Shown one piece after another: positions 1 through 64,000 of a DNA stretch of 64,000 nt. A model generated the notes under the pieces. It did not search any database, was not told where the DNA came from, and saw only the letters and a program-made list of their open reading frames with translations. Position numbers and translations under genes: made by a program. Location of the stretch: the IMG/VR virus record IMGVR_UViG_2808606757_000001, positions 1,416 to 65,415 of that record; one strand, 5' to 3'. The stretch comes from a virus (Duplodnaviria > Caudoviricetes). Position 1 is the stretch's first letter, and each line of letters starts with the position of its first letter.

Positions 1-205
1 CGGGTTACCCGCCGAGGGGTGTTTGCTGTGACTTTGTACCTGGACGTGCAGTTCGGACGTGGTGAAAAGACAGCCTGGACGCCCCCCCCCCGCAGTTTTA
101 AGGGTGTCGCTAACTCGGGGGGGTTGGCTACTGAGTAACGGGTTCCTAAGCGGCATTTCCGCAGGTCAAATCACACAACTGTAATTTGCTGGGTCGCAAA
201 TTATT

Positions 206-227
206 TGTCGGCGCAACCATCTACCCT
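206..227 (+). promoter_or_regulatory. PafBC-type (RecA-independent DNA damage) promoter
   Basis: TGTCGG (206-211) + 10 nt + TACCCT (222-227) is an exact match to the TGTCGG-N10-TANNNT consensus; upstream of the RBS and ATG at 269. Confidence 0.75.
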
Positions 228-268
228 CCTCTCACAGCAGTTGTGCAGGACCCAGAGGGGAAAGCTTG

Positions 269-463
269 ATGAGCGACGACGATCTAAGTGCCACACTCGA
301 TTTGATCCATGCGGAGATGGACGTGCTGCCTCCGACCGAGTGGTCATTGATCGAAGCCCGTCGCGTTCTTGCCACGCTTACCGGACTTCGCCGGGCGCGG
401 AATCCGGTCTTGAATCTGGGATGCGTCTCGTCGCCGCGACTTCGCCGACGGCTGGGCGCGTGA
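269..463 (+). CDS. Small protein, candidate damage-inducible anti-repressor
   Basis: ORF MSDDDLSATLDLIHAEMD...; purine-rich RBS (GAGGGGAAAG); own promoter; overlaps the repressor 3' end on the opposite strand. Confidence 0.55.
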   Translation: MSDDDLSATLDLIHAEMDVLPPTEWSLIEARRVLATLTGLRRARNPVLNLGCVSSPRLRRRLGA

Positions 464-1258
464 GCCTGGTGGATGGTGGTCTCCGGCCGGCCTGGCCGAT
501 TCTTCGTCAGCAACCTCGCCGGCGCCGGCCTCCTGGTCTTGCTGGGTTTCCGGCGATGCATCCGATTGCGGCGCATTCTCCACGGTGTTGTCGGCATGTT
601 GTGTTCCTTTCTGGAAGTGCTGCATGGCGGCGACGGCGTCATACAGTTCGTTGAGTTGTGAGCGCGCGACGCGTGATGCGTTGCGCTCGTCGGCAAGTTC
701 GGATGCGTGGTCGCGATACCAGTTGGCGACCCGGAACAGAGGCGCTACCGATTCGTAGACCATCTCCTCGAAGGTTTCACGGTGATCTTCGGGAACGAAG
801 GGGTCCAGCCAATCGACGAGCTCACCGGTCGTCCGGAGCGCGGTGGCGACATTCCCTGCTAGCTCGCTGATCCGGTTCCACTCACGTTGCGCGCGTTCCC
901 AATCCCGTTGGTGGTACTGGGTGAACACTCGGAGCAGCTCTACGACGGCGCGGCGTTCGGACGGGCCGAGGTTGTCGACTCCGGGCGGCAGGACGCTGGC
1001 AAATGGTGCACGGGGCGCGTCCTGGCCGGCCGCGTCGAATGCCTTGTCCTCGGGGACGTTGGCCAGCCAGGCGATCGCCCTGATCGTGGTTGCGGTCGGG
1101 TCCCCGTTGTACGTGCCGCTGCGGATCCGGTTGAGCGTCGTGTGTGACACGTCGTAGCCGGCCGCGGCTGCGATGTCCGCGAGGCGTCGTCCGGACGCCC
1201 CGTCGTGCTTGGCGCTCGCCAGCTCTATGAGCTCGGGAAGCGTGTGTTTCTCGGTCAC
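344..1258 (-). CDS. Immunity repressor (N-terminal XRE-like HTH)
   Basis: SGRRLADIAAAAGYDVSHTTLNRIRSG HTH; divergent from a cro-like gene; probable GTG start at 1258; no S24 peptidase motif seen. Confidence 0.75.
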   Translation of the reverse strand: MTEKHTLPELIELASAKHDGASGRRLADIAAAAGYDVSHTTLNRIRSGTYNGDPTATTIRAIAWLANVPEDKAFDAAGQDAPRAPFASVLPPGVDNLGPSERRAVVELLRVFTQYHQRDWERAQREWNRISELAGNVATALRTTGELVDWLDPFVPEDHRETFEEMVYESVAPLFRVANWYRDHASELADERNASRVARSQLNELYDAVAAMQHFQKGTQHADNTVENAPQSDASPETQQDQEAGAGEVADEESARPAGDHHPPGSRAQPSAKSRRRDASQIQDRIPRPAKSGKRGKNATGFDQ

Positions 1259-1312
1259 GCCAGAAATGATGATCCCCAATCGTCCGGTCGTGCCAGATTG
1301 ATGCACGAATTT

Positions 1313-1410
1313 GGCGACAAGTGAAGCACGCTCCACGCGGCGACAACCAGGGTTTGTGCCACTTGTCATCTTGACGAGTAGATGGCAGCTGGTGCATGAT
1401 CCACTTGTCA
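1313..1410. promoter_or_regulatory. Divergent immunity control region with operator repeats
   Basis: CCACTTGTCA at 1359 and 1401, inverse CGACAAGTG at 1315; rightward TTGACG(1371)-N18-CATGAT(1395). Confidence 0.65.
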
Positions 1411-1428
1411 ACCCGAAGATTGGAGCGC

Positions 1429-1746
1429 ATGATGGCTAAATCACACCGGCGTAAGCCACCTCAGCGAAGAAAGGACGTGTGGATGCACGTCATCGACGGC
1501 AACCGGATTCGACGGTGGCGCAAGCAACGTCACTACTCGCAACGGGAGCTCGCGTTCCTCGTTCGCCGCACCCAGTCCACGATCTACTTGATCGAAACGG
1601 GCAAACTTCGAGACATCACCGAAGACCTGGCGCTGGCGTTGGCGGCCCGGCTCGACGTGCCGTGGGAGGACCTCTTCGAGGCCCGTGAGGATTCTTTGCC
1701 GTCCGATGTGACAACTGGTGCATGTGCCACCAGTCAATCCGCCTGA
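1429..1746 (+). CDS. Cro-like XRE HTH regulator
   Basis: IRRWRKQRHYSQRELAFLVRRTQSTIYLIETG is a classic XRE HTH; divergent from the repressor; start uncertain. Confidence 0.85.
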   Translation: MMAKSHRRKPPQRRKDVWMHVIDGNRIRRWRKQRHYSQRELAFLVRRTQSTIYLIETGKLRDITEDLALALAARLDVPWEDLFEAREDSLPSDVTTGACATSQSA

Positions 1747-1765
1747 CCCGCTGCGGCGGTGACAA

Positions 1766-1987
1766 ATGAGAGGGGTCGATGTGTCAGATTCAGCACCAGA
1801 CAGCAGGCCGAGGCCGACGCTGCTTACCGTGCCGGAGACCGCCAAGGCCATGCGGTGCGGGAAGACGACGGTCTACTCGCTGCTTAAGCAGGGCGAGCTG
1901 CGGTCGGTGAAGGTGGCGGGCCGTCGGTTCGTCACCGCCGCCGAGGTGGAGCGGTTCATCGCCGAGCACGAGCGGGTGTCGGCATGA
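1766..1987 (+). CDS. Excisionase-like (Xis/MerR-type HTH) protein
   Basis: LLTVPETAKAMRCGKTTVYSLLKQGELRSVKVAGRRFV. Confidence 0.8.
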   Translation: MRGVDVSDSAPDSRPRPTLLTVPETAKAMRCGKTTVYSLLKQGELRSVKVAGRRFVTAAEVERFIAEHERVSA

Positions 1988-2787
1988 GCACCCGCATCCC
2001 CGACCCGGGTGGAGCGTCGGGCACCTTCGCCGCCCTCGAGAAGACCCGTCCGGCCGACGAGCCGATCGAGTTCAAGTTCGGTGAGCGCGTCTTGCCCATC
2101 CTGGTGTGGCTGATCGACGGTGAGCCTTGGTTCGCCGCGAGCGTGGTCGCCGCCGAGTTGGGCTACCGGATGGCCTCGGACATGACGCGCCGACTGGACG
2201 CCGACGAGAAGGGTACGCGTTCAGTGCGTACCCCTGGCGGTGTCCAGAACATCACCATCATCAGCGAGTCGGGGCTGTACACCGCGATCCTCGGCAGCCG
2301 GATCCCCGGCGCTGTGGAGTTCAAGCGGTGGGTCACCCACGAGGTGTTGCCCGCGCTCCGCCGCACCGGCACCTATTCCACGACTCCGGCGCTGACCGAA
2401 GACGAGATTGTGCACCAGGCGCTCGCCATCACCGCGCGCCGCGTCGAACAGCTGGCCGAGCAAGTCGCGGAGCTGACCCCGAAGGCTGAGTTCTACGACG
2501 AGCTGATGGAGGCCGACGGAACCTACTCGCTGTTGGCCACGGCGAAGATGATCGGCTGGGGCCGCAACGTGATGATGCGGGAGCTGCGCCGCGCCGGGGT
2601 GTTACAGGGCAACAACCTTCCGTACCAGCGGTATTCGCATCACTTCAAGATCGTGGCGGGCACGTACACCAACGGCAAGACCGGCGAGACGGTGCCGACG
2701 GCGACCACCTACGTGCGGCCGTCGGGCGTGGCGTTCCTGCGCAAGAAGCTGGCCCGCGCTCTGGAGCTGGCGGAGGTGGACGCCTGA
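1984..2787 (+). CDS. Antirepressor (Bro-N + ANT/KilA-C)
   Basis: GEPWFAASVVAAELGY...IISESGLY...FKRWVTHEVLPALRRTGTY; C-terminal PKAEFYDELMEADGT. Confidence 0.9.
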   Translation: MSTRIPDPGGASGTFAALEKTRPADEPIEFKFGERVLPILVWLIDGEPWFAASVVAAELGYRMASDMTRRLDADEKGTRSVRTPGGVQNITIISESGLYTAILGSRIPGAVEFKRWVTHEVLPALRRTGTYSTTPALTEDEIVHQALAITARRVEQLAEQVAELTPKAEFYDELMEADGTYSLLATAKMIGWGRNVMMRELRRAGVLQGNNLPYQRYSHHFKIVAGTYTNGKTGETVPTATTYVRPSGVAFLRKKLARALELAEVDA

Positions 2788-3077
2788 TGTCCACGACCGA
2801 TCTGGCTGCTGAGCTTTCCGCTGTCCGTGCGGTGTTGGAGGAGTCCGAGGCCGAGCGGGTGAACTTCGCTCCGCTGCTGCGGGATGCGCACGAGGCGAAC
2901 GCCAGCATGGCGCGCGAGTTCGCGCAGATGCATGAGGACCGGGAGCGGATCCGCGGTGAGCGTGACGACCTGGCGGTGGAGCTTGCGGCCGCGCGCGAGG
3001 AGATCGCGGAGCTGCGCGCCGCAGCTGGTCCGACCGAGGTCGTTCTGGCCGACGGCGGAGTGGCGGTGTTTTCGTGA
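2787..3077 (+). CDS. Hypothetical coiled-coil protein
   Basis: Start overlaps upstream stop; heptad-rich. Confidence 0.65.
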   Translation: MSTTDLAAELSAVRAVLEESEAERVNFAPLLRDAHEANASMAREFAQMHEDRERIRGERDDLAVELAAAREEIAELRAAAGPTEVVLADGGVAVFS

Positions 3078-3664
3078 GCGATCTGTCTGACCTGCTCCGT
3101 GGCACAGCTGATTTCATCGACGCCGTCACGGACGCGTACCGGGAGCGGCGCGCGGGGTTTTCCGAGCGTGAGGCCGGCGACTACCTCGACACCGCGGGGG
3201 TTGATCACGCGCCTGGGCCCGATGGCCTGTCTCTGACCCACCCGGGCGGCTGGTGCTACCCCACGGACGGCACCCCGGATGACGTGGTCGACGCCGAGGT
3301 GCATTGCGAGGGCTGCAACTGCCCCACGATCTGCGGGTGCGGCCGGGAAATCTACGCCGAGTACGACCGCCCTGGCGCGCCGCCGTTGTGGTTTCACCGC
3401 GACGACGATTCGCCGATCACCTTGCAGTGCGCCCGAATTCCCCTGGCTGAGCCGACCGCCGAGGAGTTGGCCGAGTTGGCTGCCCGGCGTGACGTGCTGC
3501 ATGTGATTCCTGACGACCCGTCCGAGGTGTCTCACGAGGATCTGGCCGCGCACATCACCGGCGTGTTCACGGGCGATGAGTTCGAGCAGGTGGACGGCAT
3601 CGAGTGCACGAGCGACCACCTCGCCAGCTCTCTGCTGGCCGACTACCGCATCACCAAGAAGTAG
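3074..3664 (+). CDS. Hypothetical protein with Cys cluster
   Basis: GTGA overlap; CEGCNCPTICGC. Confidence 0.65.
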   Translation: MSDLSDLLRGTADFIDAVTDAYRERRAGFSEREAGDYLDTAGVDHAPGPDGLSLTHPGGWCYPTDGTPDDVVDAEVHCEGCNCPTICGCGREIYAEYDRPGAPPLWFHRDDDSPITLQCARIPLAEPTAEELAELAARRDVLHVIPDDPSEVSHEDLAAHITGVFTGDEFEQVDGIECTSDHLASSLLADYRITKK

Positions 3665-3727
3665 GCCCCGCCCGGTCGCACCCGGTCGAGGCCCTGACAC
3701 CAGCACCAACCCCGAGAGAGGAAACCA

Positions 3728-4006
3728 GTGTCAACGCAAGAGCTTACCTATGAGATCGCGGAGGGCGAGGACGGGAAACGTCTCGTCGCCACGATCGACA
3801 TCCCGGAGCGGGATTTTCCGCTGCAGGTGGGTGTCGCCGTCCACGTCGTCGATGCCTGGGTGGTGATCCTGTGGGACGAGCGTGTCGCGCAGGACCAGGC
3901 GTCGGCGTCGTTCAAGTCCGAGGATCGCGCGACGGCGTTGCAGGTGTTGGACTTTCACGCCGCCCTGGTCACCCGGCTCGTCGCTGCGCAGGCGGTGCCG
4001 GCGTGA
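3728..4006 (+). CDS. Hypothetical protein
   Basis: RBS GAGAGGAAA before GTG. Confidence 0.65.
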   Translation: MSTQELTYEIAEGEDGKRLVATIDIPERDFPLQVGVAVHVVDAWVVILWDERVAQDQASASFKSEDRATALQVLDFHAALVTRLVAAQAVPA

Positions 4007-4410
4007 AGGCGGTCGGGAAGTTCCCGGTGCGCCGGTTTTTCGGCGCGATGTCGGTGGGTGCCTTCGTGGTCACGGGCGTCGCCTGGGCCACTGTGCCGGC
4101 CAAGGCCGCTCCCGGTCTGGGTTGCGAGACCATCGCCGCTCCGGGACTGCTGGCCTGGGGTCAGAAGCGCACCATCTGCGACGGCCCACGCAACGCCGAT
4201 GGCAGCTGGTGGCGCAAGCGCCAGTACTGGACGCCGGCTCACTACGTGCCGTGGTCCTGCTACCGGGGTTCCTGCACCGGTGGGTACCAGGTTGCTGACA
4301 CGGTGTCGCGGTTCGACGAGTACCCCGTCAGCGACGCGCCGGACGCGGAGAACAAGCCACTCGCCGGCGAGCCGGGTTGGCTGCCAACCGGATCGGTGGT
4401 GATCCGGTGA
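4003..4410 (+). CDS. Secreted CDGP-motif protein
   Basis: Signal peptide ending PAKA; ICDGPRNADGSWWR motif typical of mycobacteriophage secreted proteins. Confidence 0.7.
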   Translation: MKAVGKFPVRRFFGAMSVGAFVVTGVAWATVPAKAAPGLGCETIAAPGLLAWGQKRTICDGPRNADGSWWRKRQYWTPAHYVPWSCYRGSCTGGYQVADTVSRFDEYPVSDAPDAENKPLAGEPGWLPTGSVVIR

Positions 4411-4754
4411 AGGTCGAAACCACCCTCGATGACAACGGTCGCCGAACGATTCGCGCGGTGGACGAGCGTGGCATCCTCGCGTTCGCGATCGAGTTCCCTG
4501 ATCCCGATCCGTATCTCAACGGCACCTACTGGACGTTGGGTAGCGCGTTCGGGCCGACCACCGGCTATCCGTCGCTGGACTCCGAACAGGCCGCCCGCGA
4601 TTGGGTCGGGTTCATCGGTGGGTTGATGGAGAGCAAGCCGCTCGCCCGGCCGGTGCCGGTGTGGTGCCCCAACGATCACCGGCAGGCCGTCGCTGATGCT
4701 GCGCAGCATCAGACCGAGCGTGGACTGCGCCTGGTGTCGGGTGGTGCCGAATGA
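4407..4754 (+). CDS. Hypothetical protein
   Basis: GTGA translational coupling. Confidence 0.6.
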   Translation: MKVETTLDDNGRRTIRAVDERGILAFAIEFPDPDPYLNGTYWTLGSAFGPTTGYPSLDSEQAARDWVGFIGGLMESKPLARPVPVWCPNDHRQAVADAAQHQTERGLRLVSGGAE

Positions 4755-4924
4755 ACCGGGGCAGGCACCGCGCCAACAAGTTCAGCTTGCGGGTCAAGGA
4801 CATAACCCCGAGCTGGAAGGTAACCCGGTTCCCCGGCCAGCCGATGGTGCGGCCGTACGCGCCGATCGACCGCTACCTGCGCCTCGTCGGCATGCAGCAC
4901 ATCAGCTTTGGCGGTGCCCGATGA
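4751..4924 (+). CDS. Small basic hypothetical protein (57 aa)
   Basis: ATGA overlaps at both ends; MNRGRHRANKFSLRVK... Confidence 0.5.
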   Translation: MNRGRHRANKFSLRVKDITPSWKVTRFPGQPMVRPYAPIDRYLRLVGMQHISFGGAR

Positions 4925-5220
4925 GCGGGGAACTGATCGGTGAAGTTCAGCTGTCGACCGGCGGCTTCGTCCGGGTGTCGGTGAGCCCCGTGACGGGCGA
5001 GCTCTATGTCAGGCCGCTGACGAGAGACCACCGCTACAGGGATTGCCACGGCCTCGATCTGGCCGCTGTGGACGCGAATGCCGTCGCTCAGTTGGTACTT
5101 CGCGCCGCGGCGCTCGCCCCGTCGATCAAGGCAGCCCACGAGGTACGACAGCGGGCAGTCCAGACCGCCGAAGCCACGTATGAGCGCATCGTGGCCAACG
5201 CGATCGGACGTGCCCAATGA
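4921..5220 (+). CDS. Hypothetical protein
   Basis: ATGA coupling. Confidence 0.6.
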   Translation: MSGELIGEVQLSTGGFVRVSVSPVTGELYVRPLTRDHRYRDCHGLDLAAVDANAVAQLVLRAAALAPSIKAAHEVRQRAVQTAEATYERIVANAIGRAQ

Positions 5221-5636
5221 CCGCCCCGGTGCTCGACCTCGCCCCCGAGGCTGATGTCGATCGCGTCGCCGAGGCCGCACTGCTGGTCACCGACCGGCTG
5301 ACCGACCCCCAGCTGTACTTCGAACTGGTCGACCTATGCCGGGACCATCCGGCGAAGGCCGCGCAGATCATCATGTGCCTCGCCGCGTGGCACGACGGCG
5401 CCGACCCGGAGACCCTCGCCGAACGCGCCGAGGCCGCCGCCCGCCCCGAAATCGACTGGCGGGCAGTCAACTGGGTTGTCACCGAGCGGCTGCGGATGCC
5501 CCTCAACCGGGCCGAACGCCGCGAAGTCATCTTGCAGCTCGCCGGCAAAGCCAACGACACCGAAATCGGGAACCTCCTCGACCTGTCGGGTGACGCGGTG
5601 ATGCAGCTCCGCCGACGGATGGGGCTGGTGGCATGA
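5217..5636 (+). CDS. Hypothetical protein with C-terminal HTH
   Basis: LNRAERREVILQLAGKANDTEIGNLLDLSGDAVMQLRRR resembles a sigma4-like HTH. Confidence 0.65.
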   Translation: MTAPVLDLAPEADVDRVAEAALLVTDRLTDPQLYFELVDLCRDHPAKAAQIIMCLAAWHDGADPETLAERAEAAARPEIDWRAVNWVVTERLRMPLNRAERREVILQLAGKANDTEIGNLLDLSGDAVMQLRRRMGLVA

Positions 5637-5980
5637 CGCGGGCGTTGTGGTGGGCCGCGTGGGTGTTCGGCGTGATCGCCGCGGTCGCGTTCCTGCTGCT
5701 GTTGCGCGAACTGTTCGTCGTCACAGCCATTCTCGCCGCCCTGGCGGCCATGGGCTGGGGGTTCCGCGTCCACCCCAACCACCACTTCGTCACTACCAAA
5801 CACCCACCGAATCGAGGTCGATCAGTGATGGCTTACGAGTACGAGACCACCGAGTGGAATCGGGCCATGTACGGCTCGACCGAGACCGAGCTGGACATCG
5901 CGGCCAACTCGCACCGCGCCGCGGTCGGGCAGTGCGGGGACCGGTCCGACGCGCTCGACGAGATCGGCGGCCGGCGATGA
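5633..5980 (+). CDS. Membrane protein (two N-terminal TM segments)
   Basis: Hydrophobic N-terminus; ATGA coupling. Confidence 0.55.
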   Translation: MTRALWWAAWVFGVIAAVAFLLLLRELFVVTAILAALAAMGWGFRVHPNHHFVTTKHPPNRGRSVMAYEYETTEWNRAMYGSTETELDIAANSHRAAVGQCGDRSDALDEIGGRR

Positions 5981-6327
5981 CCGAGCCGATCCGCAGTGCC
6001 GAATCCCGCGAGGTGTTCATCTACCTCGAAGGCCGTGAGGGTGTGCCGGCTGAAATCTGGACGAACCCGGGCGACTACGGCGACAGCCGCCGGAAGCGAC
6101 TCAAGCCGCGCTGTATCAGCGTGACGTGGCGCCGGAGAAACGCTGAGCCGTGGCAGGTCTCGTGGCTCAACGTGCACGCCAACTACATGCACGCCAACGC
6201 GAGCAACACCGGAATGTCGGTGTGCTTCATCGCTGGTCCAGGTGGCGAGCTCCGCCGTCCGGTTGAGGACTGGATGCGCGACCTGCTCGCTGAGTTCACA
6301 CCCGAGGGGGAGGTGGTGCCGGTATGA
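5977..6327 (+). CDS. Hypothetical protein
   Basis: ATGA coupling on both sides. Confidence 0.6.
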   Translation: MTEPIRSAESREVFIYLEGREGVPAEIWTNPGDYGDSRRKRLKPRCISVTWRRRNAEPWQVSWLNVHANYMHANASNTGMSVCFIAGPGGELRRPVEDWMRDLLAEFTPEGEVVPV

Positions 6328-7241
6328 CGATCCCCACCAAGGACGGGATGTACCGTCACGTCGACGAGGACGCCTACCACGCTGACCGCGGGTCGCTGTC
6401 GGTGTCCGGTGCGAAGCTGCTGTTGCCGCCGTCATGCCCGGCCAAGTTCCGGTGGGTGATGGACAACGAGCGGAAACCCAAGAAGGAATGGGACTTCGGG
6501 CACGTCACCCACCACCTGGTCTTGGGTAAGGGCGCAGCGTTCGAGGTGCTCGACCCCGCCGTGCACGGACTTACGAAGGACGGCAAGCCGGCACAACAGC
6601 CGACCGCGACCGCTGGGTGGAAAGCTGCCGTCGCGGCGGCCCGCGATAGCGGTCTGGTGCCGGTCTCGCTGGCCGACCACGAGAAGGCCCAGCAGATGGC
6701 CGCCAAGGTGTTCGCGCACCCGATCGCCGGGCCGATCTTCGCCGATGGTGACGCCGAAGTCGCTCTGTACCACACCGATCCCGAGACCGGGGTGCGGTTG
6801 CGGGGCCGCGTCGACTGGCTGCAACCCAACGGCGACATCGACGACTACAAGACCTCCACCACCGCCAACCCGGCCGAGCTGATCCGAAAGTTCTGGACCC
6901 TCAGCTATTTCATGCAAGCCGCCTGGTACCGGGACCTCGTCATTGCGCTGGGAATCGCGGAGAACCCCCGCTTTCGGTTCGTGGTGCAGGAGAAAGAACC
7001 CCCGTTCCTGGTGAGCGTCGTCGAGTACGACGACCAGGCCATCGCGGAGGGACAGCGCCTCAACCGGCAGGCCATCGACCTGTATGCGCGGTGCCAGGAG
7101 TCCGGCATGTGGCCGGGCTACGCGGACACCGACGTCGTGACCATCAGCCTGCCCGGCTGGGTGGCCCGGCGGGCCGAGCTCGAAGCGGATCAGCAAGAAG
7201 CAGAACACCTTATCGCCGAATTGGAAGGGATCTATCAGTGA
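6324..7241 (+). CDS. recE: RecE-like PD-(D/E)xK exonuclease (exonuclease VIII type)
   Basis: YH...LSVSGAKLLL, FGHVTH, RGRVDWL...DYKT, YFMQAAWY; adjacent to RecT. Confidence 0.9.
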   Translation: MTIPTKDGMYRHVDEDAYHADRGSLSVSGAKLLLPPSCPAKFRWVMDNERKPKKEWDFGHVTHHLVLGKGAAFEVLDPAVHGLTKDGKPAQQPTATAGWKAAVAAARDSGLVPVSLADHEKAQQMAAKVFAHPIAGPIFADGDAEVALYHTDPETGVRLRGRVDWLQPNGDIDDYKTSTTANPAELIRKFWTLSYFMQAAWYRDLVIALGIAENPRFRFVVQEKEPPFLVSVVEYDDQAIAEGQRLNRQAIDLYARCQESGMWPGYADTDVVTISLPGWVARRAELEADQQEAEHLIAELEGIYQ

Positions 7242-8233
7242 CCACTGCTGTTGAGAAGAGGAACGACAGGCCGAATCTGGCTCAGCTCATTGACCAGATG
7301 AAGCCGGAGATCGCCAAGGTTTTGCCTGGCCAGTTCAAGCCGGAGCGTATGGCGCGGATCGCCACCACCACGTTGCGGCAGACCCCCGCGTTGGCGCGCA
7401 CCACACCGGAGTCGTTCCTGGGTGCGCTGCTCACCGCCAGCCAGTTGGGTTTGGAGCCGGGCGGTGTCAGGCCGGGCTGCTACTTCGTGCCCTACGGCAA
7501 CGTGTGCACGTTCATCCCGTCTTGGTTCGGGCTGGTCGACCTCGCCAGGCGGAGCGGCCAGGTGGTCGATGTGTGGGCCGAAATCGTCTACGAGAACGAC
7601 ACCTTCGTCTACACGTTGGGCCTCGACCGGAGCATCGAGCGCCACGACCCACCGCCGCTCGGCCAGGACCGCGGCGAGCCGATCGGTGTGTACGCCGCGG
7701 CCGAGCTGGTCACCGGCGGAAAGCCGTTCGTCGTGATGACGGTCGCCGAGGTCAACAAGATCCGCGACCGGTCCCGCGCCTCGAAGAACGGGCCGTGGGT
7801 GACCGACTGGGCGGCCATGGCGAAGAAAACCGTCGTCAAGCAGCTCTGCAAGTGGCTGCCCGCGTCCGCTGAGATGCAGTCGGCGCTCACCCTGGACGGC
7901 ACAGTGCGCACCGACATCAGCGCATTGGTGGATGTGAAGCCGGACTACGTGGACGGTGAGGTCGAGGAGTCCTCGCCGGCGATCGACGCCCCGGCCGACG
8001 AGGCCCCTGCCGATCCGGAGGTCGTCGACGGCCAGGCGACTGAGGTCCGCATGGCAACCAAGGCGCAGCTCGACCGGCTCAAGCAGATCCAGCAGTCGGA
8101 GAAGTACGACTCCGACGCCGACTGGTTCTCATACCTGCACGACGCGGCGGGTGTGAAGGCCAAGCGTGCAGCGGATGTCACGTATGACGAGGCGGTCGCG
8201 GTGATCAGCCTGTTCGACGGGCCGGGCGAGTGA
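7238..8233 (+). CDS. recT: RecT single-strand annealing protein
   Basis: SFLGALLTASQLGLEP, YFVPY, VYEND-F, PWVTDWAAMAKKTVVKQLCKWLP. Confidence 0.93.
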   Translation: MTTAVEKRNDRPNLAQLIDQMKPEIAKVLPGQFKPERMARIATTTLRQTPALARTTPESFLGALLTASQLGLEPGGVRPGCYFVPYGNVCTFIPSWFGLVDLARRSGQVVDVWAEIVYENDTFVYTLGLDRSIERHDPPPLGQDRGEPIGVYAAAELVTGGKPFVVMTVAEVNKIRDRSRASKNGPWVTDWAAMAKKTVVKQLCKWLPASAEMQSALTLDGTVRTDISALVDVKPDYVDGEVEESSPAIDAPADEAPADPEVVDGQATEVRMATKAQLDRLKQIQQSEKYDSDADWFSYLHDAAGVKAKRAADVTYDEAVAVISLFDGPGE

Positions 8234-8853
8234 CCGATCTCGTATTCCTGGACACGGAAACGCTGGGCATCGCCATCGACGCCCCGATCTGGGAGTTCGC
8301 CGCGATCAGGCGCCGCCCGGCGGCTGAGGTCGAGCCGTCGATGTTCACCGATGTGCCCGCCGATGCGTGGATCGAAGAGGAACTGCACCTGTTCATCCAG
8401 CACGACCCGGACGGGTGGATCGATGATCCGAAGTTCCCGGACGAGTTCAAGCGGGATTATGCGGCGCGGTTCAACCCGGACAAGGCGCGGTCGAAGCAGT
8501 CGGCGGCCCGGTCGATCGCGTCGTTCCTCGGTGGCCGGCCGCACATTGTCGGGGCGGTGCCGAACTTCGACACCGTGCGGATCAGCCACCAGTTGTTCTC
8601 TCGCTGCGGGATTGTCGACCCGTGGCATTACCACCTCAAGGACGTCGAGAACGTCGCTGAGGGGTATCTACAGGGCCGCGCGCGGATGGGTGACGTCGAG
8701 GCGGCGGCGTTCCTGGCGCGCGGGGAGTGGACCTCCGACGAGTTGTCCGCCGCGGTCGGTGTCGATCCCGCAGGGTTCAACCGGCACACCGCAATGGGTG
8801 ACGTGAAGTGGGTTCGGGCGCAGTGGGATGCCGTGACGGGCGGTGCCCGGTGA
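8230..8853 (+). CDS. DEDDh 3'-5' exonuclease (DnaQ-like)
   Basis: VFLDTETLG, NFD and HTAMGD motifs. Confidence 0.85.
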   Translation: MTDLVFLDTETLGIAIDAPIWEFAAIRRRPAAEVEPSMFTDVPADAWIEEELHLFIQHDPDGWIDDPKFPDEFKRDYAARFNPDKARSKQSAARSIASFLGGRPHIVGAVPNFDTVRISHQLFSRCGIVDPWHYHLKDVENVAEGYLQGRARMGDVEAAAFLARGEWTSDELSAAVGVDPAGFNRHTAMGDVKWVRAQWDAVTGGAR

Positions 8854-9203
8854 CCCTCACACCCGCGCAGCACTATCAGCGTGCCGACGAGCTGCTGGCC
8901 GAGTTGGAGACCTACGACCCGATCGCGGCGACGCGGGTGCCGACGACCCAGTTCAAGCTCCGGCTGGCCGAGGTGCACGCCCGGCTCGCCCAATCCCCGT
9001 GGTGGCCCGACCTCGTCGCCGATCGTGACGACGACCCCACTGCCCACCAGTGCGAACCGTGGCAGCACCTGGAGCACCCCGACGGCGGCTGCTACTGCGG
9101 CGCCTGCGGCGCCCGCCCGCCTCGCCCCTATCTCGACTGGGACACCGGCAAACCGAAGCCATGCCCCATCGAAACCCGCTGTGCCACAGGCGACCGCCTG
9201 TAA
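8850..9203 (+). CDS. Hypothetical protein, Cys/His-rich C-terminus
   Basis: GTGA coupling; CYCGAC. Confidence 0.6.
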   Translation: MTLTPAQHYQRADELLAELETYDPIAATRVPTTQFKLRLAEVHARLAQSPWWPDLVADRDDDPTAHQCEPWQHLEHPDGGCYCGACGARPPRPYLDWDTGKPKPCPIETRCATGDRL

Positions 9204-9234
9204 TCCCCATCCTCGGAAAGGAAACCCAACCATC

Positions 9235-9708
9235 ATGGCTCTCACGTTCAAAGTCGCCGGTCTGATCCAGCTGCTCGACGACTGCACCACGGCGCACTAC
9301 GCCGCCGTAGACAAGTACAAGCAGGACTGCACGGCGGCCCGCGAGGCGTACACGGCCGAGTGGTGGTCGGAGAACCGCGAGAACGTCCGCGCGCTGCGCG
9401 ACTATCTCACGAAGTCCCTCAAGAACAACACGCCGCCACTGCACTCGGAGGCGCGAAAGATCCTCGGCCAGAACACCCGCTACCGCGACGAGATCAACCT
9501 GTTCATCCCGGGCGGCGACTCCAACGTGAGCAAGAACTCTGCGGCGTACTACCGGATGGACGAGATCGCCGGTCTGTCGTCGCTGCTCAAGGCACACCAG
9601 GGCGAGACCGTCACCGCGTACCAGCTCAAGGAACTGGGCACCCACCCGAAGGACCTGGAGAAGCTGTTCCGCGTCGCGGTCGAGGCGGGCGTGGCGGTCT
9701 CCAGGTGA
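9235..9708 (+). CDS. Hypothetical protein
   Basis: RBS GAAAGGAAA; strong GC3 codon bias. Confidence 0.7.
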   Translation: MALTFKVAGLIQLLDDCTTAHYAAVDKYKQDCTAAREAYTAEWWSENRENVRALRDYLTKSLKNNTPPLHSEARKILGQNTRYRDEINLFIPGGDSNVSKNSAAYYRMDEIAGLSSLLKAHQGETVTAYQLKELGTHPKDLEKLFRVAVEAGVAVSR

Positions 9709-10139
9709 CCACACCGGTACTGCCGGCGGCCGACCCCGTGGACGAGGTGCAGTTTTTCGTCCCGGGGAAGGCCGCCCCGCAGGGCAGCAAGAGGCATGTC
9801 GGCCGCGGCATCTTGGTCGAGTCGTCGAAAGAGGTTGGGCCGTGGCGTGAGCGTGTCGCGCTGGCCGCGCACGAGGCGATGGCGGGCCGTCCGGTGATCG
9901 ACGGGGCAGTGTCGGTGACGCTCGCTTTCGTTCTGCCGCGGCCGAAGTCGGCCCCCAAGACGCGCACACCGCTGGCGACGAAGCGTCCTGATCTGGACAA
10001 GTTGGAGCGGGCCTGCCTCGACGCACTGACCGACGTGGTGTTCGCCGATGACTCCCAGGTGATCAGCCTGCTCGGGTTCAAGACGATCGCTGAGATCGGA
10101 CAGGCGCCGGGTGTGACGATCCGGGTGGTGGCCAGGTGA
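9705..10139 (+). CDS. rusA: RusA Holliday junction resolvase
   Basis: VPGKAAPQGSKR; KRPDLDKLERACLDALTDVVFADDSQV. Confidence 0.92.
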   Translation: MTTPVLPAADPVDEVQFFVPGKAAPQGSKRHVGRGILVESSKEVGPWRERVALAAHEAMAGRPVIDGAVSVTLAFVLPRPKSAPKTRTPLATKRPDLDKLERACLDALTDVVFADDSQVISLLGFKTIAEIGQAPGVTIRVVAR

Positions 10140-10381
10140 TGCTCAACTGGTCTAGCCACGATCACATGGTCGGCACGCTGGTCGCGTTCGGTGCCCGCGG
10201 CGAGTACTCGATTCAGCGGGTCGGTCCGGAGTGGATTCTGCAGGGACGTGGCCACGACGGGTTGACGATGTTGGCGATCCCCATGCAGGGCAAGCCGTTC
10301 GCGACGTTGGATTCGGCGCAGACGTGGGCCAACGAGCTGGACCGGGCACGGTGCCTCGAGCCCCAGGTTTCGGGGGCGTGA
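10136..10381 (+). CDS. Hypothetical protein
   Basis: Coupled ORF. Confidence 0.6.
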   Translation: MMLNWSSHDHMVGTLVAFGARGEYSIQRVGPEWILQGRGHDGLTMLAIPMQGKPFATLDSAQTWANELDRARCLEPQVSGA

Positions 10382-10530
10382 TGGCGCTGCATCGAAAGAT
10401 CCTGTGGCTCGGCTCCGCATCCTGGGCCGTCGTCGGTGCGGCGGCCGCGGCGGACGGGACCGCATGGCTGGCGTTCCTGTGCCTGATCGCCGTCGGAGTC
10501 GGCCTCTACGCACTGGCGGTGACCCAGTGA
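10381..10530 (+). CDS. Small two-TM membrane protein
   Basis: MALHRKILWLGSASWAVV...LAFLCLIAVGVGLYALAVTQ. Confidence 0.55.
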   Translation: MALHRKILWLGSASWAVVGAAAAADGTAWLAFLCLIAVGVGLYALAVTQ

Positions 10531-10766
10531 GCATGTCCGTCGAGATCCGGGTGAACGGCGATCTGATCCGCCGCCTGGACATCACCAACGTCACCCAGCG
10601 CACATCCGGCACCAACACCTATCGCTGGGTCTACACCGCCCACGACGGCAGTCCGATCCGGACGCTGCTGTCAGCCAAGCAGGGCGAACTCGAGCACGTC
10701 ATGGAGGACGGCGCTATGGCGCTGATTTCCAAAGTGGCGCAACAAGCAGCAGAAACCGAGGAGTGA
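10527..10766 (+). CDS. Hypothetical protein
   Basis: Coupled ORF. Confidence 0.6.
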   Translation: MSMSVEIRVNGDLIRRLDITNVTQRTSGTNTYRWVYTAHDGSPIRTLLSAKQGELEHVMEDGAMALISKVAQQAAETEE

Positions 10767-10769
10767 CAC

Positions 10770-11057
10770 ATGAACGCATCAGAAGACGAAACCGAGCCGA
10801 TGGGCGAATCGCCGGCGATCGATACTCTCGACGCGATCGAACATTTCGGCGCGCTGGGGCTGTTGTCGGAGTGCGACAAGGTGCTGGCCACCAGGCAGCT
10901 CGCCGAACGGCAGACCCAGGCGCTCAACAAGGTTCGGGAGCTGCATCCGCGCAAGATCAGGCCGTTCCCGGGTGACGTGTTCGAGGCGATCTGCGTCGGC
11001 TGCGGCAACCTCTGGCCGTGCTCGACCATCCGCGCGATCGACGAGGCCGGCGCCTGA
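10770..11057 (+). CDS. Hypothetical protein with CxxC...WPC-T motif
   Basis: RBS GAGGAG; VRELH...CVGCGNLWPCSTIRAI, a common actinophage motif. Confidence 0.7.
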   Translation: MNASEDETEPMGESPAIDTLDAIEHFGALGLLSECDKVLATRQLAERQTQALNKVRELHPRKIRPFPGDVFEAICVGCGNLWPCSTIRAIDEAGA

Positions 11058-11344
11058 TGGCCGCTGAGTACGGGATCCACGAGAACGGTGACCGGGGCTA
11101 CCTCGTGCCACGCGGCAGCGAAGCCCACTACCGGTACGGGTACGAGGTGGCTGGCGCGCAACCTCGCTACCTGGGCATCAACGCCGAATACAAGAAGGCC
11201 GTCGAGAAGGCCAAGACCGCCGCCGCCGAGGTCCGCGAGGAACTGGCCAAGCTCGGCGCACCAACCGATGTGTCGTGGTGGGCGCAAAAGGTCACGTGCA
11301 CAACGATCGTCGACGGTGATGAGCCGAAGCTCGAGGCGATCTGA
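11057..11344 (+). CDS. Hypothetical protein
   Basis: TGATG coupling. Confidence 0.6.
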   Translation: MAAEYGIHENGDRGYLVPRGSEAHYRYGYEVAGAQPRYLGINAEYKKAVEKAKTAAAEVREELAKLGAPTDVSWWAQKVTCTTIVDGDEPKLEAI

Positions 11345-11628
11345 TGTCGGCGACCGTCGAGGATCGCCTGGCCGAGTACCGCGCCAACCAGCAGCGGAAG
11401 CTCGTGGCCGACCGGCAACGCATCGTCCTGTTCGCCCTCGAATCCATCGCGGGTGACGGTCTGCCCCGGGTGTCGTGGTACACCGTCGAGCACCTGATGG
11501 GGGAGGGCCTGATCGAGCCGGTCGGTGACCGGTTCCGGCTCACCGCGGAAGGCCGCATCGCGCTGCAGGCCAACCCCGCCGAAGGACCAGCGTCCGACGA
11601 ACTCGCACTGTTCGGGGCGCTGCCATGA
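11344..11628 (+). CDS. Hypothetical protein, winged-helix-like
   Basis: LMGEGLIEPVGDRFRLTAEGR. Confidence 0.6.
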   Translation: MSATVEDRLAEYRANQQRKLVADRQRIVLFALESIAGDGLPRVSWYTVEHLMGEGLIEPVGDRFRLTAEGRIALQANPAEGPASDELALFGALP

Positions 11629-11828
11629 AGGGCCGCCCGCTCACCGCTGACGACGCCGAGTCAGATGTTGAGGAGTTCGAGTTCCTGCTGTCGTCGGGCG
11701 AGACCATGGAGACCGCGGTGCGCCGGATGGGCATGAGTGCACGATCAGTCACCCGCCGGTATGAGCTGTTGGGACGGAAGTGCCCCGCCGGCCTGTACTA
11801 CTTGGCAACCAAGGCGATGGCGTCATGA
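11625..11828 (+). CDS. Small HTH protein
   Basis: GETMETAVRRMGMSARSVTRR. Confidence 0.6.
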   Translation: MKGRPLTADDAESDVEEFEFLLSSGETMETAVRRMGMSARSVTRRYELLGRKCPAGLYYLATKAMAS

Positions 11829-12412
11829 CTGCGCTCACTGAGGACCAGGCCCGCCTGCTGTGGATCCATGCCGGTGCGTGGATGTTGGCCGCCACCATCG
11901 TCAACCCGGACTACGGGATCACCAGTCTCAAGGCCCGCGCAGGTGGCAAGGCGTGGCCGGACGGTTCGCACCCAGAGTTGCCGTACCACCACACCCACAC
12001 CGAGGTCAGCCGGATCATTGGTTACGACGCGGCCAGTGGTCCACGGCTACAGCCCGCGCCCGCGGTCGTAGCGGTGAGCTTCACCGAGATCCGCCGCTGG
12101 GTCGGACAGGTGCCCGAGCCGGTCAAGACGGAGCTGCGGTTGCAGTTCGGCGCGATGGCCGACGAACGGAACCGAGCCGAGAAGTGGTGCCGCTGCCCCT
12201 ATGCCGTCGAGGCGCCGAACGCTCATTCGGAGCCGTGCAAGCGGTACCACCCCACCGAGGCTGAGGAACGGCAACGGCGTGACGTTATGGCGGGCCTCGA
12301 CGCTCGGCAGGCCGACTGGGCGATGAAGGCGTTGGGCCTCACCGAATCTGATGACGCCGAGCCAGTAGTCCATCCGGACGGACAGCTCGAACTGTTCGGC
12401 GTCGCCTCGTGA
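11825..12412 (+). CDS. Hypothetical protein with C-terminal QLELF motif
   Basis: ATGA coupling. Confidence 0.65.
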   Translation: MTALTEDQARLLWIHAGAWMLAATIVNPDYGITSLKARAGGKAWPDGSHPELPYHHTHTEVSRIIGYDAASGPRLQPAPAVVAVSFTEIRRWVGQVPEPVKTELRLQFGAMADERNRAEKWCRCPYAVEAPNAHSEPCKRYHPTEAEERQRRDVMAGLDARQADWAMKALGLTESDDAEPVVHPDGQLELFGVAS

Positions 12413-12600
12413 TCGCCACAACGCTGTCGTTCACCGAACGGTACGACGAGATGCACGCCATCGGCCTGCCGGACTGGCAGATCGCGAAACGCATGGGCAT
12501 CACCCTCAGCTCGCTTGAGCGTGAACTGGCCCGATACGACCGGCCCGTCTCGGATCTGCTGCGGGACATGGCCCGAGAAGAACGGAACCACGATGAGTGA
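12409..12600 (+). CDS. Small HTH protein
   Basis: GLPDWQIAKRMGITLSSLERELARY. Confidence 0.65.
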   Translation: MIATTLSFTERYDEMHAIGLPDWQIAKRMGITLSSLERELARYDRPVSDLLRDMAREERNHDE

Positions 12601-12895
12601 ACTGACCATTTCCGAGCGGGCTGACGCCCTCGCGGACAGGCTCAAGGCTGGTGCCGCGGCGTCGTTCCGCACGCCGGCGCGGATGTCGGCGAGCTTCTCT
12701 CCGGTGATCGAGCTGGCCCGGCTGCTGGCCGAGCATGCCCGGGCCGGTGAGCAGCGGGACGCCGCGGTCCTCGCGAAGCATCAGGGCCCCTATTTCAACG
12801 GGGTCGACATGCGCTGCGGCTGCCAACAGATCGTGGCCGACGGTGAGGACTGGGCCCGCCACGTCGCGAAGGTGCGGGCCGGTGCTGACCGCTGA
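12593..12895 (+). CDS. Hypothetical protein
   Basis: Overlapping start; CGC...WARHVA. Confidence 0.55.
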   Translation: MSELTISERADALADRLKAGAAASFRTPARMSASFSPVIELARLLAEHARAGEQRDAAVLAKHQGPYFNGVDMRCGCQQIVADGEDWARHVAKVRAGADR

Positions 12896-12952
12896 ATCGC
12901 TGTGCTGGTTCCGATCCCGGCGCCGCATCTACGGATCAATTTGGAGGAAACG

Positions 12953-13249
12953 ATGAGCACCACTGTGGACGCGGCAGACGTGCTGTCGCAGCACCGGCTG
13001 GTCGTTGTCCAGTCGGGCGACATCAGCCGCTACGCCTGTAGCTGCAACGACTCTGGTCCGTGCCGCATGGGGGTGACGACCAACCACCTCGTGCACTCCG
13101 GCCACCAGCTCGACGCGCTCAGGGCCGCCGGGTATGCGGTGGTGCGGTCGGATGACATCCTGACGGCAATCTCACCGAAACCGATGACGGGTGAACGGTA
13201 CCGAGAGATCACCGCCGCGCAGGACCGCCTCGCTGCGGAGGCATCCTGA
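12953..13249 (+). CDS. Hypothetical protein
   Basis: RBS GGAGGAA. Confidence 0.6.
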   Translation: MSTTVDAADVLSQHRLVVVQSGDISRYACSCNDSGPCRMGVTTNHLVHSGHQLDALRAAGYAVVRSDDILTAISPKPMTGERYREITAAQDRLAAEAS

Positions 13250-13875
13250 TGAGGGCGATCACTGTTCGGCAGCCGTGGGCGTGGCAGATCATCAACCAGG
13301 GCAAGAACATCGAGAACCGGACCCGCAACATCGCGGGCAAGTACCGCGGCCCGGTCGCGATCCACGCCGGCCTGCAGCCCGACAAAGAGGCGTTGCGCCG
13401 GTTGCCAAAGCGCGCGCCCGAATGGGTCACCGCGCCCCGGGTATTCGACTACGGCGTCATCCTCGGCGTCGTCGACCTGGTCGACGTGCACGAGGCCCAC
13501 ACCCACCTGACGCGGAGGGACGGCCCGATGCTGGTTGGTCCGGCCGAGCACTGCTGCACGAGCGGATGGGCCGAGCCAGGCAGTTGGCACCTCGTGCTGG
13601 CCAACCCGCGGCCCGTCTCGGCGAATCCCGTCGCCGACCCGGGCATCCCCTGCCGCGGCGCACTCGGACTGTGGACCCCACCCCCTGACATCGTGGCCAG
13701 ACTGGACGCACTGACAGCCCCGGTTGTCGAGCCATGCCCGGAGTGGCAACTGGTGCACGACTCACCCGTCAGTCCGGCCTCGGAGCCGAAGCAGTGCGCA
13801 GGCTGCGGGGACCTGCACAACGAGCCCAGCGACCGCTACTGCTCGAACTGCTACTGGGGCAAGCCCGATGACTGA
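13249..13875 (+). CDS. ASCH domain protein
   Basis: MRAITVRQPWAWQII..GKNIENRT...YRGPVAIHAG...CRGALGLW. Confidence 0.9.
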   Translation: MRAITVRQPWAWQIINQGKNIENRTRNIAGKYRGPVAIHAGLQPDKEALRRLPKRAPEWVTAPRVFDYGVILGVVDLVDVHEAHTHLTRRDGPMLVGPAEHCCTSGWAEPGSWHLVLANPRPVSANPVADPGIPCRGALGLWTPPPDIVARLDALTAPVVEPCPEWQLVHDSPVSPASEPKQCAGCGDLHNEPSDRYCSNCYWGKPDD

Positions 13876-14191
13876 ACCGTGCATCTGCTGGATCACCAGC
13901 CCGGTCGTTCTCCACGCCGGACATTGCTGCTTCGGGGACGACCCCACGCCGCTCGACGAGATCGTGCCCGGCACACCGCCACCGTGCGGGCACTGGGTCG
14001 GCGAGAAGCCGGCTGAGCCGGTCAGCCACGACGACGAACGCTGCGCGCTCTGCGGATGTCTCGGCATCCAGCACGACAACCCCGAGCGGGGCGGGCCGTG
14101 CACCACACCAGACGGACACGGTGGCCATTGCGACTGCCCCGGATTCGAACTACCACCCGACGACGACGAGGAGACCAACCCCTATGAGTGA
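13868..14191 (+). CDS. Cys/His-rich hypothetical protein
   Basis: About 10 Cys in 107 aa. Confidence 0.55.
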   Translation: MTEPCICWITSPVVLHAGHCCFGDDPTPLDEIVPGTPPPCGHWVGEKPAEPVSHDDERCALCGCLGIQHDNPERGGPCTTPDGHGGHCDCPGFELPPDDDEETNPYE

Positions 14192-14480
14192 CACCGCCAG
14201 GACCGTTCCTATCGGGATGGTCAACATGCGCCCGAGCGCAGCCTGCCAGGCCGCCGCCGACCACTTCGCGGCGAAAGCGCACGCGTGTGAGGAATCCGCA
14301 CGCCTGGCCCGAGAGCAGGCCGAGCAGCAGGAGCGTGAAGCCGCGCTCTACCGGGATTCCGAACAGCAGTGGCGTGACAGCAAATCCGCGATCCTCCGGC
14401 TGTTCGGCGAGGAGACCGATTCGTGCGGCAAGGGACCCTGCTGCCTCAACGACGGCCACGAGGGTCGGTGCGAGCTATGA
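14184..14480 (+). CDS. Hypothetical protein
   Basis: RBS GAGGAG; coiled coil plus C-terminal CCLNDGHEGRC. Confidence 0.6.
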   Translation: MSDTARTVPIGMVNMRPSAACQAAADHFAAKAHACEESARLAREQAEQQEREAALYRDSEQQWRDSKSAILRLFGEETDSCGKGPCCLNDGHEGRCEL

Positions 14481-14998
14481 GTGAGCACCAGGGCCGCACG
14501 CTGCCCCCGTTCCCGGTCGACGACTTCACGCTGACCCAACTCGAGCACGCGTTGAACACCAGCATGGAGGTCACTCCGGAGGGCGAGCACCGCTGCGTCG
14601 GCGGCGAATTCACCCTGCCGCGGCTACTCGCTTTCCTGTCCGGCCACGACCCCGAGCGCGCCACACTCATCGGCTACACCGACACCATCCCCGGCACCGA
14701 CATCCCCATGGATCACGCCGTGCCGATCTACGAATCGTGGGACCAGCACTACTCCGAACACGACGTGATCCGCGCACTCATCGCCCGCGTGCGGGAACTG
14801 CAGCCGCGCACCGTCGAGACCGTCGAGCAGCTCGAAGCGCTGCCGATGGGGTCGGTCATCCGCGGCAAGACGAGCTCGTATGAGCGATTCGCAGACGGGC
14901 ACTGGTGGAGACCAGCTGCGCACCTTCCGGTCTCTCTATCCGCACTACACGTGCTCGTCCCCGCCACCGTGCTCTACACCCCGGAGGTCGACCAGTGA
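14477..14998 (+). CDS. Hypothetical protein
   Basis: RTVETVEQLEALPMGSVIR...PATVLYTP, a recurrent actinophage C-terminal domain. Confidence 0.7.
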   Translation: MSEHQGRTLPPFPVDDFTLTQLEHALNTSMEVTPEGEHRCVGGEFTLPRLLAFLSGHDPERATLIGYTDTIPGTDIPMDHAVPIYESWDQHYSEHDVIRALIARVRELQPRTVETVEQLEALPMGSVIRGKTSSYERFADGHWWRPAAHLPVSLSALHVLVPATVLYTPEVDQ

Positions 14999-15098
14999 TC
15001 TGCATGCCTGCCCAGATACTCGGGTTCCTCACCGTGATGGTCCCCGTGGTGTTCACCGCCATCGGGTTCGCGATCGGCCAGCACTGGGAGAACAGGCG

Positions 15099-15557
15099 AT
15101 GAGCGCGCGCAAGTACGTCTACCGCCTCGTCGTCGACCACTGGCCCACCGACGACGGACGTCCGTTCGCCGAGCAGCCGCAAGAGTTCTGGGAGCGCATC
15201 ACCGAGTGCGTGGACCGACCGAATCACCAGGGCCACAGCGAATGCGAATGCCCCGAGTGGCTCCCGTCCGACGACGACCTGGCCCCGTACCTGGTCAAGC
15301 CATCCGGATTCGACTACCACGAGTACCTCGACCCGCCGAAGTTCTGCAAGACCATCGCTGACCCAGGCGAACCCGGCGACTACGCGACCGGATACCCCGG
15401 CACCCCCGGGTACCTGATCATCGCGGTACCCGCCGCGACGCCCCGACGCCGATTCCAACGAGCAGGGCTCGTCGCGGCGGCCGAGCAGCTCCGCGCCTGG
15501 GGCTGCACCGCCCACGTCGAACGCGCCGAAGTCGGGGCATGGGAGGCAATCCCGTGA
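15099..15557 (+). CDS. Hypothetical protein
   Basis: Coupled ORF with GC3 bias. Confidence 0.65.
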   Translation: MSARKYVYRLVVDHWPTDDGRPFAEQPQEFWERITECVDRPNHQGHSECECPEWLPSDDDLAPYLVKPSGFDYHEYLDPPKFCKTIADPGEPGDYATGYPGTPGYLIIAVPAATPRRRFQRAGLVAAAEQLRAWGCTAHVERAEVGAWEAIP

Positions 15558-15841
15558 CGAACCCCGACGCGCCCGAATCGAAGGCGCTGGCCGCGACACA
15601 CGCGATCACCGACCAGGCCATCCAACTGTGGTGGGCCGCCCACTTCGACGGTGTCCGCAACGGCATGGAGGCCGCCGCTCAGGTAGCCCAGTCGGCGATC
15701 GACGGACTGAAAGACAACTACGCCGTCGCACCCGAGATCCGATACGCCGGCGTCGAAGTGCTGCAGTGGGTCCGCGACTGGATCCGCCTAGCCGCCCTAC
15801 AGGCGCAGGCACCCGAACCGCCGCCAAGGACCGGCCGATGA
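15554..15841 (+). CDS. Hypothetical protein
   Basis: RBS GGGAGG, GTGA overlap. Confidence 0.6.
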   Translation: MTNPDAPESKALAATHAITDQAIQLWWAAHFDGVRNGMEAAAQVAQSAIDGLKDNYAVAPEIRYAGVEVLQWVRDWIRLAALQAQAPEPPPRTGR

Positions 15842-16089
15842 CCCCGTGCCCAACACCCGACAAGCGGGTCTACCGGTCAAAAGCCAAGGCCAACAAGTTC
15901 CAACGCCGCACCCGCCCACCACTCGGGGAGAAGAAAGACCGCCTCTACCCCTACCAATGCGTGTGCGGAGCCTGGCACCTCACCCACCAGTCGCCCGCCA
16001 CGCAGGCCCAGGTGAAAGCCCGCATCGCCGCCAACACCGCCGCCCTCGCCCAAGCCCGCGCCGAACAACAGGAACGCGAAGCCTCATGA
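15838..16089 (+). CDS. Small Zn-binding protein
   Basis: CPTPDKRVY...YQCVCGAWHLT. Confidence 0.7.
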   Translation: MTPCPTPDKRVYRSKAKANKFQRRTRPPLGEKKDRLYPYQCVCGAWHLTHQSPATQAQVKARIAANTAALAQARAEQQEREAS

Positions 16090-16373
16090 CCCACCAGACC
16101 GAACCCGAGCAGCCATGGCAGATGCGCGCCGCCTGCCGCGGCGAAGACCCGGAGACGTTTTTCCCGACCGAGGCCGACGCGGCCAAACGCGAGCGCGCCC
16201 AGGCCATCTGCGCCCGCTGCCCCGTCACCATCCCCTGCATGGCCGAAGCCAACGCCCGCCGCGAACGACACGGCGTCTGGGCCGGATTCGAACGAAACGA
16301 AAAAGGCCGCCCAGCATTCCCCGCCGGCCGGATGCCCCGCGGCGGATACCGAATCGGAAGGAACAACCCATGA
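16086..16373 (+). CDS. whiB: WhiB-family transcription factor
   Basis: WQMRAAC...FFP...AICARCPVTIPC...HGVWAG (four Cys plus G[V/I]W[G/A]G turn). Confidence 0.93.
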   Translation: MTHQTEPEQPWQMRAACRGEDPETFFPTEADAAKRERAQAICARCPVTIPCMAEANARRERHGVWAGFERNEKGRPAFPAGRMPRGGYRIGRNNP

Positions 16374-16549
16374 CCGACATCGTCGAACGCGCCAAAGCGG
16401 TCCTGGATGGCCAGGCAACACCATCCGCGAGCCTCTGCGCCGAGCTGGTCGCCGAGATCGAGCGGGTACGGGCAGCACTCAAAGCGGAATGCCAGGCTGC
16501 CGACAACGCTGAGCGCCAGGCGCGTGACTACGAGCGCGACGCCCGATGA
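16370..16549 (+). CDS. Hypothetical protein
   Basis: MTDIVERAKAVL...ELVAEIERVR. Confidence 0.65.
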   Translation: MTDIVERAKAVLDGQATPSASLCAELVAEIERVRAALKAECQAADNAERQARDYERDAR

Positions 16550-16740
16550 CCGACCCGAAGATCCGGTTGCTGTTCACCCGCGCCCAACTCATCGGCATGG
16601 GCCGCTGCCCCGACTGCGGCTGGCACCCCAAAACCCAAGGGCACCACCCCGAATGCCCCACCTGGGACGAACCTGCACCCAGCAACCCTACCGTGCAGCA
16701 GCAGTCAACAGCAGTCACGAGGACTCAGGAGAAGTTGTGA
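16546..16740 (+). CDS. Small Cys-rich protein
   Basis: RCPDCGWHPKTQGHHPEC. Confidence 0.65.
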   Translation: MTDPKIRLLFTRAQLIGMGRCPDCGWHPKTQGHHPECPTWDEPAPSNPTVQQQSTAVTRTQEKL

Positions 16741-16925
16741 CGCAACCACGTTGGGCCACCGAGCTGGGCGCCGCCGAACACGCAAAAGTCAGCGCCAGCA
16801 CCCTCCGACGCTGGCGCGCACAAGGACTCATCACCGGGCACAAGATCGGCCGCACCGTCCGCTACGACCTCAACGAGATCGACGCCGTTCTGGTCGCTCC
16901 AGCAGCCGATTCGGCGGTGGAGTAG
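16737..16925 (+). CDS. MerR/Xis-like HTH DNA-binding protein
   Basis: AAEHAKVSASTLRRWRAQGLITGHKIGRTVRYDLNEID. Confidence 0.8.
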   Translation: MTQPRWATELGAAEHAKVSASTLRRWRAQGLITGHKIGRTVRYDLNEIDAVLVAPAADSAVE

Positions 16926-17863
16926 TGCCACATTTCCGCGTCGATGACGCACTCCACGGTCACCCCAAGGCCCAGCGCGCCGGCGACGACGCGATCGGCA
17001 TGTGGGTGCGCGCCGGATCGTTCTGCATGGCCTACCTCACCGACGGATTCGTGCCGGATTGGTGGGTGAAACAGCAGCCAAAAGGCACCGCAAAAGCACG
17101 AAAACTGATCGCTGCGGGGCTCTGGCACGGTGGCGCAGAGCGTGACGGCGAGAAGGGTTACCAGTTCCACGAATTCGTCGGTCCCGGCCGCCAGGACTCC
17201 CGTGCCCAGATCGAGGCTGACCGGGAGAAATGGCGCAAGAAGAAAGCCGCCCAACGCGCAATGTCCCCCGGGGACACCAAGGGGGACAGGCAACGTATGT
17301 CCCCCGGGGACACTCAAGGGGAGTCCCCCGAGGAGTCCCGGGTATTACCCAACACCAACCCAACTAAAGAGATCTCTACTCACCTAAGAGACGACTCTCA
17401 CGTAAGCAACGCGCACGACGACATCCCGCTACCGCCCGAACCGGACGACGACTACGGGCCCGTACCCCAGCACGTCGACAACCCGGCCAAGCCCGCACCG
17501 CGCCAACCCAGCCAGGCCGCCAAGACCGTCGTCCGCCAAACCCTCGGCACCACCGGACTCGCCGCCTACCCCCGCACATTCGTCGACCGCCTCGCCCGCC
17601 AAGTCGAAAACCTCACCCGCGAAGGCCACCCCGACACTCTCATCCGCCAAGCACTCACCGAATGGGACAAACGCGCCGACGCCCGCCCCGAATGGCTCCC
17701 CACCGTCCTGGGCGACCTCGTCAAGAACCAACGCGCCACCCCCGGCAACAACGGCAAACCCACCCACAAGATGCGCGGCCTCGCCGAACTCGCCCAGCAA
17801 GTCCGCGCCCAAGAGCAAGCCAACCCCGAACTCATCCCCACCAGCCGAAGGGAACTCACGTGA
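16925..17863 (+). CDS. Replication initiator (lambda O-like organisation)
   Basis: N-terminal FRVDDALHGHPK..AGDDAIGMW...LTDGFVP domain; internal iteron array; followed by a loader-like gene. Confidence 0.75.
   Translation: MPHFRVDDALHGHPKAQRAGDDAIGMWVRAGSFCMAYLTDGFVPDWWVKQQPKGTAKARKLIAAGLWHGGAERDGEKGYQFHEFVGPGRQDSRAQIEADREKWRKKKAAQRAMSPGDTKGDRQRMSPGDTQGESPEESRVLPNTNPTKEISTHLRDDSHVSNAHDDIPLPPEPDDDYGPVPQHVDNPAKPAPRQPSQAAKTVVRQTLGTTGLAAYPRTFVDRLARQVENLTREGHPDTLIRQALTEWDKRADARPEWLPTVLGDLVKNQRATPGNNGKPTHKMRGLAELAQQVRAQEQANPELIPTSRRELT
17261..17342. repeat. Iteron array / putative replication origin
   Basis: ATGTCCCCCGGGGACAC at 17261 and 17297 (palindromic TGTCCCC-C-GGGGACA); half-sites at 17281 and 17321-17342; lower-GC tract follows. 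Confidence 0.75.
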
Positions 17864-18231
17864 CAACCACCGCCGACGCACTCGAAGTCATGACCCTCGT
17901 CGCCGCCTGCCACCACCGCACCGCACCCCGCATGGACGACGAACAAGTCACCATCGCCACCGCCACCATCTGGGCCGAACTCTTCAGCCAATACCAACTC
18001 GAACTGCCCGACCTGCTCGCCGGCGTCAAACGACGCGCACTCGGCCACGCCGAAGCCCCTGAACCCGCCGAGATCATCGCCGCCGCACGCGAACACCGAG
18101 CCCAACGCTGCCAATCCGAATCCCGAGCCGAACGCGAAGCCCGCGAAGACCGTCACGACGCAGCCCTCGAAGCACGCAACCGGTCCAAACTCGCCGCCAT
18201 CACAAGCGGATTCGGAAAGGCCATCGAGTGA
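17860..18231 (+). CDS. Putative helicase loader/inhibitor
   Basis: Directly after Rep; W-ELF and PEPAEIIAAAR pattern typical of this slot. Confidence 0.55.
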   Translation: MTTTADALEVMTLVAACHHRTAPRMDDEQVTIATATIWAELFSQYQLELPDLLAGVKRRALGHAEAPEPAEIIAAAREHRAQRCQSESRAEREAREDRHDAALEARNRSKLAAITSGFGKAIE

Positions 18232-18500
18232 TGCGCGACCCCCACGACCCCTACGCCGACGAACGCCAAGCCGACGGCCCCACCCCAGCCCAACTCTGGG
18301 AAGCCCAACAAGCCCGCGAAGCCCGAGCCAACCGCGCCCAAGCCATCCACGACTGCACCCTCTGCGACCCAGACGGCTACCGAGGAACCACCGTCTGCGA
18401 CCACACCGACCACACCCAAGCGGCACGCCAAGGAATGGCCGCCATACGCGCCAAAATGGGCTGGCCCGCCACTGGGACACCAGAACAGCCCCGTTCGTAG
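18228..18500 (+). CDS. Hypothetical protein with CxxC-D..GY...CDH motif
   Basis: AIHDCTLCDPDGYRGTTVCDH. Confidence 0.7.
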   Translation: MMRDPHDPYADERQADGPTPAQLWEAQQAREARANRAQAIHDCTLCDPDGYRGTTVCDHTDHTQAARQGMAAIRAKMGWPATGTPEQPRS

Positions 18501-18623
18501 ATCTCCGTGGACGCTGGGCGGCAAAAAACACGCCCGTAATTCACCCAGACAGCCCCAAAAACCACCCAACGGGCCAACCCAATCGAAACCAGACCCGCAC
18601 CCCCCAACCAGAAAATCACCCAC

Positions 18624-19097
18624 ATGCCACCAGTCATGGACCGAAAATCCAGCACAGAACGCGCCGAACGCGCCTGGCGGCTCAGCCTCCGAGGACGCAC
18701 CTGGCAAGAAGTCGCCGACGCCGAGGGCTTCCGCTCCCGACAGTCCGCGCGAAAGGCCGTCGAGAAGTGGCTGCAGAAGAATCCCACCGACGACATCGAA
18801 CGCCTACGACGCGCCACCGGCGACAGCCTCACGATGGTCATCCATACGCTGCTCGACAGCCTGGAAGAGGCGCACGACGCAGGCCGGCATCGCGACGTCG
18901 CCGAGCTCGGCAAGGTCGTCCTCGATGGACTCGACAAGCGGGCCAAGCTGCAGGGACTGCACATCGCTGTCCCGACTGAGGTCAACGTGAACGTGCAGAC
19001 GATGACCGAGATCCTCACTGACACCCGCGCCCGGCTGCTCGATGCGATCGACGCCGAGGTGGTTCCGCTGCCAACCCCACAGGAGATCGAACGATGA
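18624..19097 (+). CDS. Terminase small subunit (N-terminal HTH)
   Basis: RAWRLSLRGRTWQEVADAEGFRSRQSARKAV, KRAKLQGL; upstream of terL; carries the late promoter motif. Confidence 0.65.
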   Translation: MPPVMDRKSSTERAERAWRLSLRGRTWQEVADAEGFRSRQSARKAVEKWLQKNPTDDIERLRRATGDSLTMVIHTLLDSLEEAHDAGRHRDVAELGKVVLDGLDKRAKLQGLHIAVPTEVNVNVQTMTEILTDTRARLLDAIDAEVVPLPTPQEIER

Positions 19098-19456
19098 CGA
19101 CCGTCGAGCAGATCAAGGCCGCGCGGAAGGCCGGCGTCACGGCCGCCATGTCGGTGGCGCAGGACATCGCTGAGGGCAAGGTCGACACCGCCCAGCTCGA
19201 CGACGCCGTGGCCGCCGAGTGCCGGACGCTGTTCGGGCGCGTCGAGGGCCCGGGTGATCCGTTGTGGGAGCTGCAGGTCGATGTCGCCCGCCAGGTGCTC
19301 GCTGTGGGTGGTGGGGTGTCGTCGGTGGAGCTGGCGGAGTGGACCGCGGTGTACCGGGCCGCTGAGGGTGTGGAGGCCGCGCCGGCCGGGTCGTGGATCG
19401 AGGACGCGCTGGCGCAGTTCGACGAGGACGAGGGTGTCTCAGAACTAGGGAACTGA
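19094..19456 (+). CDS. Hypothetical protein
   Basis: Coupled to terS; RBS AGGAG. Confidence 0.7.
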   Translation: MTTVEQIKAARKAGVTAAMSVAQDIAEGKVDTAQLDDAVAAECRTLFGRVEGPGDPLWELQVDVARQVLAVGGGVSSVELAEWTAVYRAAEGVEAAPAGSWIEDALAQFDEDEGVSELGN

Positions 19457-19560
19457 GAGGGTGCGCCGAGTGCGCGTCTGAGCGAGGTGTTCCCGCTGGT
19501 CGCCCGTCTCAAAACTAGTTGCGTATCAATATTGTGTATCGAAACATTTTGAGATAAACT
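19436..19560. promoter_or_regulatory. Putative res site and promoter of the resolvase operon
   Basis: GTCTCA(G/A)AACTAG at 19436 and 19506; inverted TCTCAG/CTGAGA (19437/19453) and TCTCAAAA/TTTTGAGA (19507/19547); AT-rich; -10 TAAACT at 19555. Confidence 0.6.
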
Positions 19561-19566
19561 CGTGCC

Positions 19567-19785
19567 ATGACCACAATCCAGCTCCCCCGCCTCATCGCCT
19601 CGAACCACGCCGAGGCTGTCGCGGTCCTCCGTGAGCGCCGCGGCATCCTGCTGCAGGCCGCTGCCGACCTGTGCGACCGCGCCGAGCTGTTCGTCGGCAC
19701 CCCCGAGGTGTGCGACGAGATCCTGGCCGAGGCTCGGGCGCTTTTCGCCCAGGCTGAGCGTCACGCCCCCAAGGGGGCGGCGTGA
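19567..19785 (+). CDS. Small hypothetical protein (leaderless)
   Basis: TAAACT-N6-ATG; coupled to the resolvase. Confidence 0.6.
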   Translation: MTTIQLPRLIASNHAEAVAVLRERRGILLQAAADLCDRAELFVGTPEVCDEILAEARALFAQAERHAPKGAA

Positions 19786-20357
19786 CCGGCCAGCTGCTCG
19801 GCTACGCCCGGGTCTCCACCGACCACCAGACCCTCATCCAACAGACCGACGCGCTCACCGCGGCCGGAGTCGAGGCAGATCGGATCTACAGCGACAAGCT
19901 GTCTGGCGCGTCGTCGCGGGAGCAGCGTCCCGGACTAGATGCGCTGCTGAACTACGCCCGCGAGGACGACGTGATCGTTGTCGTCGGCATCGACCGCCTG
20001 GGCCGCAACGCCGCCGAGGTCATGATGACGATTCGGGACCTCGGAGTCCGGGGCATCGTGTTGCGCTCCCTGCGGGAAGGCATCGACACCTCGACCGCGA
20101 CCGGCCGCATGATCGCCGGAGTGTTCGCGTCCCTGGCCGAGCTGGAGTTGGAGTTGCAGCGGGAACGGCGCGCGGCGGCGATCGCGGCCCGGAAGGCGCG
20201 GAACATGCCGGTCGGCCGGCCTCGGGTGTTGAGTGGCGATAAGGTGGCGCTGGCGAAGCGGATGCGTGATGCGGGGGAGCCGATGCCGATCATTGCCGAG
20301 ACGCTCGGGGTGTCACGTGCGACGCTCTACCGGACGCTCGCGGAAGGCGGCGAGTGA
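19782..20357 (+). CDS. Small serine recombinase (resolvase/invertase family)
   Basis: GYARVST catalytic Ser, RPGL, DRLGR, E-ELQRER, C-terminal HTH IAETLGVSRATLYR. Confidence 0.95.
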   Translation: MTGQLLGYARVSTDHQTLIQQTDALTAAGVEADRIYSDKLSGASSREQRPGLDALLNYAREDDVIVVVGIDRLGRNAAEVMMTIRDLGVRGIVLRSLREGIDTSTATGRMIAGVFASLAELELELQRERRAAAIAARKARNMPVGRPRVLSGDKVALAKRMRDAGEPMPIIAETLGVSRATLYRTLAEGGE

Positions 20358-20836
20358 TGACCGACCTGGTGCTCTATCGGTTCTTCGATGCTGAGGGCGG
20401 CCTGCTGTACATCGGCAAGTCCGTCAACGCCTGGCATCGGTTCAGCGACCACCGGCGGAGCTCGACGTTCTACCCCGAAGCCGCCTCGATCACGCTGCAG
20501 CGCGGGTTCTCCGATGAGGTGGATCTGATAGAGGCTGAGGCCGCAGCGATCCGGGCCGAACAGCCTCGGTACAACGTCAACCACAATCGTGAGCACAACA
20601 GCGGATCGAGCGCGTGCGCTGCAGTCGTTCGGCTGGCTCGTCCGTCGACCACAGTGCCGAGGTCGGTCATTCCATTCGGGACCGTGGCGGACATGTGCAA
20701 GGCGGTCGAGTCGCTGAGCGCGGAGCAGATCGAGGCCATGATCCCTGTGGTCGAGGGCGTCCGTTCGCACTATGCCCGACGCAACGAGGATCTGGCGGCC
20801 GAGATACGCGCGCTCGGCTATGAGCCGCTCGGATGA
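20354..20836 (+). CDS. GIY-YIG nuclease family protein
   Basis: VLYRFFDAEGGLLYIGKS...RFSDH...EAAAIRAEQPRYN. Confidence 0.85.
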   Translation: MMTDLVLYRFFDAEGGLLYIGKSVNAWHRFSDHRRSSTFYPEAASITLQRGFSDEVDLIEAEAAAIRAEQPRYNVNHNREHNSGSSACAAVVRLARPSTTVPRSVIPFGTVADMCKAVESLSAEQIEAMIPVVEGVRSHYARRNEDLAAEIRALGYEPLG

Positions 20837-20970
20837 GCGAGTGACCCGCGTTCGTCGAGTAGCTGATCGACCGCCGTCGTGGTTCTGACGGGCTGGCCGG
20901 CCTGGGCGCACAGCGCGCGGTAGGTGGCCAGGGCGCGGAGCTCGGCGTCGATCATCTGGGTGGTTCGCAT
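20818..20970 (-). CDS. Small hypothetical protein (50 aa)
   Basis: MRTTQMIDAELRALATYR...VDQLLDER; below the ORF-track cutoff, read manually. Confidence 0.5.
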   Translation of the reverse strand: MRTTQMIDAELRALATYRALCAQAGQPVRTTTAVDQLLDERGSLAHPSGS

Positions 20971-21032
20971 GATGGTTGGACGCTGGCGGTGGTGGTTCGG
21001 TTCCGTCGTTGCTGAGGGCTATGGTGTGGGCC

Positions 21033-21224
21033 GTGTCTGAGCCACTCGTTCAACGTCAGAAGCCCCGAGGTACCGCCGAGCTGGCCGACATCACCCTGAT
21101 CGTTCGGCCGCATTGGTCGTTGATCCGGACGTTCACGGAGGCGCAGCGGGCGGAGGCTGAGGCGTATGCCGCTGAGCATGGCGCCCAGGTGGAGACGCTG
21201 CCGCTCGCGCCGCCGGGTTCCTGA
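21033..21224 (+). CDS. Small hypothetical protein (leaderless)
   Basis: TATGGT(21020)-N7-GTG. Confidence 0.55.
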   Translation: MSEPLVQRQKPRGTAELADITLIVRPHWSLIRTFTEAQRAEAEAYAAEHGAQVETLPLAPPGS

Positions 21225-21460
21225 TGGCCAAGGTTGGTGATCTGGTCCGGTCGACGTCGGGTGGCTGGATGGAGTTGGCGCCGACGCATTGCCCTGCCGG
21301 CCACCGGTTGGTTCCGGGCCGGATGATCGTGGGGCATCGGCCGTGTGCGGTTCATGATGGGCATCGGACGTGGGCGTGCCCGTGCGGGGCGGTGGCGGCG
21401 TTCCCTGAGGTGGCCGCCGAGTGCGATGCGCAGGGGCCGGGTCGGTCGGTTGAGCTGTAA
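21224..21460 (+). CDS. Small Cys/His (Zn-finger-like) protein
   Basis: CPAGH...C..H.GH.TW.CPCG. Confidence 0.65.
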   Translation: MAKVGDLVRSTSGGWMELAPTHCPAGHRLVPGRMIVGHRPCAVHDGHRTWACPCGAVAAFPEVAAECDAQGPGRSVEL

Positions 21461-21503
21461 ACAGTTCCTTGACGCCACCATGTTGTAAACGTATCCTTTA
21501 CAT
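21456..21503 (+). promoter_or_regulatory. SigA-type promoter and operators of the TA operon
   Basis: TTGACG(21469)-N17-TATCCT(21492)-N6-GTG; two imperfect TGTAAAC-N4-CCTT(G/T)AC boxes overlapping -35 and -10. Confidence 0.75.
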
Positions 21504-21734
21504 GTGTGGATCACTGACAGCGCCCGGAAGCACGGCATCAGCGATGACGCCATGCTCCACGCGGTTGCCAACGCGATCCGCGTAATCGAGCAGGAGTACG
21601 ACGGCCAGGTCCGCCAGCTCGTCATCGGCGCTGACCAGAACGCGCGCCTGCTCGAAATCGTCGTCGTCACCGATGAGCCTGTACGGATCATCCATGCCGA
21701 CGTTCTCCGTCCCAAGTTCTACGACTACCTGTGA
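21504..21734 (+). CDS. Putative type II toxin (RelE/BrnT-like fold)
   Basis: [15 protein letters not shown]...LVIG.D...RLLEIVV...IIHA..LRPKF; toxin-first pair. Confidence 0.7.
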
Positions 21735-21741
21735 AGGGGTG

Positions 21742-22080
21742 ATGACAATGAGCACAAAGCATGAGGCCCGTTCGGTCGACAAGGACGTCGATGTCGAGGA
21801 TTGGCTGGACAACCTGGACGTCAACCCGGGTGATGCACGTGACGCCCGGCATATGCGCCGTATCACCGCAGCGGCAACCGCGCTCGCGGACGCTGAGTCT
21901 GAACTGATCGCGGCGGTGGCCGACGCTCGTCGGGCAGGCGATACCTGGGCGATGGTCGGCACCGCGTTGGGGATCAGTCGGCAGGCCGCGTATCAGCGGT
22001 TCGGTAAGCAGTCGGTCGCCGGTCCGATTGGCGCCGGTCCGACTTTGGCGTCGTTCGTGCGTGATGCGCCGCTGTGCTGA
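21742..22080 (+). CDS. Putative antitoxin with C-terminal HTH
   Basis: Acidic N-terminus; [31 protein letters not shown]. Confidence 0.7.
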
Positions 22081-22094
22081 CCTGGGTTCTGATC

Positions 22095-22141
22095 ACCGGG
22101 GCGTGACACTCTTCGCGGGTGTCCGCCCCGGTTTCGTTTTT
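22095..22141 (+). terminator. Intrinsic terminator after the TA operon
   Basis: ACCGGGGCG..GACAC/GTGTC..CGCCCCGGT hairpin followed by TTCGTTTTT. Confidence 0.75.
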
Positions 22142-22229
22142 GAGCCGGTGCACGTGCTGTCCGTAGTTTTCGTGGTGCGCCCAGGTGGGGTGCGAACTCT
22201 TGTTTCCTCACCGATAGAGAGGCGCGTTC

Positions 22230-22421
22230 ATGCAGCGTATTGAGATTGGCCGTTACCCGGTTCCTGCTGAGGGTTGGGCTGGGTATGTCGAGGGCACTCG
22301 TGACGATGGCAGTACGTGGGTGATGTTCCTCGATGAGTCGGGGAGTCCGGCGCAGTTCTACGGTCGGCGTGAGCCGGATGGTGCTGTGGTGGGTGATCCG
22401 GTGGTGCTCACCCCGGCCTGA
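22230..22421 (+). CDS. Hypothetical protein
   Basis: RBS GAGAGG; 63 aa. Confidence 0.55.
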   Translation: MQRIEIGRYPVPAEGWAGYVEGTRDDGSTWVMFLDESGSPAQFYGRREPDGAVVGDPVVLTPA

Positions 22422-22434
22422 CACCCTCGCCGGC

Positions 22435-22692
22435 ATGGACACAGGCCCCGACCGAATCCGTGCGGCGATCGAACGGGATCGAGGGATGGCGGCGCCCGAG
22501 GTGCGAGTCGAGGTCTGTGTTCCCGGCTGCTGTGGAGGGGGCTCGCCTGCAGTTGCCGTGCCTGGGTATCCGGAGACGAAGCGTCGCCTAGGTGACAGGG
22601 TGTTGGGTTCGCTGGTGTGCCCGGCGTGTTTCCGGTTGCGGTTCAGTCCGATTCATCTGTTGGTGCGGATGGTTGGCATCTGCGATGGGTGA
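22435..22692 (+). CDS. Cys-rich hypothetical protein preceding terL
   Basis: Late promoter motif CAC-N10-CACCCT-N7-ATG; overlaps the terL start. Confidence 0.5.
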   Translation: MDTGPDRIRAAIERDRGMAAPEVRVEVCVPGCCGGGSPAVAVPGYPETKRRLGDRVLGSLVCPACFRLRFSPIHLLVRMVGICDG

Positions 22693-24226
22693 TGCGTTTC
22701 GGCTGTTGGTCGCGGCGCGGGCGGTGGCTGCGGTGCGCAGGTCGCGGCGTCCGTCGTCGCCGGCGGAGTTGGCCAGGCGGTTGGACCCGAAGTTCCGTGT
22801 GACGCCGACGATCAGGTTGCTGTCCGATGTCGCGGTGCGGTCGATCACTGAGCCTGATCAGCGTGACGATGTGAATACGCCGCCGCGGACGGGTAAGTCG
22901 GAGCTGCTGGCTGTGTGGACTCCGGTGTGGGCGTTGATTCCTGATCCTGGGTTGCCGATGAAGGGCCCGGATATGCAGATCGTGATCATTTCGAATGGTG
23001 ACGATCTGGCGCAGGAGCATTCCCGGAAGGTCCGGGAGATCATCAAGGAGCACTCGGATTACCTGGGGTACCGGATCGCGCTGGATAAGACGGCGGTTGG
23101 TCGGTGGCGGGTGGAGGGCTGCAAGGGCGGCATGTTGGCAGCCGGTATCAATTCGCACATCGTTGGTTTCGGTGCGGATTTGATGATCCTGGATGACGTC
23201 GTGGGCGGTATGGCGGAGGCTGACTCGGCGGCGCATCGTCGGCGGGTGCTGGGGGAGTATCAGGGTTCGTTGTCGACTCGTGTGCATCCGGGCGGCAGCG
23301 TGATTCTGGTGATGACGCGTTGGCATGAGGAGGATTTGGCGGGCGCGTTGTTGAAGCAGGAGCCGGATCGGTGGACGTGCACGAATGTGCCCGCGGTCAG
23401 TGAGTCGGGTGTTCCGGACGCGTTGGGGCGGCCGCCGGGTGTGACGATGATCAGCGCGTTGGGGTTCACGCCGCTTGACTATCAGCGTCGGCGTCGGGCG
23501 GTGGGTGAACGTATGTGGTACGCGCAGTATCAGGGTGTGCCTCGGAACCCGGCTGGCGGTTTGGTGAAGCAGCCATGGTTGGACGATTGGCGGTTGCCGG
23601 TGGCTCCGTCGTCGCCGGTGTTCACGGTGGTTGCGGTCGACCCCAGCGATTCAGGCAAGGGCGACAGCTGTGGCCTGGTGGCCACGTCGATGACTGCTGG
23701 TGGTGTGGTGGCGATGATCGCGGATAAGTCGGCGCCGATGACGTCGGATGAGTGGGCGCGCGAGGCGGTCCGGTTGGCGATCGACGTTGGGGCGTCGCAG
23801 ATCACGGTGGAGGGTTTCGCGGCCCGGGAGACCTACACGCGGGTGGTCAACGAGGCGTTGGAGCGGGCCCGGATCCGGCACCTGACCACGACGGGGCAGG
23901 TGTTGCACCCGATTCGGGTGACGTCGTGGCCGCCGAAGGGTCGGCCGCGGGTGGGGGATGCGATCGCCAGGAGCTCGGCGCTGCTGCAGGCGCTCGAAGT
24001 CGGTACGTGCCGCCTGGCTGGGTACTTCCCGGAGTTTGAGGCGCGGGCGATTGCGTGGCAGGCGGGGCAGCATCAGCCGGACTCGCTGGCTGCGTTGGTG
24101 ATTGGCCATGACGAGTGTGTGCACTCGGCGGGCATGGAGTGGGACCTGGCCGCGCCGCTGGATGAGCCGCCGGCGGGTGGCGGGTCAGTGACCTCGATGG
24201 AGTGGTGGCGCCAGCAAGTCGGCTGA
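22685..24226 (+). CDS. terL: Terminase large subunit
   Basis: Walker A PPRTGKS, Walker B LMILDD, coupling motif MTRWH, nuclease VAVDPS and HQPD. Confidence 0.95.
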   Translation: MGDAFRLLVAARAVAAVRRSRRPSSPAELARRLDPKFRVTPTIRLLSDVAVRSITEPDQRDDVNTPPRTGKSELLAVWTPVWALIPDPGLPMKGPDMQIVIISNGDDLAQEHSRKVREIIKEHSDYLGYRIALDKTAVGRWRVEGCKGGMLAAGINSHIVGFGADLMILDDVVGGMAEADSAAHRRRVLGEYQGSLSTRVHPGGSVILVMTRWHEEDLAGALLKQEPDRWTCTNVPAVSESGVPDALGRPPGVTMISALGFTPLDYQRRRRAVGERMWYAQYQGVPRNPAGGLVKQPWLDDWRLPVAPSSPVFTVVAVDPSDSGKGDSCGLVATSMTAGGVVAMIADKSAPMTSDEWAREAVRLAIDVGASQITVEGFAARETYTRVVNEALERARIRHLTTTGQVLHPIRVTSWPPKGRPRVGDAIARSSALLQALEVGTCRLAGYFPEFEARAIAWQAGQHQPDSLAALVIGHDECVHSAGMEWDLAAPLDEPPAGGGSVTSMEWWRQQVG

Positions 24227-24258
24227 GGTCACGGTCTGGGCTGTGGGATGCTCGCGGC

Positions 24259-24564
24259 GTGGAGTCGGACAACACTGAGCAGGTGGCGATCGCGGATCTA
24301 CGCGAGGGCGACGTGGTGCTCCATCCGGAGCGTGAGATGTGGATGCGGGTGCACCGGGTGCGCGACTTTCCGGAGACGGAGCACAAGTTTGAGCAGGGCA
24401 AGTGGCAGCATAAGGAGCGGTCGCTGCGTCGGATCACGCTCGATCCGGTGCATCGGGAGCCGTACGAGATGTTCATTCCGTTCGATCTCGACTACCGCGA
24501 CGCAGAGCAACTGACAATGATCACGCGCTGGACGGGTGGGGAGTTGCCGCGCCAGGCGTACTGA
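24259..24564 (+). CDS. Hypothetical protein
   Basis: IADLREGDVV beta-rich start; fills the intergenic gap. Confidence 0.6.
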   Translation: MESDNTEQVAIADLREGDVVLHPEREMWMRVHRVRDFPETEHKFEQGKWQHKERSLRRITLDPVHREPYEMFIPFDLDYRDAEQLTMITRWTGGELPRQAY

Positions 24565-24597
24565 GCGGCGTCACCGCCTGGGCGTACTTTCCCGGGC

Positions 24598-24969
24598 ATG
24601 GCCTCGGAAACCATCGACTACGTGAATCATCCGCCGCACTACCGGCACCCGTCCGGTATCGAGTGCATCGCGTTCACGCGGCACCTCTCGTTCGACGCTG
24701 GCAACGCGTTCAAGTACGTGTGGCGCGCCGGCGCGAAGAACGGACGGCAGGATCTCGAAAAGGCGCGCTGGTATCTGCTGGATGCGATCGAGCACGCGGA
24801 CGCGCCGTTCCTGCGGTCGTGGAACTTCACTGTCGAGTGTCGGCTGGCCGTGGTCATGGAGTACGAGACAGATCGCGACCGGCGCGTGTTCTTCGACGCG
24901 ATGAAGCGCGGCGACGTGGGCCGGGCGCTGGACGCGGTCAACGCGATGCTCGGCGAGGTTCTCGACTGA
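24598..24969 (+). CDS. DUF3310-type protein
   Basis: DYVNHPPHY...GIECI...GNAFKYVWRAGAK...DLEKARWYL. Confidence 0.9.
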   Translation: MASETIDYVNHPPHYRHPSGIECIAFTRHLSFDAGNAFKYVWRAGAKNGRQDLEKARWYLLDAIEHADAPFLRSWNFTVECRLAVVMEYETDRDRRVFFDAMKRGDVGRALDAVNAMLGEVLD

Positions 24970-25223
24970 TGACCGCGCCGGCTCGGGTGGATGATCGGCT
25001 GGCTGGGTTGCCGGACACGGCGTTGGCTCTGGCGTTGGGTATGTCGGTGGCGAAACCTTCGGCGTCGCATGTGGGTCGGGTGTCGGCGCTCGTCGACGAG
25101 CTGGCTCGGCGCGGGGTGCTCGACGTGATGCTGGCGGCGTTGGGCCCAGAGTTGGCGGCGTCGATCCAGTTGGCGGCCAGGGCGGATCGCGGGCAGTGCT
25201 GGGCCCGATCAGGCCGCGGCTGA
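24969..25223 (+). CDS. Hypothetical protein
   Basis: TGATG coupling. Confidence 0.55.
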   Translation: MTAPARVDDRLAGLPDTALALALGMSVAKPSASHVGRVSALVDELARRGVLDVMLAALGPELAASIQLAARADRGQCWARSGRG

Positions 25224-25243
25224 CGGATCGGCTCGGAGGAACC

Positions 25244-25399
25244 GTGAACAGATACGACGTAATCATCAATGTGATGAACGAGCACCGATGGTCGCATACA
25301 GCCGTCTTGCAGGGCGAATACTGCCGTTGCGGATTCAATGGTGACCATGACGACCACCTCGTGCTGTGCATCATGCGTGCGCTCGACGACCTGACGTAA
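25244..25399 (+). CDS. Small hypothetical protein
   Basis: RBS GGAGGAA; CRCG..H. Confidence 0.55.
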   Translation: MNRYDVIINVMNEHRWSHTAVLQGEYCRCGFNGDHDDHLVLCIMRALDDLT

Positions 25400-25508
25400 G
25401 TCGTCGCTACCGGTTTGCTGGCGACTCGTGACAAATGGTGCTTGCACCACGCTCCGGATCGGTTACATTGGCGGGCGTGACGTTGCTCAGCATCGAGGAC
25501 CCCAGGGC

Positions 25509-26093
25509 TTGACCGGCCCGCAGAGGTGGGAACCGGACGCGCAGATGGTCGCGGCCGTCCTGTCGATGCCGAAAGCGTCCCGCAAGATGACCGAGCTGTC
25601 CGACGCGGACCGTTCCTGGCTCGTCGCCGGCCTGACGCTGGCCGGGGTGACAGCCCAAGACATCGCCGACCGGTTGTCGTGCTCGCTGCGGCTCGTGCGC
25701 GCGATCCGGGCCGAGGACATGACACAGATGGCGGTCGTGGCGCAGGACGAAACCCGCAGGCTCGGTGACGAACTGCGGAGCGAGCGTTGCGATCACTCAG
25801 TGACGCGCCGCGAGTTGGCGGAGTCGCGACGGGAGGCCGACAGGCTGAGGCGGCAGCTCGACCAGGTCGTCACTAAGATGGCCAACGAGGAGCCGGTCGC
25901 GAAGTGCTATCGGGGCCATGCGCTTGTCGGTGACAACGTGTACCGTCACAGCGGCCGCGACTACTGCCGGCAGTGCAACCGGGAGAACACCCTCGCGTAT
26001 CGCGAGCGCAAGCGTAAACGCGATGAACTGCAGCGTCATTCGATCGGTATGTCGCCAACAGTGCACACCGAGTCCGTAGCGTCCGCCTCATGA
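25509..26093 (+). CDS. HTH + coiled-coil + Cys/His Zn-finger protein; candidate late regulator
   Basis: GVTAQDIADRLSCSLRLVRAIR HTH; CYRGH...CRQC; start uncertain (TTG at 25509 proposed). Confidence 0.65.
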   Translation: MTGPQRWEPDAQMVAAVLSMPKASRKMTELSDADRSWLVAGLTLAGVTAQDIADRLSCSLRLVRAIRAEDMTQMAVVAQDETRRLGDELRSERCDHSVTRRELAESRREADRLRRQLDQVVTKMANEEPVAKCYRGHALVGDNVYRHSGRDYCRQCNRENTLAYRERKRKRDELQRHSIGMSPTVHTESVASAS

Positions 26094-26602
26094 GCCTCGG
26101 ATTCACCGCACCGCGACCGACAGAGCAACAGCGTCAGGCGAAACGCCTCGCGAAGATGAAGGCGCAGTTTGGTGTTTGCGACTCCGGGCACGTTCTCTCT
26201 CCGGAGAACACTCACTGGTTCGACCGCGACCGGTACTGCTCCATCTGCGTGGCGTCGGGCGCCGTAACGCCAAGCTCGCGTAGACGCGTCTACTTCATCA
26301 CCGATGGTTCCGGGCACGTGAAAATCGGCTCGGCTCGTGATGTTCGGGTTCGGCTTGAGGAACTGCAGATCGGCAACCCAGCGGAGCTGACGGTGCTCGC
26401 CGACCAACCTGGCGGGCTGCCGCGTGAGCGGGAGTTGCACCGGCGCTTCGCAGAGCATCGTGTTCGAGGTGAGTGGTTTCGGCTCCTCCCGGAGATCGTT
26501 GAGTACATCGCCAGCATTCCGAGTCGCGAGACGCACAAAGTGCCGGAATACGTTCAGATTCAACGGGACCTGATCAAGAAGCAGGAAGCGGTGACCCTAT
26601 GA
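26090..26602 (+). CDS. T5orf172/MUG113-type GIY-YIG protein with N-terminal Zn finger
   Basis: VYFI...VKIG...RLEELQIGNP...ERELHRRF...GEWF. Confidence 0.88.
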   Translation: MSLGFTAPRPTEQQRQAKRLAKMKAQFGVCDSGHVLSPENTHWFDRDRYCSICVASGAVTPSSRRRVYFITDGSGHVKIGSARDVRVRLEELQIGNPAELTVLADQPGGLPRERELHRRFAEHRVRGEWFRLLPEIVEYIASIPSRETHKVPEYVQIQRDLIKKQEAVTL

Positions 26603-27021
26603 ATCACACGATCGGAATGACACTGCTGGTCCTGGCGGTCTACGTGCTGGCTGTAATGCGGTTGGTGCGGCTGATCAACTACGACACGATCCTGGATCCG
26701 TTGCGGCTGTGGATCGCTCGCCGCGCCAACGCGGCTCGGGCGGCGGCGGCTGAGGCCGATGCGGCGGACATGCCGACGCAGTTCGCGGTGTTTGATCGGC
26801 GGATGGCCCGGTGGAACTTACTGGCCCACTTTCTGAAGTGCCCGTGGTGCGTGGGGTTCTGGGGCAGCCTCGTGACCGCTGTGGTGCCGGTGCTGGTGAT
26901 CGGCTGGCCGTGGTGGTCGGTGTTCGGTGTGGCGTTGGCGTGCTCGTATCTCGTGGGGCTGGCGGCGCCATTGACTGAGGACGACTTGGAGATCGTCGAC
27001 GACAGCGCAGACGGCCAGTAA
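26599..27021 (+). CDS. Membrane protein (DUF1360-like)
   Basis: RLVRLINYDTILDPLR...CPWCVGFW; TM segments. Confidence 0.8.
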   Translation: MNHTIGMTLLVLAVYVLAVMRLVRLINYDTILDPLRLWIARRANAARAAAAEADAADMPTQFAVFDRRMARWNLLAHFLKCPWCVGFWGSLVTAVVPVLVIGWPWWSVFGVALACSYLVGLAAPLTEDDLEIVDDSADGQ

Positions 27022-27049
27022 ACACCCAGCTTGGTTACCGTCCTGACTC

Positions 27050-28957
27050 GTGGCCGCCACTGACCTGCGCATCGTTCGACGTCGCCGCGGCGCGCTGACG
27101 GCATCCGTGGCCGCCCCGCGCGCGCTGACTGCCGCGTCTGCCCCCGTCAACGACCCCGCCCAAATCTTCCGGGCCTCGTCGAGCATGACGGGGCGCCGCG
27201 ACAACTGGCAGGACGAAGCGTGGCAGATGTACCGTGCCGTCGGCGAATTCGGCTACTACGTGCGGTGGCGGTCGAACTCGTGCTCTCGCGCATCGCTGAT
27301 CGCGTCGGAGATCGACCCCGACAGCGGCCGGCCAACGGGCAGCATCGATCCCGACAACAAAGAGGGGCTGCGGGTAGCGGAGATCGTCCGCAACATCGCC
27401 GGCGGGCCGCTGGGACAGTCGCAGCTGGTCAAGCGGATCGCCGAGGTGCTGACCGTTCCGGGTGAGCTGTGGGTTGCGATCCTGATGCGCCAGGAGGGCA
27501 CCGGTTCCCGGCAGCGTGTGGTGGAGAAGTGGTACGCCCTCACCCGTAAGCAGATGGAGCAGGGCTCCCGCAGCAACACTGTGGTGATCAAGCTGCCCGA
27601 CGGGTCGAAACACGAATTCGATCCGACCAACGGCGACGTGATGTTCCGCGTATGGAACCCCGACGCTGAGGACGCGGCGGAGCCGGATTCGCCGGTGCGC
27701 GCCTGCCTCGGCCCGTTGCGGGAGATCGTGCGGACGACCCGCAAGATCGCCAACGCGGACGACTCGCGCCTGATGAACAACGGCATCCTGTTCGTGCCGT
27801 CGGAGGCTAGCTTGCCGGATCCGCAGGCCCCAACCGCGGCGGATCAGCCGGCGCCGTCCGGGCCGCCGGTTGCGCAGCCGCCTCGGAAGATGGCGGCCAG
27901 CCTGCAGAGGATGATCATTCAGGTGTCCCAGGAGGGCGCCAAGAACGAGAACAGCGTCGCGTCGAACGTGCCGATCGTGGCGTCCGCGCCGGGCGAGCAC
28001 ATCAGCAAGATTCAGCATCTGGAGTTCGGCAAGGACGTCACCGACACCGAGATCAGGAAACGCAACGACGCGATCGCCCGCCTGGCCATGGGCCTGGACA
28101 TGTCACCAGAACGGCTTCTCGGCCTGGGTAACTCGACGAACCACTGGTCCGCGCGCCAGATCGGCGAAGAGGATGTGCAGCTGCATATCGCGCCGGTGAT
28201 GGAAACGATCTGCCAGTCGATCTATGACAGCGTGCTGCGCAACGTGCTCGACGGCGAGAACATCGATCCGGACAAGTACATCCTTTGGTATGACACCGGC
28301 CAGCTGACGTCGGACCCGGACCTGACCGACGAGGCCAAGGACGCGTTCGAGAAGGGCACCATCACCGCCGAGGCGCTGGTCCGGATCTACGGCCTGCCCG
28401 ACGAGTCGATGTACGACTTCGCCAGCCTGGAGGGTTGGCAGCAGTGGGCTCAGGACCGGGTGTCGCAGGACCCGACACTGATCCGGGATCTGCTGCCGCT
28501 GTTGGACAAGTCGATTCAGGCGCTCGACTTCCCGGAGCCGACACCAGCGTTGCCGCCTGGCCAGAACGAGGTCGACGACGAGGAACCCGACGCGGAGCAC
28601 CGCGAGGAACCCGACACCGAGGACGACAACCGCGACGGTCAGCATTCGGCCCGCGCCGACACCGAGCTAGCAGTGGTGGATCTGCTCGTCGGCCGCGCAC
28701 TCGAGTTGGCCGGAAAGCGGCGCCGCACCCGGGCAGACATGGATCGCCTGCAGCACGTGCCGACCCACCAGACGCACCGATACATGGGGCCGGTCGCTGA
28801 CAGCGAGGTGGCTCACCTGATCAGGGGTTGGGATGACGTGTTCAACGACGACTTCGCCGCCCAGCACGGTGTCGATCCGGAGCGGGTGCGGGCCGCGGTG
28901 AAGCGGATCGCCCGCCGGGAGCTGACGGCCCAGGTCGTAGACGGGCAGGTGGTCTGA
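27050..28957 (+). CDS. Portal protein
   Basis: 635 aa between terL and head protease; WQDEAWQMY, SRLMNNGILFVP and NHWSA motifs. Confidence 0.85.
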   Translation: MAATDLRIVRRRRGALTASVAAPRALTAASAPVNDPAQIFRASSSMTGRRDNWQDEAWQMYRAVGEFGYYVRWRSNSCSRASLIASEIDPDSGRPTGSIDPDNKEGLRVAEIVRNIAGGPLGQSQLVKRIAEVLTVPGELWVAILMRQEGTGSRQRVVEKWYALTRKQMEQGSRSNTVVIKLPDGSKHEFDPTNGDVMFRVWNPDAEDAAEPDSPVRACLGPLREIVRTTRKIANADDSRLMNNGILFVPSEASLPDPQAPTAADQPAPSGPPVAQPPRKMAASLQRMIIQVSQEGAKNENSVASNVPIVASAPGEHISKIQHLEFGKDVTDTEIRKRNDAIARLAMGLDMSPERLLGLGNSTNHWSARQIGEEDVQLHIAPVMETICQSIYDSVLRNVLDGENIDPDKYILWYDTGQLTSDPDLTDEAKDAFEKGTITAEALVRIYGLPDESMYDFASLEGWQQWAQDRVSQDPTLIRDLLPLLDKSIQALDFPEPTPALPPGQNEVDDEEPDAEHREEPDTEDDNRDGQHSARADTELAVVDLLVGRALELAGKRRRTRADMDRLQHVPTHQTHRYMGPVADSEVAHLIRGWDDVFNDDFAAQHGVDPERVRAAVKRIARRELTAQVVDGQVV

Positions 28958-31690
28958 GTGTTCTGGCCGGGCCGCGGGGAAGCGTTGTCACGCACCATCG
29001 AAGCTGAATCGGCGCTGTCTGACCTGTATTCGGAGGCGTTGCGCCGCTGGGCGCCGGCCGCGCGAGCAGTCGCGTTGCCTGCGCTGACGGCCGCCGCATT
29101 GCCGCCGGATCCTGCCGCGCTGGCTCAGGCCCAATCGGCGTGGGACCAGCACGCCGACGAGGTGGTGCTGGCCGGGATTGGGATCCTGTGGGCCGTAGCG
29201 GTGTTCGAGGCCGCGAAGGATCTGGGTGTCGCGCCGGTCGCTGCGGCGACGCCGGAGTTGTCGACGGTGGTGCTCGGTATCGTGCTGGCGTCGGTGCTGT
29301 TGTCGCGGCGCGATGTGGAGCAGGCCGTCGGGTACGTCGAGTCTGTTCCGGCGCTGATGGCTTCTCGCGCCGACTATTTGGAGTCGCTGCGCCCCGACGT
29401 TGCTGGTACGCCGGGGTTGGTGCGGGCGAAAGTTGAGTCTGCGCTGGCGGATATGACGATGGAGGTGGAGCGAACCACGCTCGCCCCGGAGTCTGCGTCA
29501 GACGCCCCCGGCCGGTCCGGTGTACCCGCTCCCGCCGAGCCGCGCATCACGATCGACGTTGTTCCGGAGACGCGGCCGGAAGTGTTGGCGGCGAAGGCTG
29601 CTGAGGTGCTCGAGGTCGATTCGCCGGCGATGCAGGCGGTGGCGCGGGATGGTGGCTATCAGGCTGCTGAGGTGCTCAACCATGCGGTCCTGGCCGCGGC
29701 GCTGCAGTCCGAGGACGCTGACGAGCTGCACAAGGTGTGGATCTCCACGCTGGACGGTAAGACCCGCCCGTCGCATTGGGCGGCCGACGGTCAACGCGCA
29801 CCGCTGGCAGGCACTTTCACCGTTGGCGGCGAGCAGATGAGGTTCCCGGCCGACCCGACGGCGTCGGCGGCCGAGCGGAAGAACTGCCGCTGCCGGCTCG
29901 GGATCCTCGGCGCCGACGAGGAGATCCCCGACGAGATGGACCGCCACACCGAGCGTCTGAACGGCCGCGACAGCGTGGTGATCAACCGCGATGGCCGCAC
30001 CCAGGCAGAGGAAATTGAGCGGCGACGCAACTCCGGGAACATCCGGGCACGTGACGACGAGAACGGGATTGGGCGCATCGCGTCCGGCGGCTGGGCCGCA
30101 CCGAGCGAACAGGAGTACGAGATGGCCACCGAGGACGCGGAGACCTACCTGACGTTCACTGACGCACTGTTCGCAGTGACCGGCACACCGACCAGTGATC
30201 GGCGGATGCTCGCGGCCGACATCGACCTGACGTTCCGGGACACCCCGCTGCCGCTGCAGTGGTGCGAGAAGTCCAAGGGCGGCCACGATGATTCGGTCAC
30301 CATCGGTGTCATCGAATCCCTGTCCTACTCCGACGGTGAGGTTCGGGCGTCGGGGTACCTGCTGAACAACGAGCACGCAGCGAAGGCGTTCGACCTCATG
30401 TCGCACGGTGTTGCGAACCCGTCGGTGGACCTAGGTGGCGAGTTCGAGATGTTCGAAACCTACGACGACGGCACCGTGGTCACAGACGAGAATTTCGACC
30501 CGTCGCGGCCGATCTACCGGACCATCACCCGGGCCGAAGTGCTGGCCACCACAATCGTCGCGATCCCGGCGTTCGGGCAGACCCGCATCAGTCTCAACGC
30601 GGAACGGGAATCGCGGGACCGGGCGCTGGTCGCGTCGGCCGCCGCGAAGTTCCAGCCCCGCGTGTACGACCCGGCACTGTTCTCCGACCCGGGGCTGACG
30701 GGGCCGACCCCGCTGTCCATCGATCCCGCGACAGGCCGGATCTTCGGCCATATCGCGGTGTTCAACGAGAAGCACCGTTCCGTCGGCCTCGGCCACATCT
30801 CGCCGCCGCGTTCCCGCACCGGATACGCCCACTTCCACACCAGCCCGCCGGTGCACCTGGCCGACGGCACCCGGCTCGCGGTCGGCCGGCTGACGGTCGG
30901 GATCGGCCATGCCCCGACGTCGGGTGTGACCAACGCGGAAGCCCAGGCACACTACGACAACGTGGAAGCGTGCTTCGCGCTGGTTCGCGCCGGCGAGGAC
31001 TCGACGGGCGTATGGGTGTCTGGTGTGGCGGCGCCGTGGGCGACGCCGGAGAAGGTTGAGATGGGGCTGTCCGCGCCGCTGTCGGGGGACTGGCGGCCAT
31101 ACGGTGGCGATCTGGAGTTGGTGGCGGCGCTGGCGGTGAATACGCCTGGGTTCGTGTGCCGGTCGACGACCGATGCGCAGGGCAACCCGTTGTCGTTGGT
31201 GGCGTCGCTGTCGCCGCGGCCGGGCACGGAAGCTAGCCCCATGCTGTCCCTCACTGACATCAAGGCTGTGGTGGCCGAGGCGTTGGCGGAGTCGCAGCGG
31301 GCCGCGGAGCTGGCGCAGCGACGCGCCACCGTGCTCGCCCGGGCTAAGAACGCGGTCGGGGATCCGCCGCCGGAGCTGACGCCGACCGAGCGCATGGGCC
31401 AGCTGCTCGAGTTGCATTCCGATCCGGGCGCGGCGTTCGCCGATCCGAACCCGGGCCGGGGGATGCCGGCCCAGTTCAAGAAGTACTGGCTGTCCGGTGC
31501 GGGCGCGGCGAAGATCCGTTGGGGAACCCCAGGGGATTTCAACCGGTGCGTGACGGCGATCAACGCGAAGATCGTTGAGAACGGCCGGAAGCCGCTGCCG
31601 GATCACGAGATCAAGGGTCTGTGCGCCAAGTTGCACAAGGAGGCGACAGGTGCGCGGCCGGGCCAGGCGCCGGGCGAGAAGGGGGCCTGA
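28958..31690 (+). CDS. MuF-like minor head protein fused to capsid maturation protease
   Basis: MuF motif KVWISTLDGKTRPSH...FPADP...NCRC; protease region HDDSVTIG, SVD, IPAF. Confidence 0.85.
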   Translation: MFWPGRGEALSRTIEAESALSDLYSEALRRWAPAARAVALPALTAAALPPDPAALAQAQSAWDQHADEVVLAGIGILWAVAVFEAAKDLGVAPVAAATPELSTVVLGIVLASVLLSRRDVEQAVGYVESVPALMASRADYLESLRPDVAGTPGLVRAKVESALADMTMEVERTTLAPESASDAPGRSGVPAPAEPRITIDVVPETRPEVLAAKAAEVLEVDSPAMQAVARDGGYQAAEVLNHAVLAAALQSEDADELHKVWISTLDGKTRPSHWAADGQRAPLAGTFTVGGEQMRFPADPTASAAERKNCRCRLGILGADEEIPDEMDRHTERLNGRDSVVINRDGRTQAEEIERRRNSGNIRARDDENGIGRIASGGWAAPSEQEYEMATEDAETYLTFTDALFAVTGTPTSDRRMLAADIDLTFRDTPLPLQWCEKSKGGHDDSVTIGVIESLSYSDGEVRASGYLLNNEHAAKAFDLMSHGVANPSVDLGGEFEMFETYDDGTVVTDENFDPSRPIYRTITRAEVLATTIVAIPAFGQTRISLNAERESRDRALVASAAAKFQPRVYDPALFSDPGLTGPTPLSIDPATGRIFGHIAVFNEKHRSVGLGHISPPRSRTGYAHFHTSPPVHLADGTRLAVGRLTVGIGHAPTSGVTNAEAQAHYDNVEACFALVRAGEDSTGVWVSGVAAPWATPEKVEMGLSAPLSGDWRPYGGDLELVAALAVNTPGFVCRSTTDAQGNPLSLVASLSPRPGTEASPMLSLTDIKAVVAEALAESQRAAELAQRRATVLARAKNAVGDPPPELTPTERMGQLLELHSDPGAAFADPNPGRGMPAQFKKYWLSGAGAAKIRWGTPGDFNRCVTAINAKIVENGRKPLPDHEIKGLCAKLHKEATGARPGQAPGEKGA

Positions 31691-31693
31691 CCG

Positions 31694-31879
31694 ATGGCAT
31701 GTGCGTGCAGGGGCGGCGCCCGGGCGGGTGCTCGCACGGCTTCGGGTGCGACGGTGACGGGGTATCAGTACACCGCGCCGGACAAGTCGGTGAAGGTGTT
31801 CCTGACGAAGCTTGAGGCTGTTACGGAGCAGCGCCGTAACGGTGGCGGCACGATCAAACAGATGACCAGCGGCGCATAG
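31694..31879 (+). CDS. Small head-region protein
   Basis: MACACRGG start; followed by a terminator. Confidence 0.65.
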   Translation: MACACRGGARAGARTASGATVTGYQYTAPDKSVKVFLTKLEAVTEQRRNGGGTIKQMTSGA

Positions 31880-31892
31880 CCGTCCACGCTTC

Positions 31893-31922
31893 AAAGGCCC
31901 CGGGTTGACGCCCGGGGCCTTT
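31893..31922 (+). terminator. Intrinsic terminator
   Basis: AAAGGCCCCGGG-loop-CCCGGGGCCTTT. Confidence 0.8.
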
Positions 31923-32043
31923 CGCGTGCGAGGGGTGCTGCACCGTGCCTGCTTACCGTCCTGCGCCAGAGAGTTCCTGCTGGCTGCGGGCCGAGGGGCG
32001 ATCGACAGAACGAGAGTTTCACTCAGAAAACGAGGAGCACGAA

Positions 32044-33834
32044 GTGAAGTTCGACAAGCTGCCCGATCAGCTTCCCCAGACCGTCGCCGAGCTGGACGAG
32101 CTCGCCGCCGCGATCACCGCAGAAATCAACGTCTTCCAGGCCCGCTCGGCCGCCGGTCACGAGTTCACGGCCGATGAGCTGGAGCGCGCCGAGTACGTCG
32201 TCGCGGCCCACGAGCAGGTCACCGAGGCACGCGAAGCCGTCGAGGTCGCCGACCAGGAAGCCGCCGACAAGCTCAACACGGTGCTGGCCCGCGCGGCTGC
32301 CGCGACCAAGAAGCCCGAAGCCCCCGAGGCTGAGAAGGCCGAGGACACCGAAGCGCCTGCCGCTGATGCGGATGGCGACGGCGGAGCCGAGACCGACGCT
32401 GCCGCTGAGGTCGTGGCCGAAGCCGAGCAGGTCGCCGCTGAAGCTGCCGAAGCCCCCGAGGCTGTGGCTGCCAGCGCCGCCAAGCCGGTCAGCTTCGCAG
32501 GTGCCACCCGCGGCAACAACGACCTCCCCGGCCCCGCCCCCACGGGTGAGAAGCCGAAGGGCTGGGAGTTCGTGCCGTCGGCACCGAAGTACTCCGAGTT
32601 CGGCAGCGACAAGGTTGGTTTCACCGAGATCGCTCAGTCGATCGCGTCGGTCAGCCAGGGCTCCGTCTCCGGTCGTCAGCGCACCGGCACCAGCCCCGAC
32701 GGCAGCTTCGCGACCCAGGCAATCGCCAAGCTGACCCGGCCGCAGCCCGATATGCCGGCACCGGCCAACGAGCACGAGATGTACGAGGCGATCCAACAGA
32801 TCGGCCGCGAGATCCCCGGCCACGGTGCAGTGTCCGCCAAAGCCCTGGTGGCTGCTGGCGGCTGGTGCGCCCCGTCGCAGCAGATTTACACGTTCTGCGC
32901 GATCCCCCCGGCCTCGGATCTGCTGTCGCTGCCGGACTTCCCGTTCGACTTCTCCCGCGGCGGTGTCCGCGTCCCGGTGAACCCGGACATGTCCGCGCTG
33001 CTGGACGACGTGTGGCACTTCACCGAGACCGAGCTGGAAGCCGTTGACGTCAACGGTGATCCGACCGCGGTCAAGCCGATCATCGAGCTGCCCTGCCCGG
33101 ACCAGTTCCTCGAGTGGCGGCTGGAAGCCATCGGTTGGGCCGCTAAGGCGGGCATCCTGCAGCGGCAGGCATGGCCCGAGGCTATCGCGAACGCGTTGGA
33201 GCAGATCCAGGTCGCTCACCAGCACCGCGTCTCGCAGAAGTCGATCGCCAAGATGGTCGCTGGCTCCGGCACCCCCATCGTGGTTCCCCCGACCTCGGTC
33301 CTGGGCGCCACCAGCGGTGCACTGAACGGTCTGGCCCTGCAGGCGTCGAACCTGCGGTACAACAAGGGCCTGAAGGGCGACGCCACGATCGAAGGTGTTG
33401 CGCCCGTGTGGTTCCGCGAGGTGCTGCGCGCCGACCTGGCCCTGCGTGAGGGCAAGGACACCCTGGCCGTCTCCAACGCCGAGATCGACAGCTGGCTGGC
33501 GGTCCGCGACATCTACCTGCAGTACGTGGTGGATTGGCAGACCCGCGGCGCGGGCCAGCCCGGAAACATGGCAACCGTGCAGTACCCGGCCACCGTCGAC
33601 GTGCTGCTGTTCCCGGCCGGCACCTGGTTCCGGACGCTGAACAACATCATCACGCTGGGTGTGCAGTACCCGCTGCAGCAGCTGGTGCTCAACCAGTACA
33701 CCCATGTGTTCACCGAGGATTCGTTCCAGGTGGGCAAGCGTTGCGATCAGTCGATCATCGTGCGGCTGCCGCTCTGCGTGTCGGGCGCCGTCGGTGCACG
33801 CCAGACCGTGGCGTGCAACACCCCGACCCCGTAA
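32044..33834 (+). CDS. Major capsid protein with N-terminal scaffold-like region
   Basis: RBS GAGGAG; Ala/Glu-rich N-terminus; LVAAGGWCAPS motif; position after the protease. Confidence 0.88.
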   Translation: MKFDKLPDQLPQTVAELDELAAAITAEINVFQARSAAGHEFTADELERAEYVVAAHEQVTEAREAVEVADQEAADKLNTVLARAAAATKKPEAPEAEKAEDTEAPAADADGDGGAETDAAAEVVAEAEQVAAEAAEAPEAVAASAAKPVSFAGATRGNNDLPGPAPTGEKPKGWEFVPSAPKYSEFGSDKVGFTEIAQSIASVSQGSVSGRQRTGTSPDGSFATQAIAKLTRPQPDMPAPANEHEMYEAIQQIGREIPGHGAVSAKALVAAGGWCAPSQQIYTFCAIPPASDLLSLPDFPFDFSRGGVRVPVNPDMSALLDDVWHFTETELEAVDVNGDPTAVKPIIELPCPDQFLEWRLEAIGWAAKAGILQRQAWPEAIANALEQIQVAHQHRVSQKSIAKMVAGSGTPIVVPPTSVLGATSGALNGLALQASNLRYNKGLKGDATIEGVAPVWFREVLRADLALREGKDTLAVSNAEIDSWLAVRDIYLQYVVDWQTRGAGQPGNMATVQYPATVDVLLFPAGTWFRTLNNIITLGVQYPLQQLVLNQYTHVFTEDSFQVGKRCDQSIIVRLPLCVSGAVGARQTVACNTPTP

Positions 33835-33861
33835 CGGGTAGCCGGCGAATCGCATTGGACG

Positions 33862-33907
33862 AGGCGGGCGGCGTGAACAAATCCGAGGCGTTCACGTCCG
33901 CCCGCCT
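33862..33907 (+). terminator. Stem-loop after the capsid gene
   Basis: AGGCGGGCGGCGTGAAC...GTTCACGTCCGCCCGCCT; no strong U-tract. Confidence 0.55.
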
Positions 33908-33931
33908 TCCCGGTAGAGAGGACCGCACGCA

Positions 33932-34711
33932 ATGACCGCAGCACTGTCCCCGGTGGTGTTTGATGCACCGCTGGTCAACCCTGCACCGAACGGCCTGTTC
34001 GGTGCGACGCAGTGGACCGACGAGGACGGCCCGTTGCGGTGGCTGCCGTCTGGTGTCGACTTCCGGGTATTCAACTACGGCGGCGCAACACAATTCGGTG
34101 TGTGGGAGCATCCATGGTGCACCCCCGAGAGCGGGCTCGATCCCGAGACGGACGCCAAGAGTGGTGTACGGCCGGACTTCCCGGACACGTTCCTGGCGCT
34201 GACCACGTTCGCGGCCGACGAGTGCGATCTGCTGAAGCGGAGTCGCGACGAGGTGCGTGTGCGGGCTCAGCAGGTGCATCGCCTGCAGGAACCCAACGCC
34301 GTTGAGGCCAAGCTGGCGGTTCGGATGCTGGCCGACGCCGGCACCCCCGCCACTGCAACAGGCATTGTGGCTGGGGTCGCCAAACTTGAAGGCATGTTGG
34401 CCAAGACGAACACGGTCGGCATGATCCACGCATCGGCCGAGCTGGCCGCGCCGGCGGCAGAGGCCAACCTGATCCGGTACAACGGCAGCCGCCTCGTTTC
34501 CCCGCTGGGCCACACCTGGGTGTTCGGCGGCGGCTATGTCGCTGGCCTCGGGGACAAGCTGGTGGCCACCAGCCAGACGTACGGCTGGCGTGGCCAGGTG
34601 GAGACCCGGGACGCGCCGAGCCTGTCGGTCAACGAGTTCAAGGCGATCACTGAGAGGTCGCTGGTCGTCGGTTACGAGGCGCTGATCGGCGCCGTGGACA
34701 TCACCCCGTAG
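33932..34711 (+). CDS. Minor capsid / head decoration protein
   Basis: Directly after the capsid; SPLGHTWVFGGGY motif. Confidence 0.7.
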   Translation: MTAALSPVVFDAPLVNPAPNGLFGATQWTDEDGPLRWLPSGVDFRVFNYGGATQFGVWEHPWCTPESGLDPETDAKSGVRPDFPDTFLALTTFAADECDLLKRSRDEVRVRAQQVHRLQEPNAVEAKLAVRMLADAGTPATATGIVAGVAKLEGMLAKTNTVGMIHASAELAAPAAEANLIRYNGSRLVSPLGHTWVFGGGYVAGLGDKLVATSQTYGWRGQVETRDAPSLSVNEFKAITERSLVVGYEALIGAVDITP

Positions 34712-34724
34712 AGGAGCTGAGATC

Positions 34725-35417
34725 GTGCCTGCTGGTGTGGACGTGGCGGTCGAGGATGGTTTCGCCACTATCGAATTCGTTGATCCATCGCTGCGTGGCC
34801 GCGGGCTCGCGAAGCTGCTCGAGGTGGGTACTCCGCCGGAGCTGATCGACAAGGTGACCCGGCCGCGGCTCGCGTACATCGTGCCGGAGGGCAACGCCCG
34901 GGAGGCTGGTCTGCTCGACGAGGCCGAGGCGCCCAACTTCGCTGAGGGCGGCCCAATCACGGTCGGCGACTATTCGATGCCGGTGGCGATCGAGTCCGGC
35001 TACGTCGTGCCGGGTGACGGTGTTCCCCCGCAGCAGCAGGGCGTCGAGGCTCGGCCCGGTGAGACTGTCGAGCTGGTCGGCACAGACACGGGCGGCCCGT
35101 ACACGACCCTGCCCGAGGTTCCTGATGCGTCGTACGGCCCGGACTCGACCCCGCTGGATCCGCCGACGCCGGCTGACGAGCCGACCGGTGACGCGCAGAG
35201 CAGCCAGGTTGAGTCGGCCGGTGACGCTGAGCTGATCGAAATCCCCGGCGGTGGCACAGTCGAACCCGCCACCCAGGCGTGGCCAGACGGCGAGCCCGAG
35301 CTTGAGTGGAAGCGGCCCGAACTCGACGCGTACGCGGCGTCGAAGGGGATCGATACCCGCGAGTTGCCCAATAAGCGGGACGTGCTCGCCGCGATCACGA
35401 GGGCGGCTGCACAGTGA
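34725..35417 (+). CDS. Hypothetical acidic protein with C-terminal HeH/Rho-N-like motif
   Basis: WKRPELDAYAASKGID...NKRDVLAAI. Confidence 0.7.
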   Translation: MPAGVDVAVEDGFATIEFVDPSLRGRGLAKLLEVGTPPELIDKVTRPRLAYIVPEGNAREAGLLDEAEAPNFAEGGPITVGDYSMPVAIESGYVVPGDGVPPQQQGVEARPGETVELVGTDTGGPYTTLPEVPDASYGPDSTPLDPPTPADEPTGDAQSSQVESAGDAELIEIPGGGTVEPATQAWPDGEPELEWKRPELDAYAASKGIDTRELPNKRDVLAAITRAAAQ

Positions 35418-35800
35418 CCACCACCGAAGTCGTTCCCGCACCGGGCATCCTGGGCCGCATTCGCGCCTGGGTGAAGCCCGAATGGCGTGAGCCCGGATAC
35501 CGGGTGGCTGGTGCCGCGATCATGATGCTGTTCGCCCTCGGGGTGCTGAAACAGGAGGAAGCGGCGCTATGGACGCAGCTCGTCGTATCGGTGATCACGA
35601 GCTTGTTCGCTCTGCTGTTCGCCACCTCTACGTGGCGGGCGGCTCTGTACCTGATCGTCGGCCCGCTCGGCGGTGTTTTGATGTGGTACGGGATCGTCAA
35701 CGCGGCGACGTGGGCGGTGATCGCCGCGGCGGTCGCGCAGGCGTTCGGGATCACCACGGCCGCAGCCAAAACGGTGCAAGAGCCATCTTCCAGCACATGA
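35414..35800 (+). CDS. Putative holin (about four TM segments)
   Basis: 128 aa, several hydrophobic helices. Confidence 0.6.
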   Translation: MTTTEVVPAPGILGRIRAWVKPEWREPGYRVAGAAIMMLFALGVLKQEEAALWTQLVVSVITSLFALLFATSTWRAALYLIVGPLGGVLMWYGIVNAATWAVIAAAVAQAFGITTAAAKTVQEPSSST

Positions 35801-36294
35801 GCGACGGCGGCGATTCGCTGCTGCCGGAACGTAGTCCCGGGGTGCGGGGCCTGGTGGATGCGGCCAAAGACGTTGAGCGGCACGAACGCAACAACATCGT
35901 ATTCATGGACACCATCACGATGCTGATGGGTCTGCTGCCGATTCTCTACGGCGTGCTGACGGTGACGATGGGCCGCGATATGTGGCGGTTCGGCGCCTAC
36001 CGCGGCGCGTACACCACGGCTCTCCAGGTGCCCGGCTCGCCGGAGTCGTGGGGTGTGGCGTTCATCGTGCTTGGGCTGTTGGTGTTCCTTGCGTTGCTGC
36101 GTCTACACGAGTCCTTGATGGCTTGGGTGATGTTGGCGCTGGGGCTGCTGTTCGGTGCGTTCTCCTCATCGTTCGCTGTCGACGCAGTGCGCTACGACGC
36201 GCCGGAGGCATGGACCAGCGTGCTGGTGTACGGGCTGATCGCCATGGGAATGATGGCCCGCTCCCGCCTGGCATGGGTCTCCCGGCAGCGATGA
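35797..36294 (+). CDS. Membrane protein (about four TM segments)
   Basis: Hydrophobic helices; coupled. Confidence 0.65.
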   Translation: MSDGGDSLLPERSPGVRGLVDAAKDVERHERNNIVFMDTITMLMGLLPILYGVLTVTMGRDMWRFGAYRGAYTTALQVPGSPESWGVAFIVLGLLVFLALLRLHESLMAWVMLALGLLFGAFSSSFAVDAVRYDAPEAWTSVLVYGLIAMGMMARSRLAWVSRQR

Positions 36295-36626
36295 ACTGGG
36301 CGCCGGTCATTCAACTCGCGGCGACACTCGGAGGTTTGGCCGCGGTCGTCAAACTTCTCGATTTCTGGAACACGCGCCGCGCCAAGCGGTTGCAGGCAGG
36401 TGGCACAGCCGGAGTTGAGTACGACAAGTTCATGGGCGCGGCGATGGTGCGCGTCAATGAGATCAACGCCGGACTGCGCGCGGACCTGGTGGTGGAGCGC
36501 CGCATCAAGTCAGCGCTGATCGATCTCGTTTACGACATCGTGAGGGAGTTCCGGCGCAAGGGTGCGACGTCGGAAGAGGTCGACCCGTTCCTGGACCGGC
36601 TCGACGATATTCGCGCTGATCGTTGA
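36291..36626 (+). CDS. Membrane-anchored protein
   Basis: N-terminal TM plus coiled coil. Confidence 0.6.
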   Translation: MNWAPVIQLAATLGGLAAVVKLLDFWNTRRAKRLQAGGTAGVEYDKFMGAAMVRVNEINAGLRADLVVERRIKSALIDLVYDIVREFRRKGATSEEVDPFLDRLDDIRADR

Positions 36627-36716
36627 TGCACCCTGCCCTCTTACTGTCCGAACTGCCTCGGGGAGAACAGAACCGACCGGCGCACTGTGCGCCTTGAGCA
36701 GGAGGAAGGCCAGCAC

Positions 36717-37775
36717 ATGGCTTTTGCAGTCGTAAAGGGCCTGGCGCTTCGCGCGACCAAGGTGGACAAGTGCGGCCTACCCATCGAAGGCCCCGCAAAC
36801 CGCATCGTGACCGACGGGTTTATCCGGTTCAACGTCGACCCGGAGATGAAGGCCCGCGAGGACCTGGAGCAGACCAACGCCGCCGGCAAGGTGTGCGTCT
36901 CTGCGAACACCCCTGCCGAGCGCAAGTGGTGGAACATCGAAGCCCAGCTGTGTGGCGTCGACCCCGACCTGTTCGCGTTGATCGCAGCGTGGGCGCGGGT
37001 GACCGACTACGACGGCAACCCGGTCGGTGTCCGTGACCGCAAGAGCGTTGAGACCGAGACCGGTGTCATGTTCGAGCTGTGGACCGGCGGCGACGACGAT
37101 GACGGCTGCGACATCCCGACCGACGACTCGATTTTCTCCGCCGCGTCGGGTGGCTCCCAGTGGGGCTACTTCGCCATCGCCGGTAAGGAATTCGTTTCAG
37201 GGGCGCTGACTGTGGAGGCGGGGGTGTCGACGTTCACCCTCACCGGCCGGTCGATCGCGCCGAAGAACTGGGGTCGCGGCCCGTACAACGTGGCGGCCAC
37301 CGACAGTGCCGGTACCCCGGGCCGTCTGCTGGTGCCGCTGTACGACGAGGTCGACGAGAACCACCTGGCGCTGTTCTCCACCCCGGTGGCCCCGCCGAAG
37401 CCCACCAACGGTGCGTGCGAGCTCAAGGTGCAGTCGATCTTCACCGGTCCTAGCAACAACTACTTCGGTCCGACGGCGGCCGATGTTGCTCCGGCTCAGC
37501 CGATCTGCAACGGCAAGGTCTACACCGTTGCTGTCACCGGCACCGGCAACTGGACCGCCGCGGTGGGTGCTGAGGACACCGCCAACATCGCCCACACCGC
37601 ACTGGCCACGGCGGTGCAGTCGGCGATCGAGGCGCTGCCGAACGTCGAGGTAGGCCAGGTGCAGGTTGCCGGCACTGCGGGCAACTACACCGTCACGCTG
37701 GACCCCTCGCTGCCTGCGCTCACCGCAGACGGCGCCGGTCTGACGGGCGGAACCGTTACCGTCACGCCGGCCTAG
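36717..37775 (+). CDS. Major tail protein
   Basis: RBS AGGAGG; RATKVDKCG, NAAGKVC, LCGVDP and WGRGPYNV motifs; followed by a terminator. Confidence 0.88.
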   Translation: MAFAVVKGLALRATKVDKCGLPIEGPANRIVTDGFIRFNVDPEMKAREDLEQTNAAGKVCVSANTPAERKWWNIEAQLCGVDPDLFALIAAWARVTDYDGNPVGVRDRKSVETETGVMFELWTGGDDDDGCDIPTDDSIFSAASGGSQWGYFAIAGKEFVSGALTVEAGVSTFTLTGRSIAPKNWGRGPYNVAATDSAGTPGRLLVPLYDEVDENHLALFSTPVAPPKPTNGACELKVQSIFTGPSNNYFGPTAADVAPAQPICNGKVYTVAVTGTGNWTAAVGAEDTANIAHTALATAVQSAIEALPNVEVGQVQVAGTAGNYTVTLDPSLPALTADGAGLTGGTVTVTPA

Positions 37776-37789
37776 TAGCAGTCGAGCGG

Positions 37790-37827
37790 AACGCCCCGGG
37801 TGACTGGCCCCGGGGCGTTTCGTCATT
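37790..37827 (+). terminator. Intrinsic terminator after major tail
   Basis: AACGCCCCGGG-loop-CCCGGGGCGTT followed by TCGTCATT. Confidence 0.8.
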
Positions 37828-37863
37828 CCCGGAGACAGCACCCTGGCTGGTTACCGTGACCGC

Positions 37864-38616
37864 ATGTCCTGCGAGTGGCCTGTAGATCGGACCTGCCTGC
37901 CCGATCTGCCTGTGCTGGGCGATGATCCGACCGAGGCGGAGCAGGCGGCGTACGACGCGGCTGTGTTGCAGCGCAACAGCGCGGAGAACATCGCTGTGCA
38001 GGTGTTGTGGGCGTTGTCGGGGCGGCAGTTCGGTGTGTGCGAGACGACGGTGCGGCCCTGCCTGACGTATGCGCAGGGGTTCGGGTACGGCCCGTTCATC
38101 CTCACGCTGGACACGGGGCATTGGGTGAACTGGCCGTGCGGCTGCATCGGTTCCTGCTCGGTGTCCGGGCCGCGGGTGGTGCATCTGCCCGGCCCGGTCG
38201 CTGAGATCGTTGAGGTTCGGATCGGTGGTGTGCCGCTTGCGGAGTCGGGCTATCAGCTTGAGGGCGATGCGCTGTACCGAATTTGCGATAGCGGCTGCCA
38301 GTGGCCACGCCAGGACCTCGGCCGCCCGCTCGGCGAGTCCGGTACTTGGTCGGTCACATACACCCGAGGTATCCCCGTCCCGGACGGCGTGGACAAGCTC
38401 ACCGGGCAGCTCGCCCGCGAGTTCATCAATGCGTGCGGCGACGAGGACGAGTGCCGGTTGCCGCGCACCGTAGTGGCCACCACCCGTCGCGGTGTCTCCC
38501 ACCAGTTCGACCCGTCGAAGATCCTGGCCGCCGGTAAGACTGGGCTCACTGAGGTGGATCTGTGGCTGGCCGCGGTCAACCCGAACCATCTCGCGCAGGG
38601 GCCGGAGGTTCTGTGA
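37864..38616 (+). CDS. Head-to-tail adaptor
   Basis: LWALSGRQFG.C..TVRPC; CRLP; TGL.EVDLWL..VNP. Confidence 0.75.
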   Translation: MSCEWPVDRTCLPDLPVLGDDPTEAEQAAYDAAVLQRNSAENIAVQVLWALSGRQFGVCETTVRPCLTYAQGFGYGPFILTLDTGHWVNWPCGCIGSCSVSGPRVVHLPGPVAEIVEVRIGGVPLAESGYQLEGDALYRICDSGCQWPRQDLGRPLGESGTWSVTYTRGIPVPDGVDKLTGQLAREFINACGDEDECRLPRTVVATTRRGVSHQFDPSKILAAGKTGLTEVDLWLAAVNPNHLAQGPEVL

Positions 38617-39152
38617 TTCCGCACGATCCGGCGTCGGACATCGTCAACGTGTTCATCACGGCGATGAAGGCGGCTTTCAACCCGGACGACAAAGTTCAGC
38701 CGCCGCTGGGTGGTGGGGCGACGGACGTGCGGTTCTTCGCGTCGGATGGTGCTCTGCCGACGGCGGTGTGGGATCCAGAGACGGGGTTGAACATCAGCTG
38801 CAAGTCCCCGTTCCTGTGGGTGCGTGTTGATCGCCGGTTCCGTTCCCGGCAGCAGGAGTTCCCCGCGGTGTATGTCGGCGACAAGGACTGCAAGGCCGCG
38901 GATGTGGTGCGCGGTGTGGCGGTGGAGGTGGGGGTGGCCCGCTGCGCGGACATGTCAGAGAGGCCGAAGTGGTCGGTGCTGGAGCGTGAGGCCGAGGTCA
39001 GCCTGGACGATTCGTGGCGCGTCGAGATGGCGTTGTGCATGGCGGCCGGCGCATTGAAGGCGAACCATGCAGTCGCCACCGATACCATCGCGCCACTCGG
39101 CCCCGAGGGCGGGTTGATCGCGTGGACCGGCATGGCCTACGTGTCGTTCTGA
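38613..39152 (+). CDS. Tail completion/terminator protein
   Basis: WVRV, EVGVARC and P.GPEGG motifs; synteny. Confidence 0.65.
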   Translation: MIPHDPASDIVNVFITAMKAAFNPDDKVQPPLGGGATDVRFFASDGALPTAVWDPETGLNISCKSPFLWVRVDRRFRSRQQEFPAVYVGDKDCKAADVVRGVAVEVGVARCADMSERPKWSVLEREAEVSLDDSWRVEMALCMAAGALKANHAVATDTIAPLGPEGGLIAWTGMAYVSF

Positions 39153-39165
39153 AAGTGGGTGTGTC

Positions 39166-39495
39166 GTGGGACATCGCGTGACGATCGAAGGCACGAGTAC
39201 TCCGGCTGATGTGTTGCCGCGCGGTCAGCGTCGCACTGTGGAGGTCACGGACTACGTCCGCAAGCTGGTGAAGATCGGTGCGGCGAAGGTGGTAGCGGGC
39301 AACCTCGATGAGCCCGACGCTGTCGCCTACGGTGATGAGCCGACGCGCAGCGAGATCCTCGACGAGATGGCGGCTGAGGCCGCAGAGAACGACTCGTATT
39401 CGCAGGTGGCGGAATTCCCGGTCGAGGATGCCGAGCCGGCCGCCGAGGAGTCGAAGCCGCGGAGGACGCGGGGCAAGACCAGTGGCGAGAGTTAG
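39166..39495 (+). CDS. Hypothetical virion-region protein
   Basis: Acidic C-terminus; fills the gap. Confidence 0.6.
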   Translation: MGHRVTIEGTSTPADVLPRGQRRTVEVTDYVRKLVKIGAAKVVAGNLDEPDAVAYGDEPTRSEILDEMAAEAAENDSYSQVAEFPVEDAEPAAEESKPRRTRGKTSGES

Positions 39496-39886
39496 TGCCC
39501 GCGTTGAGCTCAACGAACGGGAGCTCAACGATCAGGCGCGTGCGTTTCTGCGGCGTCGGATGGCGTCGTTGCAGCGGCGAACCGCGAACCAGGCGCGCCA
39601 GGATGTCCCGGTCCGGACGGGCAATCTGGGCCGGACTATTGGTGAGGGGCAGATCCACTTCACTGGTCCGCGCACGGTGGCGGGGTCGGTGCACGCGAAG
39701 GCGGACTATGCGCTGTATGTGCATGAGGGAACCAGGCCTCACGTGATTCGGCCGAAGCGGGCGCAGGCGTTGCGTTTCCAGATCGGTGGTCGGACGGTGT
39801 TCGCGCGGCTGGTGCGTCATCCAGGGACGCGTGCGCGGCCGTTCCTGCGGAACGCTGGTCAGCGGGTTGCGATGCGGGAACGCTAG
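39482..39886 (+). CDS. HK97 gp10-like neck protein
   Basis: PVRTGNLGRTI, YALYVHEGTRPH.IRPK, V.HPGTRARPFL. Confidence 0.85.
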   Translation: MARVSARVELNERELNDQARAFLRRRMASLQRRTANQARQDVPVRTGNLGRTIGEGQIHFTGPRTVAGSVHAKADYALYVHEGTRPHVIRPKRAQALRFQIGGRTVFARLVRHPGTRARPFLRNAGQRVAMRER

Positions 39887-39919
39887 TCCGATTCCAAATT
39901 TGGATATACAATTCCAAAT

Positions 39920-40186
39920 ATGCCGCGAACCACCACGGACGGGAAGCCGCTGAAGCTCGTCCTGTCGTACGAGCTGGGCGAGACAGTCGTCGATACCCAG
40001 ATCGGTGCCGCACTCGGAAAACCGGCAGCCACGTACTCCCGACGCAAAGATGCCGCTGACTTCCCAACCTTCGAGGAATTGGAGCGGGTCGGGACCCACT
40101 TCGGGATCAATCCGCGGTGGCTGCACGTCCGCTTCGGCTACATCGGCCTGGACGAGTTGCGCACCGAACCCTCGGTTTTCATCTAG
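39920..40186 (+). CDS. Small XRE-like regulator with its own promoter (moron)
   Basis: IGAALGKPAATYSRRK...FPTFEEL; TACAAT(39907)-N7-ATG. Confidence 0.7.
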   Translation: MPRTTTDGKPLKLVLSYELGETVVDTQIGAALGKPAATYSRRKDAADFPTFEELERVGTHFGINPRWLHVRFGYIGLDELRTEPSVFI

Positions 40187-40221
40187 CTGGGGTTTGCACC
40201 GTGCGCGTGAATCCTGCGCGT

Positions 40222-40749
40222 ATGACCACTTTTGCCTCGGATGGCTCCACTGTCACACCGGATGTTGCGCCCGTTGTTGCGCCGACTGCTGCACCCGAAA
40301 TCCCGGCGCCTGTCGCTGAGCCGGAGGTGATCGAGCAGGAACCGACCACCGAGGTCGCGGTGCCCAGCTCCACCGAGGTCGTCGACCCGGACGCCGAAGA
40401 GAAGTGGACCCACCAATCGGAGTGGAAGCACGACTGGCTGGAGTTCAAGGGCGACAAGCTCGGCATCCGTGTTCCGAAAGGCGCTGCACTGCAGGCGCTC
40501 GGCGCGGCCCGGCACAACAGCCTCGAATTCCAGGACCGCCTGGTCAACCTGTTCGTCGCCAAGCATCTGTCGCCCGAGACCTACGAGCGGGTCATGTACC
40601 GCATGGTCGATCCGGACGACGACGAGTTCACCACCGGCGCGTGGGGTGAGCTGATTTCGGCGATCGCTGAGGTCGGTGGTGAGCGCGCGAAGGCCGAGGC
40701 TGAGGCGCTCGCTGAGGTCGCAAATGGCAAGCCTGGCAAGGGCAAGTAG
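40222..40749 (+). CDS. Tail assembly chaperone (G)
   Basis: Immediately before the tape measure; acidic; LFV..HL.PE.YER motif. Confidence 0.75.
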   Translation: MTTFASDGSTVTPDVAPVVAPTAAPEIPAPVAEPEVIEQEPTTEVAVPSSTEVVDPDAEEKWTHQSEWKHDWLEFKGDKLGIRVPKGAALQALGAARHNSLEFQDRLVNLFVAKHLSPETYERVMYRMVDPDDDEFTTGAWGELISAIAEVGGERAKAEAEALAEVANGKPGKGK

Positions 40750-40777
40750 ACGCACCCCGTATCGCTAGCTTGACCGC

Positions 40778-43700
40778 GTGACCACGCCCGTCGGCTCGAT
40801 CAAGCTTGACCTGTCGATCGATGGGTCGGGGCTTCCGGCTGACGTTTTGCGGGAGATCGGCGAAGCGTTGGGGCCGACGCTCGCGAAGATCAACCGGGAT
40901 CTGGACCAGTTGCAGCGCAAGCTCGACCAGACCGCCCGGACGGCCGAGAAGTCCGGCGCGAAGCAGACTGCGGCGGCCAAGGCGACAGCGGCGGCCGTCG
41001 ATGACATCGGGGACGAGTACTCCCAGTCGGCGCGGGCAGCAGAGAAGTCCAGTGCCGTTCTCATGGCGGTCAATCGGCGGGTTGCGGCGTCGGTCGGCGA
41101 GATAGGGGACGCGCACACGAAGGCGGCTGCTGCATCGGTTGCGGGGTCTCGAGTGCAGGTGTCGGCGTTGCGGTCGGTGACGCGGGAGATTGATGCTCAG
41201 GCGGCTGCGTGGGCCCGTTTGGGTGCGGCCCGGTCGGCGGCTGCGTCCACCCCGACTCCTGGCGGTCCTGGCCGTGGTGGCGGCTCGGGCGGCGGCCGGG
41301 GTGGTGGCCGTGGCGGCGGGTTCTTCGGCATGGGCGGACCGCTCGTCGGGGCGGCCGGATGGAATGCCGTCGCGCTCGGAGTCGGCAGCATCCCGTCGGC
41401 GGCGACGGCAGTAACCAACCTCGCTGGCGCGGTGCAGGCGCTCGGTCAGGCGGGTCTCGTGTTGCCAGGTGTTTTCGCCGGCGCGGCAACGTCGGTGGGT
41501 GCGGCAAAGCTCGCGTTCAGCGGCATGGGGGACGCCGTCAAGGACGTCACCGAGGCTCTCAAAGAGGGCACCCCGGAGGCGATGGAGAAAGCCTCGCAGT
41601 CGTTGAAGCGGTTCGCCCCGGCAGCGCAGGAGGTCATCAAGACCGTCGCCGGGTTGGGTGACGACTTGGACCAGTTCCGCCGCGACATTCAGCAGCCGAT
41701 GTTCGAGGGTGTCGCCAAGGACATCGAGGGTTTCGTCACGAAGGCGTCGCCGCAGTTCCGGCGTGAGCTCGGCGAGATGGGCAAGGCGTGGAACGGCACG
41801 CTGCGGGAAGTTTTGAGGGTCGGCGGATCCGACAGCACACTCGGGTTCTTGGATCGCATCGTCGGCAACACGTCGAAGGCTCAGACGAACCTGAACAAGG
41901 CGATCGAGCCGCTCGTGCACGGGATCGGCACACTCACGTCCGAGTCGAGTGATTTCCTGCCGCGCCTGGCCGACGGGCTGGGGAAGGTCACCAGCCGGTT
42001 CGACAACTGGATCAGCACAGCCGCGGGCAACGGTGACCTGGACCGGTGGATCAACGAAGGCATCGAAGCCGCAGGGCATCTCGGTGAGACGTTCCTGAAC
42101 ATCGGCAAGATCATCACCGACCTCACCAGCGCCGCAGGCGGGGATGGTGGGTTCTTGAAGTGGCTGGAAGACGTCACCACCAAGTGGCACGCGTTCCTGT
42201 CCTCGGATGTCGGGCAGCAGAAGCTCACCGACTTTTTCCGCGACGGCCGCGAGCAGCTCGGCGAGTGGATCGAGATCCTCAAGAACATCGGCTCGATGGC
42301 GGCCAGCGCGTACGGCGGGATGAAGCAGTGGGCCGACGTGCTGATGCCGATCCTCAAGGCGATCACCGAGATTCTGTCGCACATGCCCGGCGGCATCGCG
42401 GGTGTGGTGACGGCGTTCCTGGCGTGGAAGACCATCGGCGGGGTCACGTCGCTGCTGGGGAAGCTGAGCAGCGTCGGCACCACGCTCGACGCGTTGCCCG
42501 GGCGGGCAGGTAAGGCGGCCACCGGGATCCGTGGCGCGCTCGCCAAGCTCGGCAGCGACCGGGCGATGTTCGGGGCGTCGGTCCTGGCCGGTGGTGCGGC
42601 GATGGAGGGATCTGCGCAGACCCTCGGGGGTCAACTACTCGGGGCGGGTACGACGATCGCTGGCGGGGCTCTGGCGGGTTCGGTGTTCGGCCCGGTTGGC
42701 ACGGTGGCGGGCGCGGGGGTTGGTGCAGCTATCGCGGGTATCACGTTCGTGCTGTCGGAGAACGCGAAAGCGTCGAAGGCGGCGGCGGATTCTGCGGCGG
42801 CGTTCGCGGCGCAGCAGCAGCGGGTGGCTGAGGCGACCAGCGCGGCCGAGTCGGCGATGAAGAACCTCAACACGTCGCTGCTGGATAGCGGCGGCAAGTT
42901 CGATTCTTCGTCTATCGGCGCGATTCAGGACCGGTTGACCCAGTTGCCCGAGCTACTGTCGGGGCAGGTCAACGAGGGCACAGTGAAGGGTGCCCAAGAC
43001 GCCATCAAGAACCTGGGCATGGACCAGAAGCAGTTGGCCACCGTCATCTCTGCTGGTGGGCCTGTGCTGGACGCGCTGCTGACGAATCTGCGGAACATGG
43101 GTCCGGCTGGTGGTGTGGCGGCGACGGCGATCAGCCAGCTCAGCGGGAGCGTGTCGGCTGCACAGCAGGTGGCCCAAGGTGCGAATCCGATTCTGACGCA
43201 GTTGGCGTCGACGATGGGCGCCACGTTGGGGACGGACCTGTCGCAGGTTGCGGAGAGTGTTCGCACGGTGTTCGACGCTCTGCCGGAGAACGTGCCGCTG
43301 TCTATCGACATGCCGAACGTGCAAGGCGCGCTGGACATCTTGAAGCAGGTCGGCGCGCAGATTGACACCGTGAACGGCAAGCCCGTCATCGTCAACGCCA
43401 ACGACGCAGCGGTCCGGGCGGCGATGGAGCAGTTGCGTCTCCTCGGTATCGACATCACGACCCTGCCGACCGGCAACATCATCGTGAACCTGGACCAGGG
43501 CGCATTGAACGCAGCCAAGGGCCAGATGGACAGCTTCATGCAGCAGTACTCGCGGCTACTCGTGCAGCCGACGATCGCGCCCGGTACGCCGGGGGCGACG
43601 CAGTTGCCGACCGTTGGTGGAGTGCCATTCCCAGGCCGCCCCGCCGGCGCGGACGGAATGGTCATCCCCGGCTACGCGCCCGGCCTCGACATCGTGAACG

Positions 43701-46700
43701 CCGTGCTGGCGCCCGGCGAGGGTGTCCTCATTCCAGAGGCGGTGCGCGGCCTCGGCGGCCCGGCTGGGGTGTACGCGCTGAACAGCCGGTTCCGCTCCGG
43801 CCTGTCGAAGCGGTACTACGCCGACGGTGGCGTACACGTGGGGTCCGGCGCACTGCCCGGCCCCGGCGACGATGCGACCGAGCTGGGCGTGTTGCGGCAG
43901 ATCCGGGACCTATTGGCCGGCAAGGGCGGTACGGCGGCGCCGTTGAACCAGACCGCCAGTGCGGTGTCGTCGATCGCGGACAAGAGCAAAACCCCCGGCG
44001 GTCAGGAGTTGGGTCCGTTCGGTACCCCGCTCAAGCCACGCGATCGCGGGTACGAGATGGCGTCGGCGGTCATCAGTGCGCTGGGTGGCGATCCGGAGAA
44101 GTGGATCGGAGCCGACCCCACGACGTTCGTGCCGGCCACTGCCGGTGGGGCGCTGGGCGGCACGACCCTCACCGGTGGCGTTGCGGACTATGGCAGGTAC
44201 GCCGCGGCGCTGGCGGCGTTCGCCCGCACAGGCAACCTCGGCGGCGACCTGACCAGCCTGGGCTTGGACGCGAACGATTCGGTGATCAAGGCGATTCTGG
44301 CTGCGCGGAACAAGAAGAAGGGTGGCCTGTCCGACGACACGATCGCTGGGCTGGTGGACCAGGTGCTCACCGGCGGCGGCTACACGGGCACCCTCGACTC
44401 GAGCAACACGTCGCTGGTGTCGTCGCTGCAGTCGTTCCGGGAGAAACTGGCCAAGCCGATCAAGACCAGCCGGGGCGCGGCAGCGACGGCCAGCCTGACC
44501 GGGGTGCCCACCTACGCGCTGGGTATGGATCCCGTGAGCGCGTATGCGCAGCAGTTCAGTGGCGGCCAGTACAGCTGGGGTGCCTCGGACCTGGCCAACG
44601 GCCTGTCCGATTGTTCCGGTGCGGTCAGCGATTTGGTGGAGCTGATCACCAAGGGCCAGGCCGGGCCCGAGCGGTTGTTCTCTACCGCCGACGCCGCGTC
44701 AGTGCTCAAGAGCCTGGGTGCGGTCGAGGGTGCGGTGCCGGGTGCACTGCAGATCGGCTGGTCCGACAGCCACATGCGGGCCACGCTGCCCAACGGCGTG
44801 AACTTCGAATCCGGCGGCCAGACCGGTCAGGGCGCGACGTACGGCGGCAACGCCCAAGGCGCTGCGGGAATGCCGAACATCATGTCGCTGCCGGCCAACG
44901 GTGCGGTGGTGCCCTTCCAGGCAGGCTTGTCCGGTGGCGGTGGCACACCGGTGTTCGTCACGAACTGGCCCGGCGGCGGCGCGGGTCTACCGCCTGGTGT
45001 CGGCCAGATACTCGGCGCCGGCCTGTCGGCGGGTGGCGGCGCGGCGGCCGGTGTCACAGGCGACGTCATGTCCGCGGTGGCCGGGCTCGGTCAGGAGCCG
45101 TGGAACAAGGCCACGAACTACGCGACGCTGAACCAGCTTGTGAAAGAACGCAACCCGATGGCGTTGGCGAAGGCGTTCGGACTCGATGTGCCGGACTTCA
45201 CCCGGCAGGGTGGCGACGGCGCCGACGTCATGAAGAACGACCAGGCGTTCGACGCGTCGGGCCGGTTGTTCTCCGACACCGGTGCCCTCCTGGACCGTAC
45301 GTTCACCAACCTCAACGCCCAGTTGCAGGCCATGCGCGAGCAGTTGGTCGCGGTGATCGAGCAGACCAACCAGAAGCTCAACGAGGAAGCGCTCGAGCCG
45401 GTCGTGAAGGCCGGTGTGCAGAACGCCCTTGAGGGGCTCAAGGATTCGGTGACGTCGTCGATCGGTACGGCGATGGGCCAGGCCGCGGCGCCGCCGATCG
45501 CTGACGCTGTGCGGTCGGCGATCCCGGCCGGCGCGAACGGCGGCAGCTTGGCCGGGGACGCGGTCAATGGTGCGGTGGCCGCTGCCGGGATGGCTTCCGG
45601 TGGTGGGGTGTTCGGTGGTGTGCCGGGCCGAGATTCGGTGCCCGCCATGTTGATGCCCGGTGAGCACGTGCTCACCACCAGCGACGTGGCCCGCATGGGA
45701 GGCCACGGCGGTGTCTACGCGTTCCGCGCCGCGCTTGCCCGAAACGGCGGTGTCCGTGGATTCGCCACCGGTGGCGGTGTCAACGTCAACGACACTGTGG
45801 GCGCTGAGTTCTTCGGGGTGTCGCAGATCCCCATCATCGGCGCGATCGTGAACATCCTCGTGCGGGTGCTGTTGTCCGTGTTGGGTGTGCAGATCGAGGC
45901 CCGCGACACCCTGTCCGAGATGACGGACGAGTTCCGCCAGTTCCGTGGCGACTTCCAGACTTTCGACGCCTCGGGTCGTCTGCTCAACGACACATCAGCA
46001 CTGGTGGACCGTTCGCAGTCGTCGGAGGAAATCGCTGCGCAGGAACGCATCCGGATCCTCAAGATCGTCATACAGGCGTTGATCAAGTACATCATCGAAA
46101 AGGTCATCGTGCCGATCGGTAAGGCGGTGGCCAACGCAGCGATCAGCGCGGGCGCATCGGCGGCCGGCGCGGCGATCAACACCCAGGCACCGGGCGCGGG
46201 TGGAATTGTGTCGTCGCTGATCTCGTCGGCCGGCGCAGCGGGCGTGGACATCGTGGCCGAGGTCGGTACGGATCTGGCGTTGGCGATCAGTGAGGTCGCG
46301 ATCGACGGTATCGCCGAACTGTTGCAAGGGCTGTTCCCAGATCTCGTCACCGGCGTGTTTGGCGGCAAGCTCATCGAGCTGATCGCCGCACCGATCAACG
46401 CGGCGCTGGAGGTGCCGTTGGCGATGATCGGCGCGCTGACCGGCGGTCTGGGTGCGCTGTTCGCTCCGCTGGCGGCGATCGTGGGTGGTTTGTCGTTCGA
46501 CGACGGTGGCGTGGCTCGCGGCGTCGGCATGATGCCCAAGGCCACCATCGCGCCGGAGCGGGTGCTGTCGCCGACCCAGACGGTCCTGTTTGAGCGGATG
46601 GTAGCGGCGTTGGAACGCGGCCGCAGCGGCGGTGGCAACCAGACGCTCGTTGAAATTCACGAGGGTGCGATTCAGGTGGCCGGCGGTGAGGACGCGGGCC

Positions 46701-46738
46701 GCAGAGTGCGGGATGGACTGTTGGAGCTGATGAGCTGA
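40778..46738 (+). CDS. Tape measure protein with embedded peptidoglycan-hydrolase-like domain
   Basis: 1986 aa, Ala/Gly-rich; YSWG...DCSGAVS...H segment. Confidence 0.95.
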   Translation: MTTPVGSIKLDLSIDGSGLPADVLREIGEALGPTLAKINRDLDQLQRKLDQTARTAEKSGAKQTAAAKATAAAVDDIGDEYSQSARAAEKSSAVLMAVNRRVAASVGEIGDAHTKAAAASVAGSRVQVSALRSVTREIDAQAAAWARLGAARSAAASTPTPGGPGRGGGSGGGRGGGRGGGFFGMGGPLVGAAGWNAVALGVGSIPSAATAVTNLAGAVQALGQAGLVLPGVFAGAATSVGAAKLAFSGMGDAVKDVTEALKEGTPEAMEKASQSLKRFAPAAQEVIKTVAGLGDDLDQFRRDIQQPMFEGVAKDIEGFVTKASPQFRRELGEMGKAWNGTLREVLRVGGSDSTLGFLDRIVGNTSKAQTNLNKAIEPLVHGIGTLTSESSDFLPRLADGLGKVTSRFDNWISTAAGNGDLDRWINEGIEAAGHLGETFLNIGKIITDLTSAAGGDGGFLKWLEDVTTKWHAFLSSDVGQQKLTDFFRDGREQLGEWIEILKNIGSMAASAYGGMKQWADVLMPILKAITEILSHMPGGIAGVVTAFLAWKTIGGVTSLLGKLSSVGTTLDALPGRAGKAATGIRGALAKLGSDRAMFGASVLAGGAAMEGSAQTLGGQLLGAGTTIAGGALAGSVFGPVGTVAGAGVGAAIAGITFVLSENAKASKAAADSAAAFAAQQQRVAEATSAAESAMKNLNTSLLDSGGKFDSSSIGAIQDRLTQLPELLSGQVNEGTVKGAQDAIKNLGMDQKQLATVISAGGPVLDALLTNLRNMGPAGGVAATAISQLSGSVSAAQQVAQGANPILTQLASTMGATLGTDLSQVAESVRTVFDALPENVPLSIDMPNVQGALDILKQVGAQIDTVNGKPVIVNANDAAVRAAMEQLRLLGIDITTLPTGNIIVNLDQGALNAAKGQMDSFMQQYSRLLVQPTIAPGTPGATQLPTVGGVPFPGRPAGADGMVIPGYAPGLDIVNAVLAPGEGVLIPEAVRGLGGPAGVYALNSRFRSGLSKRYYADGGVHVGSGALPGPGDDATELGVLRQIRDLLAGKGGTAAPLNQTASAVSSIADKSKTPGGQELGPFGTPLKPRDRGYEMASAVISALGGDPEKWIGADPTTFVPATAGGALGGTTLTGGVADYGRYAAALAAFARTGNLGGDLTSLGLDANDSVIKAILAARNKKKGGLSDDTIAGLVDQVLTGGGYTGTLDSSNTSLVSSLQSFREKLAKPIKTSRGAAATASLTGVPTYALGMDPVSAYAQQFSGGQYSWGASDLANGLSDCSGAVSDLVELITKGQAGPERLFSTADAASVLKSLGAVEGAVPGALQIGWSDSHMRATLPNGVNFESGGQTGQGATYGGNAQGAAGMPNIMSLPANGAVVPFQAGLSGGGGTPVFVTNWPGGGAGLPPGVGQILGAGLSAGGGAAAGVTGDVMSAVAGLGQEPWNKATNYATLNQLVKERNPMALAKAFGLDVPDFTRQGGDGADVMKNDQAFDASGRLFSDTGALLDRTFTNLNAQLQAMREQLVAVIEQTNQKLNEEALEPVVKAGVQNALEGLKDSVTSSIGTAMGQAAAPPIADAVRSAIPAGANGGSLAGDAVNGAVAAAGMASGGGVFGGVPGRDSVPAMLMPGEHVLTTSDVARMGGHGGVYAFRAALARNGGVRGFATGGGVNVNDTVGAEFFGVSQIPIIGAIVNILVRVLLSVLGVQIEARDTLSEMTDEFRQFRGDFQTFDASGRLLNDTSALVDRSQSSEEIAAQERIRILKIVIQALIKYIIEKVIVPIGKAVANAAISAGASAAGAAINTQAPGAGGIVSSLISSAGAAGVDIVAEVGTDLALAISEVAIDGIAELLQGLFPDLVTGVFGGKLIELIAAPINAALEVPLAMIGALTGGLGALFAPLAAIVGGLSFDDGGVARGVGMMPKATIAPERVLSPTQTVLFERMVAALERGRSGGGNQTLVEIHEGAIQVAGGEDAGRRVRDGLLELMS

Positions 46739-48171
46739 TGCCGTACAGAGGTTGGTTCACGATCGACGGTGTCGAGATCGCCAACAGTGCCCGCACGACC
46801 GCCCACTTGGGTCGCGACGTCCCGACGTCGGACGTCGGCATGTTCACCACCGGTGGCACCGATTGCGCCCTGGTCGAGTCCGTCGATCACCCAGGCTTGT
46901 ACGAGATTCCGGACGGTTCGGTGGAAGTCAGGCCTGGGTTGTGGTCGCCGCCGCCGGGGTCACGGCGGTTCGGGCCGGGCCTGTTCGTGCTCGACGGGAC
47001 ATGCTGGGGTCCGGCGGCGATCTGCTCGGACTGCTCGCTGTCGGTGGACTACGACGATTCATGGCCAGGGCTTCAGGAGTTCCTCGGCGACAACATCTAT
47101 CGGCCCGAGCTGGCGCCGTGGTACTCGACGGAGCTGCCTGAATCGGGGGAGTTCGGCGGGGTGTGGGTGATGTCGGTGGACGGGCTCGACGCCACCCCGG
47201 TCCAGCGGGACATCACCCAGATGGCGGGGTCGGGGGCGGCGGCCGGCCCGCACCGCGACGCGTCCCGCACGGTGACGTTTGAAGCGGTGCTGATCGCCTG
47301 CACCCATGCCGGGGTGGTCTTCGGGCTGAATTGGTTGACGTGTCTGCTGCGCGGCACCACCACGGACACGATGAGCACGCTGCGCTATCTGTCTGCGTCC
47401 CCGTCGTATTCGGGTGTCGACCCCGCTTCGCTGTTGCGTGAGGTGCACGGGCTGGTGTTGACGAAGGCGCCGACGATCTCGCAGGAGATCAACACCGAGG
47501 CTCGGCAGCATCAGCAGTCCACGATCTATCGGATCTCGTGGGAGATGGTGGCGTTGTCGCCGTACGCTTACCTGCCTGCGGTTTCGGTGTCGGCGGATTG
47601 GGATGTGATCACGCGGCAGCCGGTCAACTGGATTCACGCCGCAGATTGCGGTGCGCCGGAGACGTGCGAGGACATGCCGGTCATGTTCTCCACAACGTGC
47701 GTGCCCGAGGAGATTGCGGTGGTGACGACCCCGCCCCCGGTGTGCGGAGGCTGCCTGCCGGTCGGGGAGATCGACAAGTACAGCTTCCGGGTGCCGACGA
47801 TGGAGTACGCGTTCCGCTGCCGCGAGACCGCGGTGACGACGGTGATCCGGAACGTCGGGGAGACATCGTTGTCGCTTCAGGCGTTCTGGCGGGAGTGCAG
47901 CTCCGACGTGCGGTGTGAGGACAACCGTTGGCCGCTGCAGATCGCCGGCCTGCCACCCGGGGCCGAGTTGGTGTTGGACGGAATCACGGGCCGGTTCTGG
48001 GCGAACTACGACGAACGTGTGCGCCGCGTGGTTGGTGTGGTGGGGACTCCGAATGGTGCGCCGTGGCGGCCGCCGATTATCGACCGTGAAACATGCTGGG
48101 ATTTCGCTGTTCAGACTGCCAGCTCGTCGGAGTTTGAGGTCGATCTGGTGCTGTTCGACCGGGAGCCCTGA
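46738..48171 (+). CDS. Minor tail protein (distal tail-like)
   Basis: First gene after the tape measure. Confidence 0.8.
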   Translation: MPYRGWFTIDGVEIANSARTTAHLGRDVPTSDVGMFTTGGTDCALVESVDHPGLYEIPDGSVEVRPGLWSPPPGSRRFGPGLFVLDGTCWGPAAICSDCSLSVDYDDSWPGLQEFLGDNIYRPELAPWYSTELPESGEFGGVWVMSVDGLDATPVQRDITQMAGSGAAAGPHRDASRTVTFEAVLIACTHAGVVFGLNWLTCLLRGTTTDTMSTLRYLSASPSYSGVDPASLLREVHGLVLTKAPTISQEINTEARQHQQSTIYRISWEMVALSPYAYLPAVSVSADWDVITRQPVNWIHAADCGAPETCEDMPVMFSTTCVPEEIAVVTTPPPVCGGCLPVGEIDKYSFRVPTMEYAFRCRETAVTTVIRNVGETSLSLQAFWRECSSDVRCEDNRWPLQIAGLPPGAELVLDGITGRFWANYDERVRRVVGVVGTPNGAPWRPPIIDRETCWDFAVQTASSSEFEVDLVLFDREP

Positions 48172-49229
48172 TGGCGGGGATTGTGGGCGAGCAGATCGTG
48201 TCGGTCCGCACGATTCATGGGGTGCAGCTCTACCAGTTCTTGGCTGATGGCTATACGAATTTGAAGTGGACGCGGCTGCTGCGCGAGGTGTCGACGTGCG
48301 AAATTCAGGTGCCGCCACAGGCCGGGTATGTGCGGATTCCTGATCTGACGCCGTGGCTGCATTGGGTGGACGTGTGGGACGGCAATCAGCGGGATTTGTT
48401 GTGGTCGGGGCCGATTCAGCGGGTGGAGCAGGGCCGCAACTGGCTGTCGCTGTCGGCGCGTGACGCGGCCAGCTTGGGGGCACGGACGCGGTGTCCGTTG
48501 ACGAAGCGTTGGGATTCAGCCGATCCGGCCGAGGTGGCGGCCGAGTTGTGGGCGTCGATGATCGAGCACCACGGTCTCAATCTCGGCCCGATCACACGCA
48601 ATGACCCGCTCGGGGACCGGTTCGAATTCCAGTGCCAGGCTGACACGAAGATGGTCGAGGAGGTGGTGCAGGAGCTCACCGACCTGGGCCTGTATTGGTC
48701 TGTGGTGGCGGGTATTCCGCTGCTGGGGCCGGTGAAGCCTGATCCTGTCGCGGCGCTGGGGGAGCAGCACTTTCTGAGTGATCTGTCGGTCATCCGTGAC
48801 GGCGCCGCTACGTACAACGATGTGCTGCTGTTGGCCGGCAATAGTCGGTCGCGGGCGCGGGTGCCGATGGGTGGGTTGAATCTGCAGACGATCGTGCGGC
48901 GGGATTCGATGTTCGGGGTGTCGAATGCGGATCGTGCCGCGGTGCAGGCGGTGCGGTATTCGGGGGCGATCCGGGACGCGATCAGCGTGCCGCGTGGGGC
49001 GGTGTTGCATCCGGATGCGCCGCTGTCGATGGGGCAGTTGGTGCCGTCGGCGCGGGTGAACGTTGAGGCGTTCGGGTTGTTGTCGACGATGGAGTTGGAC
49101 GGTGTGACGGTGACGTGCACCCAGGGCCAGTCGACTGTGGGTGTGGATTTGGAGTCGGTGCCGCCGGACGATCTTCCGGAGCTGTTGGAGGACGTGAAAC
49201 CCGGGTTCAGCGGGGGCCGTGGTGACTGA
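48171..49229 (+). CDS. Minor tail protein (hub-like)
   Basis: Synteny; W.R...EVS, LLWSGPI. Confidence 0.8.
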   Translation: MAGIVGEQIVSVRTIHGVQLYQFLADGYTNLKWTRLLREVSTCEIQVPPQAGYVRIPDLTPWLHWVDVWDGNQRDLLWSGPIQRVEQGRNWLSLSARDAASLGARTRCPLTKRWDSADPAEVAAELWASMIEHHGLNLGPITRNDPLGDRFEFQCQADTKMVEEVVQELTDLGLYWSVVAGIPLLGPVKPDPVAALGEQHFLSDLSVIRDGAATYNDVLLLAGNSRSRARVPMGGLNLQTIVRRDSMFGVSNADRAAVQAVRYSGAIRDAISVPRGAVLHPDAPLSMGQLVPSARVNVEAFGLLSTMELDGVTVTCTQGQSTVGVDLESVPPDDLPELLEDVKPGFSGGRGD

Positions 49230-52014
49230 CACGAGGTTGGGGCGTTCGCCGCGGTCAGAAGCTGAGTGGGCGCGCGAAATTGAGCGCCGCACTACGGCGC
49301 TGGAGCGCGCTCAGACCGCTCGGATCGGCCCGTGGGTGTTGTCGGCGCAGGATGGTCGTCCGGTGCTCACACGGCCGAATGCGGAGCCGTTGGAGGTAGG
49401 CGCCGTCGGTGAGCCGGAGGTGATCGACCTGTCGGCCCGCGGGTCGGTGGTGCAGGAGTTGAACACCGGGGATCTGGCGACGGCGGTGGGTATGCCGGAT
49501 GTTGATCCGGATGCGCCGCCCACCTTGGACGATATCCGGCAGTGGATGCAGGCGAATCTGTTTGGTCAGGTGTCGGCGTCGAGGATCCCGGCGTTGCCGT
49601 GGGCGCACCTGTTCGACGGCGCGGTGGAGCTGTTGGACGATCCGGGGTTCGATAACGCGTCGACGTTCTCCTCGGGTGATCCGAAGGTCAACCGGGACGC
49701 TGAGTTCGGCCGGCGCAAGCCTGGGTCTGCGCGGATCGATGCTGACGGTGGCACGCATCTCGTTGTGACGAACCTGATTCCGGTGGAGCAGGGCGAGAAA
49801 CTGCCGCTCGGGGTGCACGTGTTCTACGAGGAGCTCGCGGCCAGTTCGGCGCCGGTGCGGGTGTCGGTGCGGGCTTATCACCGCAACACCGACGACAGCG
49901 TGACTCTGCTGGCCACGACGCAGGTCGCGGCGTTGTCGGTGCTGTCGGGCGATTCGGCGGACCATCCGGATCAGGACGACGACTGGGTGTGGTTGGGCGG
50001 CACCTACACCGTGCCCGGCCCCATCGGTGGCCTGTCGGTCGATGAGGTTGTGGGCGAGGTCAAGGTCGACGCCACCAGCGGCACGATCTGGGCGGACGAC
50101 GCCACGGTCACCAAGACCCGCGACGGGATGCCGCAGGCCTGGATCCTCAGTCTCGTACCGGATTTGACGTCGCTGTGGAACGGCGTTTCGGGCACGGTCG
50201 AAACGATCATGACGGCGCTCGGACTGACACCGTCGGGCACGTTCTGGGATGACTTGTTCGATCTGTCTGATGAGATCGCGTGGATTCAGGACAAGGCGGC
50301 CGAAGCTGGTGCGGACGCGGCGGCGGCGTTGGCGGATCTGGCGAACAAGCTGGGGATCTCGGATTGGGACGACTGGCTTGCCGCGCAGTGGGACACGTTC
50401 AAGGCCACCCTGTTGTCCAACCCCGGGAGCCTGCTCGGCGCGCTCGGCATGAACAAGATCACCGGCCTAGTCGATCTGAATTCGCTTACCACGCAGATCC
50501 GCGACATCCTCGCCGGTGTCGCGACGGTGCCCACGTTGCCGATCATTCAGGACATCAAGGACTGGTGGACGTCGATCGGGCAGAAGACACAGAGCCTCAC
50601 CACTGGAGGAACGCTCCCGCCGACCAGCGTGGGCAGCACGGCGGGCGGATCGAGCCTCGGCCAGGACATCGTCGACACGTGGAATAAGTTCTGGGACGGC
50701 ATTTTCAAGACCACCGGTTCGACGGGCAAGACACCGGCCGATGTGCAGACGGCGGCCGCATCAGTCTCCACCACCGCGGCTATCGCCCAAGAGTCCACAG
50801 CCACACTGGCAAATCTGATGAATGCCCCCAAGAACATCCCGTTTTGGGTGTCGCCGAACCCCTTTGAGGATGTGGTATTCCCCAGGGTGATGGCCTCCGA
50901 GGCCAAGATATTCACCGGCGGAAGGTTGTACCTAACGGCATTGCGGACAACGCAGAACCGGATCTATAACCAGGTCGGATTCATGACGAATGGCGGCGAC
51001 CCGCAAGAAAACGTATTTGTAGCGGTCTACCGGATCGACCCTGCGAATGGGACGTACACACTGGAATACGACTTCGGGAACGTGAGTTCGCAAATCCTCA
51101 CCGGGTCCGGGCTAGTAGATCAGCGGTTCAATATGCCGTATGACCTGCAAGCTTCCGAGGGTGACCTATGGGCAGTGGGGATCCTGACAACCGGCACGGG
51201 TTCGTATCCATCGCTCGTATGCGTGGCGAGTTCGGCGATGGATTACACCGGGCTTCATCCGCGGTGCGCCACCGCTGTCCTAGCTTCCCAAACCTCGATT
51301 CCTGCGAGCGTTTCGGCCGCCAGTGTCACACGAGCCGCGGATCGAGTCTGGGCCAGCTTGGGGCAAGCGCTTGACTTCGAGGTCCCGACAATTCAGTTGG
51401 CGGAGCAGTTCTCGACGGGACAGTGGGGTTCATCGGCGTGGTACCTGTTTGGCAGCGGGGATTATGACGATCGAACGGGCGTCATCGCCTCAGATGGCGG
51501 CCTGCATATGCGGGTCACTCCGGGGTACTCACTGCCGATACCCAAGACGATCAACCGATCCTCGGGGATCCACAAGACGGCGATGAGCACCAACAACATG
51601 GCGTCTGAGGTGACGATCGCCAGGGTTCCGGACACTTCAGTGCCCCCTATCTGGGCGATTGTTCGGGCGCGCAACAACTCCACTCTGGGCGCGGCGCTTG
51701 AGATCACTGCCAACCAAGCCAGAATCATTACGTTCGACGCCGCTGCCGACCCGACCCCTACTGCGCGTGCGACGGCGTCCACCACGGTCAGCGTGGGCGA
51801 TGTGTTCCGAATCGAAGCGGTCGGAACGGTGTACACCGCGTATCGAAATGGGGTTCCGATCCCTGGGTGCACTTGGACCGACACCGGCAATGCCGTCATC
51901 CCGCTCGTGGCGTCGCTTCGGCGAACGGGGTGGTTGGTCAGCTTCAACGCTGGGTTTTCGTCTCAGGACCACTCAGCGTGGATTGCCGCCTGGCGTGGTT
52001 ATGACGTGGTCTGA
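49219..52014 (+). CDS. Large minor tail protein / receptor-binding candidate
   Basis: 931 aa; LL.DPGFD carbohydrate-binding-like module; beta-rich C-terminal domain. Confidence 0.8.
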   Translation: MVTDTRLGRSPRSEAEWAREIERRTTALERAQTARIGPWVLSAQDGRPVLTRPNAEPLEVGAVGEPEVIDLSARGSVVQELNTGDLATAVGMPDVDPDAPPTLDDIRQWMQANLFGQVSASRIPALPWAHLFDGAVELLDDPGFDNASTFSSGDPKVNRDAEFGRRKPGSARIDADGGTHLVVTNLIPVEQGEKLPLGVHVFYEELAASSAPVRVSVRAYHRNTDDSVTLLATTQVAALSVLSGDSADHPDQDDDWVWLGGTYTVPGPIGGLSVDEVVGEVKVDATSGTIWADDATVTKTRDGMPQAWILSLVPDLTSLWNGVSGTVETIMTALGLTPSGTFWDDLFDLSDEIAWIQDKAAEAGADAAAALADLANKLGISDWDDWLAAQWDTFKATLLSNPGSLLGALGMNKITGLVDLNSLTTQIRDILAGVATVPTLPIIQDIKDWWTSIGQKTQSLTTGGTLPPTSVGSTAGGSSLGQDIVDTWNKFWDGIFKTTGSTGKTPADVQTAAASVSTTAAIAQESTATLANLMNAPKNIPFWVSPNPFEDVVFPRVMASEAKIFTGGRLYLTALRTTQNRIYNQVGFMTNGGDPQENVFVAVYRIDPANGTYTLEYDFGNVSSQILTGSGLVDQRFNMPYDLQASEGDLWAVGILTTGTGSYPSLVCVASSAMDYTGLHPRCATAVLASQTSIPASVSAASVTRAADRVWASLGQALDFEVPTIQLAEQFSTGQWGSSAWYLFGSGDYDDRTGVIASDGGLHMRVTPGYSLPIPKTINRSSGIHKTAMSTNNMASEVTIARVPDTSVPPIWAIVRARNNSTLGAALEITANQARIITFDAAADPTPTARATASTTVSVGDVFRIEAVGTVYTAYRNGVPIPGCTWTDTGNAVIPLVASLRRTGWLVSFNAGFSSQDHSAWIAAWRGYDVV

Positions 52015-52205
52015 TTGGCGCGGCCATCGGCGCGCAGTTGGTAGACGCGTTGCTTGCTGACGCGCAGCACTGCGGCGACCTCCTGCCATGTGTGGCCCTC
52101 GTCGTCCATCGCGGTCGCGACGAGCTGGGCCAGTTCGCTGTCGAGACGAACGACCGTTTCCGTCCTCTCGGCGCGGTTGGCGGCGATCCGCTCGAAGGCT
52201 GTCAC
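51999..52205 (-). CDS. Small HTH protein (leaderless)
   Basis: GHTWQEVAAVLRVSKQRVYQL; minus-strand TACGCT-N7-GTG. Confidence 0.75.
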   Translation of the reverse strand: MTAFERIAANRAERTETVVRLDSELAQLVATAMDDEGHTWQEVAAVLRVSKQRVYQLRADGRANQTTS

Positions 52206-52348
52206 GCCGACGAGCGTAACAAAAATCGTTGCCTACAGCTGGTCAAACGTGATTAGACTGGGGGTGTATCTCAGACACCGCGTGGCGGGCTAACCGGCCT
52301 AGGAACCATCGGCCCGCCACGCGGCCCACCCCCATAGGAGGCTCAACC

Positions 52349-52645
52349 ATGTTACGTAGTGCCATCTCGGCGATCGCCGCAGTCTGCGCGATCACTCTCG
52401 TGGGATCACCCGCCGCAGCCGCTGAACCCACCGACAAGGGTGCCACCACGCGGTCTGCTCACGAGGACGCGCCGAAAAAGATCACGATCGCAGCACCCAA
52501 GCCTCCCACCTGGAATGGCCCCAAGTTGCACAAGCAGCGCACCAGCGACCTGCGCGCCGGTAGCCCAGTTGAGGACTGGCGGATCGCCCGCAAGCGCACC
52601 ATGGATCGCTACTTCGGCGACCTCTGGTCGGGAACCCACCACTAG
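52349..52645 (+). CDS. Small secreted protein
   Basis: RBS AGGAGG; signal peptide ending PAAAA. Confidence 0.7.
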   Translation: MLRSAISAIAAVCAITLVGSPAAAAEPTDKGATTRSAHEDAPKKITIAAPKPPTWNGPKLHKQRTSDLRAGSPVEDWRIARKRTMDRYFGDLWSGTHH

Positions 52646-52657
52646 CCCCGGCCATGC

Positions 52658-52683
52658 AAGGCCCTCGGGAAACCGGGGGCCTT
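52658..52683. terminator. Hairpin between convergent genes
   Basis: AAGGCCCTCGG-GAAA-CCGGGGGCCTT. Confidence 0.7.
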
Positions 52684-52685
52684 CG

Positions 52686-52988
52686 TCATTCCACGTTCTG
52701 CCACGTCTTGCGGTGCACGATGTGGCACACCGACTTACCCGACACCCCGAATTGTTTGGCCAGCTCGCGCTGGCTGTAGTTACCCGTCGCGTACATGTGG
52801 CGAATCTCCCGCACAGATTCGGGCGTCAGGACATGAAACGCGGGCAACCTACGCTGACTGTAGACACGGTTAGCCCGGCGATAGTGGCTCTTGCACAGGC
52901 CCTTTGCCTTGTGTGGCCCATCCCCGTAGTGACACAAGCCCTCTGCTAGGTGCGCCCCGTCGCACCCTTCGATCGTGCATTTCCCCAC
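52686..52988 (-). pseudogene. HNH-endonuclease-like relic (Zn finger + HTH, nuclease core absent)
   Basis: CTIEGC...GLCKSHY joined directly to LTPESVREIR...SQRELAKQFGVS...RKTW. Confidence 0.55.
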
Positions 52989-53071
52989 CTGGTAGATGGT
53001 GCCACCAGCTACTTGCTTTTGTTAAGAGGCTGAACGATTTCCTGCACGTCAGGGCCGTTGAATGACGGCCG

Positions 53072-54211
53072 ATGTCGTGGTCCGACGAACTTGTCCAGCT
53101 CGCCCGCACGATCCCCCGGGGATGGTTCGGCGACGTCGTCGCGTCCGAGGCCCCGGAGCCGCCCGTCGGCTGGTGGTCTGTCCTCACGCTCGACTTCGCG
53201 CACACAGTCGCGTGGGTCACCGAGATGGAGCTGCAGGCGCTCCAACAGCTGGGGATCGTGCATAGCGTCCACGCCACCCAGGCCTTGGCGCTGCGAGCGT
53301 TGTACAAGCTGAACATCAGCCAACCCACTGCCGTGACCAACACAGTTGGGCTGCAGGGCATCTACATGCTGGACCACGCACTGTCGGTCGCCGTCAACCA
53401 GGCTTTCAACCTCGCCAAGCTTATCCCCGGCGTGGCCTTCACCCACGCACTGAACATCAACGGTCTGCTCACACTGCAGAAGATCCGGGCCGTCGACTTG
53501 CCGCACGCTGTCTACGCCGACCACACGTTGAGCTTCGCCAAGGTTCGAAACCTCAACATCGCCCAGACGATCGCCGCCAACCACAACCTCGACGTGGCCA
53601 AGATCCGCACGATCGCTGTTGCCCAAAACGTCGCCGTCAGCCACAACTTCGAGATCGGATTCCCCAGCACCGGCCTGCCCGCACGCGCCGAATTCGGCAC
53701 CCCCGGTCCCTACAGCTATGTCTTTCCCCGCAACTGCGTTTTCATCGATCGGATCGTGCTCGGCGGCGGTCAGGGCGGCTCAGGCGCTACGTTCTTGGCA
53801 GCCAACGGCGGCAACGCTGGAGTCTTCGCTTGGGACACAGTCCAACGTGGTGTCGACTTCTCCTACTTCGAAACCGCCATTACCGGCACAGTAGGTGACG
53901 GCGGCAACGGGGGCAGTGCCGGAACTGACGGAAGCGCTGGCCAAGCAACCACTGCCACCATCAACGGCAATACACTGACCGGCGCTGGCGGTCCCACAGG
54001 ATCGAGCGGTGGGCAAACCGGTGACGCTGTGTCATCTGGGAACACCAATGGCAACAAAGATCTGCTTTTCAACGGTCAGACGTATGTCGGCGGCGCCGCG
54101 TCGACCACCACCACCGCCAACACACCCGGATCAGGTGGCAGAGGTGGCAATTCATTCAGCAGCGGCAGCAAAGGCGGACGCGGGCAAGCCTGGTTCTATG
54201 CACGCCAGTAA
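53072..54211 (+). CDS. Minor tail protein with glycine-rich C-terminal domain
   Basis: D.IVLGGGQGGSG...GG.GG..GG.GQAWFYARQ. Confidence 0.8.
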   Translation: MSWSDELVQLARTIPRGWFGDVVASEAPEPPVGWWSVLTLDFAHTVAWVTEMELQALQQLGIVHSVHATQALALRALYKLNISQPTAVTNTVGLQGIYMLDHALSVAVNQAFNLAKLIPGVAFTHALNINGLLTLQKIRAVDLPHAVYADHTLSFAKVRNLNIAQTIAANHNLDVAKIRTIAVAQNVAVSHNFEIGFPSTGLPARAEFGTPGPYSYVFPRNCVFIDRIVLGGGQGGSGATFLAANGGNAGVFAWDTVQRGVDFSYFETAITGTVGDGGNGGSAGTDGSAGQATTATINGNTLTGAGGPTGSSGGQTGDAVSSGNTNGNKDLLFNGQTYVGGAASTTTTANTPGSGGRGGNSFSSGSKGGRGQAWFYARQ

Positions 54212-54226
54212 GCCACGATCAGCACC

Positions 54227-54610
54227 GTGACCGTCGGCATCACCGCATATCTGGCGAACAAGCTGCTAGATCACGTCTTTCGCAACGTGACCTACGCGCC
54301 GCCAGCCATCGTGTACTTCAAAGCGCACACCGGTGACCCCGGCGCCGCCGGAACCGCCAACCCGTCATCGAACGCCACCCGCTACGCCCTCACGTTCGGC
54401 GCCGCGTCCTCCGGCCAGATCGCCATCACCGCCTACCCAGAACACACCCTCAGCGGCAGCGAAACCATCTCCCACGGCTCCATCTGGGACCACCCCACAG
54501 CGGGCAACTGCTTGATCACCGGGCAAGCCACCGTCAGCAAGGCAGGCATCAGCGGCGACATCATCCGCCTCGCCTCCGACGTCATCAGCCTCACACCCAT
54601 CGCGACATAA
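54227..54610 (+). CDS. Minor tail protein
   Basis: LANKLLDHV...HTGDPGAAGTAN...WD..T.GN.L. Confidence 0.8.
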   Translation: MTVGITAYLANKLLDHVFRNVTYAPPAIVYFKAHTGDPGAAGTANPSSNATRYALTFGAASSGQIAITAYPEHTLSGSETISHGSIWDHPTAGNCLITGQATVSKAGISGDIIRLASDVISLTPIAT

Positions 54611-54624
54611 GGAGAACCATCGGA

Positions 54625-54978
54625 ATGATGTCGGCAACCGAATGGGCCGTCGCGTGGGAAGTCGCCAGCCTGCCACCGGAAGTGGTGCCAGCTGCACCCG
54701 TTCCACCTGTCCCGCCCAGCGACCCGGACGACACCGAAGCTGCCCAGGCATACGCACAGGCCCAGCAGGACTACCAGGTAGCCGTCGATATGGTCTACCA
54801 CGACATCAACACGCTGCTGGCCAACGACGAGTACTGGCAGGACACACTGTCGCTGTTCGCCGATGAGGCTGAGGCCCGGGCAATGCTGCCACGTCTTATC
54901 TCGGCGAACGCGTCGAACCAGTTCACCCGCAACTTTCGGGTCGTCTACTCGGCGCCCCGCGTGTGGACCCCGGCCTGA
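54625..54978 (+). CDS. Hypothetical tail-associated protein
   Basis: RBS AAGGAG. Confidence 0.7.
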   Translation: MMSATEWAVAWEVASLPPEVVPAAPVPPVPPSDPDDTEAAQAYAQAQQDYQVAVDMVYHDINTLLANDEYWQDTLSLFADEAEARAMLPRLISANASNQFTRNFRVVYSAPRVWTPA

Positions 54979-55075
54979 CCATGCGCCTCGCCCTGGCCGC
55001 CACGATCGTCGTCACCGTGCTGGCCTGGGCTGCGCTGCGCCCCATCCCTCAGGTCGATACGCTCGCGGCGTTCTG

Positions 55076-55219
55076 ATGTGGTGGCACCAGGTCATCCTGG
55101 TGTTCATCCTCGGTGCGCTCACGGGTGGGTGGGCAGCGACGATGGCCGTCATGACCGGCAGCTATCACCCAGAGCAGCCCGGCAACGGCCCACCCCAGCA
55201 TCGCACCCGAGCTCCGTAA
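55076..55219 (+). CDS. Small membrane protein
   Basis: MWWHQVILVFILGALTGGW; preceded by another 31-aa hydrophobic ORF at 54981-55076. Confidence 0.5.
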   Translation: MWWHQVILVFILGALTGGWAATMAVMTGSYHPEQPGNGPPQHRTRAP

Positions 55220-55229
55220 CCTCCCGACC

Positions 55230-55874
55230 GTGCCGATCACGGAGTACACCGAGCCGAACGTCTGCATCGGGGAAAACCTCACCACCGACGACGCCGGCCA
55301 ACTCCGCCTGCAACCGTGGGCCGTGCCCCGCCTCGTGGCGGACGTGCGGGCGATGGCCGCCGACGGGGACCGCAAGGTGTACCCGCAGATCACGCTCCCC
55401 GGCAAGCTGCTGATCGATCAGAAGCTCTACTGGCGCAACGACTCCCCGCTACCAGCCACGATGCTGATCCGCGTCACCCGCGGCCCCCGCTACTGGCTCA
55501 CGTCGAATCCGAACGCGATCCAGTTCCGGGACCGCTGGACCTACGCCCGCGACGCCGAACCAGCAGAACCGTTGACCACCAGCATTTTCAACGGCCAAAC
55601 CGGCTCCGCGATCGACATCGGCACCAACAGCGTGGCCGAGCCGAACCCCGGTCAGCAGTGGATGTGGACCGACGTCAACACCACCGACGAGTGGGTGCCG
55701 TACGAGATCGAGCCGAATCAGCAGTTCGCGATGTGGTACCGCTGCTACGTCTGGACGCCACCACCGTGGAGCGATAACGCGAACAAGAACTCCCCGAAGC
55801 ATGAGGCCGCCGCGTCGTGGGCGCGACTGTCGCTCATGGCATATGGACAGCAGGGAAGTGTGGTGACCGGATGA
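55230..55874 (+). CDS. Minor tail protein (paralog 1)
   Basis: W.N.SP...VTR motif. Confidence 0.75.
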   Translation: MPITEYTEPNVCIGENLTTDDAGQLRLQPWAVPRLVADVRAMAADGDRKVYPQITLPGKLLIDQKLYWRNDSPLPATMLIRVTRGPRYWLTSNPNAIQFRDRWTYARDAEPAEPLTTSIFNGQTGSAIDIGTNSVAEPNPGQQWMWTDVNTTDEWVPYEIEPNQQFAMWYRCYVWTPPPWSDNANKNSPKHEAAASWARLSLMAYGQQGSVVTG

Positions 55875-56025
55875 CGCGGCCAGGACGGGAATGGATGGCG
55901 CCTCCTGGATCAGGTGCGCCGATGTGGCCGGGACAGGACTGCCCGAGCTGCGGCGCGGCGCTGTCGGAGGCGGGCAAGCACAAGGTGTGCGGAGCCGGGT
56001 GTGGTCATCGGCAGGCGGTGCCGCA

Positions 56026-56625
56026 GTGAGCATCAAGGTCTGCACCAGCGAGTACATGCTGAGCACCGTCGACGGGCTCGACATGCGCCGCGCCTGGTTC
56101 CCCCGCGTCGTCGCCGAAGCGTTCCTCGAGTCGACCAAGGACGGCACGATCTCGCGCGCCCCCGATCCGGTCACGATGATCGACGGCGACGTGACATGGT
56201 TCAACAACAGCCCGGACCCGCAAGTCGTTGCGCTGCAAGTCACCCGGGCGCCGCGCACCATCGTCGCGCAGAACCCCGGCACCGTCGTCATCCACGACGC
56301 CTGGTCGGCAGCCAAAGGTGTCTCCCCGGTCGCTGATTACCCGTCCGTCACACAGGATGCGTTCGGTGGCCGCGCACAGATCGACCGGCCCGAAGCATCC
56401 GCCGAGAACCTGTTGTTCGGCCGGCTGTTCCTCGACGGCGACTCCACCCAGGCCATGGTGCCGATCGGCGTGCTGCCGCCGAAGCATTCGATGCACTTCC
56501 GGTACGTCTGCTCCGTCCAGACACCCGGGACCTGGACCAGCCCATCAGAATTCGAGTCACGGATGGAGGCGCACGCACGCTGGACACGGCTCGTCGCGCT
56601 GGCTTCACCGGTGGGGGCACAGTGA
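56026..56625 (+). CDS. Minor tail protein (paralog 2)
   Basis: WFNNSP...VTRAPR...NP. Confidence 0.75.
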   Translation: MSIKVCTSEYMLSTVDGLDMRRAWFPRVVAEAFLESTKDGTISRAPDPVTMIDGDVTWFNNSPDPQVVALQVTRAPRTIVAQNPGTVVIHDAWSAAKGVSPVADYPSVTQDAFGGRAQIDRPEASAENLLFGRLFLDGDSTQAMVPIGVLPPKHSMHFRYVCSVQTPGTWTSPSEFESRMEAHARWTRLVALASPVGAQ

Positions 56626-57917
56626 GCAACGACCACTTCCTGATCCTCGACGAAGCGATCGAGCCGCAACCCTGGACCCAATACCGGATCCTCGCCACCA
56701 AGACAGCGCCGTCGGTGTCCAAGTCGTACGACACCTCCGGCGGCAGCAACAAAGACGAGCTGGTGCACACCGTCGACGTGCAGTGGACGAACAACACCCC
56801 GCTCCACCAAGCCGTCTACGGCACCGTCACCCGGGGCGGCGCCCAAGTCACCCTCCAAGCACGGTCACGCGGCTACCTGCAGATGTTGCACGGCGTCGAC
56901 AAGCTCAACACCCCAACACCGCCCACCAGCTTCGACATGATCGAGGTATCCCGGTTCGGAGGCGGCATGGACGTCGGCAAGGGCGGAATCCTCGCCGTCG
57001 GAACCGGCTTCGGTGTGCACGAGGTCCGCAAAAACTCCAGCACCGCGCCCCTCATGCCGCACTCCGTCGGCTGGGAAACCGTCGCGCCGGGGGAGACGTT
57101 CTTCGCCCGCGTCCAAATCCGATTCAAGTCGGAATACTGGGAACAAACCACCATCGACGGCGGCGACCAGAACACCGAGTCGCTGTTCATCTCCGGCGAC
57201 ACCCGGGTGGACCTGTACGGCATCCCCGCGTTCGCCCCGCCGGCCGGACGGTCACTCCCCACCGTTGTGGGTGTCGAGCACTCCACCAACAACACGTTCC
57301 CCACCGACGTCGACGTGCCCGCCGGCACCGCGGCCGGTGACGTGATGGTCGCGATCGTCGCCAACAACATCGGGCTCGCATCCGACATCACCCCATCCGA
57401 GACCGGTTGGACCCAATGGCATGTCCGCAACGACGGACTGCTGGGCATCGCCGACGTCCACATGAAGGTCTATTGGCGCATCGCGACCGCGGCCGAGCCG
57501 GCGTCGTATCACTTCACCACCGGCGCCCTGGCCGAGGAGATCGTCCAGCTCATCGTTCTGCGTGACGCCTCAACGGATCTCACCGAATGGCATGTGTCGT
57601 CGTCGTTGAGTAAGCGGTTCTGGGAACGTGACACCGGCGCCAACATGTGCCCGAGCATCGACCGCGCGGGGCAACTGTTGATCTGCGCGTCCTACGTCGC
57701 GCACACGCCGCTGCAGGCACCGATCAACCAGACTCCGCCCGACGGCATGACTGAGCTCGAGGACGTCGACGCAGAGGGCTGCACAATGGCCTCCGCCGTG
57801 CTGCCCAACCCGCCACGCCCCACGCTGGACCGCGGGTTCGCCCCGTCCAAGGTGCCGCAGTGGTCCGGCCGTTCGATCGCCCTGTCGATCCTGGTGCCCG
57901 GGAAAGTGACCATCTGA
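56622..57917 (+). CDS. Minor tail protein (paralog 3, extra C-terminal domain)
   Basis: WTNNTP...VTRG; VPAGTAAGDVMVAIV...VYWRIATAAEPASY. Confidence 0.75.
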   Translation: MSNDHFLILDEAIEPQPWTQYRILATKTAPSVSKSYDTSGGSNKDELVHTVDVQWTNNTPLHQAVYGTVTRGGAQVTLQARSRGYLQMLHGVDKLNTPTPPTSFDMIEVSRFGGGMDVGKGGILAVGTGFGVHEVRKNSSTAPLMPHSVGWETVAPGETFFARVQIRFKSEYWEQTTIDGGDQNTESLFISGDTRVDLYGIPAFAPPAGRSLPTVVGVEHSTNNTFPTDVDVPAGTAAGDVMVAIVANNIGLASDITPSETGWTQWHVRNDGLLGIADVHMKVYWRIATAAEPASYHFTTGALAEEIVQLIVLRDASTDLTEWHVSSSLSKRFWERDTGANMCPSIDRAGQLLICASYVAHTPLQAPINQTPPDGMTELEDVDAEGCTMASAVLPNPPRPTLDRGFAPSKVPQWSGRSIALSILVPGKVTI

Positions 57918-58594
57918 TGTGGGATCCGCCCAAGGGGATCGACGACATGCTGGGCGATGCCCAGCTGGTCCCGCCCTACGCCGGCGGATTCGCGAGCCTC
58001 ACGGTTCCGGACGTCGGCACGGTGCTGGCCCGCCGGCCCCGGCCCGACGCGGTGCCGTACTTGGCGATGTCGGTCAACCCTGACGTCGACCCGATGGTTC
58101 AGCAGCACTACGCAACGCTGTTCGTGCGCAACCACATCGAGCCCGCCGATCATGAGCGGATCTTGGCGGCCATGGTGGAGGACACCCTGCCGGACACCAC
58201 GATCGGGCATTTGGCCCGCGCGTTGGCCACCTGGGGCACTGCCCGCCCGTACGTCGCAGTGATGACCTTGGCCTATATGGCCGCGACGCACTGGCGCACA
58301 TTGCGAACCCGGATGCGCGGCGACGGGATCGCCGACCCCATGGCCGTGCTGCCATCGATGCACGACATCGCTGACGAAGCCGAGAAACTTTGGCTCGAAT
58401 CGATCCACACCGGCGATGACGCCAAGGACAAGCACGCGCAGGGCCAACTGTTCGACCAGCTCTACGCGCCCGACACCGCGGAGGCGAAGCAAGTCAACGC
58501 GAAGGGCTACAAGGGTGCTCGCCCGGCCGGGTTCGAACCGGGCGAGGTGGCGGCTGATTTCAAGGAGGCGGCACGAATGTTGGGTGCACGCTAG
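57917..58594 (+). CDS. Tail assembly chaperone-like protein (GT equivalent)
   Basis: N-terminal half aligns by eye with the 40222-40749 product; extra C-terminal domain. Confidence 0.6.
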   Translation: MWDPPKGIDDMLGDAQLVPPYAGGFASLTVPDVGTVLARRPRPDAVPYLAMSVNPDVDPMVQQHYATLFVRNHIEPADHERILAAMVEDTLPDTTIGHLARALATWGTARPYVAVMTLAYMAATHWRTLRTRMRGDGIADPMAVLPSMHDIADEAEKLWLESIHTGDDAKDKHAQGQLFDQLYAPDTAEAKQVNAKGYKGARPAGFEPGEVAADFKEAARMLGAR

Positions 58595-58612
58595 GTCCAT
58601 AACCTGCGCGGC

Positions 58613-59023
58613 ATGACGGACCAGATCATCGTGGGCTACGACCCGTCGAAACCGGCGGGTGAGCGGCTCGCGCCGGAGGTCCGGGAGGAGATCGCCGAGG
58701 TAGCGCCGTCCACGCTGCTGAACGGTGCGGTCACCACGGCGAAATTGCGGGACGGTGCGGTATCCACCGCGAAGATCGCCGACGGCGCTGTCACCTCACC
58801 GAAGATCGGCACCGGCGAAGTCAAGACCGTCAACTTGGGCGACGGTGCAGTGACCACCGCCAAACTCGACAACGGCGCCGTCACCGCGGACAAGGCCGGC
58901 ACCGGCGTTGTGACCGCACGCAACAAGGACGGCGACCCGATCACCCTCACCGTCGTGCCGATCGCCGCAGCCGACTATGCCGCGATCACCAAGGACCCGA
59001 ACACCATGTACGCGGTGTACTGA
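58613..59023 (+). CDS. Fiber-like protein with 10-aa repeats
   Basis: GAVTTAKLxD-type unit repeated about six times. Confidence 0.8.
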   Translation: MTDQIIVGYDPSKPAGERLAPEVREEIAEVAPSTLLNGAVTTAKLRDGAVSTAKIADGAVTSPKIGTGEVKTVNLGDGAVTTAKLDNGAVTADKAGTGVVTARNKDGDPITLTVVPIAAADYAAITKDPNTMYAVY

Positions 59024-59733
59024 TGCCCCTCAACTTCGGTGGCACCCACCCGATTCAGGCGCTCAAGCTGGCCGATATCGACTTTCAGAAGTTGTGCCTG
59101 GGCTCCACGATCCTCTGGTCCAAGAGCAGCATCCGAATCAGCTTCGACGGCCCCGACGCCGCGACTCTCGGCGTTGACTGGGTCGACTACGGCCCGTCGA
59201 GCACGTACAAGGCCGGCATCGTCAACGGCCAATGCCGCCTGGCCATCCCGGACGGCCTGATCTCGCTGCCGCTGCTGACGAGCCGCCAGCGTTACAACGC
59301 CGCGCAGGCCCCGAACACGGACTACGAGTTGGAGTTCCGCGTCGGCTCGCAAGGTTCCGGCCCGTCCATCACTGGTGATCTGTCCAAGACTCAGGTGTTC
59401 GCCCGGGTGTCGAACACCGCGTTTACGCATGGTGTGGGTGTGCAGCTCGACTCGTCGACGTTGCGGATCGTGCGGCGGGTTTCCAACACCGACACCATCA
59501 TGCTCAACAACGGGGGCACATTCGCTGCCGGTGACACCATCAACCTCAAGGGCGTCGGCAACCTGCACACTCTGCGCCGCAACGGCTCCCGGGTCGGCGA
59601 GTGGCCCGACACCACTGGCACCGCGGCGTCGGGGCCCGGCTACAAGTCCCTCGGCGTGGTGGTGATGGGTTCCAAGGACCTGCTCGGGCCGCGCCGGTTC
59701 GGGCCGACGATCGACTGGGTTGAGCTCAACTAG
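59023..59733 (+). CDS. Minor tail protein (beta-sandwich)
   Basis: Coupled; SGPGYKSLG...IDW C-terminus. Confidence 0.7.
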   Translation: MPLNFGGTHPIQALKLADIDFQKLCLGSTILWSKSSIRISFDGPDAATLGVDWVDYGPSSTYKAGIVNGQCRLAIPDGLISLPLLTSRQRYNAAQAPNTDYELEFRVGSQGSGPSITGDLSKTQVFARVSNTAFTHGVGVQLDSSTLRIVRRVSNTDTIMLNNGGTFAAGDTINLKGVGNLHTLRRNGSRVGEWPDTTGTAASGPGYKSLGVVVMGSKDLLGPRRFGPTIDWVELN

Positions 59734-59764
59734 TCGTTGCACCCGGCGGGCCTACTTTCGCGCC

Positions 59765-60058
59765 GTGAACAAACTCCTCGCGGTGTTCGCATCGCTGCTG
59801 GCCAAAGCCTTGTTTGAGCAGGCCGTGGCCTATCTGAAGAACCCCGAGAACCGTGACGACATCGAGGACGCAACGCGTTTCGTGTTGGAGCGGGCCACCA
59901 GCGCGACTCCGTGGACGTGGGACGACCGGGCCGTCCGGCTGTTGGCCGACGCGCTCAGCGCCAAGATCCCAGGGCTCGACGGGCTCGGCGCCGCGGTGCA
60001 GCAGCTCCAGCGGCTCATCCGCAACCCCATCGATGGACTGCTGGGTGGTGGCCGGTGA
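59765..60058 (+). CDS. Hypothetical protein at the start of the lysis operon
   Basis: Late promoter motif; TPWTWDD. Confidence 0.65.
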   Translation: MNKLLAVFASLLAKALFEQAVAYLKNPENRDDIEDATRFVLERATSATPWTWDDRAVRLLADALSAKIPGLDGLGAAVQQLQRLIRNPIDGLLGGGR

Positions 60059-60447
60059 GCATCGCGGAGGCAATCGCTCTGGCCGGCCTCGCGCACATGG
60101 TCGGCGACTACCTGATCCAGTCCGATTGGATGGCTCAGGAGAAGACCAAACGGTGGTGGCCAGCGATCGCGCACGCGCTCACCTACGGTCTCCCGTTCCT
60201 GTTCATCACCCAGTCGGTACTCGCGCTGGCCGTGATCGTCGGCACGCACGCGGTGATCGACCACTACCGGCTGGCCCGGCACGTCGTGTGGTTCAAGAAC
60301 CAGCTCGCACCCCGCGCGTTCCGGCCGCCGCATACCGCAACCGGGTATGCGCAGGAGAGTCCAGCGTGGCTCTCGGTGTGGCTGCTCATCATCGCCGACA
60401 ACGTGCTCCACATGCTGTTCAACGTCGCCGCGGTGGTGTGGTTATGA
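60055..60447 (+). CDS. DUF3307-like membrane protein
   Basis: AHMVGDYLIQSDWMA..K...H...HAVID...ADNVLH. Confidence 0.85.
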   Translation: MSIAEAIALAGLAHMVGDYLIQSDWMAQEKTKRWWPAIAHALTYGLPFLFITQSVLALAVIVGTHAVIDHYRLARHVVWFKNQLAPRAFRPPHTATGYAQESPAWLSVWLLIIADNVLHMLFNVAAVVWL

Positions 60448-61736
60448 GCTTCACACGGTTCGACGCACAGCCGCTCCATACCCGCGAGGAGATCGCCCGA
60501 ATCGTTCACACGGTCAGCCTCGGCCGCGGCCTCGACGAGCTGGCGACGGTGATCGCGCTCATGACCATCTCCACCGAGGTTGGTGCCGCCGACGCGAACG
60601 GGCATCGGCAATGGTGGTGCCCAGCCAACAACCGGGTGCCCGCCACATTCAACTTCGCCCACGACTCCGAGAGTGATGACAACCGCTCGTCGGGTTACTT
60701 CCAGCAGCAGCCCGGCCCGAACGGTGAACCGTGGTGGGGCACACCCGCGGACATGATGACGCTGTCCCGGGCCGCGAACACGTTCCTCGAGCGTCTGGCC
60801 GACGACTACGGCCGCGCCGCCAACAACCCCGCGCTGGCCGGCCATTTCGCGCAACGCGTCCAGCAGTCCGCATTCCCCGACCGCTACGCCGAGAAGTGGG
60901 CCGAGGCGTGGGCGGTGCTGCGCCGCGCACTCAGCAACGAAACCCCAACCACCCCAGGAGGAACCGTGGGCTACACCGGAGACCCTGTCTGGCTCGAAGA
61001 CGTCCTGCGCGATGCGCTCGGTGACCGCCTCGTCGTGGCCCAGGCCGACTGGAAGGAACGCGGCACCGGCGGCCAGATGGGTGACATCTGGGGCGTCATG
61101 ATCCACCACACCGGCAACGACCGCGAAACCGTCGCCGGGATCCGCGACGGCCGCCCCGACCTCGCCGGGCCGCTGTCGCAGTGCCTCATCACCCCCGACG
61201 GCAAGTGCCATCTCATCGCCGTCGGCCCATGCAACCACTCCGGGAAGGGTTCGTATCCCGGCGTGGGCACCAACAACGGCAACCAGCGGCTCATCGGCTT
61301 CGAATGCGCCTGGCCCACCATCCGCCCCGACGGTAGTTACGACCCCGCGCAGCGTTGGCCCGACGCGCAGATCATCACCATGCGCGATGCGTCGGCCGCG
61401 GTGCTCAAGCGCCTCGGCTACGACTCGTCGCACGTGATCGGTCACAAGGAATATGCCGGCGCTGTCCAGGGCAAGTGGGACCCGGGCAACATCGACATGG
61501 GGTGGTTCCGCGGCGAAGTGCAGAAGGACTTGGACGGGTTCGTGTTCCCCGGTGAGCACCCGCCCGTCGAACCGCAGCCCGGGCCCGCGCTGCCGCCGGA
61601 CTACGACAAAGAGGTCTGGGACCAGCTGCGCATCGAGTGGCCGCAGCTCGGCGGCCGGACACTGGTCGACACCGTCGCGGCCATCGGCGCCAAGCTCGGT
61701 ATCGACGGCTGCTACGACACCAAAGCCGGTGCGTGA
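60444..61736 (+). CDS. lysA: Lysin A (N-terminal catalytic domain + Zn amidase + C-terminal binding domain)
   Basis: Amidase_2 motifs IHHT, IGFE, VIGHKEY, KWDPG; C-terminal WPQLGGRTLVD. Confidence 0.92.
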   Translation: MSFTRFDAQPLHTREEIARIVHTVSLGRGLDELATVIALMTISTEVGAADANGHRQWWCPANNRVPATFNFAHDSESDDNRSSGYFQQQPGPNGEPWWGTPADMMTLSRAANTFLERLADDYGRAANNPALAGHFAQRVQQSAFPDRYAEKWAEAWAVLRRALSNETPTTPGGTVGYTGDPVWLEDVLRDALGDRLVVAQADWKERGTGGQMGDIWGVMIHHTGNDRETVAGIRDGRPDLAGPLSQCLITPDGKCHLIAVGPCNHSGKGSYPGVGTNNGNQRLIGFECAWPTIRPDGSYDPAQRWPDAQIITMRDASAAVLKRLGYDSSHVIGHKEYAGAVQGKWDPGNIDMGWFRGEVQKDLDGFVFPGEHPPVEPQPGPALPPDYDKEVWDQLRIEWPQLGGRTLVDTVAAIGAKLGIDGCYDTKAGA

Positions 61737-62719
61737 TGGCCTGGGCGCCGCCTCAGAACATCGGCGACCGCGACCCACTCATCGCCGCGGCTAAGCGGGA
61801 ACTGCGCAAGTTCAGCTACGGCCAGGGGCTTGGTGACAGCGACGAGTACACCGCTGAGTTCGGAGTCGCGCTCCGCCAGTGGCAGTCCAACATCCATTAC
61901 CAGGTGGTGTTCAAGTCCCGTCCGGGCCCGGACGTGAACCTGGTCGGGATCTTCGACTGGGCCGTCAAGAAGCAGATGCGGCTGCTACCCGAGCCGGTGC
62001 TGCCGTGGATCATCACCGTTGCCGGGCACCTCGGCGGCATGGAGACCGGCCCGGCATACCTCGCCGCGCGCGCTCTTGAAGAGCAAGGGCTGTGCCGGGT
62101 GCAGATGGTCGGCTACGACAACGTGGCCTTGCCGTTCAACAACCGATCCGGGTTCGACGAGCTGCACCGCATCATCCACGAGGTCATCCCGCCCGATGCC
62201 CGTTACCTGATCACCTCGCACAGTCAGGGCTGCATCGTCACCTCCGACTACCTCGAACAGGTTCTTCTACCGGGCAAGGCGCGCGGGGAGAAGCCGTACA
62301 CCAACTTCCGGGGCGGTGTGCACTGGGCCAACCCGCGCCGGCCGATGGGGGTGTGCGCCTCGTGGGTGACGGATCCGCCGGCCGCAGACAGTGAGGGCCT
62401 GGACCCGAACTGTCTCCGCATCAAGGTCGATGGCGTCGAAGAGGTCGCGCGCCGCAAGGATCTGTACGCCGAGAAGCGACGCAGCCAGTCCGCCGAATAC
62501 AAAGAGGCCGTGTATCTCGCGGCCGCGCGCGGGCAGTGGACCGGCAAACACTCGCTGGCTGAGCAGATCGGCGAGCTGTTCACCGAGTTCGGCCACTCGG
62601 TCATCGACGTGTTCAAGGCCATCGCAGACGGCGTCGGGTTCGTCACCAACATGGACCCACACAACATCTTCGACCTCGGCCCGGGGATCGAGCACATGCG
62701 CGAGCTTCTGGCAGCCTGA
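61736..62719 (+). CDS. lysB: Lysin B (PG-binding N-terminus + serine esterase)
   Basis: After lysA; nucleophile elbow SHSQG, NPRR, DLYA, C-terminal PH. Confidence 0.85.
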   Translation: MAWAPPQNIGDRDPLIAAAKRELRKFSYGQGLGDSDEYTAEFGVALRQWQSNIHYQVVFKSRPGPDVNLVGIFDWAVKKQMRLLPEPVLPWIITVAGHLGGMETGPAYLAARALEEQGLCRVQMVGYDNVALPFNNRSGFDELHRIIHEVIPPDARYLITSHSQGCIVTSDYLEQVLLPGKARGEKPYTNFRGGVHWANPRRPMGVCASWVTDPPAADSEGLDPNCLRIKVDGVEEVARRKDLYAEKRRSQSAEYKEAVYLAAARGQWTGKHSLAEQIGELFTEFGHSVIDVFKAIADGVGFVTNMDPHNIFDLGPGIEHMRELLAA

Positions 62720-62721
62720 CC

Positions 62722-62823
62722 GTGAACGTCGCCGCCTGGGCAATAGTCGGGGCCGGCATCACCTACAGCGCGCTCAGCATCGGTGCAGCGTTCGGTCTGG
62801 CGTGGTGGAACCGGCGCAACTAG
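62722..62823 (+). CDS. Small single-TM peptide (33 aa)
   Basis: MNVAAWAIVGAGITYSALSIGAAFGLAWWNRRN directly after lysB. Confidence 0.45.
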   Translation: MNVAAWAIVGAGITYSALSIGAAFGLAWWNRRN

Positions 62824-62987
62824 CTCCTGTCCAGGTTGAATACCGTGAAGCCGATCTTGGCGACCGCATCAGCAAGACTCTCGACCGCCTGCGCCATCTC
62901 CCGCTCGTAAAAGGTGCTGGCAGCGCCCTGGGCATTCCGCGCGTGCGCAGCGGCACGCAGGGCATCGTCTCGTGCTGTCGTTCCCAT
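62820..62987 (-). CDS. Small hypothetical protein
   Basis: RBS GGAGAA on the minus strand. Confidence 0.5.
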   Translation of the reverse strand: MGTTARDDALRAAAHARNAQGAASTFYEREMAQAVESLADAVAKIGFTVFNLDRS

Positions 62988-63010
62988 GGTTCTCCGTGTC
63001 TCGTTGGGCG

Positions 63011-63313
63011 TTAGTCGATGTGGTACGGCGGCTGGCCGAGCGGCGTCGGCGGGAAGTTGTTCGGATCCACCGGATAGCAGCGACCCGTCGGCGGGATCCA
63101 ACCGGCCACCTGACCGTACTGGCCGGAGAACGACTGCGGCGACGACGTGAAGCACCGCCGCCACGTGCCGTCGGGCTGGACCGGATCGTCGCAATACTGC
63201 GCGAACACCTGATACTCGCAGCCCGCGCTGGCCGGTGCGGCGAATCCGACCGCCAGGCCGGCACCCGCAACGCTCAGCACGAGGGCGGGCAATGCGATGC
63301 GCTTCATGGTCAT
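63011..63313 (-). CDS. Secreted CDGP-like protein
   Basis: Signal peptide ending APASA; YCDDPVQPDGTWRRC. Confidence 0.75.
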   Translation of the reverse strand: MTMKRIALPALVLSVAGAGLAVGFAAPASAGCEYQVFAQYCDDPVQPDGTWRRCFTSSPQSFSGQYGQVAGWIPPTGRCYPVDPNNFPPTPLGQPPYHID

Positions 63314-63762
63314 TCCTTCCCCGTGAGGAGAACTTTCAGTGTCGCCTTGCCGGACGTCTCTTTCTCCACGATCACGTCGCCGCTGTCGTAGTCGGTGAGG
63401 GTCGTCTTGCAGGTCCCACGTGTGGGTGACGTGACGATGTTGAACATCACGTTCTCGTCACCGCGGCCGAGGCTGTAGTGCGACGAGAACGTGCTTTGGC
63501 CGCCTGCCATCTGGGTTGTGGGGTTGCGGCCGACCAAGTACTTGTTATCGATTTCGCCGTAGGCGACGCGGACGTTCGCCACGCCGTCCTCGCCGCAGTC
63601 CACCGTCGCGGAGAGCGTCGGGTCTGCACCGCGTAACTCCGGGACGTCGGGCGCCGACTTGGTGGTGCTCGAATCGCTAGAACTGGCGACGGTGCCTCCG
63701 CCGCTGCCGCAGCCGGTGAGGACAGCCACGAGCGCGACGAACCCTGCGAACCCCCTGTACAT
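63310..63762 (-). CDS. Lipoprotein (leaderless, probably lysogen-expressed)
   Basis: Lipobox VLTGC; minus-strand TAATAT-N7-ATG. Confidence 0.75.
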   Translation of the reverse strand: MYRGFAGFVALVAVLTGCGSGGGTVASSSDSSTTKSAPDVPELRGADPTLSATVDCGEDGVANVRVAYGEIDNKYLVGRNPTTQMAGGQSTFSSHYSLGRGDENVMFNIVTSPTRGTCKTTLTDYDSGDVIVEKETSGKATLKVLLTGKE

Positions 63763-63805
63763 GGGCGGAATATTAACGCCCCGGTTGTTGCGTGGGGCAA
63801 CGAAT

Positions 63806-63937
63806 CGTGACACCGCCCGAGTTGTCACGGAGTTGTCACAACCTGGCGCGAACAACCCCGAACAATGGCGACCAACCGCGAACTGTTTGCGCAGGTCAGT
63901 CGGTCAACGGCGAACAATCGCGAACACGTGCGAATCC
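63806..63937. repeat. att arm: integrase arm-type and directionality-factor repeats
   Basis: GAGTTGTCAC at 63819 and 63830; CGAACAA-like units at 63849, 63859, 63869, 63879 and 63911, 63921, 63931. Confidence 0.75.
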
Positions 63938-63942
63938 CGTTC

Positions 63943-64000
63943 AGCGGACTGTAAATCCGTCGGCTTACGCCTACACAGGTTCGAATCCTGTACCTGCCAC
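63943..64000 (+). tRNA. 3' portion of tRNA-Tyr(GTA), att common core (attR-like)
   Basis: Anticodon arm GCGGA-CTGTAAA-TCCGT, long variable arm, T-arm GGTTCGAATCC, acceptor 3' strand; 5' half absent. Confidence 0.9.

What the first reader, a model, noticed from the sequence alone, without database searches (positions are those of the whole stretch)
206..463. PafBC-type damage promoter drives a small gene into the repressor: candidate RecA/LexA-independent induction switch
Seen: TGTCGG-N10-TACCCT at 206-227, then an RBS and a 64-aa ORF whose last 120 bp overlap the 3' end of the leftward repressor, with no obvious terminator. The repressor shows an HTH and a low-complexity tail, and I see no S24 autoprotease motif. 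Established: PafBC activates mycobacterial DNA-damage genes at TGTCGG-N10-TANNNT promoters independently of LexA/RecA. Inference: the prophage uses host PafBC to make an anti-repressor peptide and/or antisense transcription that shuts off immunity.
Basis: partly seen in the sequence, partly recalled or inferred. Interest (0 to 1): 0.9.

Follow-up and report, generated by a model that had tools for sequence, protein, structure and literature searches.

The report
Damage-switched small gene facing phage repressor
A temperate mycobacterial phage carries a conserved, mostly unannotated 64-residue gene that runs head-on into the end of its repressor gene and sits behind the promoter type its host uses to switch on DNA repair, which suggests an untested, RecA-independent way for such phages to wake up after DNA damage.

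Summary
TGTCGG-N10-TACCCT lies at 206-227 and fits the published PafBC consensus tGTCgg(N10)tA(N3)T. A GAGGGG ribosome site and a 64-codon ORF (269-463) follow. The ORF's last 120 nt overlap the 3' end of a leftward XRE-type repressor that has no S24 domain.

The ORF is a real gene. tblastn finds it in 236 Mycobacterium phage records, always convergent with the repressor. Its frame is under purifying selection (pN/pS 0.36), while the repressor frame on the other strand is not (about 0.9).

The promoter motif is kept in all 10 distinct loci of the window's subgroup. All 9 variable positions of the 22-mer fall on N positions. These loci carry unrelated repressor DNA-binding domains and different integrases. 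In 5 of 5 relatives' whole records it is the only such site.

The ORF also occurs without the motif in 77 of 77 Tweety-like loci and in one metagenome locus.

PafBC dependence, damage induction and any anti-repressor action are inferred; I had no expression or binding data. I found no paper describing this. Earlier notes of this scan report PafBC-type promoters on other prophages, there in front of ImmA-like proteases. Verdict: new variant of host-damage-regulator-controlled antirepression, and testable in M. smegmatis.

The parts
180..196 (+). Conserved block TGTAATTTGCTGGGTCG just upstream of the promoter motif; role unknown (a second regulator site, or part of a leftward int promoter)
   Evidence: Kept with one or two changes in 10 of 10 motif-bearing loci in the alignment. 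Sequence read.
206..227 (+). PafBC-type (RecA-NDp) promoter motif: -26 element TGTCGG (206-211), 10-nt spacer, -10 TACCCT (222-227); no -35
   Evidence: Consensus tGTCgg(N10)tA(N3)T from PMC8635444. Conserved in 10 of 10 distinct subgroup loci, with all 9 variable positions on N positions. Unique site in 5 of 5 relatives' whole records. The sigma-70 scan finds no -35/-10 promoter here.
234..268 (+). Predicted leader: start site inferred near A234 (7 nt after the -10), with Shine-Dalgarno GAGGGG at 255-260
   Evidence: Inferred from spacing in the sequence. A (G)AGGGG run is kept upstream of the start in the alignment. No start-site data exist.
269..463 (+). Small gene: 64 aa, predicted helix hairpin (3-19, 27-44) plus a basic C-terminal tail with an invariant Cys and the motif P-R-L-x-R-R
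   Evidence: tblastn finds it in 236 phage records. pN/pS is 0.36 in this frame against 0.90 antisense. Invariant columns are listed. AlphaFold2 mean pLDDT is 74.5. No Pfam, PHROG, PDB-fold or Atlas match.
344..463 (.). 120-nt antiparallel, codon-in-register overlap of the small gene with the last 39 codons and stop of the repressor
   Evidence: the repressor stop lies inside the small ORF in 13 of 13 loci examined, with an overlap of 111-135 nt. The repressor frame here has pN/pS 0.87-1.67.
344..1258 (-). Immunity repressor, 304 aa, a three-part mosaic. The N-terminal HTH (residues 1-85) is 55% identical to the Gordonia phage BaxterFox repressor. The middle part is private. The C-terminal ~110 aa are shared with other cassette-bearing phages and mostly predicted disordered.
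   Evidence: No S24 domain.
484..498 (+). Weak terminator-like hairpin after the small gene; not conserved
   Evidence: Absent at the aligned place in ThulaThula and LilSpotty, by eye.
1316..1429 (.). Repressor/cro intergenic region with operator-like repeats CCACTTGTCA (1359, 1401; inverted copy at 1316-1335); these are absent from the 150-270 region
1396..2787 (+). Early rightward genes on the same strand as the small gene: cro-like HTH (1396-1746), excisionase-like HTH_17 (1766-1987), Bro-N/KilAC antirepressor (1984-2787)

Best explanation
Positions 206-227 are a PafBC-type (RecA-NDp) promoter: a -26 element TGTCGG, ten bases, a -10 TACCCT, and no -35. In a lysogen it should stay silent until single-stranded DNA activates the host regulator PafBC.

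RNA polymerase would then start near 234. It would transcribe a 35-nt leader with a GAGGGG ribosome site and a 64-codon gene (269-463) for a two-helix protein with a basic tail. It would keep going head-on into the immunity repressor gene, whose last 39 codons and stop are written on the opposite strand of the small gene.

I propose that this roughly 280-bp portable cassette lowers immunity after DNA damage without RecA or LexA. Three routes are possible. (a) The small protein acts as a non-proteolytic antirepressor. (b) Convergent transcription or antisense pairing works against the repressor mRNA. (c) The transcript reads through into cro-xis-ant, which lie on the same strand.

Shown here: the motif, the gene, the overlap, their conservation and their portability. 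Inferred: PafBC dependence, damage induction, and every effect on the repressor.
For: Motif. It fits the published 22-nt in vivo consensus exactly (sequence).

Conservation. It is present 60-66 nt before the ORF start in all 10 distinct loci of the subgroup: window, L008, L090, Farewell, Sparky, L010, ThulaThula, LilSpotty, L013 and the M. aquaticum prophage L088. All 9 variable positions of the 22-mer fall on the 13 N positions and none on the 9 defining positions. By my hand count that is C(13,9)/C(22,9) = 0.0014, a rough figure because the loci are related.

Background rate. There is exactly one strict match in each of 5 of 5 relatives' whole records (44.8-65.3 kb), always this site, with 0 matches to the reversed-pattern control. 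A host genome (M. aquaticum, 7.9 Mb) has 50 matches against 18 for the control, so such sites are rare.

Independence from phage specificity. The window repressor shares only its C-terminal 55-112 aa with the other cassette-bearing repressors; the DNA-binding parts give no BLASTP match. Integrases are 79% identical (ThulaThula) or only about 25% (Farewell, M. aquaticum). The immunity operators CCACTTGTCA are not repeated near the motif. Farewell and Sparky share only window 173-453 with this phage, at 84% identity. The cassette therefore moves on its own.

Real gene. 236 records match by tblastn. Variable sites at codon positions 1/2/3 number 31/15/50 of 62 codons. pN/pS is 0.36 in the ORF frame against 0.90 antisense.

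Need for such a route. 0 of 10 repressors has an S24 domain. The record has no S24 or M78 protease. There is no LexA-box-like site within 12 kb of the motif.

Precedent. Activator-driven small ORFs of 57-61 codons that inactivate cI without cleaving it are known from vibriophages (PMC10432266, passages).
Against: I found no expression, start-site or binding data.

The ORF family occurs at the same place without the motif in 77 of 77 Tweety-like loci and in the metagenome locus L089. The gene's function is therefore not tied to PafBC.

The overlapped repressor tail evolves nearly neutrally in its own frame (pN/pS 0.87-1.67) and is predicted disordered. That weakens the idea that the peptide grips this tail.

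Nearly the same peptide (81-91% identical) sits with unrelated DNA-binding domains. A specific antirepressor would be expected to co-vary with its target.

The peptide has no sequence or fold similarity to known antirepressors.

A weak hairpin at 484-498, or Rho acting on untranslated antisense RNA, could stop the transcript early.

The phage already has a Bro-N/KilAC antirepressor gene.

The 10 loci are related, so the conservation counts are not independent.
Confidence: 0.5

Rival explanations
1. The promoter is PafBC-dependent, but the small protein is a damage- or infection-induced accessory function: defence against other phages, a host-modulating factor, or a division or repair modulator. 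Its position against the repressor gene would then be only inherited synteny.
For: The cassette behaves like a small mobile unit with its own promoter (only window 173-453 is shared with Farewell and Sparky). The region between int and the repressor holds lysogen-expressed defence genes in related phages; gp45 of NormanBulbieJr is one example (preprint 10.64898/2025.12.12.693979, passages). The repressor tail in the overlap is not constrained. An earlier scan note reports a PafBC-type promoter on cargo genes of a mycobacterial satellite (unchecked).
Against: In 13 of 13 loci examined the repressor ends inside the ORF with a 111-135 nt overlap, despite unrelated repressor DNA-binding parts. The arrangement survives down to 44-48% peptide identity. 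Transcription from this promoter must collide with repressor transcription, whatever the protein does.
Confidence: 0.2
2. The bipartite sequence is not used by PafBC. It is an ordinary SigA -10 promoter, with a conserved upstream site for some other regulator. The small gene would be expressed as in the Tweety-like phages, for example as an early lytic or lysogeny-establishment gene.
For: Most family members (77 of 77 Tweety-like loci and L089) drive the same gene without the motif. The motif sits inside a generally well-conserved 100-nt region that holds another conserved block at 180-196. PafBC binding is not testable here.
Against: The match to the consensus is exact in both sequence and spacing. 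Variation is confined to N positions. TGTCGG lies 10 nt from the -10, too close to act as a -35. The motif is independent of repressor and integrase type. It is the only such site in each of 5 relatives' records.
Confidence: 0.2
3. The promoter matters mainly as an upstream, repressor-blind promoter for the early lytic operon. After damage, transcripts read through the antisense repressor gene into cro, xis and the Bro-N/KilAC antirepressor. The small protein would be secondary.
For: cro-like, xis and ant lie on the same strand, 0.9-1.5 kb downstream. Only one weak, non-conserved terminator-like site lies in between. The same gene order is seen in ThulaThula, LilSpotty, Farewell, Tweety and the M. 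aquaticum prophage.
Against: About 900 nt of untranslated antisense RNA would be a good target for Rho (general knowledge, not tested here). Purifying selection on the ORF shows that the protein itself matters. There are no RNA data.
Confidence: 0.1
4. Chance motif and a spurious ORF.
For: One of 100 shuffles of the window gave 2 strict matches. Antisense frames in G+C-rich genes often stay open.
Against: Protein-level conservation in 236 records. pN/pS 0.36 in the ORF frame against 0.90 antisense. The motif is conserved in 10 of 10 loci with variation only at N positions.
Confidence: 0.02

Closest known systems
PafBC-dependent (RecA-NDp, recA P1-type) promoters of the mycobacterial DNA-damage regulon
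   Same: The same 22-nt architecture tGTCgg(N10)tA(N3)T: a -26 element plus a canonical -10 and no -35 (PMC8635444, passages; PMC6789036, passages).
   Different: It lies on a phage, points into the immunity repressor gene and drives a 64-aa gene of unknown family. PafBC binding and damage induction are not shown. The spacer starts with (C/A/G)G, whereas many host sites start with TG (one search list).
TF-smORF induction modules of vibriophages and related phages (VqmA_Phi-Qtip of VP882; TF72-smORF72)
   Same: An activator switches on a tiny gene of 57-61 codons with no recognisable domain. The small protein inactivates the phage repressor without cleaving it (PMC10432266, passages).
   Different: There the activator is phage-encoded, the pathway is SOS-independent and the smORF is divergent from its TF. 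Here the presumed activator is the host's damage sensor, the small gene overlaps the repressor gene antisense, and antirepressor activity is untested. There is no sequence similarity.
LexA-controlled antirepressors of phages with non-cleavable repressors (Tum of coliphage 186; Gifsy-type antirepressors of Salmonella).
   Same: The host's DNA-damage regulator controls a small phage gene, in place of cleavage of the repressor.
   Different: Those work by relief of LexA repression, not by activation through a WYL-type activator. The proteins are unrelated. Those genes do not overlap the repressor gene.
Antisense or convergent transcription in phage switches (lambda OOP RNA against cII, P22 sar, 186 pR/pL interference).
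   Same: A convergent transcript overlaps the 3' part of a lysogeny-control gene.
   Different: Here the convergent transcript also encodes a conserved protein. The predicted RNA is not unusually structured (z = +1.85) and matches no Rfam family.
PafBC-type promoters in front of ImmA-like protease operons in other actinobacterial prophages
   Same: The same idea: a prophage borrows the host's PafBC promoter type to sense DNA damage.
   Different: The payload differs. This record has no M78/ImmA-like protease. The gene behind the promoter is a 64-aa protein overprinted on the repressor's tail.

Membership tests
PafBC-dependent (RecA-NDp) promoter | -26 element tGTCgg | tested here: met
   TGTCGG at 206-211, preceded by T. 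Invariant in 10 of 10 related loci. Consensus from PMC8635444.
PafBC-dependent (RecA-NDp) promoter | Exactly 10 nt between the -26 element and a -10 of the form tA(N3)T | tested here: met
   The spacer is 212-221 and TACCCT is 222-227. The spacing is identical in 10 of 10 loci.
PafBC-dependent (RecA-NDp) promoter | No -35 element | tested here: met
   The sigma-70-type scan reports no promoter at 190-230. Read by eye, the bases 17 nt upstream of the -10 are A/T-rich and unlike TTGACA.
PafBC-dependent (RecA-NDp) promoter | PafBC occupancy, and pafBC-dependent induction by DNA damage | not testable with these tools
   No RNA run holds this DNA. No ChIP data exist for a lysogen. The supplements of the PafBC papers were closed.
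LexA/CI-type self-cleaving repressor (Peptidase S24) | C-terminal S24 domain with an Ala-Gly cleavage site and a Ser-Lys dyad | tested here: not met
   No S24 hit in the window repressor, in 9 relatives' repressors, or in six-frame search of the whole record.
ImmR/ImmA-type induction module | M78/COG2856 zinc protease gene next to the repressor | tested here: not met
   No Peptidase_M78 match in the 65,415-bp record.
Ant/KilAC or Bro-N antirepressors | Pfam ANT (PF03374) or Bro-N (PF02498) domain in the small protein | tested here: not met
   The 64-aa protein has 0 Pfam families at E <= 0.1. Those domains are in the separate gene at 1984-2787.
TF-smORF antirepressor modules (Silpe et al. 2023) | The small protein inactivates the cognate repressor; its gene is switched on by a dedicated activator | not testable with these tools
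Only the logic and the gene size are alike.
Integration-dependent immunity (attP inside the repressor gene). The definition is recalled, not looked up. | The attP core lies within the 3' end of the repressor gene, so that integration truncates the repressor | tested here: not met
   The record ends carry a 77-bp direct repeat with a tRNA T-arm-like sequence beside the 3' end of int. That is about 1.6 kb from the repressor's stop. The region 61-582 is colinear with free phage genomes.

The most novel reading that the evidence does not exclude
The cassette is a portable 'damage-induction plug-in'. A host-PafBC-activated promoter plus a 64-aa protein gene is overprinted antisense on a disordered repressor tail. 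Recombination can attach it to any XRE-type repressor DNA-binding domain, making that repressor answer to DNA damage without RecA, LexA or proteolysis. The small protein would neutralise the repressor through the shared C-terminal segment while the convergent transcript silences repressor synthesis. The Tweety-like (Cluster F, by recall) phages would use the same effector under a different trigger.
Probability: 0.2. Interest if true: 0.85.

Novelty: new variant of a known kind. Interest (0 to 1): 0.7.

Why it matters
How temperate mycobacteriophages with repressors that cannot self-cleave sense DNA damage is an open question. The main damage regulator of their hosts is the activator PafBC, not LexA.

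This cassette gives a concrete and cheap test. Four of the carriers (ThulaThula, Farewell, Sparky, LilSpotty) were isolated on M. smegmatis mc2 155. A pafBC deletion mutant of M. smegmatis has been published (PMC5656591, abstract and passages).

The finding also flags a conserved gene that is missing from most annotations of about 240 phage genomes. The 5.8-billion-protein collection holds one called protein, and 13 representatives match among 1.84 billion. In some Tweety-like genomes a probably spurious ORF is annotated on the opposite strand instead.

If the peptide turns out to be a general antirepressor, it would be useful for controlled induction of mycobacterial prophages and for understanding lysogen stability in phage therapy candidates.

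Tried and rejected
attP or integrase arm site as the reason for conservation: rejected. The att repeat is at the record ends. Integrases differ among carriers.

Immunity operator: rejected. CCACTTGTCA repeats are confined to 1316-1429. Carriers have unrelated DNA-binding domains.

LexA box: 7 one-mismatch hits against 4.19 expected, none before 12216.

Known RNA family or structured sRNA: one sub-threshold CRISPR-DR hit. The fold is no better than shuffles (z = +1.85).

Fold search of the peptide model: 0 PDB matches at E <= 0.001. Atlas: no usable hit. Pfam and PHROGs: none.

An operator-like GCATCCGGTTGC upstream of the ORF in Tweety looked like the rep-cro repeats. It is also present in phages that lack those repeats, so I dropped it.

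In the Tweety-like upstream consensus, TGTCGA lies 17 nt, not 10 nt, from a TAGCGT. That is not a PafBC spacing.

A degenerate 14-base pattern scan of viral contigs was uninformative.

Genome contigs: the first scan found none. The second found one locus, in M. aquaticum. The metagenome scan found one locus.

No RNA holder was listed for window 1-1500.

The BGlluviae paper and the Fruitloop search gave nothing on this region.

Literature searches that found no description of a PafBC-driven mycobacteriophage switch or of this small gene: (listings and abstracts only). Supplements were closed, so PafBC ChIP site lists could not be seen.

Full report
WHERE THE WINDOW LIES. The window is bases 1416-65415 of a 65,415-bp IMG/VR virus record. 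The two ends of the record carry the same 77-bp sequence, which has a tRNA T-arm-like GGTTCGAATCC. ARAGORN calls no whole tRNA there. A tyrosine-integrase-like ORF (402 aa, leftward) lies at L004:116-1324, just left of the window. The record therefore looks like a prophage cut out at its att repeats: int sits next to attL, followed by the region of the finding. To the right come the repressor (344-1258, leftward), a cro-like HTH gene (1396-1746), an HTH_17 excisionase-like gene (1766-1987) and a Bro-N/KilAC antirepressor gene (1984-2787), the last three rightward.

THE OBSERVATION. TGTCGG lies at 206-211, followed by ten bases and TACCCT at 222-227. GAGGGG lies at 255-260. ATG is at 269 and the stop at 461-463, giving 64 codons. 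The repressor's stop codon is at 344-346, so the two genes overlap by 120 nt, codon-in-register on opposite strands.

The strict pattern has 2 matches in the window against 0.10 expected. The other match, at 25925, lies inside an ORF and has no counterpart in the closest relative's record.

The repressor has a weak HTH_3 hit, a PHROG 'transcriptional repressor' hit and no S24 domain. The one correction concerns the terminator: a weak terminator-like hairpin lies at 484-498. By eye it is not conserved in relatives.

THE MOTIF AGAINST THE LITERATURE. Passages of PMC8635444 give the in vivo PafBC consensus as the 22-nt motif tGTCgg(N10)tA(N3)T. They describe PafBC promoters as hybrids of a PafBC-specific -26 element and a canonical -10, without a -35. 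PMC6789036 names the motif RecA-NDp. The window's 22-mer fits exactly.

THE SMALL ORF IS A REAL GENE. tblastn of the 64-aa product finds 236 phage records, and each match covers at least 80% of the query. By first word of the organism name, 235 are Mycobacterium and 1 is Mycolicibacterium. Five records are 80-90% identical (ThulaThula twice, Farewell, Sparky twice), 2 are 60-80% (LilSpotty twice) and 229 are below 60% (Tweety-like; 'Cluster F' is my recall).

In every annotated example I opened, the match lies against or under the 3' end of the gene annotated as immunity repressor (ThulaThula gene 36 as a helix-turn-helix DNA binding protein), on the opposite strand, and is itself unannotated.

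Gene callers miss it. One protein turned up in the 5.8-billion-protein collection. A profile search of 1.84 billion representatives gave 13 hits, of which two long proteins matched several times over profile positions 30-61 and were not examined.

On a codon alignment of 8 unique subgroup sequences and 48 unique Tweety-like sequences, the variable sites in the subgroup fall 31/15/50 on codon positions 1/2/3 of 62 codons. pN/pS is 0.36 in the ORF frame against 0.90 in the in-register antisense (repressor) frame. For the Tweety-like set the figures are 0.42 against 0.63.

The repressor frame in the overlap gives 0.87, 0.73 and 1.67 in three groups, while the HTH part of the short repressors gives 0.12. 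The small gene therefore dictates the sequence in the overlap, and the repressor's last 39 residues ride on it.

AlphaFold2 predicts a helix hairpin (3-19, 27-44) plus a low-confidence basic tail (mean pLDDT 74.5). Nothing similar turned up in PDB, Pfam, PHROGs or the Atlas.

THE PROMOTER MOTIF IN RELATIVES. I examined 87 loci: the window, L001-L003 and L005-L087. Several are the same phage taken from two collections. Ten have TGTC(A/G)G-N(9-11)-TANNNT within 120 nt upstream of the ORF, and 77 do not. Those 77 are all Tweety-like.

Three further loci were found later. L088 (M. aquaticum RW6 prophage; L091 is the same contig) and L090 have the motif. L089 (metagenome) does not.

In the 10 distinct motif-bearing sequences, TGTCGG, TA and the final T never vary, and the spacing is always 10. 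All 9 variable positions of the 22-mer lie on N positions. By hand, C(13,9)/C(22,9) = 0.0014; the figure is rough because the loci are related.

In 5 of 5 relatives' whole records (44.8-65.3 kb) the strict pattern occurs exactly once, at this site, with no match to the reversed control. In the 7.9-Mb M. aquaticum genome it occurs 50 times against 18 for the control.

WHAT THE MOTIF IS NOT. It is not an immunity operator. BLASTP aligns the window repressor with the other carriers' repressors only over its C-terminal 55-112 residues. Its first 85 residues instead resemble the repressor of Gordonia phage BaxterFox, which has no cassette. The window's operator-like CCACTTGTCA repeats lie only between the repressor and cro.

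It is not an integrase site. The att repeat is 1.6 kb away, and carriers have integrases that are 79% identical or only about 25% identical.

What all carriers share is the cassette itself and the host genus, which points to a host factor. Farewell and Sparky share only window 173-453 with this phage, at 84% identity, so the promoter and ORF travel as a unit of about 280 bp.

THE OVERLAP IS A CONSTANT. In 13 of 13 loci examined (10 with the motif, 3 without), the repressor's stop codon lies inside the small ORF in register, with 111-135 nt of overlap. The repressors' C-terminal segments are homologous but loosely conserved (alignment A6). Beyond one helix they are mostly predicted to lack structure.

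None of the 10 repressors has an S24 domain. The record has no S24 or M78 protease.

HOW IT MOST LIKELY WORKS. This section is inference. After DNA damage, ssDNA-activated PafBC lets RNA polymerase start about 7 nt after the -10. The transcript encodes the small protein and runs head-on into the repressor gene.

Immunity could then be lowered in three ways. The protein could act as an antirepressor; the logic resembles the activator-driven small-ORF antirepressors of vibriophages (PMC10432266). Convergent transcription or antisense pairing could work against the repressor mRNA. Or the transcript could read through into cro-xis-ant on the same strand.

Purifying selection on the ORF says the protein matters. 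The near-neutral, disordered repressor tail and the unrelated DNA-binding domains argue against a tight, specific protein-protein fit, which keeps the RNA-level routes alive.

The main caveat is that most family members lack the motif. PafBC would then be one trigger among several for a common effector. In the Tweety-like phages the repressor is reported to be co-transcribed with a downstream secreted-protein gene in lysogens (preprint 10.64898/2025.12.12.693979, passages). The small gene there is therefore antisense to a lysogenic operon.

WHAT I COULD NOT DO. Supplements were closed.

NOVELTY. Four searches of the paper library (listings and abstracts) found no description of PafBC-controlled mycobacteriophage genes or of this small gene. 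Earlier AI notes of this scan report PafBC-type promoters on other prophages, in front of ImmA-like protease operons (unchecked here). The general idea has therefore been seen before in this scan on other DNA. This payload and its antisense nesting in the repressor gene have not.

VERDICT. I rate it a new variant of a known kind, namely host-damage-regulator-controlled antirepression or antisense control. Interest is 0.7, mainly because it is directly testable in M. smegmatis.

Noticed in passing
window 25925-25946 (+): A second strict TGTCGG-N10-TANNNT match (TGTCGGTGACAACGTGTACCGT). It lies inside ORF 25428-26093, 165 nt before the ATG at 26090. The closest relative's whole record has only one match, the one at the small gene, so this one is probably chance.
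   Followed up: partly
window 82-91: A run of 10 C between int and the cassette, within CCTGGACG-C10-GCAGTTTT. A C10-C11 run followed by GCTGTTTT is kept in ThulaThula and LilSpotty, and the 3' part of the run with the same flank is visible in L013 and L088. It may be a slippage-prone tract or part of a regulatory site.
   Followed up: no
window 180-196: The block TGTAATTTGCTGGGTCG is conserved in 10 of 10 motif-bearing loci, 10 nt upstream of the -26 element. Its reverse complement contains TACAGT-like -10 candidates, so it may belong to a leftward int promoter or be a second regulator site.
   Followed up: no
L004:1-77 and window 63924-64000; L004:125-148 and window 63819-63845: A 77-bp direct repeat at both record ends with a tRNA T-arm-like sequence, probably attL/attR. 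Paired TTGTCAC repeats lie just inside each end and look like integrase arm-type sites.
   Followed up: partly
L006:2439-2591 (-) (Awesomesauce gene 43); L007:2445-2591 (-) (Jabbawokkie gene 58): The small minus-strand 'hypothetical protein' annotated between the repressor and the next gene in some Tweety-like phages has pN/pS 1.36 in its own frame. The unannotated plus-strand ORF frame has 0.59 over the same stretch. The annotated ORF is probably spurious.
   Followed up: partly
window 344-1258 (-): The repressor is a three-part mosaic. Residues 1-85 are 55% identical to the repressor of Gordonia phage BaxterFox. The middle part is private (a phrog_6288 match). The last ~110 residues are shared with mycobacteriophage repressors that carry the cassette.
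   Followed up: partly
L017:2420-2470 and the same place in other Tweety-like loci: A block of about 40 nt upstream of the small ORF (GATCCGTTAGCGTCTACGCATCCGGTTGCGAGGGGTGACCGG) is almost invariant among 46 unique Tweety-like upstream sequences, more so than the ORF itself. It is probably their own promoter or regulatory site.
   Followed up: partly

Follow-up and report, generated by a model that had tools for sequence, protein, structure and literature searches.

Are the short repeats that recur ahead of the genes for packaging, virion and lysis in this mycobacterial prophage promoters of a single class, and if so, what reads them? We analysed the whole stretch of 64,000 nucleotides, hereafter the window. 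A sequence-only reading had listed 13 main sites and a weak 14th, each with CAC exactly 10 nt before a -10-like hexamer. We confirmed this spacing for all 13 main sites, at which the hexamer carries A2 and T6: nine have TAnnnT and the remaining four GAAAAT, CACCCT, AATCCT and CACGAT. The 14th site, at 53045, does not hold up and was not counted, as TTGAAT does not fit nAnnnT and the score stays below 9 bits. The list was also incomplete, the strong sites at 16676 and 26064 having been omitted. Table 1 gives the positions of all features.

Table 1. Motif sites, candidate reader gene and hairpins in the window. Scores were computed with the weight matrix described in the text.
Feature	Position	Strand	Motif or hexamer	Start codon	Score (bits)	Remarks
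HTH_17 gene site	16676..16694	+			19.6	strong
phrog_645 gene site	18598..18616	+	GAAAAT	ATG 18624	<9	weak
85-aa Cys-rich ORF site	22409..22427	+	CACCCT	ATG 22435	11.0	weak
DUF3310 gene site	24572..24590	+		ATG 24598	13.4
HTH/long coiled-coil/Zn-ribbon protein gene	25428..26093	+				phrog_928; candidate CAC-box reader
T5orf172/MUG113 nuclease-like gene site	26064..26082	+		ATG 26090	14.9
Portal site	27023..27041	+	CACC-N9-TACCGT	GTG 27050	20.5	8 nt to start; no SD
Hairpin ahead of capsid site	31893..31922	+				13 bp, GC-rich, then UUUCG; ~20 nt ahead of site
Major capsid site	31941..31959	+		32044	22.0
Hairpin after capsid gene	33861..33908	+				long; directly after stop codon; z -2.78
Major tail site	36629..36647	+			20.2	leader follows
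Hairpin ahead of adaptor site	37786..37823	+				15 bp; between major-tail stop codon and adaptor site; z -3.38
Head-tail adaptor site	37839..37857	+		ATG 37864	21.5	phrog_783; 6 nt to start; no SD
Tail assembly chaperone site	40197..40215	+	AATCCT	ATG 40222	11.3	weak
Tape measure site	40753..40771	+	TAGCTT	GTG 40778	17.7
Minor tail gene site	53045..53063	+	TTGAAT	ATG 53072	<9	rejected
Head-protein-like gene site	54201..54219	+	CACGAT	GTG 54227	<9	weak
phrog_282 gene site	55204..55222	+		GTG 55230	15.8
Tail-fibre-like gene site	58587..58605	+		ATG 58613	16.6
Lysis block, first gene site	59740..59758	+		GTG 59765	16.0

The box usually has the form (T)GCAC(C), 10 nt ahead of an nAnnnT or TAnnnT hexamer. 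The base 5' of CAC is G in 13 of 16 sites and the base 3' of it is C in 12 of 16. If the hexamer is set at -12 to -7, the first C of CAC falls at -25 and the box at about -26 to -22. There is no conserved -35 box, and all columns from -20 to -3 before CAC hold at most 0.4 bit. Within the hexamer conservation is limited to T1, A2 and T6 across sites and lineages (TACCGT, TAGCTT, TAACCT, TACTTT, TAGTAT and others), as is typical of -10 boxes recognised by a primary sigma factor. Twelve sites place the end of the hexamer 6-8 nt upstream of an ATG or GTG start without a Shine-Dalgarno sequence (SD), the geometry expected of mycobacterial leaderless mRNAs. The motif can also stand away from start codons: 40-100 nt separate it from the start at three sites (capsid, major tail and 16676), with a leader between.

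We consider it likely that these repeats form a class of phage-specific promoters that lacks a -35 element, serves the packaging, virion and lysis genes and yields leaderless late mRNAs. Each promoter would combine a primary-sigma type hexamer, TAnnnT, with the fixed upstream (T)GCAC(C). For about 12 of the sites the first nucleotide transcribed would be the start codon's initial A or G, and the resulting leaderless mRNA would be translated by mycobacterial ribosomes in an SD-independent manner; at three others (major capsid, major tail and a gene of the replication region) promoters of this class would feed a leader instead. We infer the promoter role and transcript starts at the start codon from geometry and conservation, and further propose late action and a phage protein as reader of the CAC box. 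Gene function alone suggested the word 'late', which is a guess, since the sites at 16676 and 18598 precede non-virion genes.

The motif is enriched over shuffled background: CAC-N10-TANNNT has 13 matches in the window compared to 6.55 ± 2.41 expected, only one of 100 shuffles reached 13, and 12 of the 13 matches lie on the + strand. We also found CAC-N10-nAnnnT-N6-8 upstream of 16 of the 2241 ATG/GTG triplets on the + strand but of only 3 of 1894 on the - strand. Curated + strand gene starts, which are the output of our own codon-usage caller with hand edits and not a validated annotation, carry the motif in 12 of 95 cases compared to 4 of 2146 among the remaining ATG/GTG triplets (odds ratio 77, Fisher p 2.7e-14). 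The spacing is equally specific. Across 99 + strand nAnnnT-N6-8-RTG anchors, CAC occurs 15 times at spacer 10 and 0-4 times at every other spacer from 0 to 27; on the - strand 2 of 69 anchors have it at spacer 10. A weight matrix trained on 36 sites from relatives only gave 12 matches of at least 12 bits on the + strand of the window and none on the - strand, compared to 1.46 ± 1.17 (maximum 5) in 100 runs on random sequence, with five of the 14 first-listed sites below 12 bits. A crude Gibbs sampler of our own, applied to 42 intergenic stretches, missed the motif with all three seeds.

Starts associated with the motif differ clearly from the other genes. None of 13 motif genes shows an anti-SD duplex of -6 kcal/mol or better, whereas 44 of 82 other + strand genes do (Mann-Whitney p 3e-6). 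In Cluster K phages, start-associated sequences have been proposed as a translation signal. By analogy the element might act at the RNA level, guiding ribosomes to starts that lack an SD within a long late transcript, and its end 6-8 nt ahead of an SD-less start at 12 sites would suit such a role. We regard this as improbable: the sites at a distance from their starts, with an intervening leader, are conserved, the restriction of conservation to T1, A2 and T6 suits sigma recognition and not base pairing, and complementarity of the box to the 16S 3' end was not seen. The start codons of the motif genes (8 ATG, 5 GTG, no TTG) are those of leaderless translation in mycobacteria, for which a 5' ATG or GTG is required and suffices and TTG and CTG are ineffective, according to the accessible text of Shell et al. 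2015 (PMC4633059).

The same arrangement recurs at orthologous genes in Dori and Mao1, in M. abscessus prophages and 27 IMG/VR contigs, in Cooper and Chah, which are lytic phages of Cluster B, and in the Gordonia phage AnClar. Counts of motif plus start on the + and - strands were 11 and 1 in Dori, 10 and 0 in Mao1, 13 and 1 in prophi88-1 and 10 and 0 in prophiT46-2. Among unique orthologous sequences the portal site is present in 24 of 24 (34 loci), the adaptor site in 18 of 19 and the tape measure site in 4 of 5; site and leader layout recur in 18 of 18 unique upstream regions for capsid, where the leader of ~80 nt starts near a conserved CAGAGAGTTCCTG, and in 23 of 23 for major tail. Spacer and discriminator vary around the kept motif at the portal, adaptor and tape measure orthologues, and the footprints hold down to 36-48% protein identity.

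Sites at other genes have counterparts too. The GAAAAT site at 18598 is retained in prophi88-1, L006 and L007; its gene, previously called terS, matches phrog_645 ('Rnase E') and no terminase family, so that the terS label is unsupported. The 85-aa ORF behind the 22409 site ends in overlap with the terL start (22685), and in L006, L007 and L022 a like site stands immediately ahead of an ORF of 428-519 aa, which in L006 is terL (79% identity to the window terL, residues 1-519). Relatives retain CAC-N10-CACGCT at the chaperone gene, and the Dori orthologue of the 54201 site is a strong CACC-N9-TAGTAT. Orthologous sites were also found for 24572 (prophi88-1, prophiT46-2), 55204 (Dori, Mao1, prophi88-1, prophiT46-2) and 58587 (Dori, Mao1 and prophages). 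The site at 26064 falls within the HTH/Zn gene, at its 3' end, and its Dori equivalent lies immediately ahead of a DUF1360 gene. Endolysin-family genes follow the 59740 site at 60438 and 61733, and a like site precedes Lysin A of Dori, Cooper and AnClar. The 16676 site, ~40 nt ahead of an SD and GTG 16737, precedes an HTH_17 gene and then a replication-initiator-like gene; no counterpart was seen in prophi88-1.

Could the host polymerase suffice? The sites might be ordinary host sigma-A promoters that require no phage factor, with CAC a lineage-specific core-promoter preference or hitch-hiking and expression set by read-through and a repressor elsewhere. The hexamer is indeed of the standard mycobacterial -10 type, and the box reader is only a candidate. 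CAC stands at N10 in 8 of 12 TAnnnT-leaderless anchors in the window, 10 of 13 in Dori, 5 of 15 in Cooper and 2 of 9 in Chah, compared to 0 of 8 in the unrelated control phage L5, from which the motif is absent. Many of the leaderless late genes in Cooper and Chah can dispense with CAC, and in Chah, a Cluster B1 phage in which the leaderless geometry persists, the low count means that the box is not required everywhere. We nevertheless think host promoters alone rather unlikely, as at four genes (portal, capsid, major tail and adaptor) CAC has stayed at exactly N10 despite large sequence divergence, and it is found across two host genera. In a prophage such promoters would also have to be kept silent during lysogeny. 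Furthermore, a Mycobacterium chromosome of 4.9 Mb shows no enrichment of the motif: 25 strict matches compared to 38 for a reversed-pattern control, four of the 25 within that chromosome's related prophage, whereas the window holds 9 per 64 kb. The phage-specific class also agrees with the distribution of the box within the window. Among 12 TAnnnT-leaderless starts, the eight with CAC all stand ahead of genes of the packaging region, the virion or lysis and the four without it all precede accessory or moron genes.

In Cluster A phages, stoperators are dispersed repressor sites that block elongation. Sites of this kind across the late genes of a lysogen would account for the many co-oriented, asymmetric copies in short intergenic gaps, but would leave the fixed distance to start codons unexplained. 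The motif also persists in three phages, Cooper, Chah and AnClar, with neither integrase nor immunity repressor annotated in their records, and the operator-like word in the immunity region of the prophage differs (TGACAARTG). We therefore give almost no credence to binding by the prophage repressor, encoded at 344-1279 on the - strand.

Within the phage-specific class, the best candidate for the reader of the CAC box is the HTH/coiled-coil/Zn-ribbon protein, already named as ORF 25509 in the sequence-only reading. Its gene is the only regulator-like gene common to all five motif-bearing phages, so that its candidacy reflects co-occurrence. The database gene call (P0001) has 182 aa, and the gene's own promoter looks canonical (TTGCAC-N16-TACATT, 25442-25469). 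The sequence-only reading had also proposed activation through the phage WhiB, possibly with host WhiA, which would read the box. WhiB is encoded in the window (16086-16373), Dori and prophi88-1, and WhiB-like proteins bind sigma-A region 4 (PMC10243135, in the part used here). However, none of 16 boxes is GACAC, the two bases before CAC never being GA, and the Whib family occurs in two of five motif-bearing phage records and is absent from Cooper, Chah and AnClar. The mechanism is thus unsupported and in our view very improbable. Its premise of an established GACAC box in the promoter spacer was inaccurate as well: the accessible text of Lilic et al. 2023 places WhiA and WhiB binding upstream of -35 and not in the spacer, at variable distances and in either orientation (PMC10243135).

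Strong hairpins occur just upstream of two sites and also after the capsid and major-tail genes. The segment 31880-31940 upstream of capsid folds at -41.5 kcal/mol (z -5.35) and its hairpin appears terminator-like. We count the hairpins flanking the capsid and major-tail units in support of separate units, though a simple scan gave no excess of terminators (8 compared to 8.9 expected; 7 compared to 9.4) and motif genes may receive read-through from upstream. The claim of many small promoters along the packaging, virion and lysis genes stands to this extent: the predicted promoters behave as one class, given their conservation at orthologous genes of distant relatives, the hairpins between units and the accessory or moron nature of genes with CAC-less starts.

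Several actinobacterial systems share single features with this class. Like the mycobacterial leaderless genes in the consulted sections of Shell et al. 2015, the leaderless sites here use only ATG or GTG and have no SD; those sections report no fixed upstream box for host promoters (PMC4633059), and the chromosomal CAC-N10 form is no commoner than its reversed control. For Cluster O phages, Cresawn et al. 2015 describe predicted SigA-like promoters whose mRNAs would be leaderless, with +1 at the first base of the start codon, as predicted here. As far as the excerpted text goes, those promoters have canonical -35 and -10 elements with 17-bp spacers and number 8-9, mostly outside virion genes, whereas the class here has no -35 and runs along virion and lysis genes (PMC4351075). 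Leaderless sepX likewise represents an actinobacterial activator system on the sigma-A holoenzyme, but the WhiA motif described in that part of the source is GACAC upstream of -35 instead of GCACC at a fixed 10 nt from -10 (PMC10243135), and the box here also occurs in phages without WhiB.

The closest known case is, going by the available part of one preprint (bioRxiv 10.64898/2026.04.20.719267), that of the Thermus phages Lalka27a and phiYS40. Their 16 predicted late promoters have a class-specific TAnnnT -10 element and, in all but one, a conserved cytosine at -25, the position of the first C of CAC here relative to a hexamer at -12 to -7. The host phylum differs (Deinococcota there, Actinomycetota here), the box is longer here (GCACC) and the hexamer looser (TAnnnT compared to TAGGGT). 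About half of the promoters there have mapped 5' ends, whereas the present class is known from sequence alone. Most of the Thermus transcripts are leaderless, so that their first nucleotide is the start codon's A or G. The abundance of promoters was taken there to mean that antitermination is not required, and a phage factor is suspected of changing RNA polymerase specificity.

The element studied here is CAC, usually within (T)GCAC(C), followed after 10 nt by a hexamer of the form nAnnnT or TAnnnT; each site is numbered by the first base of its CAC. We consider it likely that these sites form a phage-specific class of promoters without a -35 box which give rise to leaderless or short-leader late mRNAs, the label 'late' being taken from gene function only. 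The sequence-only reading had listed 14 sites. At 13 of them we found CAC exactly 10 nt ahead of a hexamer whose second base is A and whose sixth is T (13/13). The hexamer of the fourteenth site, 53045, is TTGAAT and does not fit nAnnnT, and this site was rejected. Across the 16 sites that we compiled, A2 is present in 15 (53045 is the exception), T6 in all 16 and T1 in 12. Beyond these fixed letters a G precedes CAC at 13 of the 16 sites and a C follows it at 12.

A de novo search of 42 intergenic stretches with a simple in-house Gibbs sampler did not converge on the motif for any of three seeds, and we therefore used tests anchored on start codons instead. CAC-N10-nAnnnT placed 6-8 nt ahead of ATG or GTG was found at 16 of 2241 codons on the plus strand compared to 3 of 1894 on the minus strand. 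It precedes 12 of the 95 curated plus strand gene starts and only 4 of 2146 other ATG/GTG codons (odds ratio 77, p = 2.7e-14). The spacing is strict: among 99 plus strand anchors CAC occurs at spacer 10 in 15 cases, each of the remaining spacers between 0 and 27 accounts for 0-4 cases, and the minus strand gave 2 of 69. For the relatives the spacing test used 8 of 32 loci. Irrespective of start codons, CAC-N10-TANNNT was observed 13 times in the window compared to an expected 6.55 ± 2.41, with 12 of the 13 matches on the plus strand. We also built a weight matrix from 36 sites in five loci of relatives, leaving the sites of the window out of the training. At 12 bits or more this matrix detected 12 sites on the plus strand and none on the minus strand, whereas random sequence gave 1.46 ± 1.17 with a maximum of 5. 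It added two strong sites that had been overlooked (16676 and 26064), as well as a probable false match inside a gene at 47493. The score was under 9 bits for sites 18598, 54201 and 53045 and about 11 bits for 22409 and 40197. We regard the observation of the sequence-only reading as confirmed.

A gap of 6-8 nt separates the hexamer from the opening ATG or GTG of the gene at 12 sites; three strong sites (capsid, major-tail and 16676) have a leader between motif and start. A hexamer that is constrained only at T1, A2 and T6 and stands 6-8 nt before the start looks like a primary-sigma -10 for a leaderless transcript, which would begin on the first base of the ATG or GTG. In leaderless numbering the box GCACC falls at about -26 to -22. 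Leaderless promoters of actinobacteria combine a TAnnnT -10, a distance of 6-8 nt to ATG/GTG and the lack of a Shine-Dalgarno (SD) sequence, and all three features were found here. None of the 13 motif genes shows an anti-SD duplex of -6 kcal/mol or lower, compared to 44 of the 82 other plus strand genes (p = 3e-6; four mechanical starts at 16115, 40201, 22592 and 31945 were swapped for curated ones). Their start codons are ATG in eight cases and GTG in five, with no TTG. Where a late gene has no overlap with the gene upstream of it, it belongs to one of two classes, having either a clear SD or the motif without an SD.

We looked for a conserved column between 20 and 3 nt before CAC in the compiled sites and found none above 0.4 bit, hence there is no -35 box. 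A consensus scan for canonical -35/-10 pairs (TTGACA-like, 16-18 nt spacing) returned 0 in 22000-41999 with 1.9 expected and 1 in 42000-61999 with 2.4 expected. With neither a conserved -35 column nor an excess of such pairs in the late region, canonical sigma-70-type promoters were rejected. ECF-type promoters have GCAC as their -35 and CGTC as their -10, and sigma-54 promoters have -24/-12 elements; both readings were dropped as they do not fit the 10-nt spacing.

The motif stands 40-100 nt upstream of the start and is followed by a leader at three genes, namely capsid (site 31941, start 32044), major tail (site 36629) and HTH_17 (site 16676, GTG at 16737). The leader of the HTH_17 gene holds an AGGAG-type SD. 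The start-associated sequences of Cluster K phages are conserved, contain a ribosome-binding site and lie directly before start codons. A translation signal of that type was rejected for our motif, which contains no SD and is far from the start at these three genes; their leaders argue for a promoter instead. The placement of three GC-rich hairpins around the capsid and major-tail genes (see table) suggests that the two most abundant virion proteins have transcription units of their own. A simple consensus scan for terminators across the late region gave no excess. We further noticed that the capsid leader (31960-31985) opens with CAGAGAGTTCCTG and the major-tail leader (36648-36675) with GCCTCGG(G)AGA, and that both openings are kept at the same place in distant relatives (loci L004-L035). 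They may act in 5' stabilisation or in translation.

The motif is retained across relatives. Together with a start at orthologous genes it was found on the plus and minus strand, respectively, 11 and 1 times in Dori, 10 and 0 times in Mao1, 13 and 1 times in prophi88-1 and 10 and 0 times in prophiT46-2. We scanned IMG/VR with the portal protein and obtained 27 loci with 45-84% identity; a scan of genome contigs with the portal protein alone as query gave no match. In 26 of the 27 loci the motif lies directly ahead of the projected portal start. In the exception, L017, the tblastn match opens at query residue 15, and the stretch taken as upstream begins within the gene; when the start was projected to codon 1 the motif was present. 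Counting unique orthologous sequences only (the control locus of the unrelated phage L5 was excluded and loci with the gene too near the locus edge were skipped), the motif was found in 24/24 for portal (from 34 loci), 18/19 for the adaptor and 4/5 for the tape measure, and ahead of a leader in 18/18 for capsid and 23/23 for major tail. The spacer and the bases behind the hexamer vary freely among orthologous sites.

Cluster B phages account for the distant loci, one of which (L025) is Cooper. Its whole 70.7-kb genome contains eight strict CAC-N10-TANNNT matches, all on the plus strand. Six of these precede the portal, capsid, major-tail, adaptor, endolysin and gp74 genes and the remaining two (8413 and 53878) are inside annotated genes. 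Chah (B1) retains the motif for portal and adaptor, and Gordonia phage AnClar for portal, adaptor, major tail and lysin A. Some annotated starts differ from those next to the motif. In the GenBank record of Dori the portal start (TTG 3691) and the adaptor start (GTG 14673) fall inside the motif, which conflicts with a promoter reading; TTG 3691 is upstream of the predicted transcript start. In prophi88-1 (30090) the annotated portal start lies 168 nt further downstream than the GTG next to the motif.

We then contrasted these phages with other genomes. Among TAnnnT-leaderless anchors CAC was found at N10 in 8/12 cases for the window, 10/13 for Dori, 5/15 for Cooper and 2/9 for Chah, compared to 0/8 for L5, where none of the anchors coincides with an annotated start. 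As a host control we searched one 4.9-Mb Mycobacterium chromosome carrying a related prophage (the chromosome behind L039) with the N10 pattern and its reversed version, which gave 25 and 38 strict matches, respectively; the 64 kb of the window contain 9. Four of the 25 lie on one strand at 796104-812375, in or beside the related prophage. The four TAnnnT-leaderless starts of the window without CAC (19567, 21033, 21504 and 39920) all belong to accessory genes; one of these starts has TTGACG as a -35 and one has TACAAT as the hexamer. Since the box is lacking at the L5 anchors, not enriched in the host chromosome and missing at accessory starts, these sequence comparisons indicate that it is a trait of this phage lineage and not of host or phage promoters in general. 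The box is not strictly required, as in Chah and Cooper many late genes of the leaderless type are without it.

The sequence-only reading had proposed a regulon of many small promoters driven by WhiA/WhiB or by an HTH protein. A promoter class along the late genes is also our most likely reading, but the WhiA/WhiB mechanism was not upheld. None of the 16 sites reads GACAC, and the Whib family is present in two of five motif-bearing phage records (Dori and prophi88-1) and absent from Cooper, Chah and AnClar. An activator box in the promoter spacer had been taken as a WhiA/WhiB trait. In the available part of PMC10243135, WhiA/WhiB-dependent promoters have a GACAC motif and an activator site upstream of -35, and the solved complex likewise places the WhiA site there, with variable spacing and strand; neither feature applies here, where the box is 10 nt from the -10. 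We also considered a stoperator-like repressor role. This is unlikely, because Cooper, Chah and AnClar keep the motif in records without an annotated repressor or integrase. Stoperators of Cluster A phages are bound by the prophage immunity repressor and hence confined to temperate phages with that repressor.

We compared all proteins of the window with those of Cooper, Dori, Mao1 and prophi88-1 and found one regulator-like protein common to all, the product of 25428-26093 (HTH/Zn protein). It is 35% identical to Cooper gp73, its Dori counterpart is gp5, and tblastn detected it in 509 phage records, mostly of Mycobacterium, with some of Gordonia, Tsukamurella, Rhodococcus, Nocardia and Skermania. 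Its family is phrog_928, of unknown function. The structure model (pLDDT 91.5) comprises one small HTH domain together with a helix ~55 residues long and a Zn ribbon; with no sigma-2-like domain, a full sigma factor was rejected. In Pfam HTH_23 stayed under the cut-off, the PDB profile search returned nothing with E <0.01, and the best Foldseek matches were LuxR/GerE/ECF-sigma-4-like domains of weak resemblance (E 0.2-1). All VIA-align matches were below Z 8 and the ESM Atlas gave no usable match. As these searches yielded generic matches only, we assign the protein no further than HTH DNA-binding. It is the best candidate reader of the CAC box, by co-occurrence only, and this is not independent evidence because the motif-bearing phages are all kin. 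It is conceivable, though on balance doubtful, that this protein is a dedicated late activator which reads GCACC within the spacer (-26 to -22) and replaces the missing -35 contact of host sigma-A. If true, this would be a new mode of RNA polymerase redirection shared by ~500 actinobacteriophage records with the protein, including all three Cluster B phages that we read (Cooper, Chah and AnClar), and most late genes of these phages would be leaderless by design.

The word TGACAAATG is located at 25429-25437, directly before the canonical-looking promoter of the HTH/Zn gene. An exact copy occurs in the immunity region (1760-1768) and copies with one mismatch at 1360-1368 and 1402-1410, between the repressor-like and cro-like genes. 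Overall it is not enriched, with 8 matches at up to one mismatch and 6.97 expected. The word is a possible operator tying the HTH/Zn gene to the repressor.

To our knowledge late-gene expression is poorly defined for most mycobacteriophages, and we found no published description of this motif in mycobacteriophages in the literature searched, which covered few subscription journals. The Cluster O paper, as far as its text was available, notes that promoter prediction is hard in these phages because some promoters are unlike SigA promoters (PMC4351075). Among described systems, the late promoters of Thermus phage Lalka27a come closest. The accessible part of the report on this phage gives 16 predicted late promoters which have TAGGGT as their class-specific hexamer and a C conserved at -25, with mostly leaderless transcripts; its authors suspect a phage factor and argue that promoter density removes the need for antitermination (bioRxiv 10.64898/2026.04.20.719267). 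The sites studied here likewise lack a -35 and have a -10 specific to their class, with CAC at exactly N10 providing the conserved base near -25. This kind of promoter is already known, and what appears to be new is its occurrence in a mycobacteriophage group that is very large and much used. If the promoter reading holds, it supplies a specific rule for late promoters that can be tested in Dori-like phages, M. abscessus prophages and Cluster B phages, and it names one candidate regulator. It would also explain why many virion genes of these phages have no ribosome-binding site and correct start-codon calls such as TTG 3691 of the Dori portal. The 25-nt element could be used as a compact infection-responsive promoter in mycobacterial genetics.

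Genomic features of the window around the motif sites
Feature	Position	Strand	Remark
whiB	16086-16373	+	within C/A-rich stretch
HTH_17 gene	16737-16925	+	within C/A-rich stretch
Replication-initiator-like gene	16925-17863	+	within C/A-rich stretch
Cys-rich ORF	22435-22692		85 aa; between site 22409 and terL (start 22685, 8-nt overlap)
Canonical-looking promoter of HTH/Zn gene	25442-25469		TTGCAC-N16-TACATT
GC-rich hairpin	31893-31922		directly before capsid site; z -5.35
GC-rich hairpin	33861-33908		behind capsid gene
GC-rich hairpin	37786-37823		between major-tail gene and adaptor site

The window corresponds to positions 1416-65415 of a phage record of 65,415 nt. It has a G+C content of 62-68% and nearly all of its genes are on the plus strand. 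The DNA of its structural genes is ~75% identical to Mycobacterium phages Dori, Mao1, Mask and Sejanus and to M. abscessus prophages such as prophi88-1. Gene starts come from an in-house codon-usage caller with edits by hand, an annotation that was not validated. The labels portal, capsid, major-tail, tape-measure and terminase were taken from homology to annotated genes of relatives; head-tail adaptor, tail chaperone, minor tail, tail-fibre-like and endolysin are backed by PHROG and Pfam matches. The stretch 15800-18700 is C/A-rich with a strong negative GC skew, its genes nonetheless being on the plus strand; the caller failed there and starts were assigned by hand. The gene behind site 18598 had been called terS. 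We found no terminase family match for it (18624-19097); it matches phrog_645 with the label 'Rnase E', which Cooper gp69 also bears. In three relatives (L006, L007 and L022) the equivalent of site 22409 is directly 5' of an ORF of 428-519 aa, which is terL in L006. A T5orf172/MUG113 nuclease-like gene (26090-26602) lies between the promoter-like site 26064 and a DUF1360 gene. In Dori the DUF1360 gene directly follows the equivalent of this site with no nuclease-like gene between them, and 26090-26602 looks like a mobile gene inserted right behind a promoter-like site.
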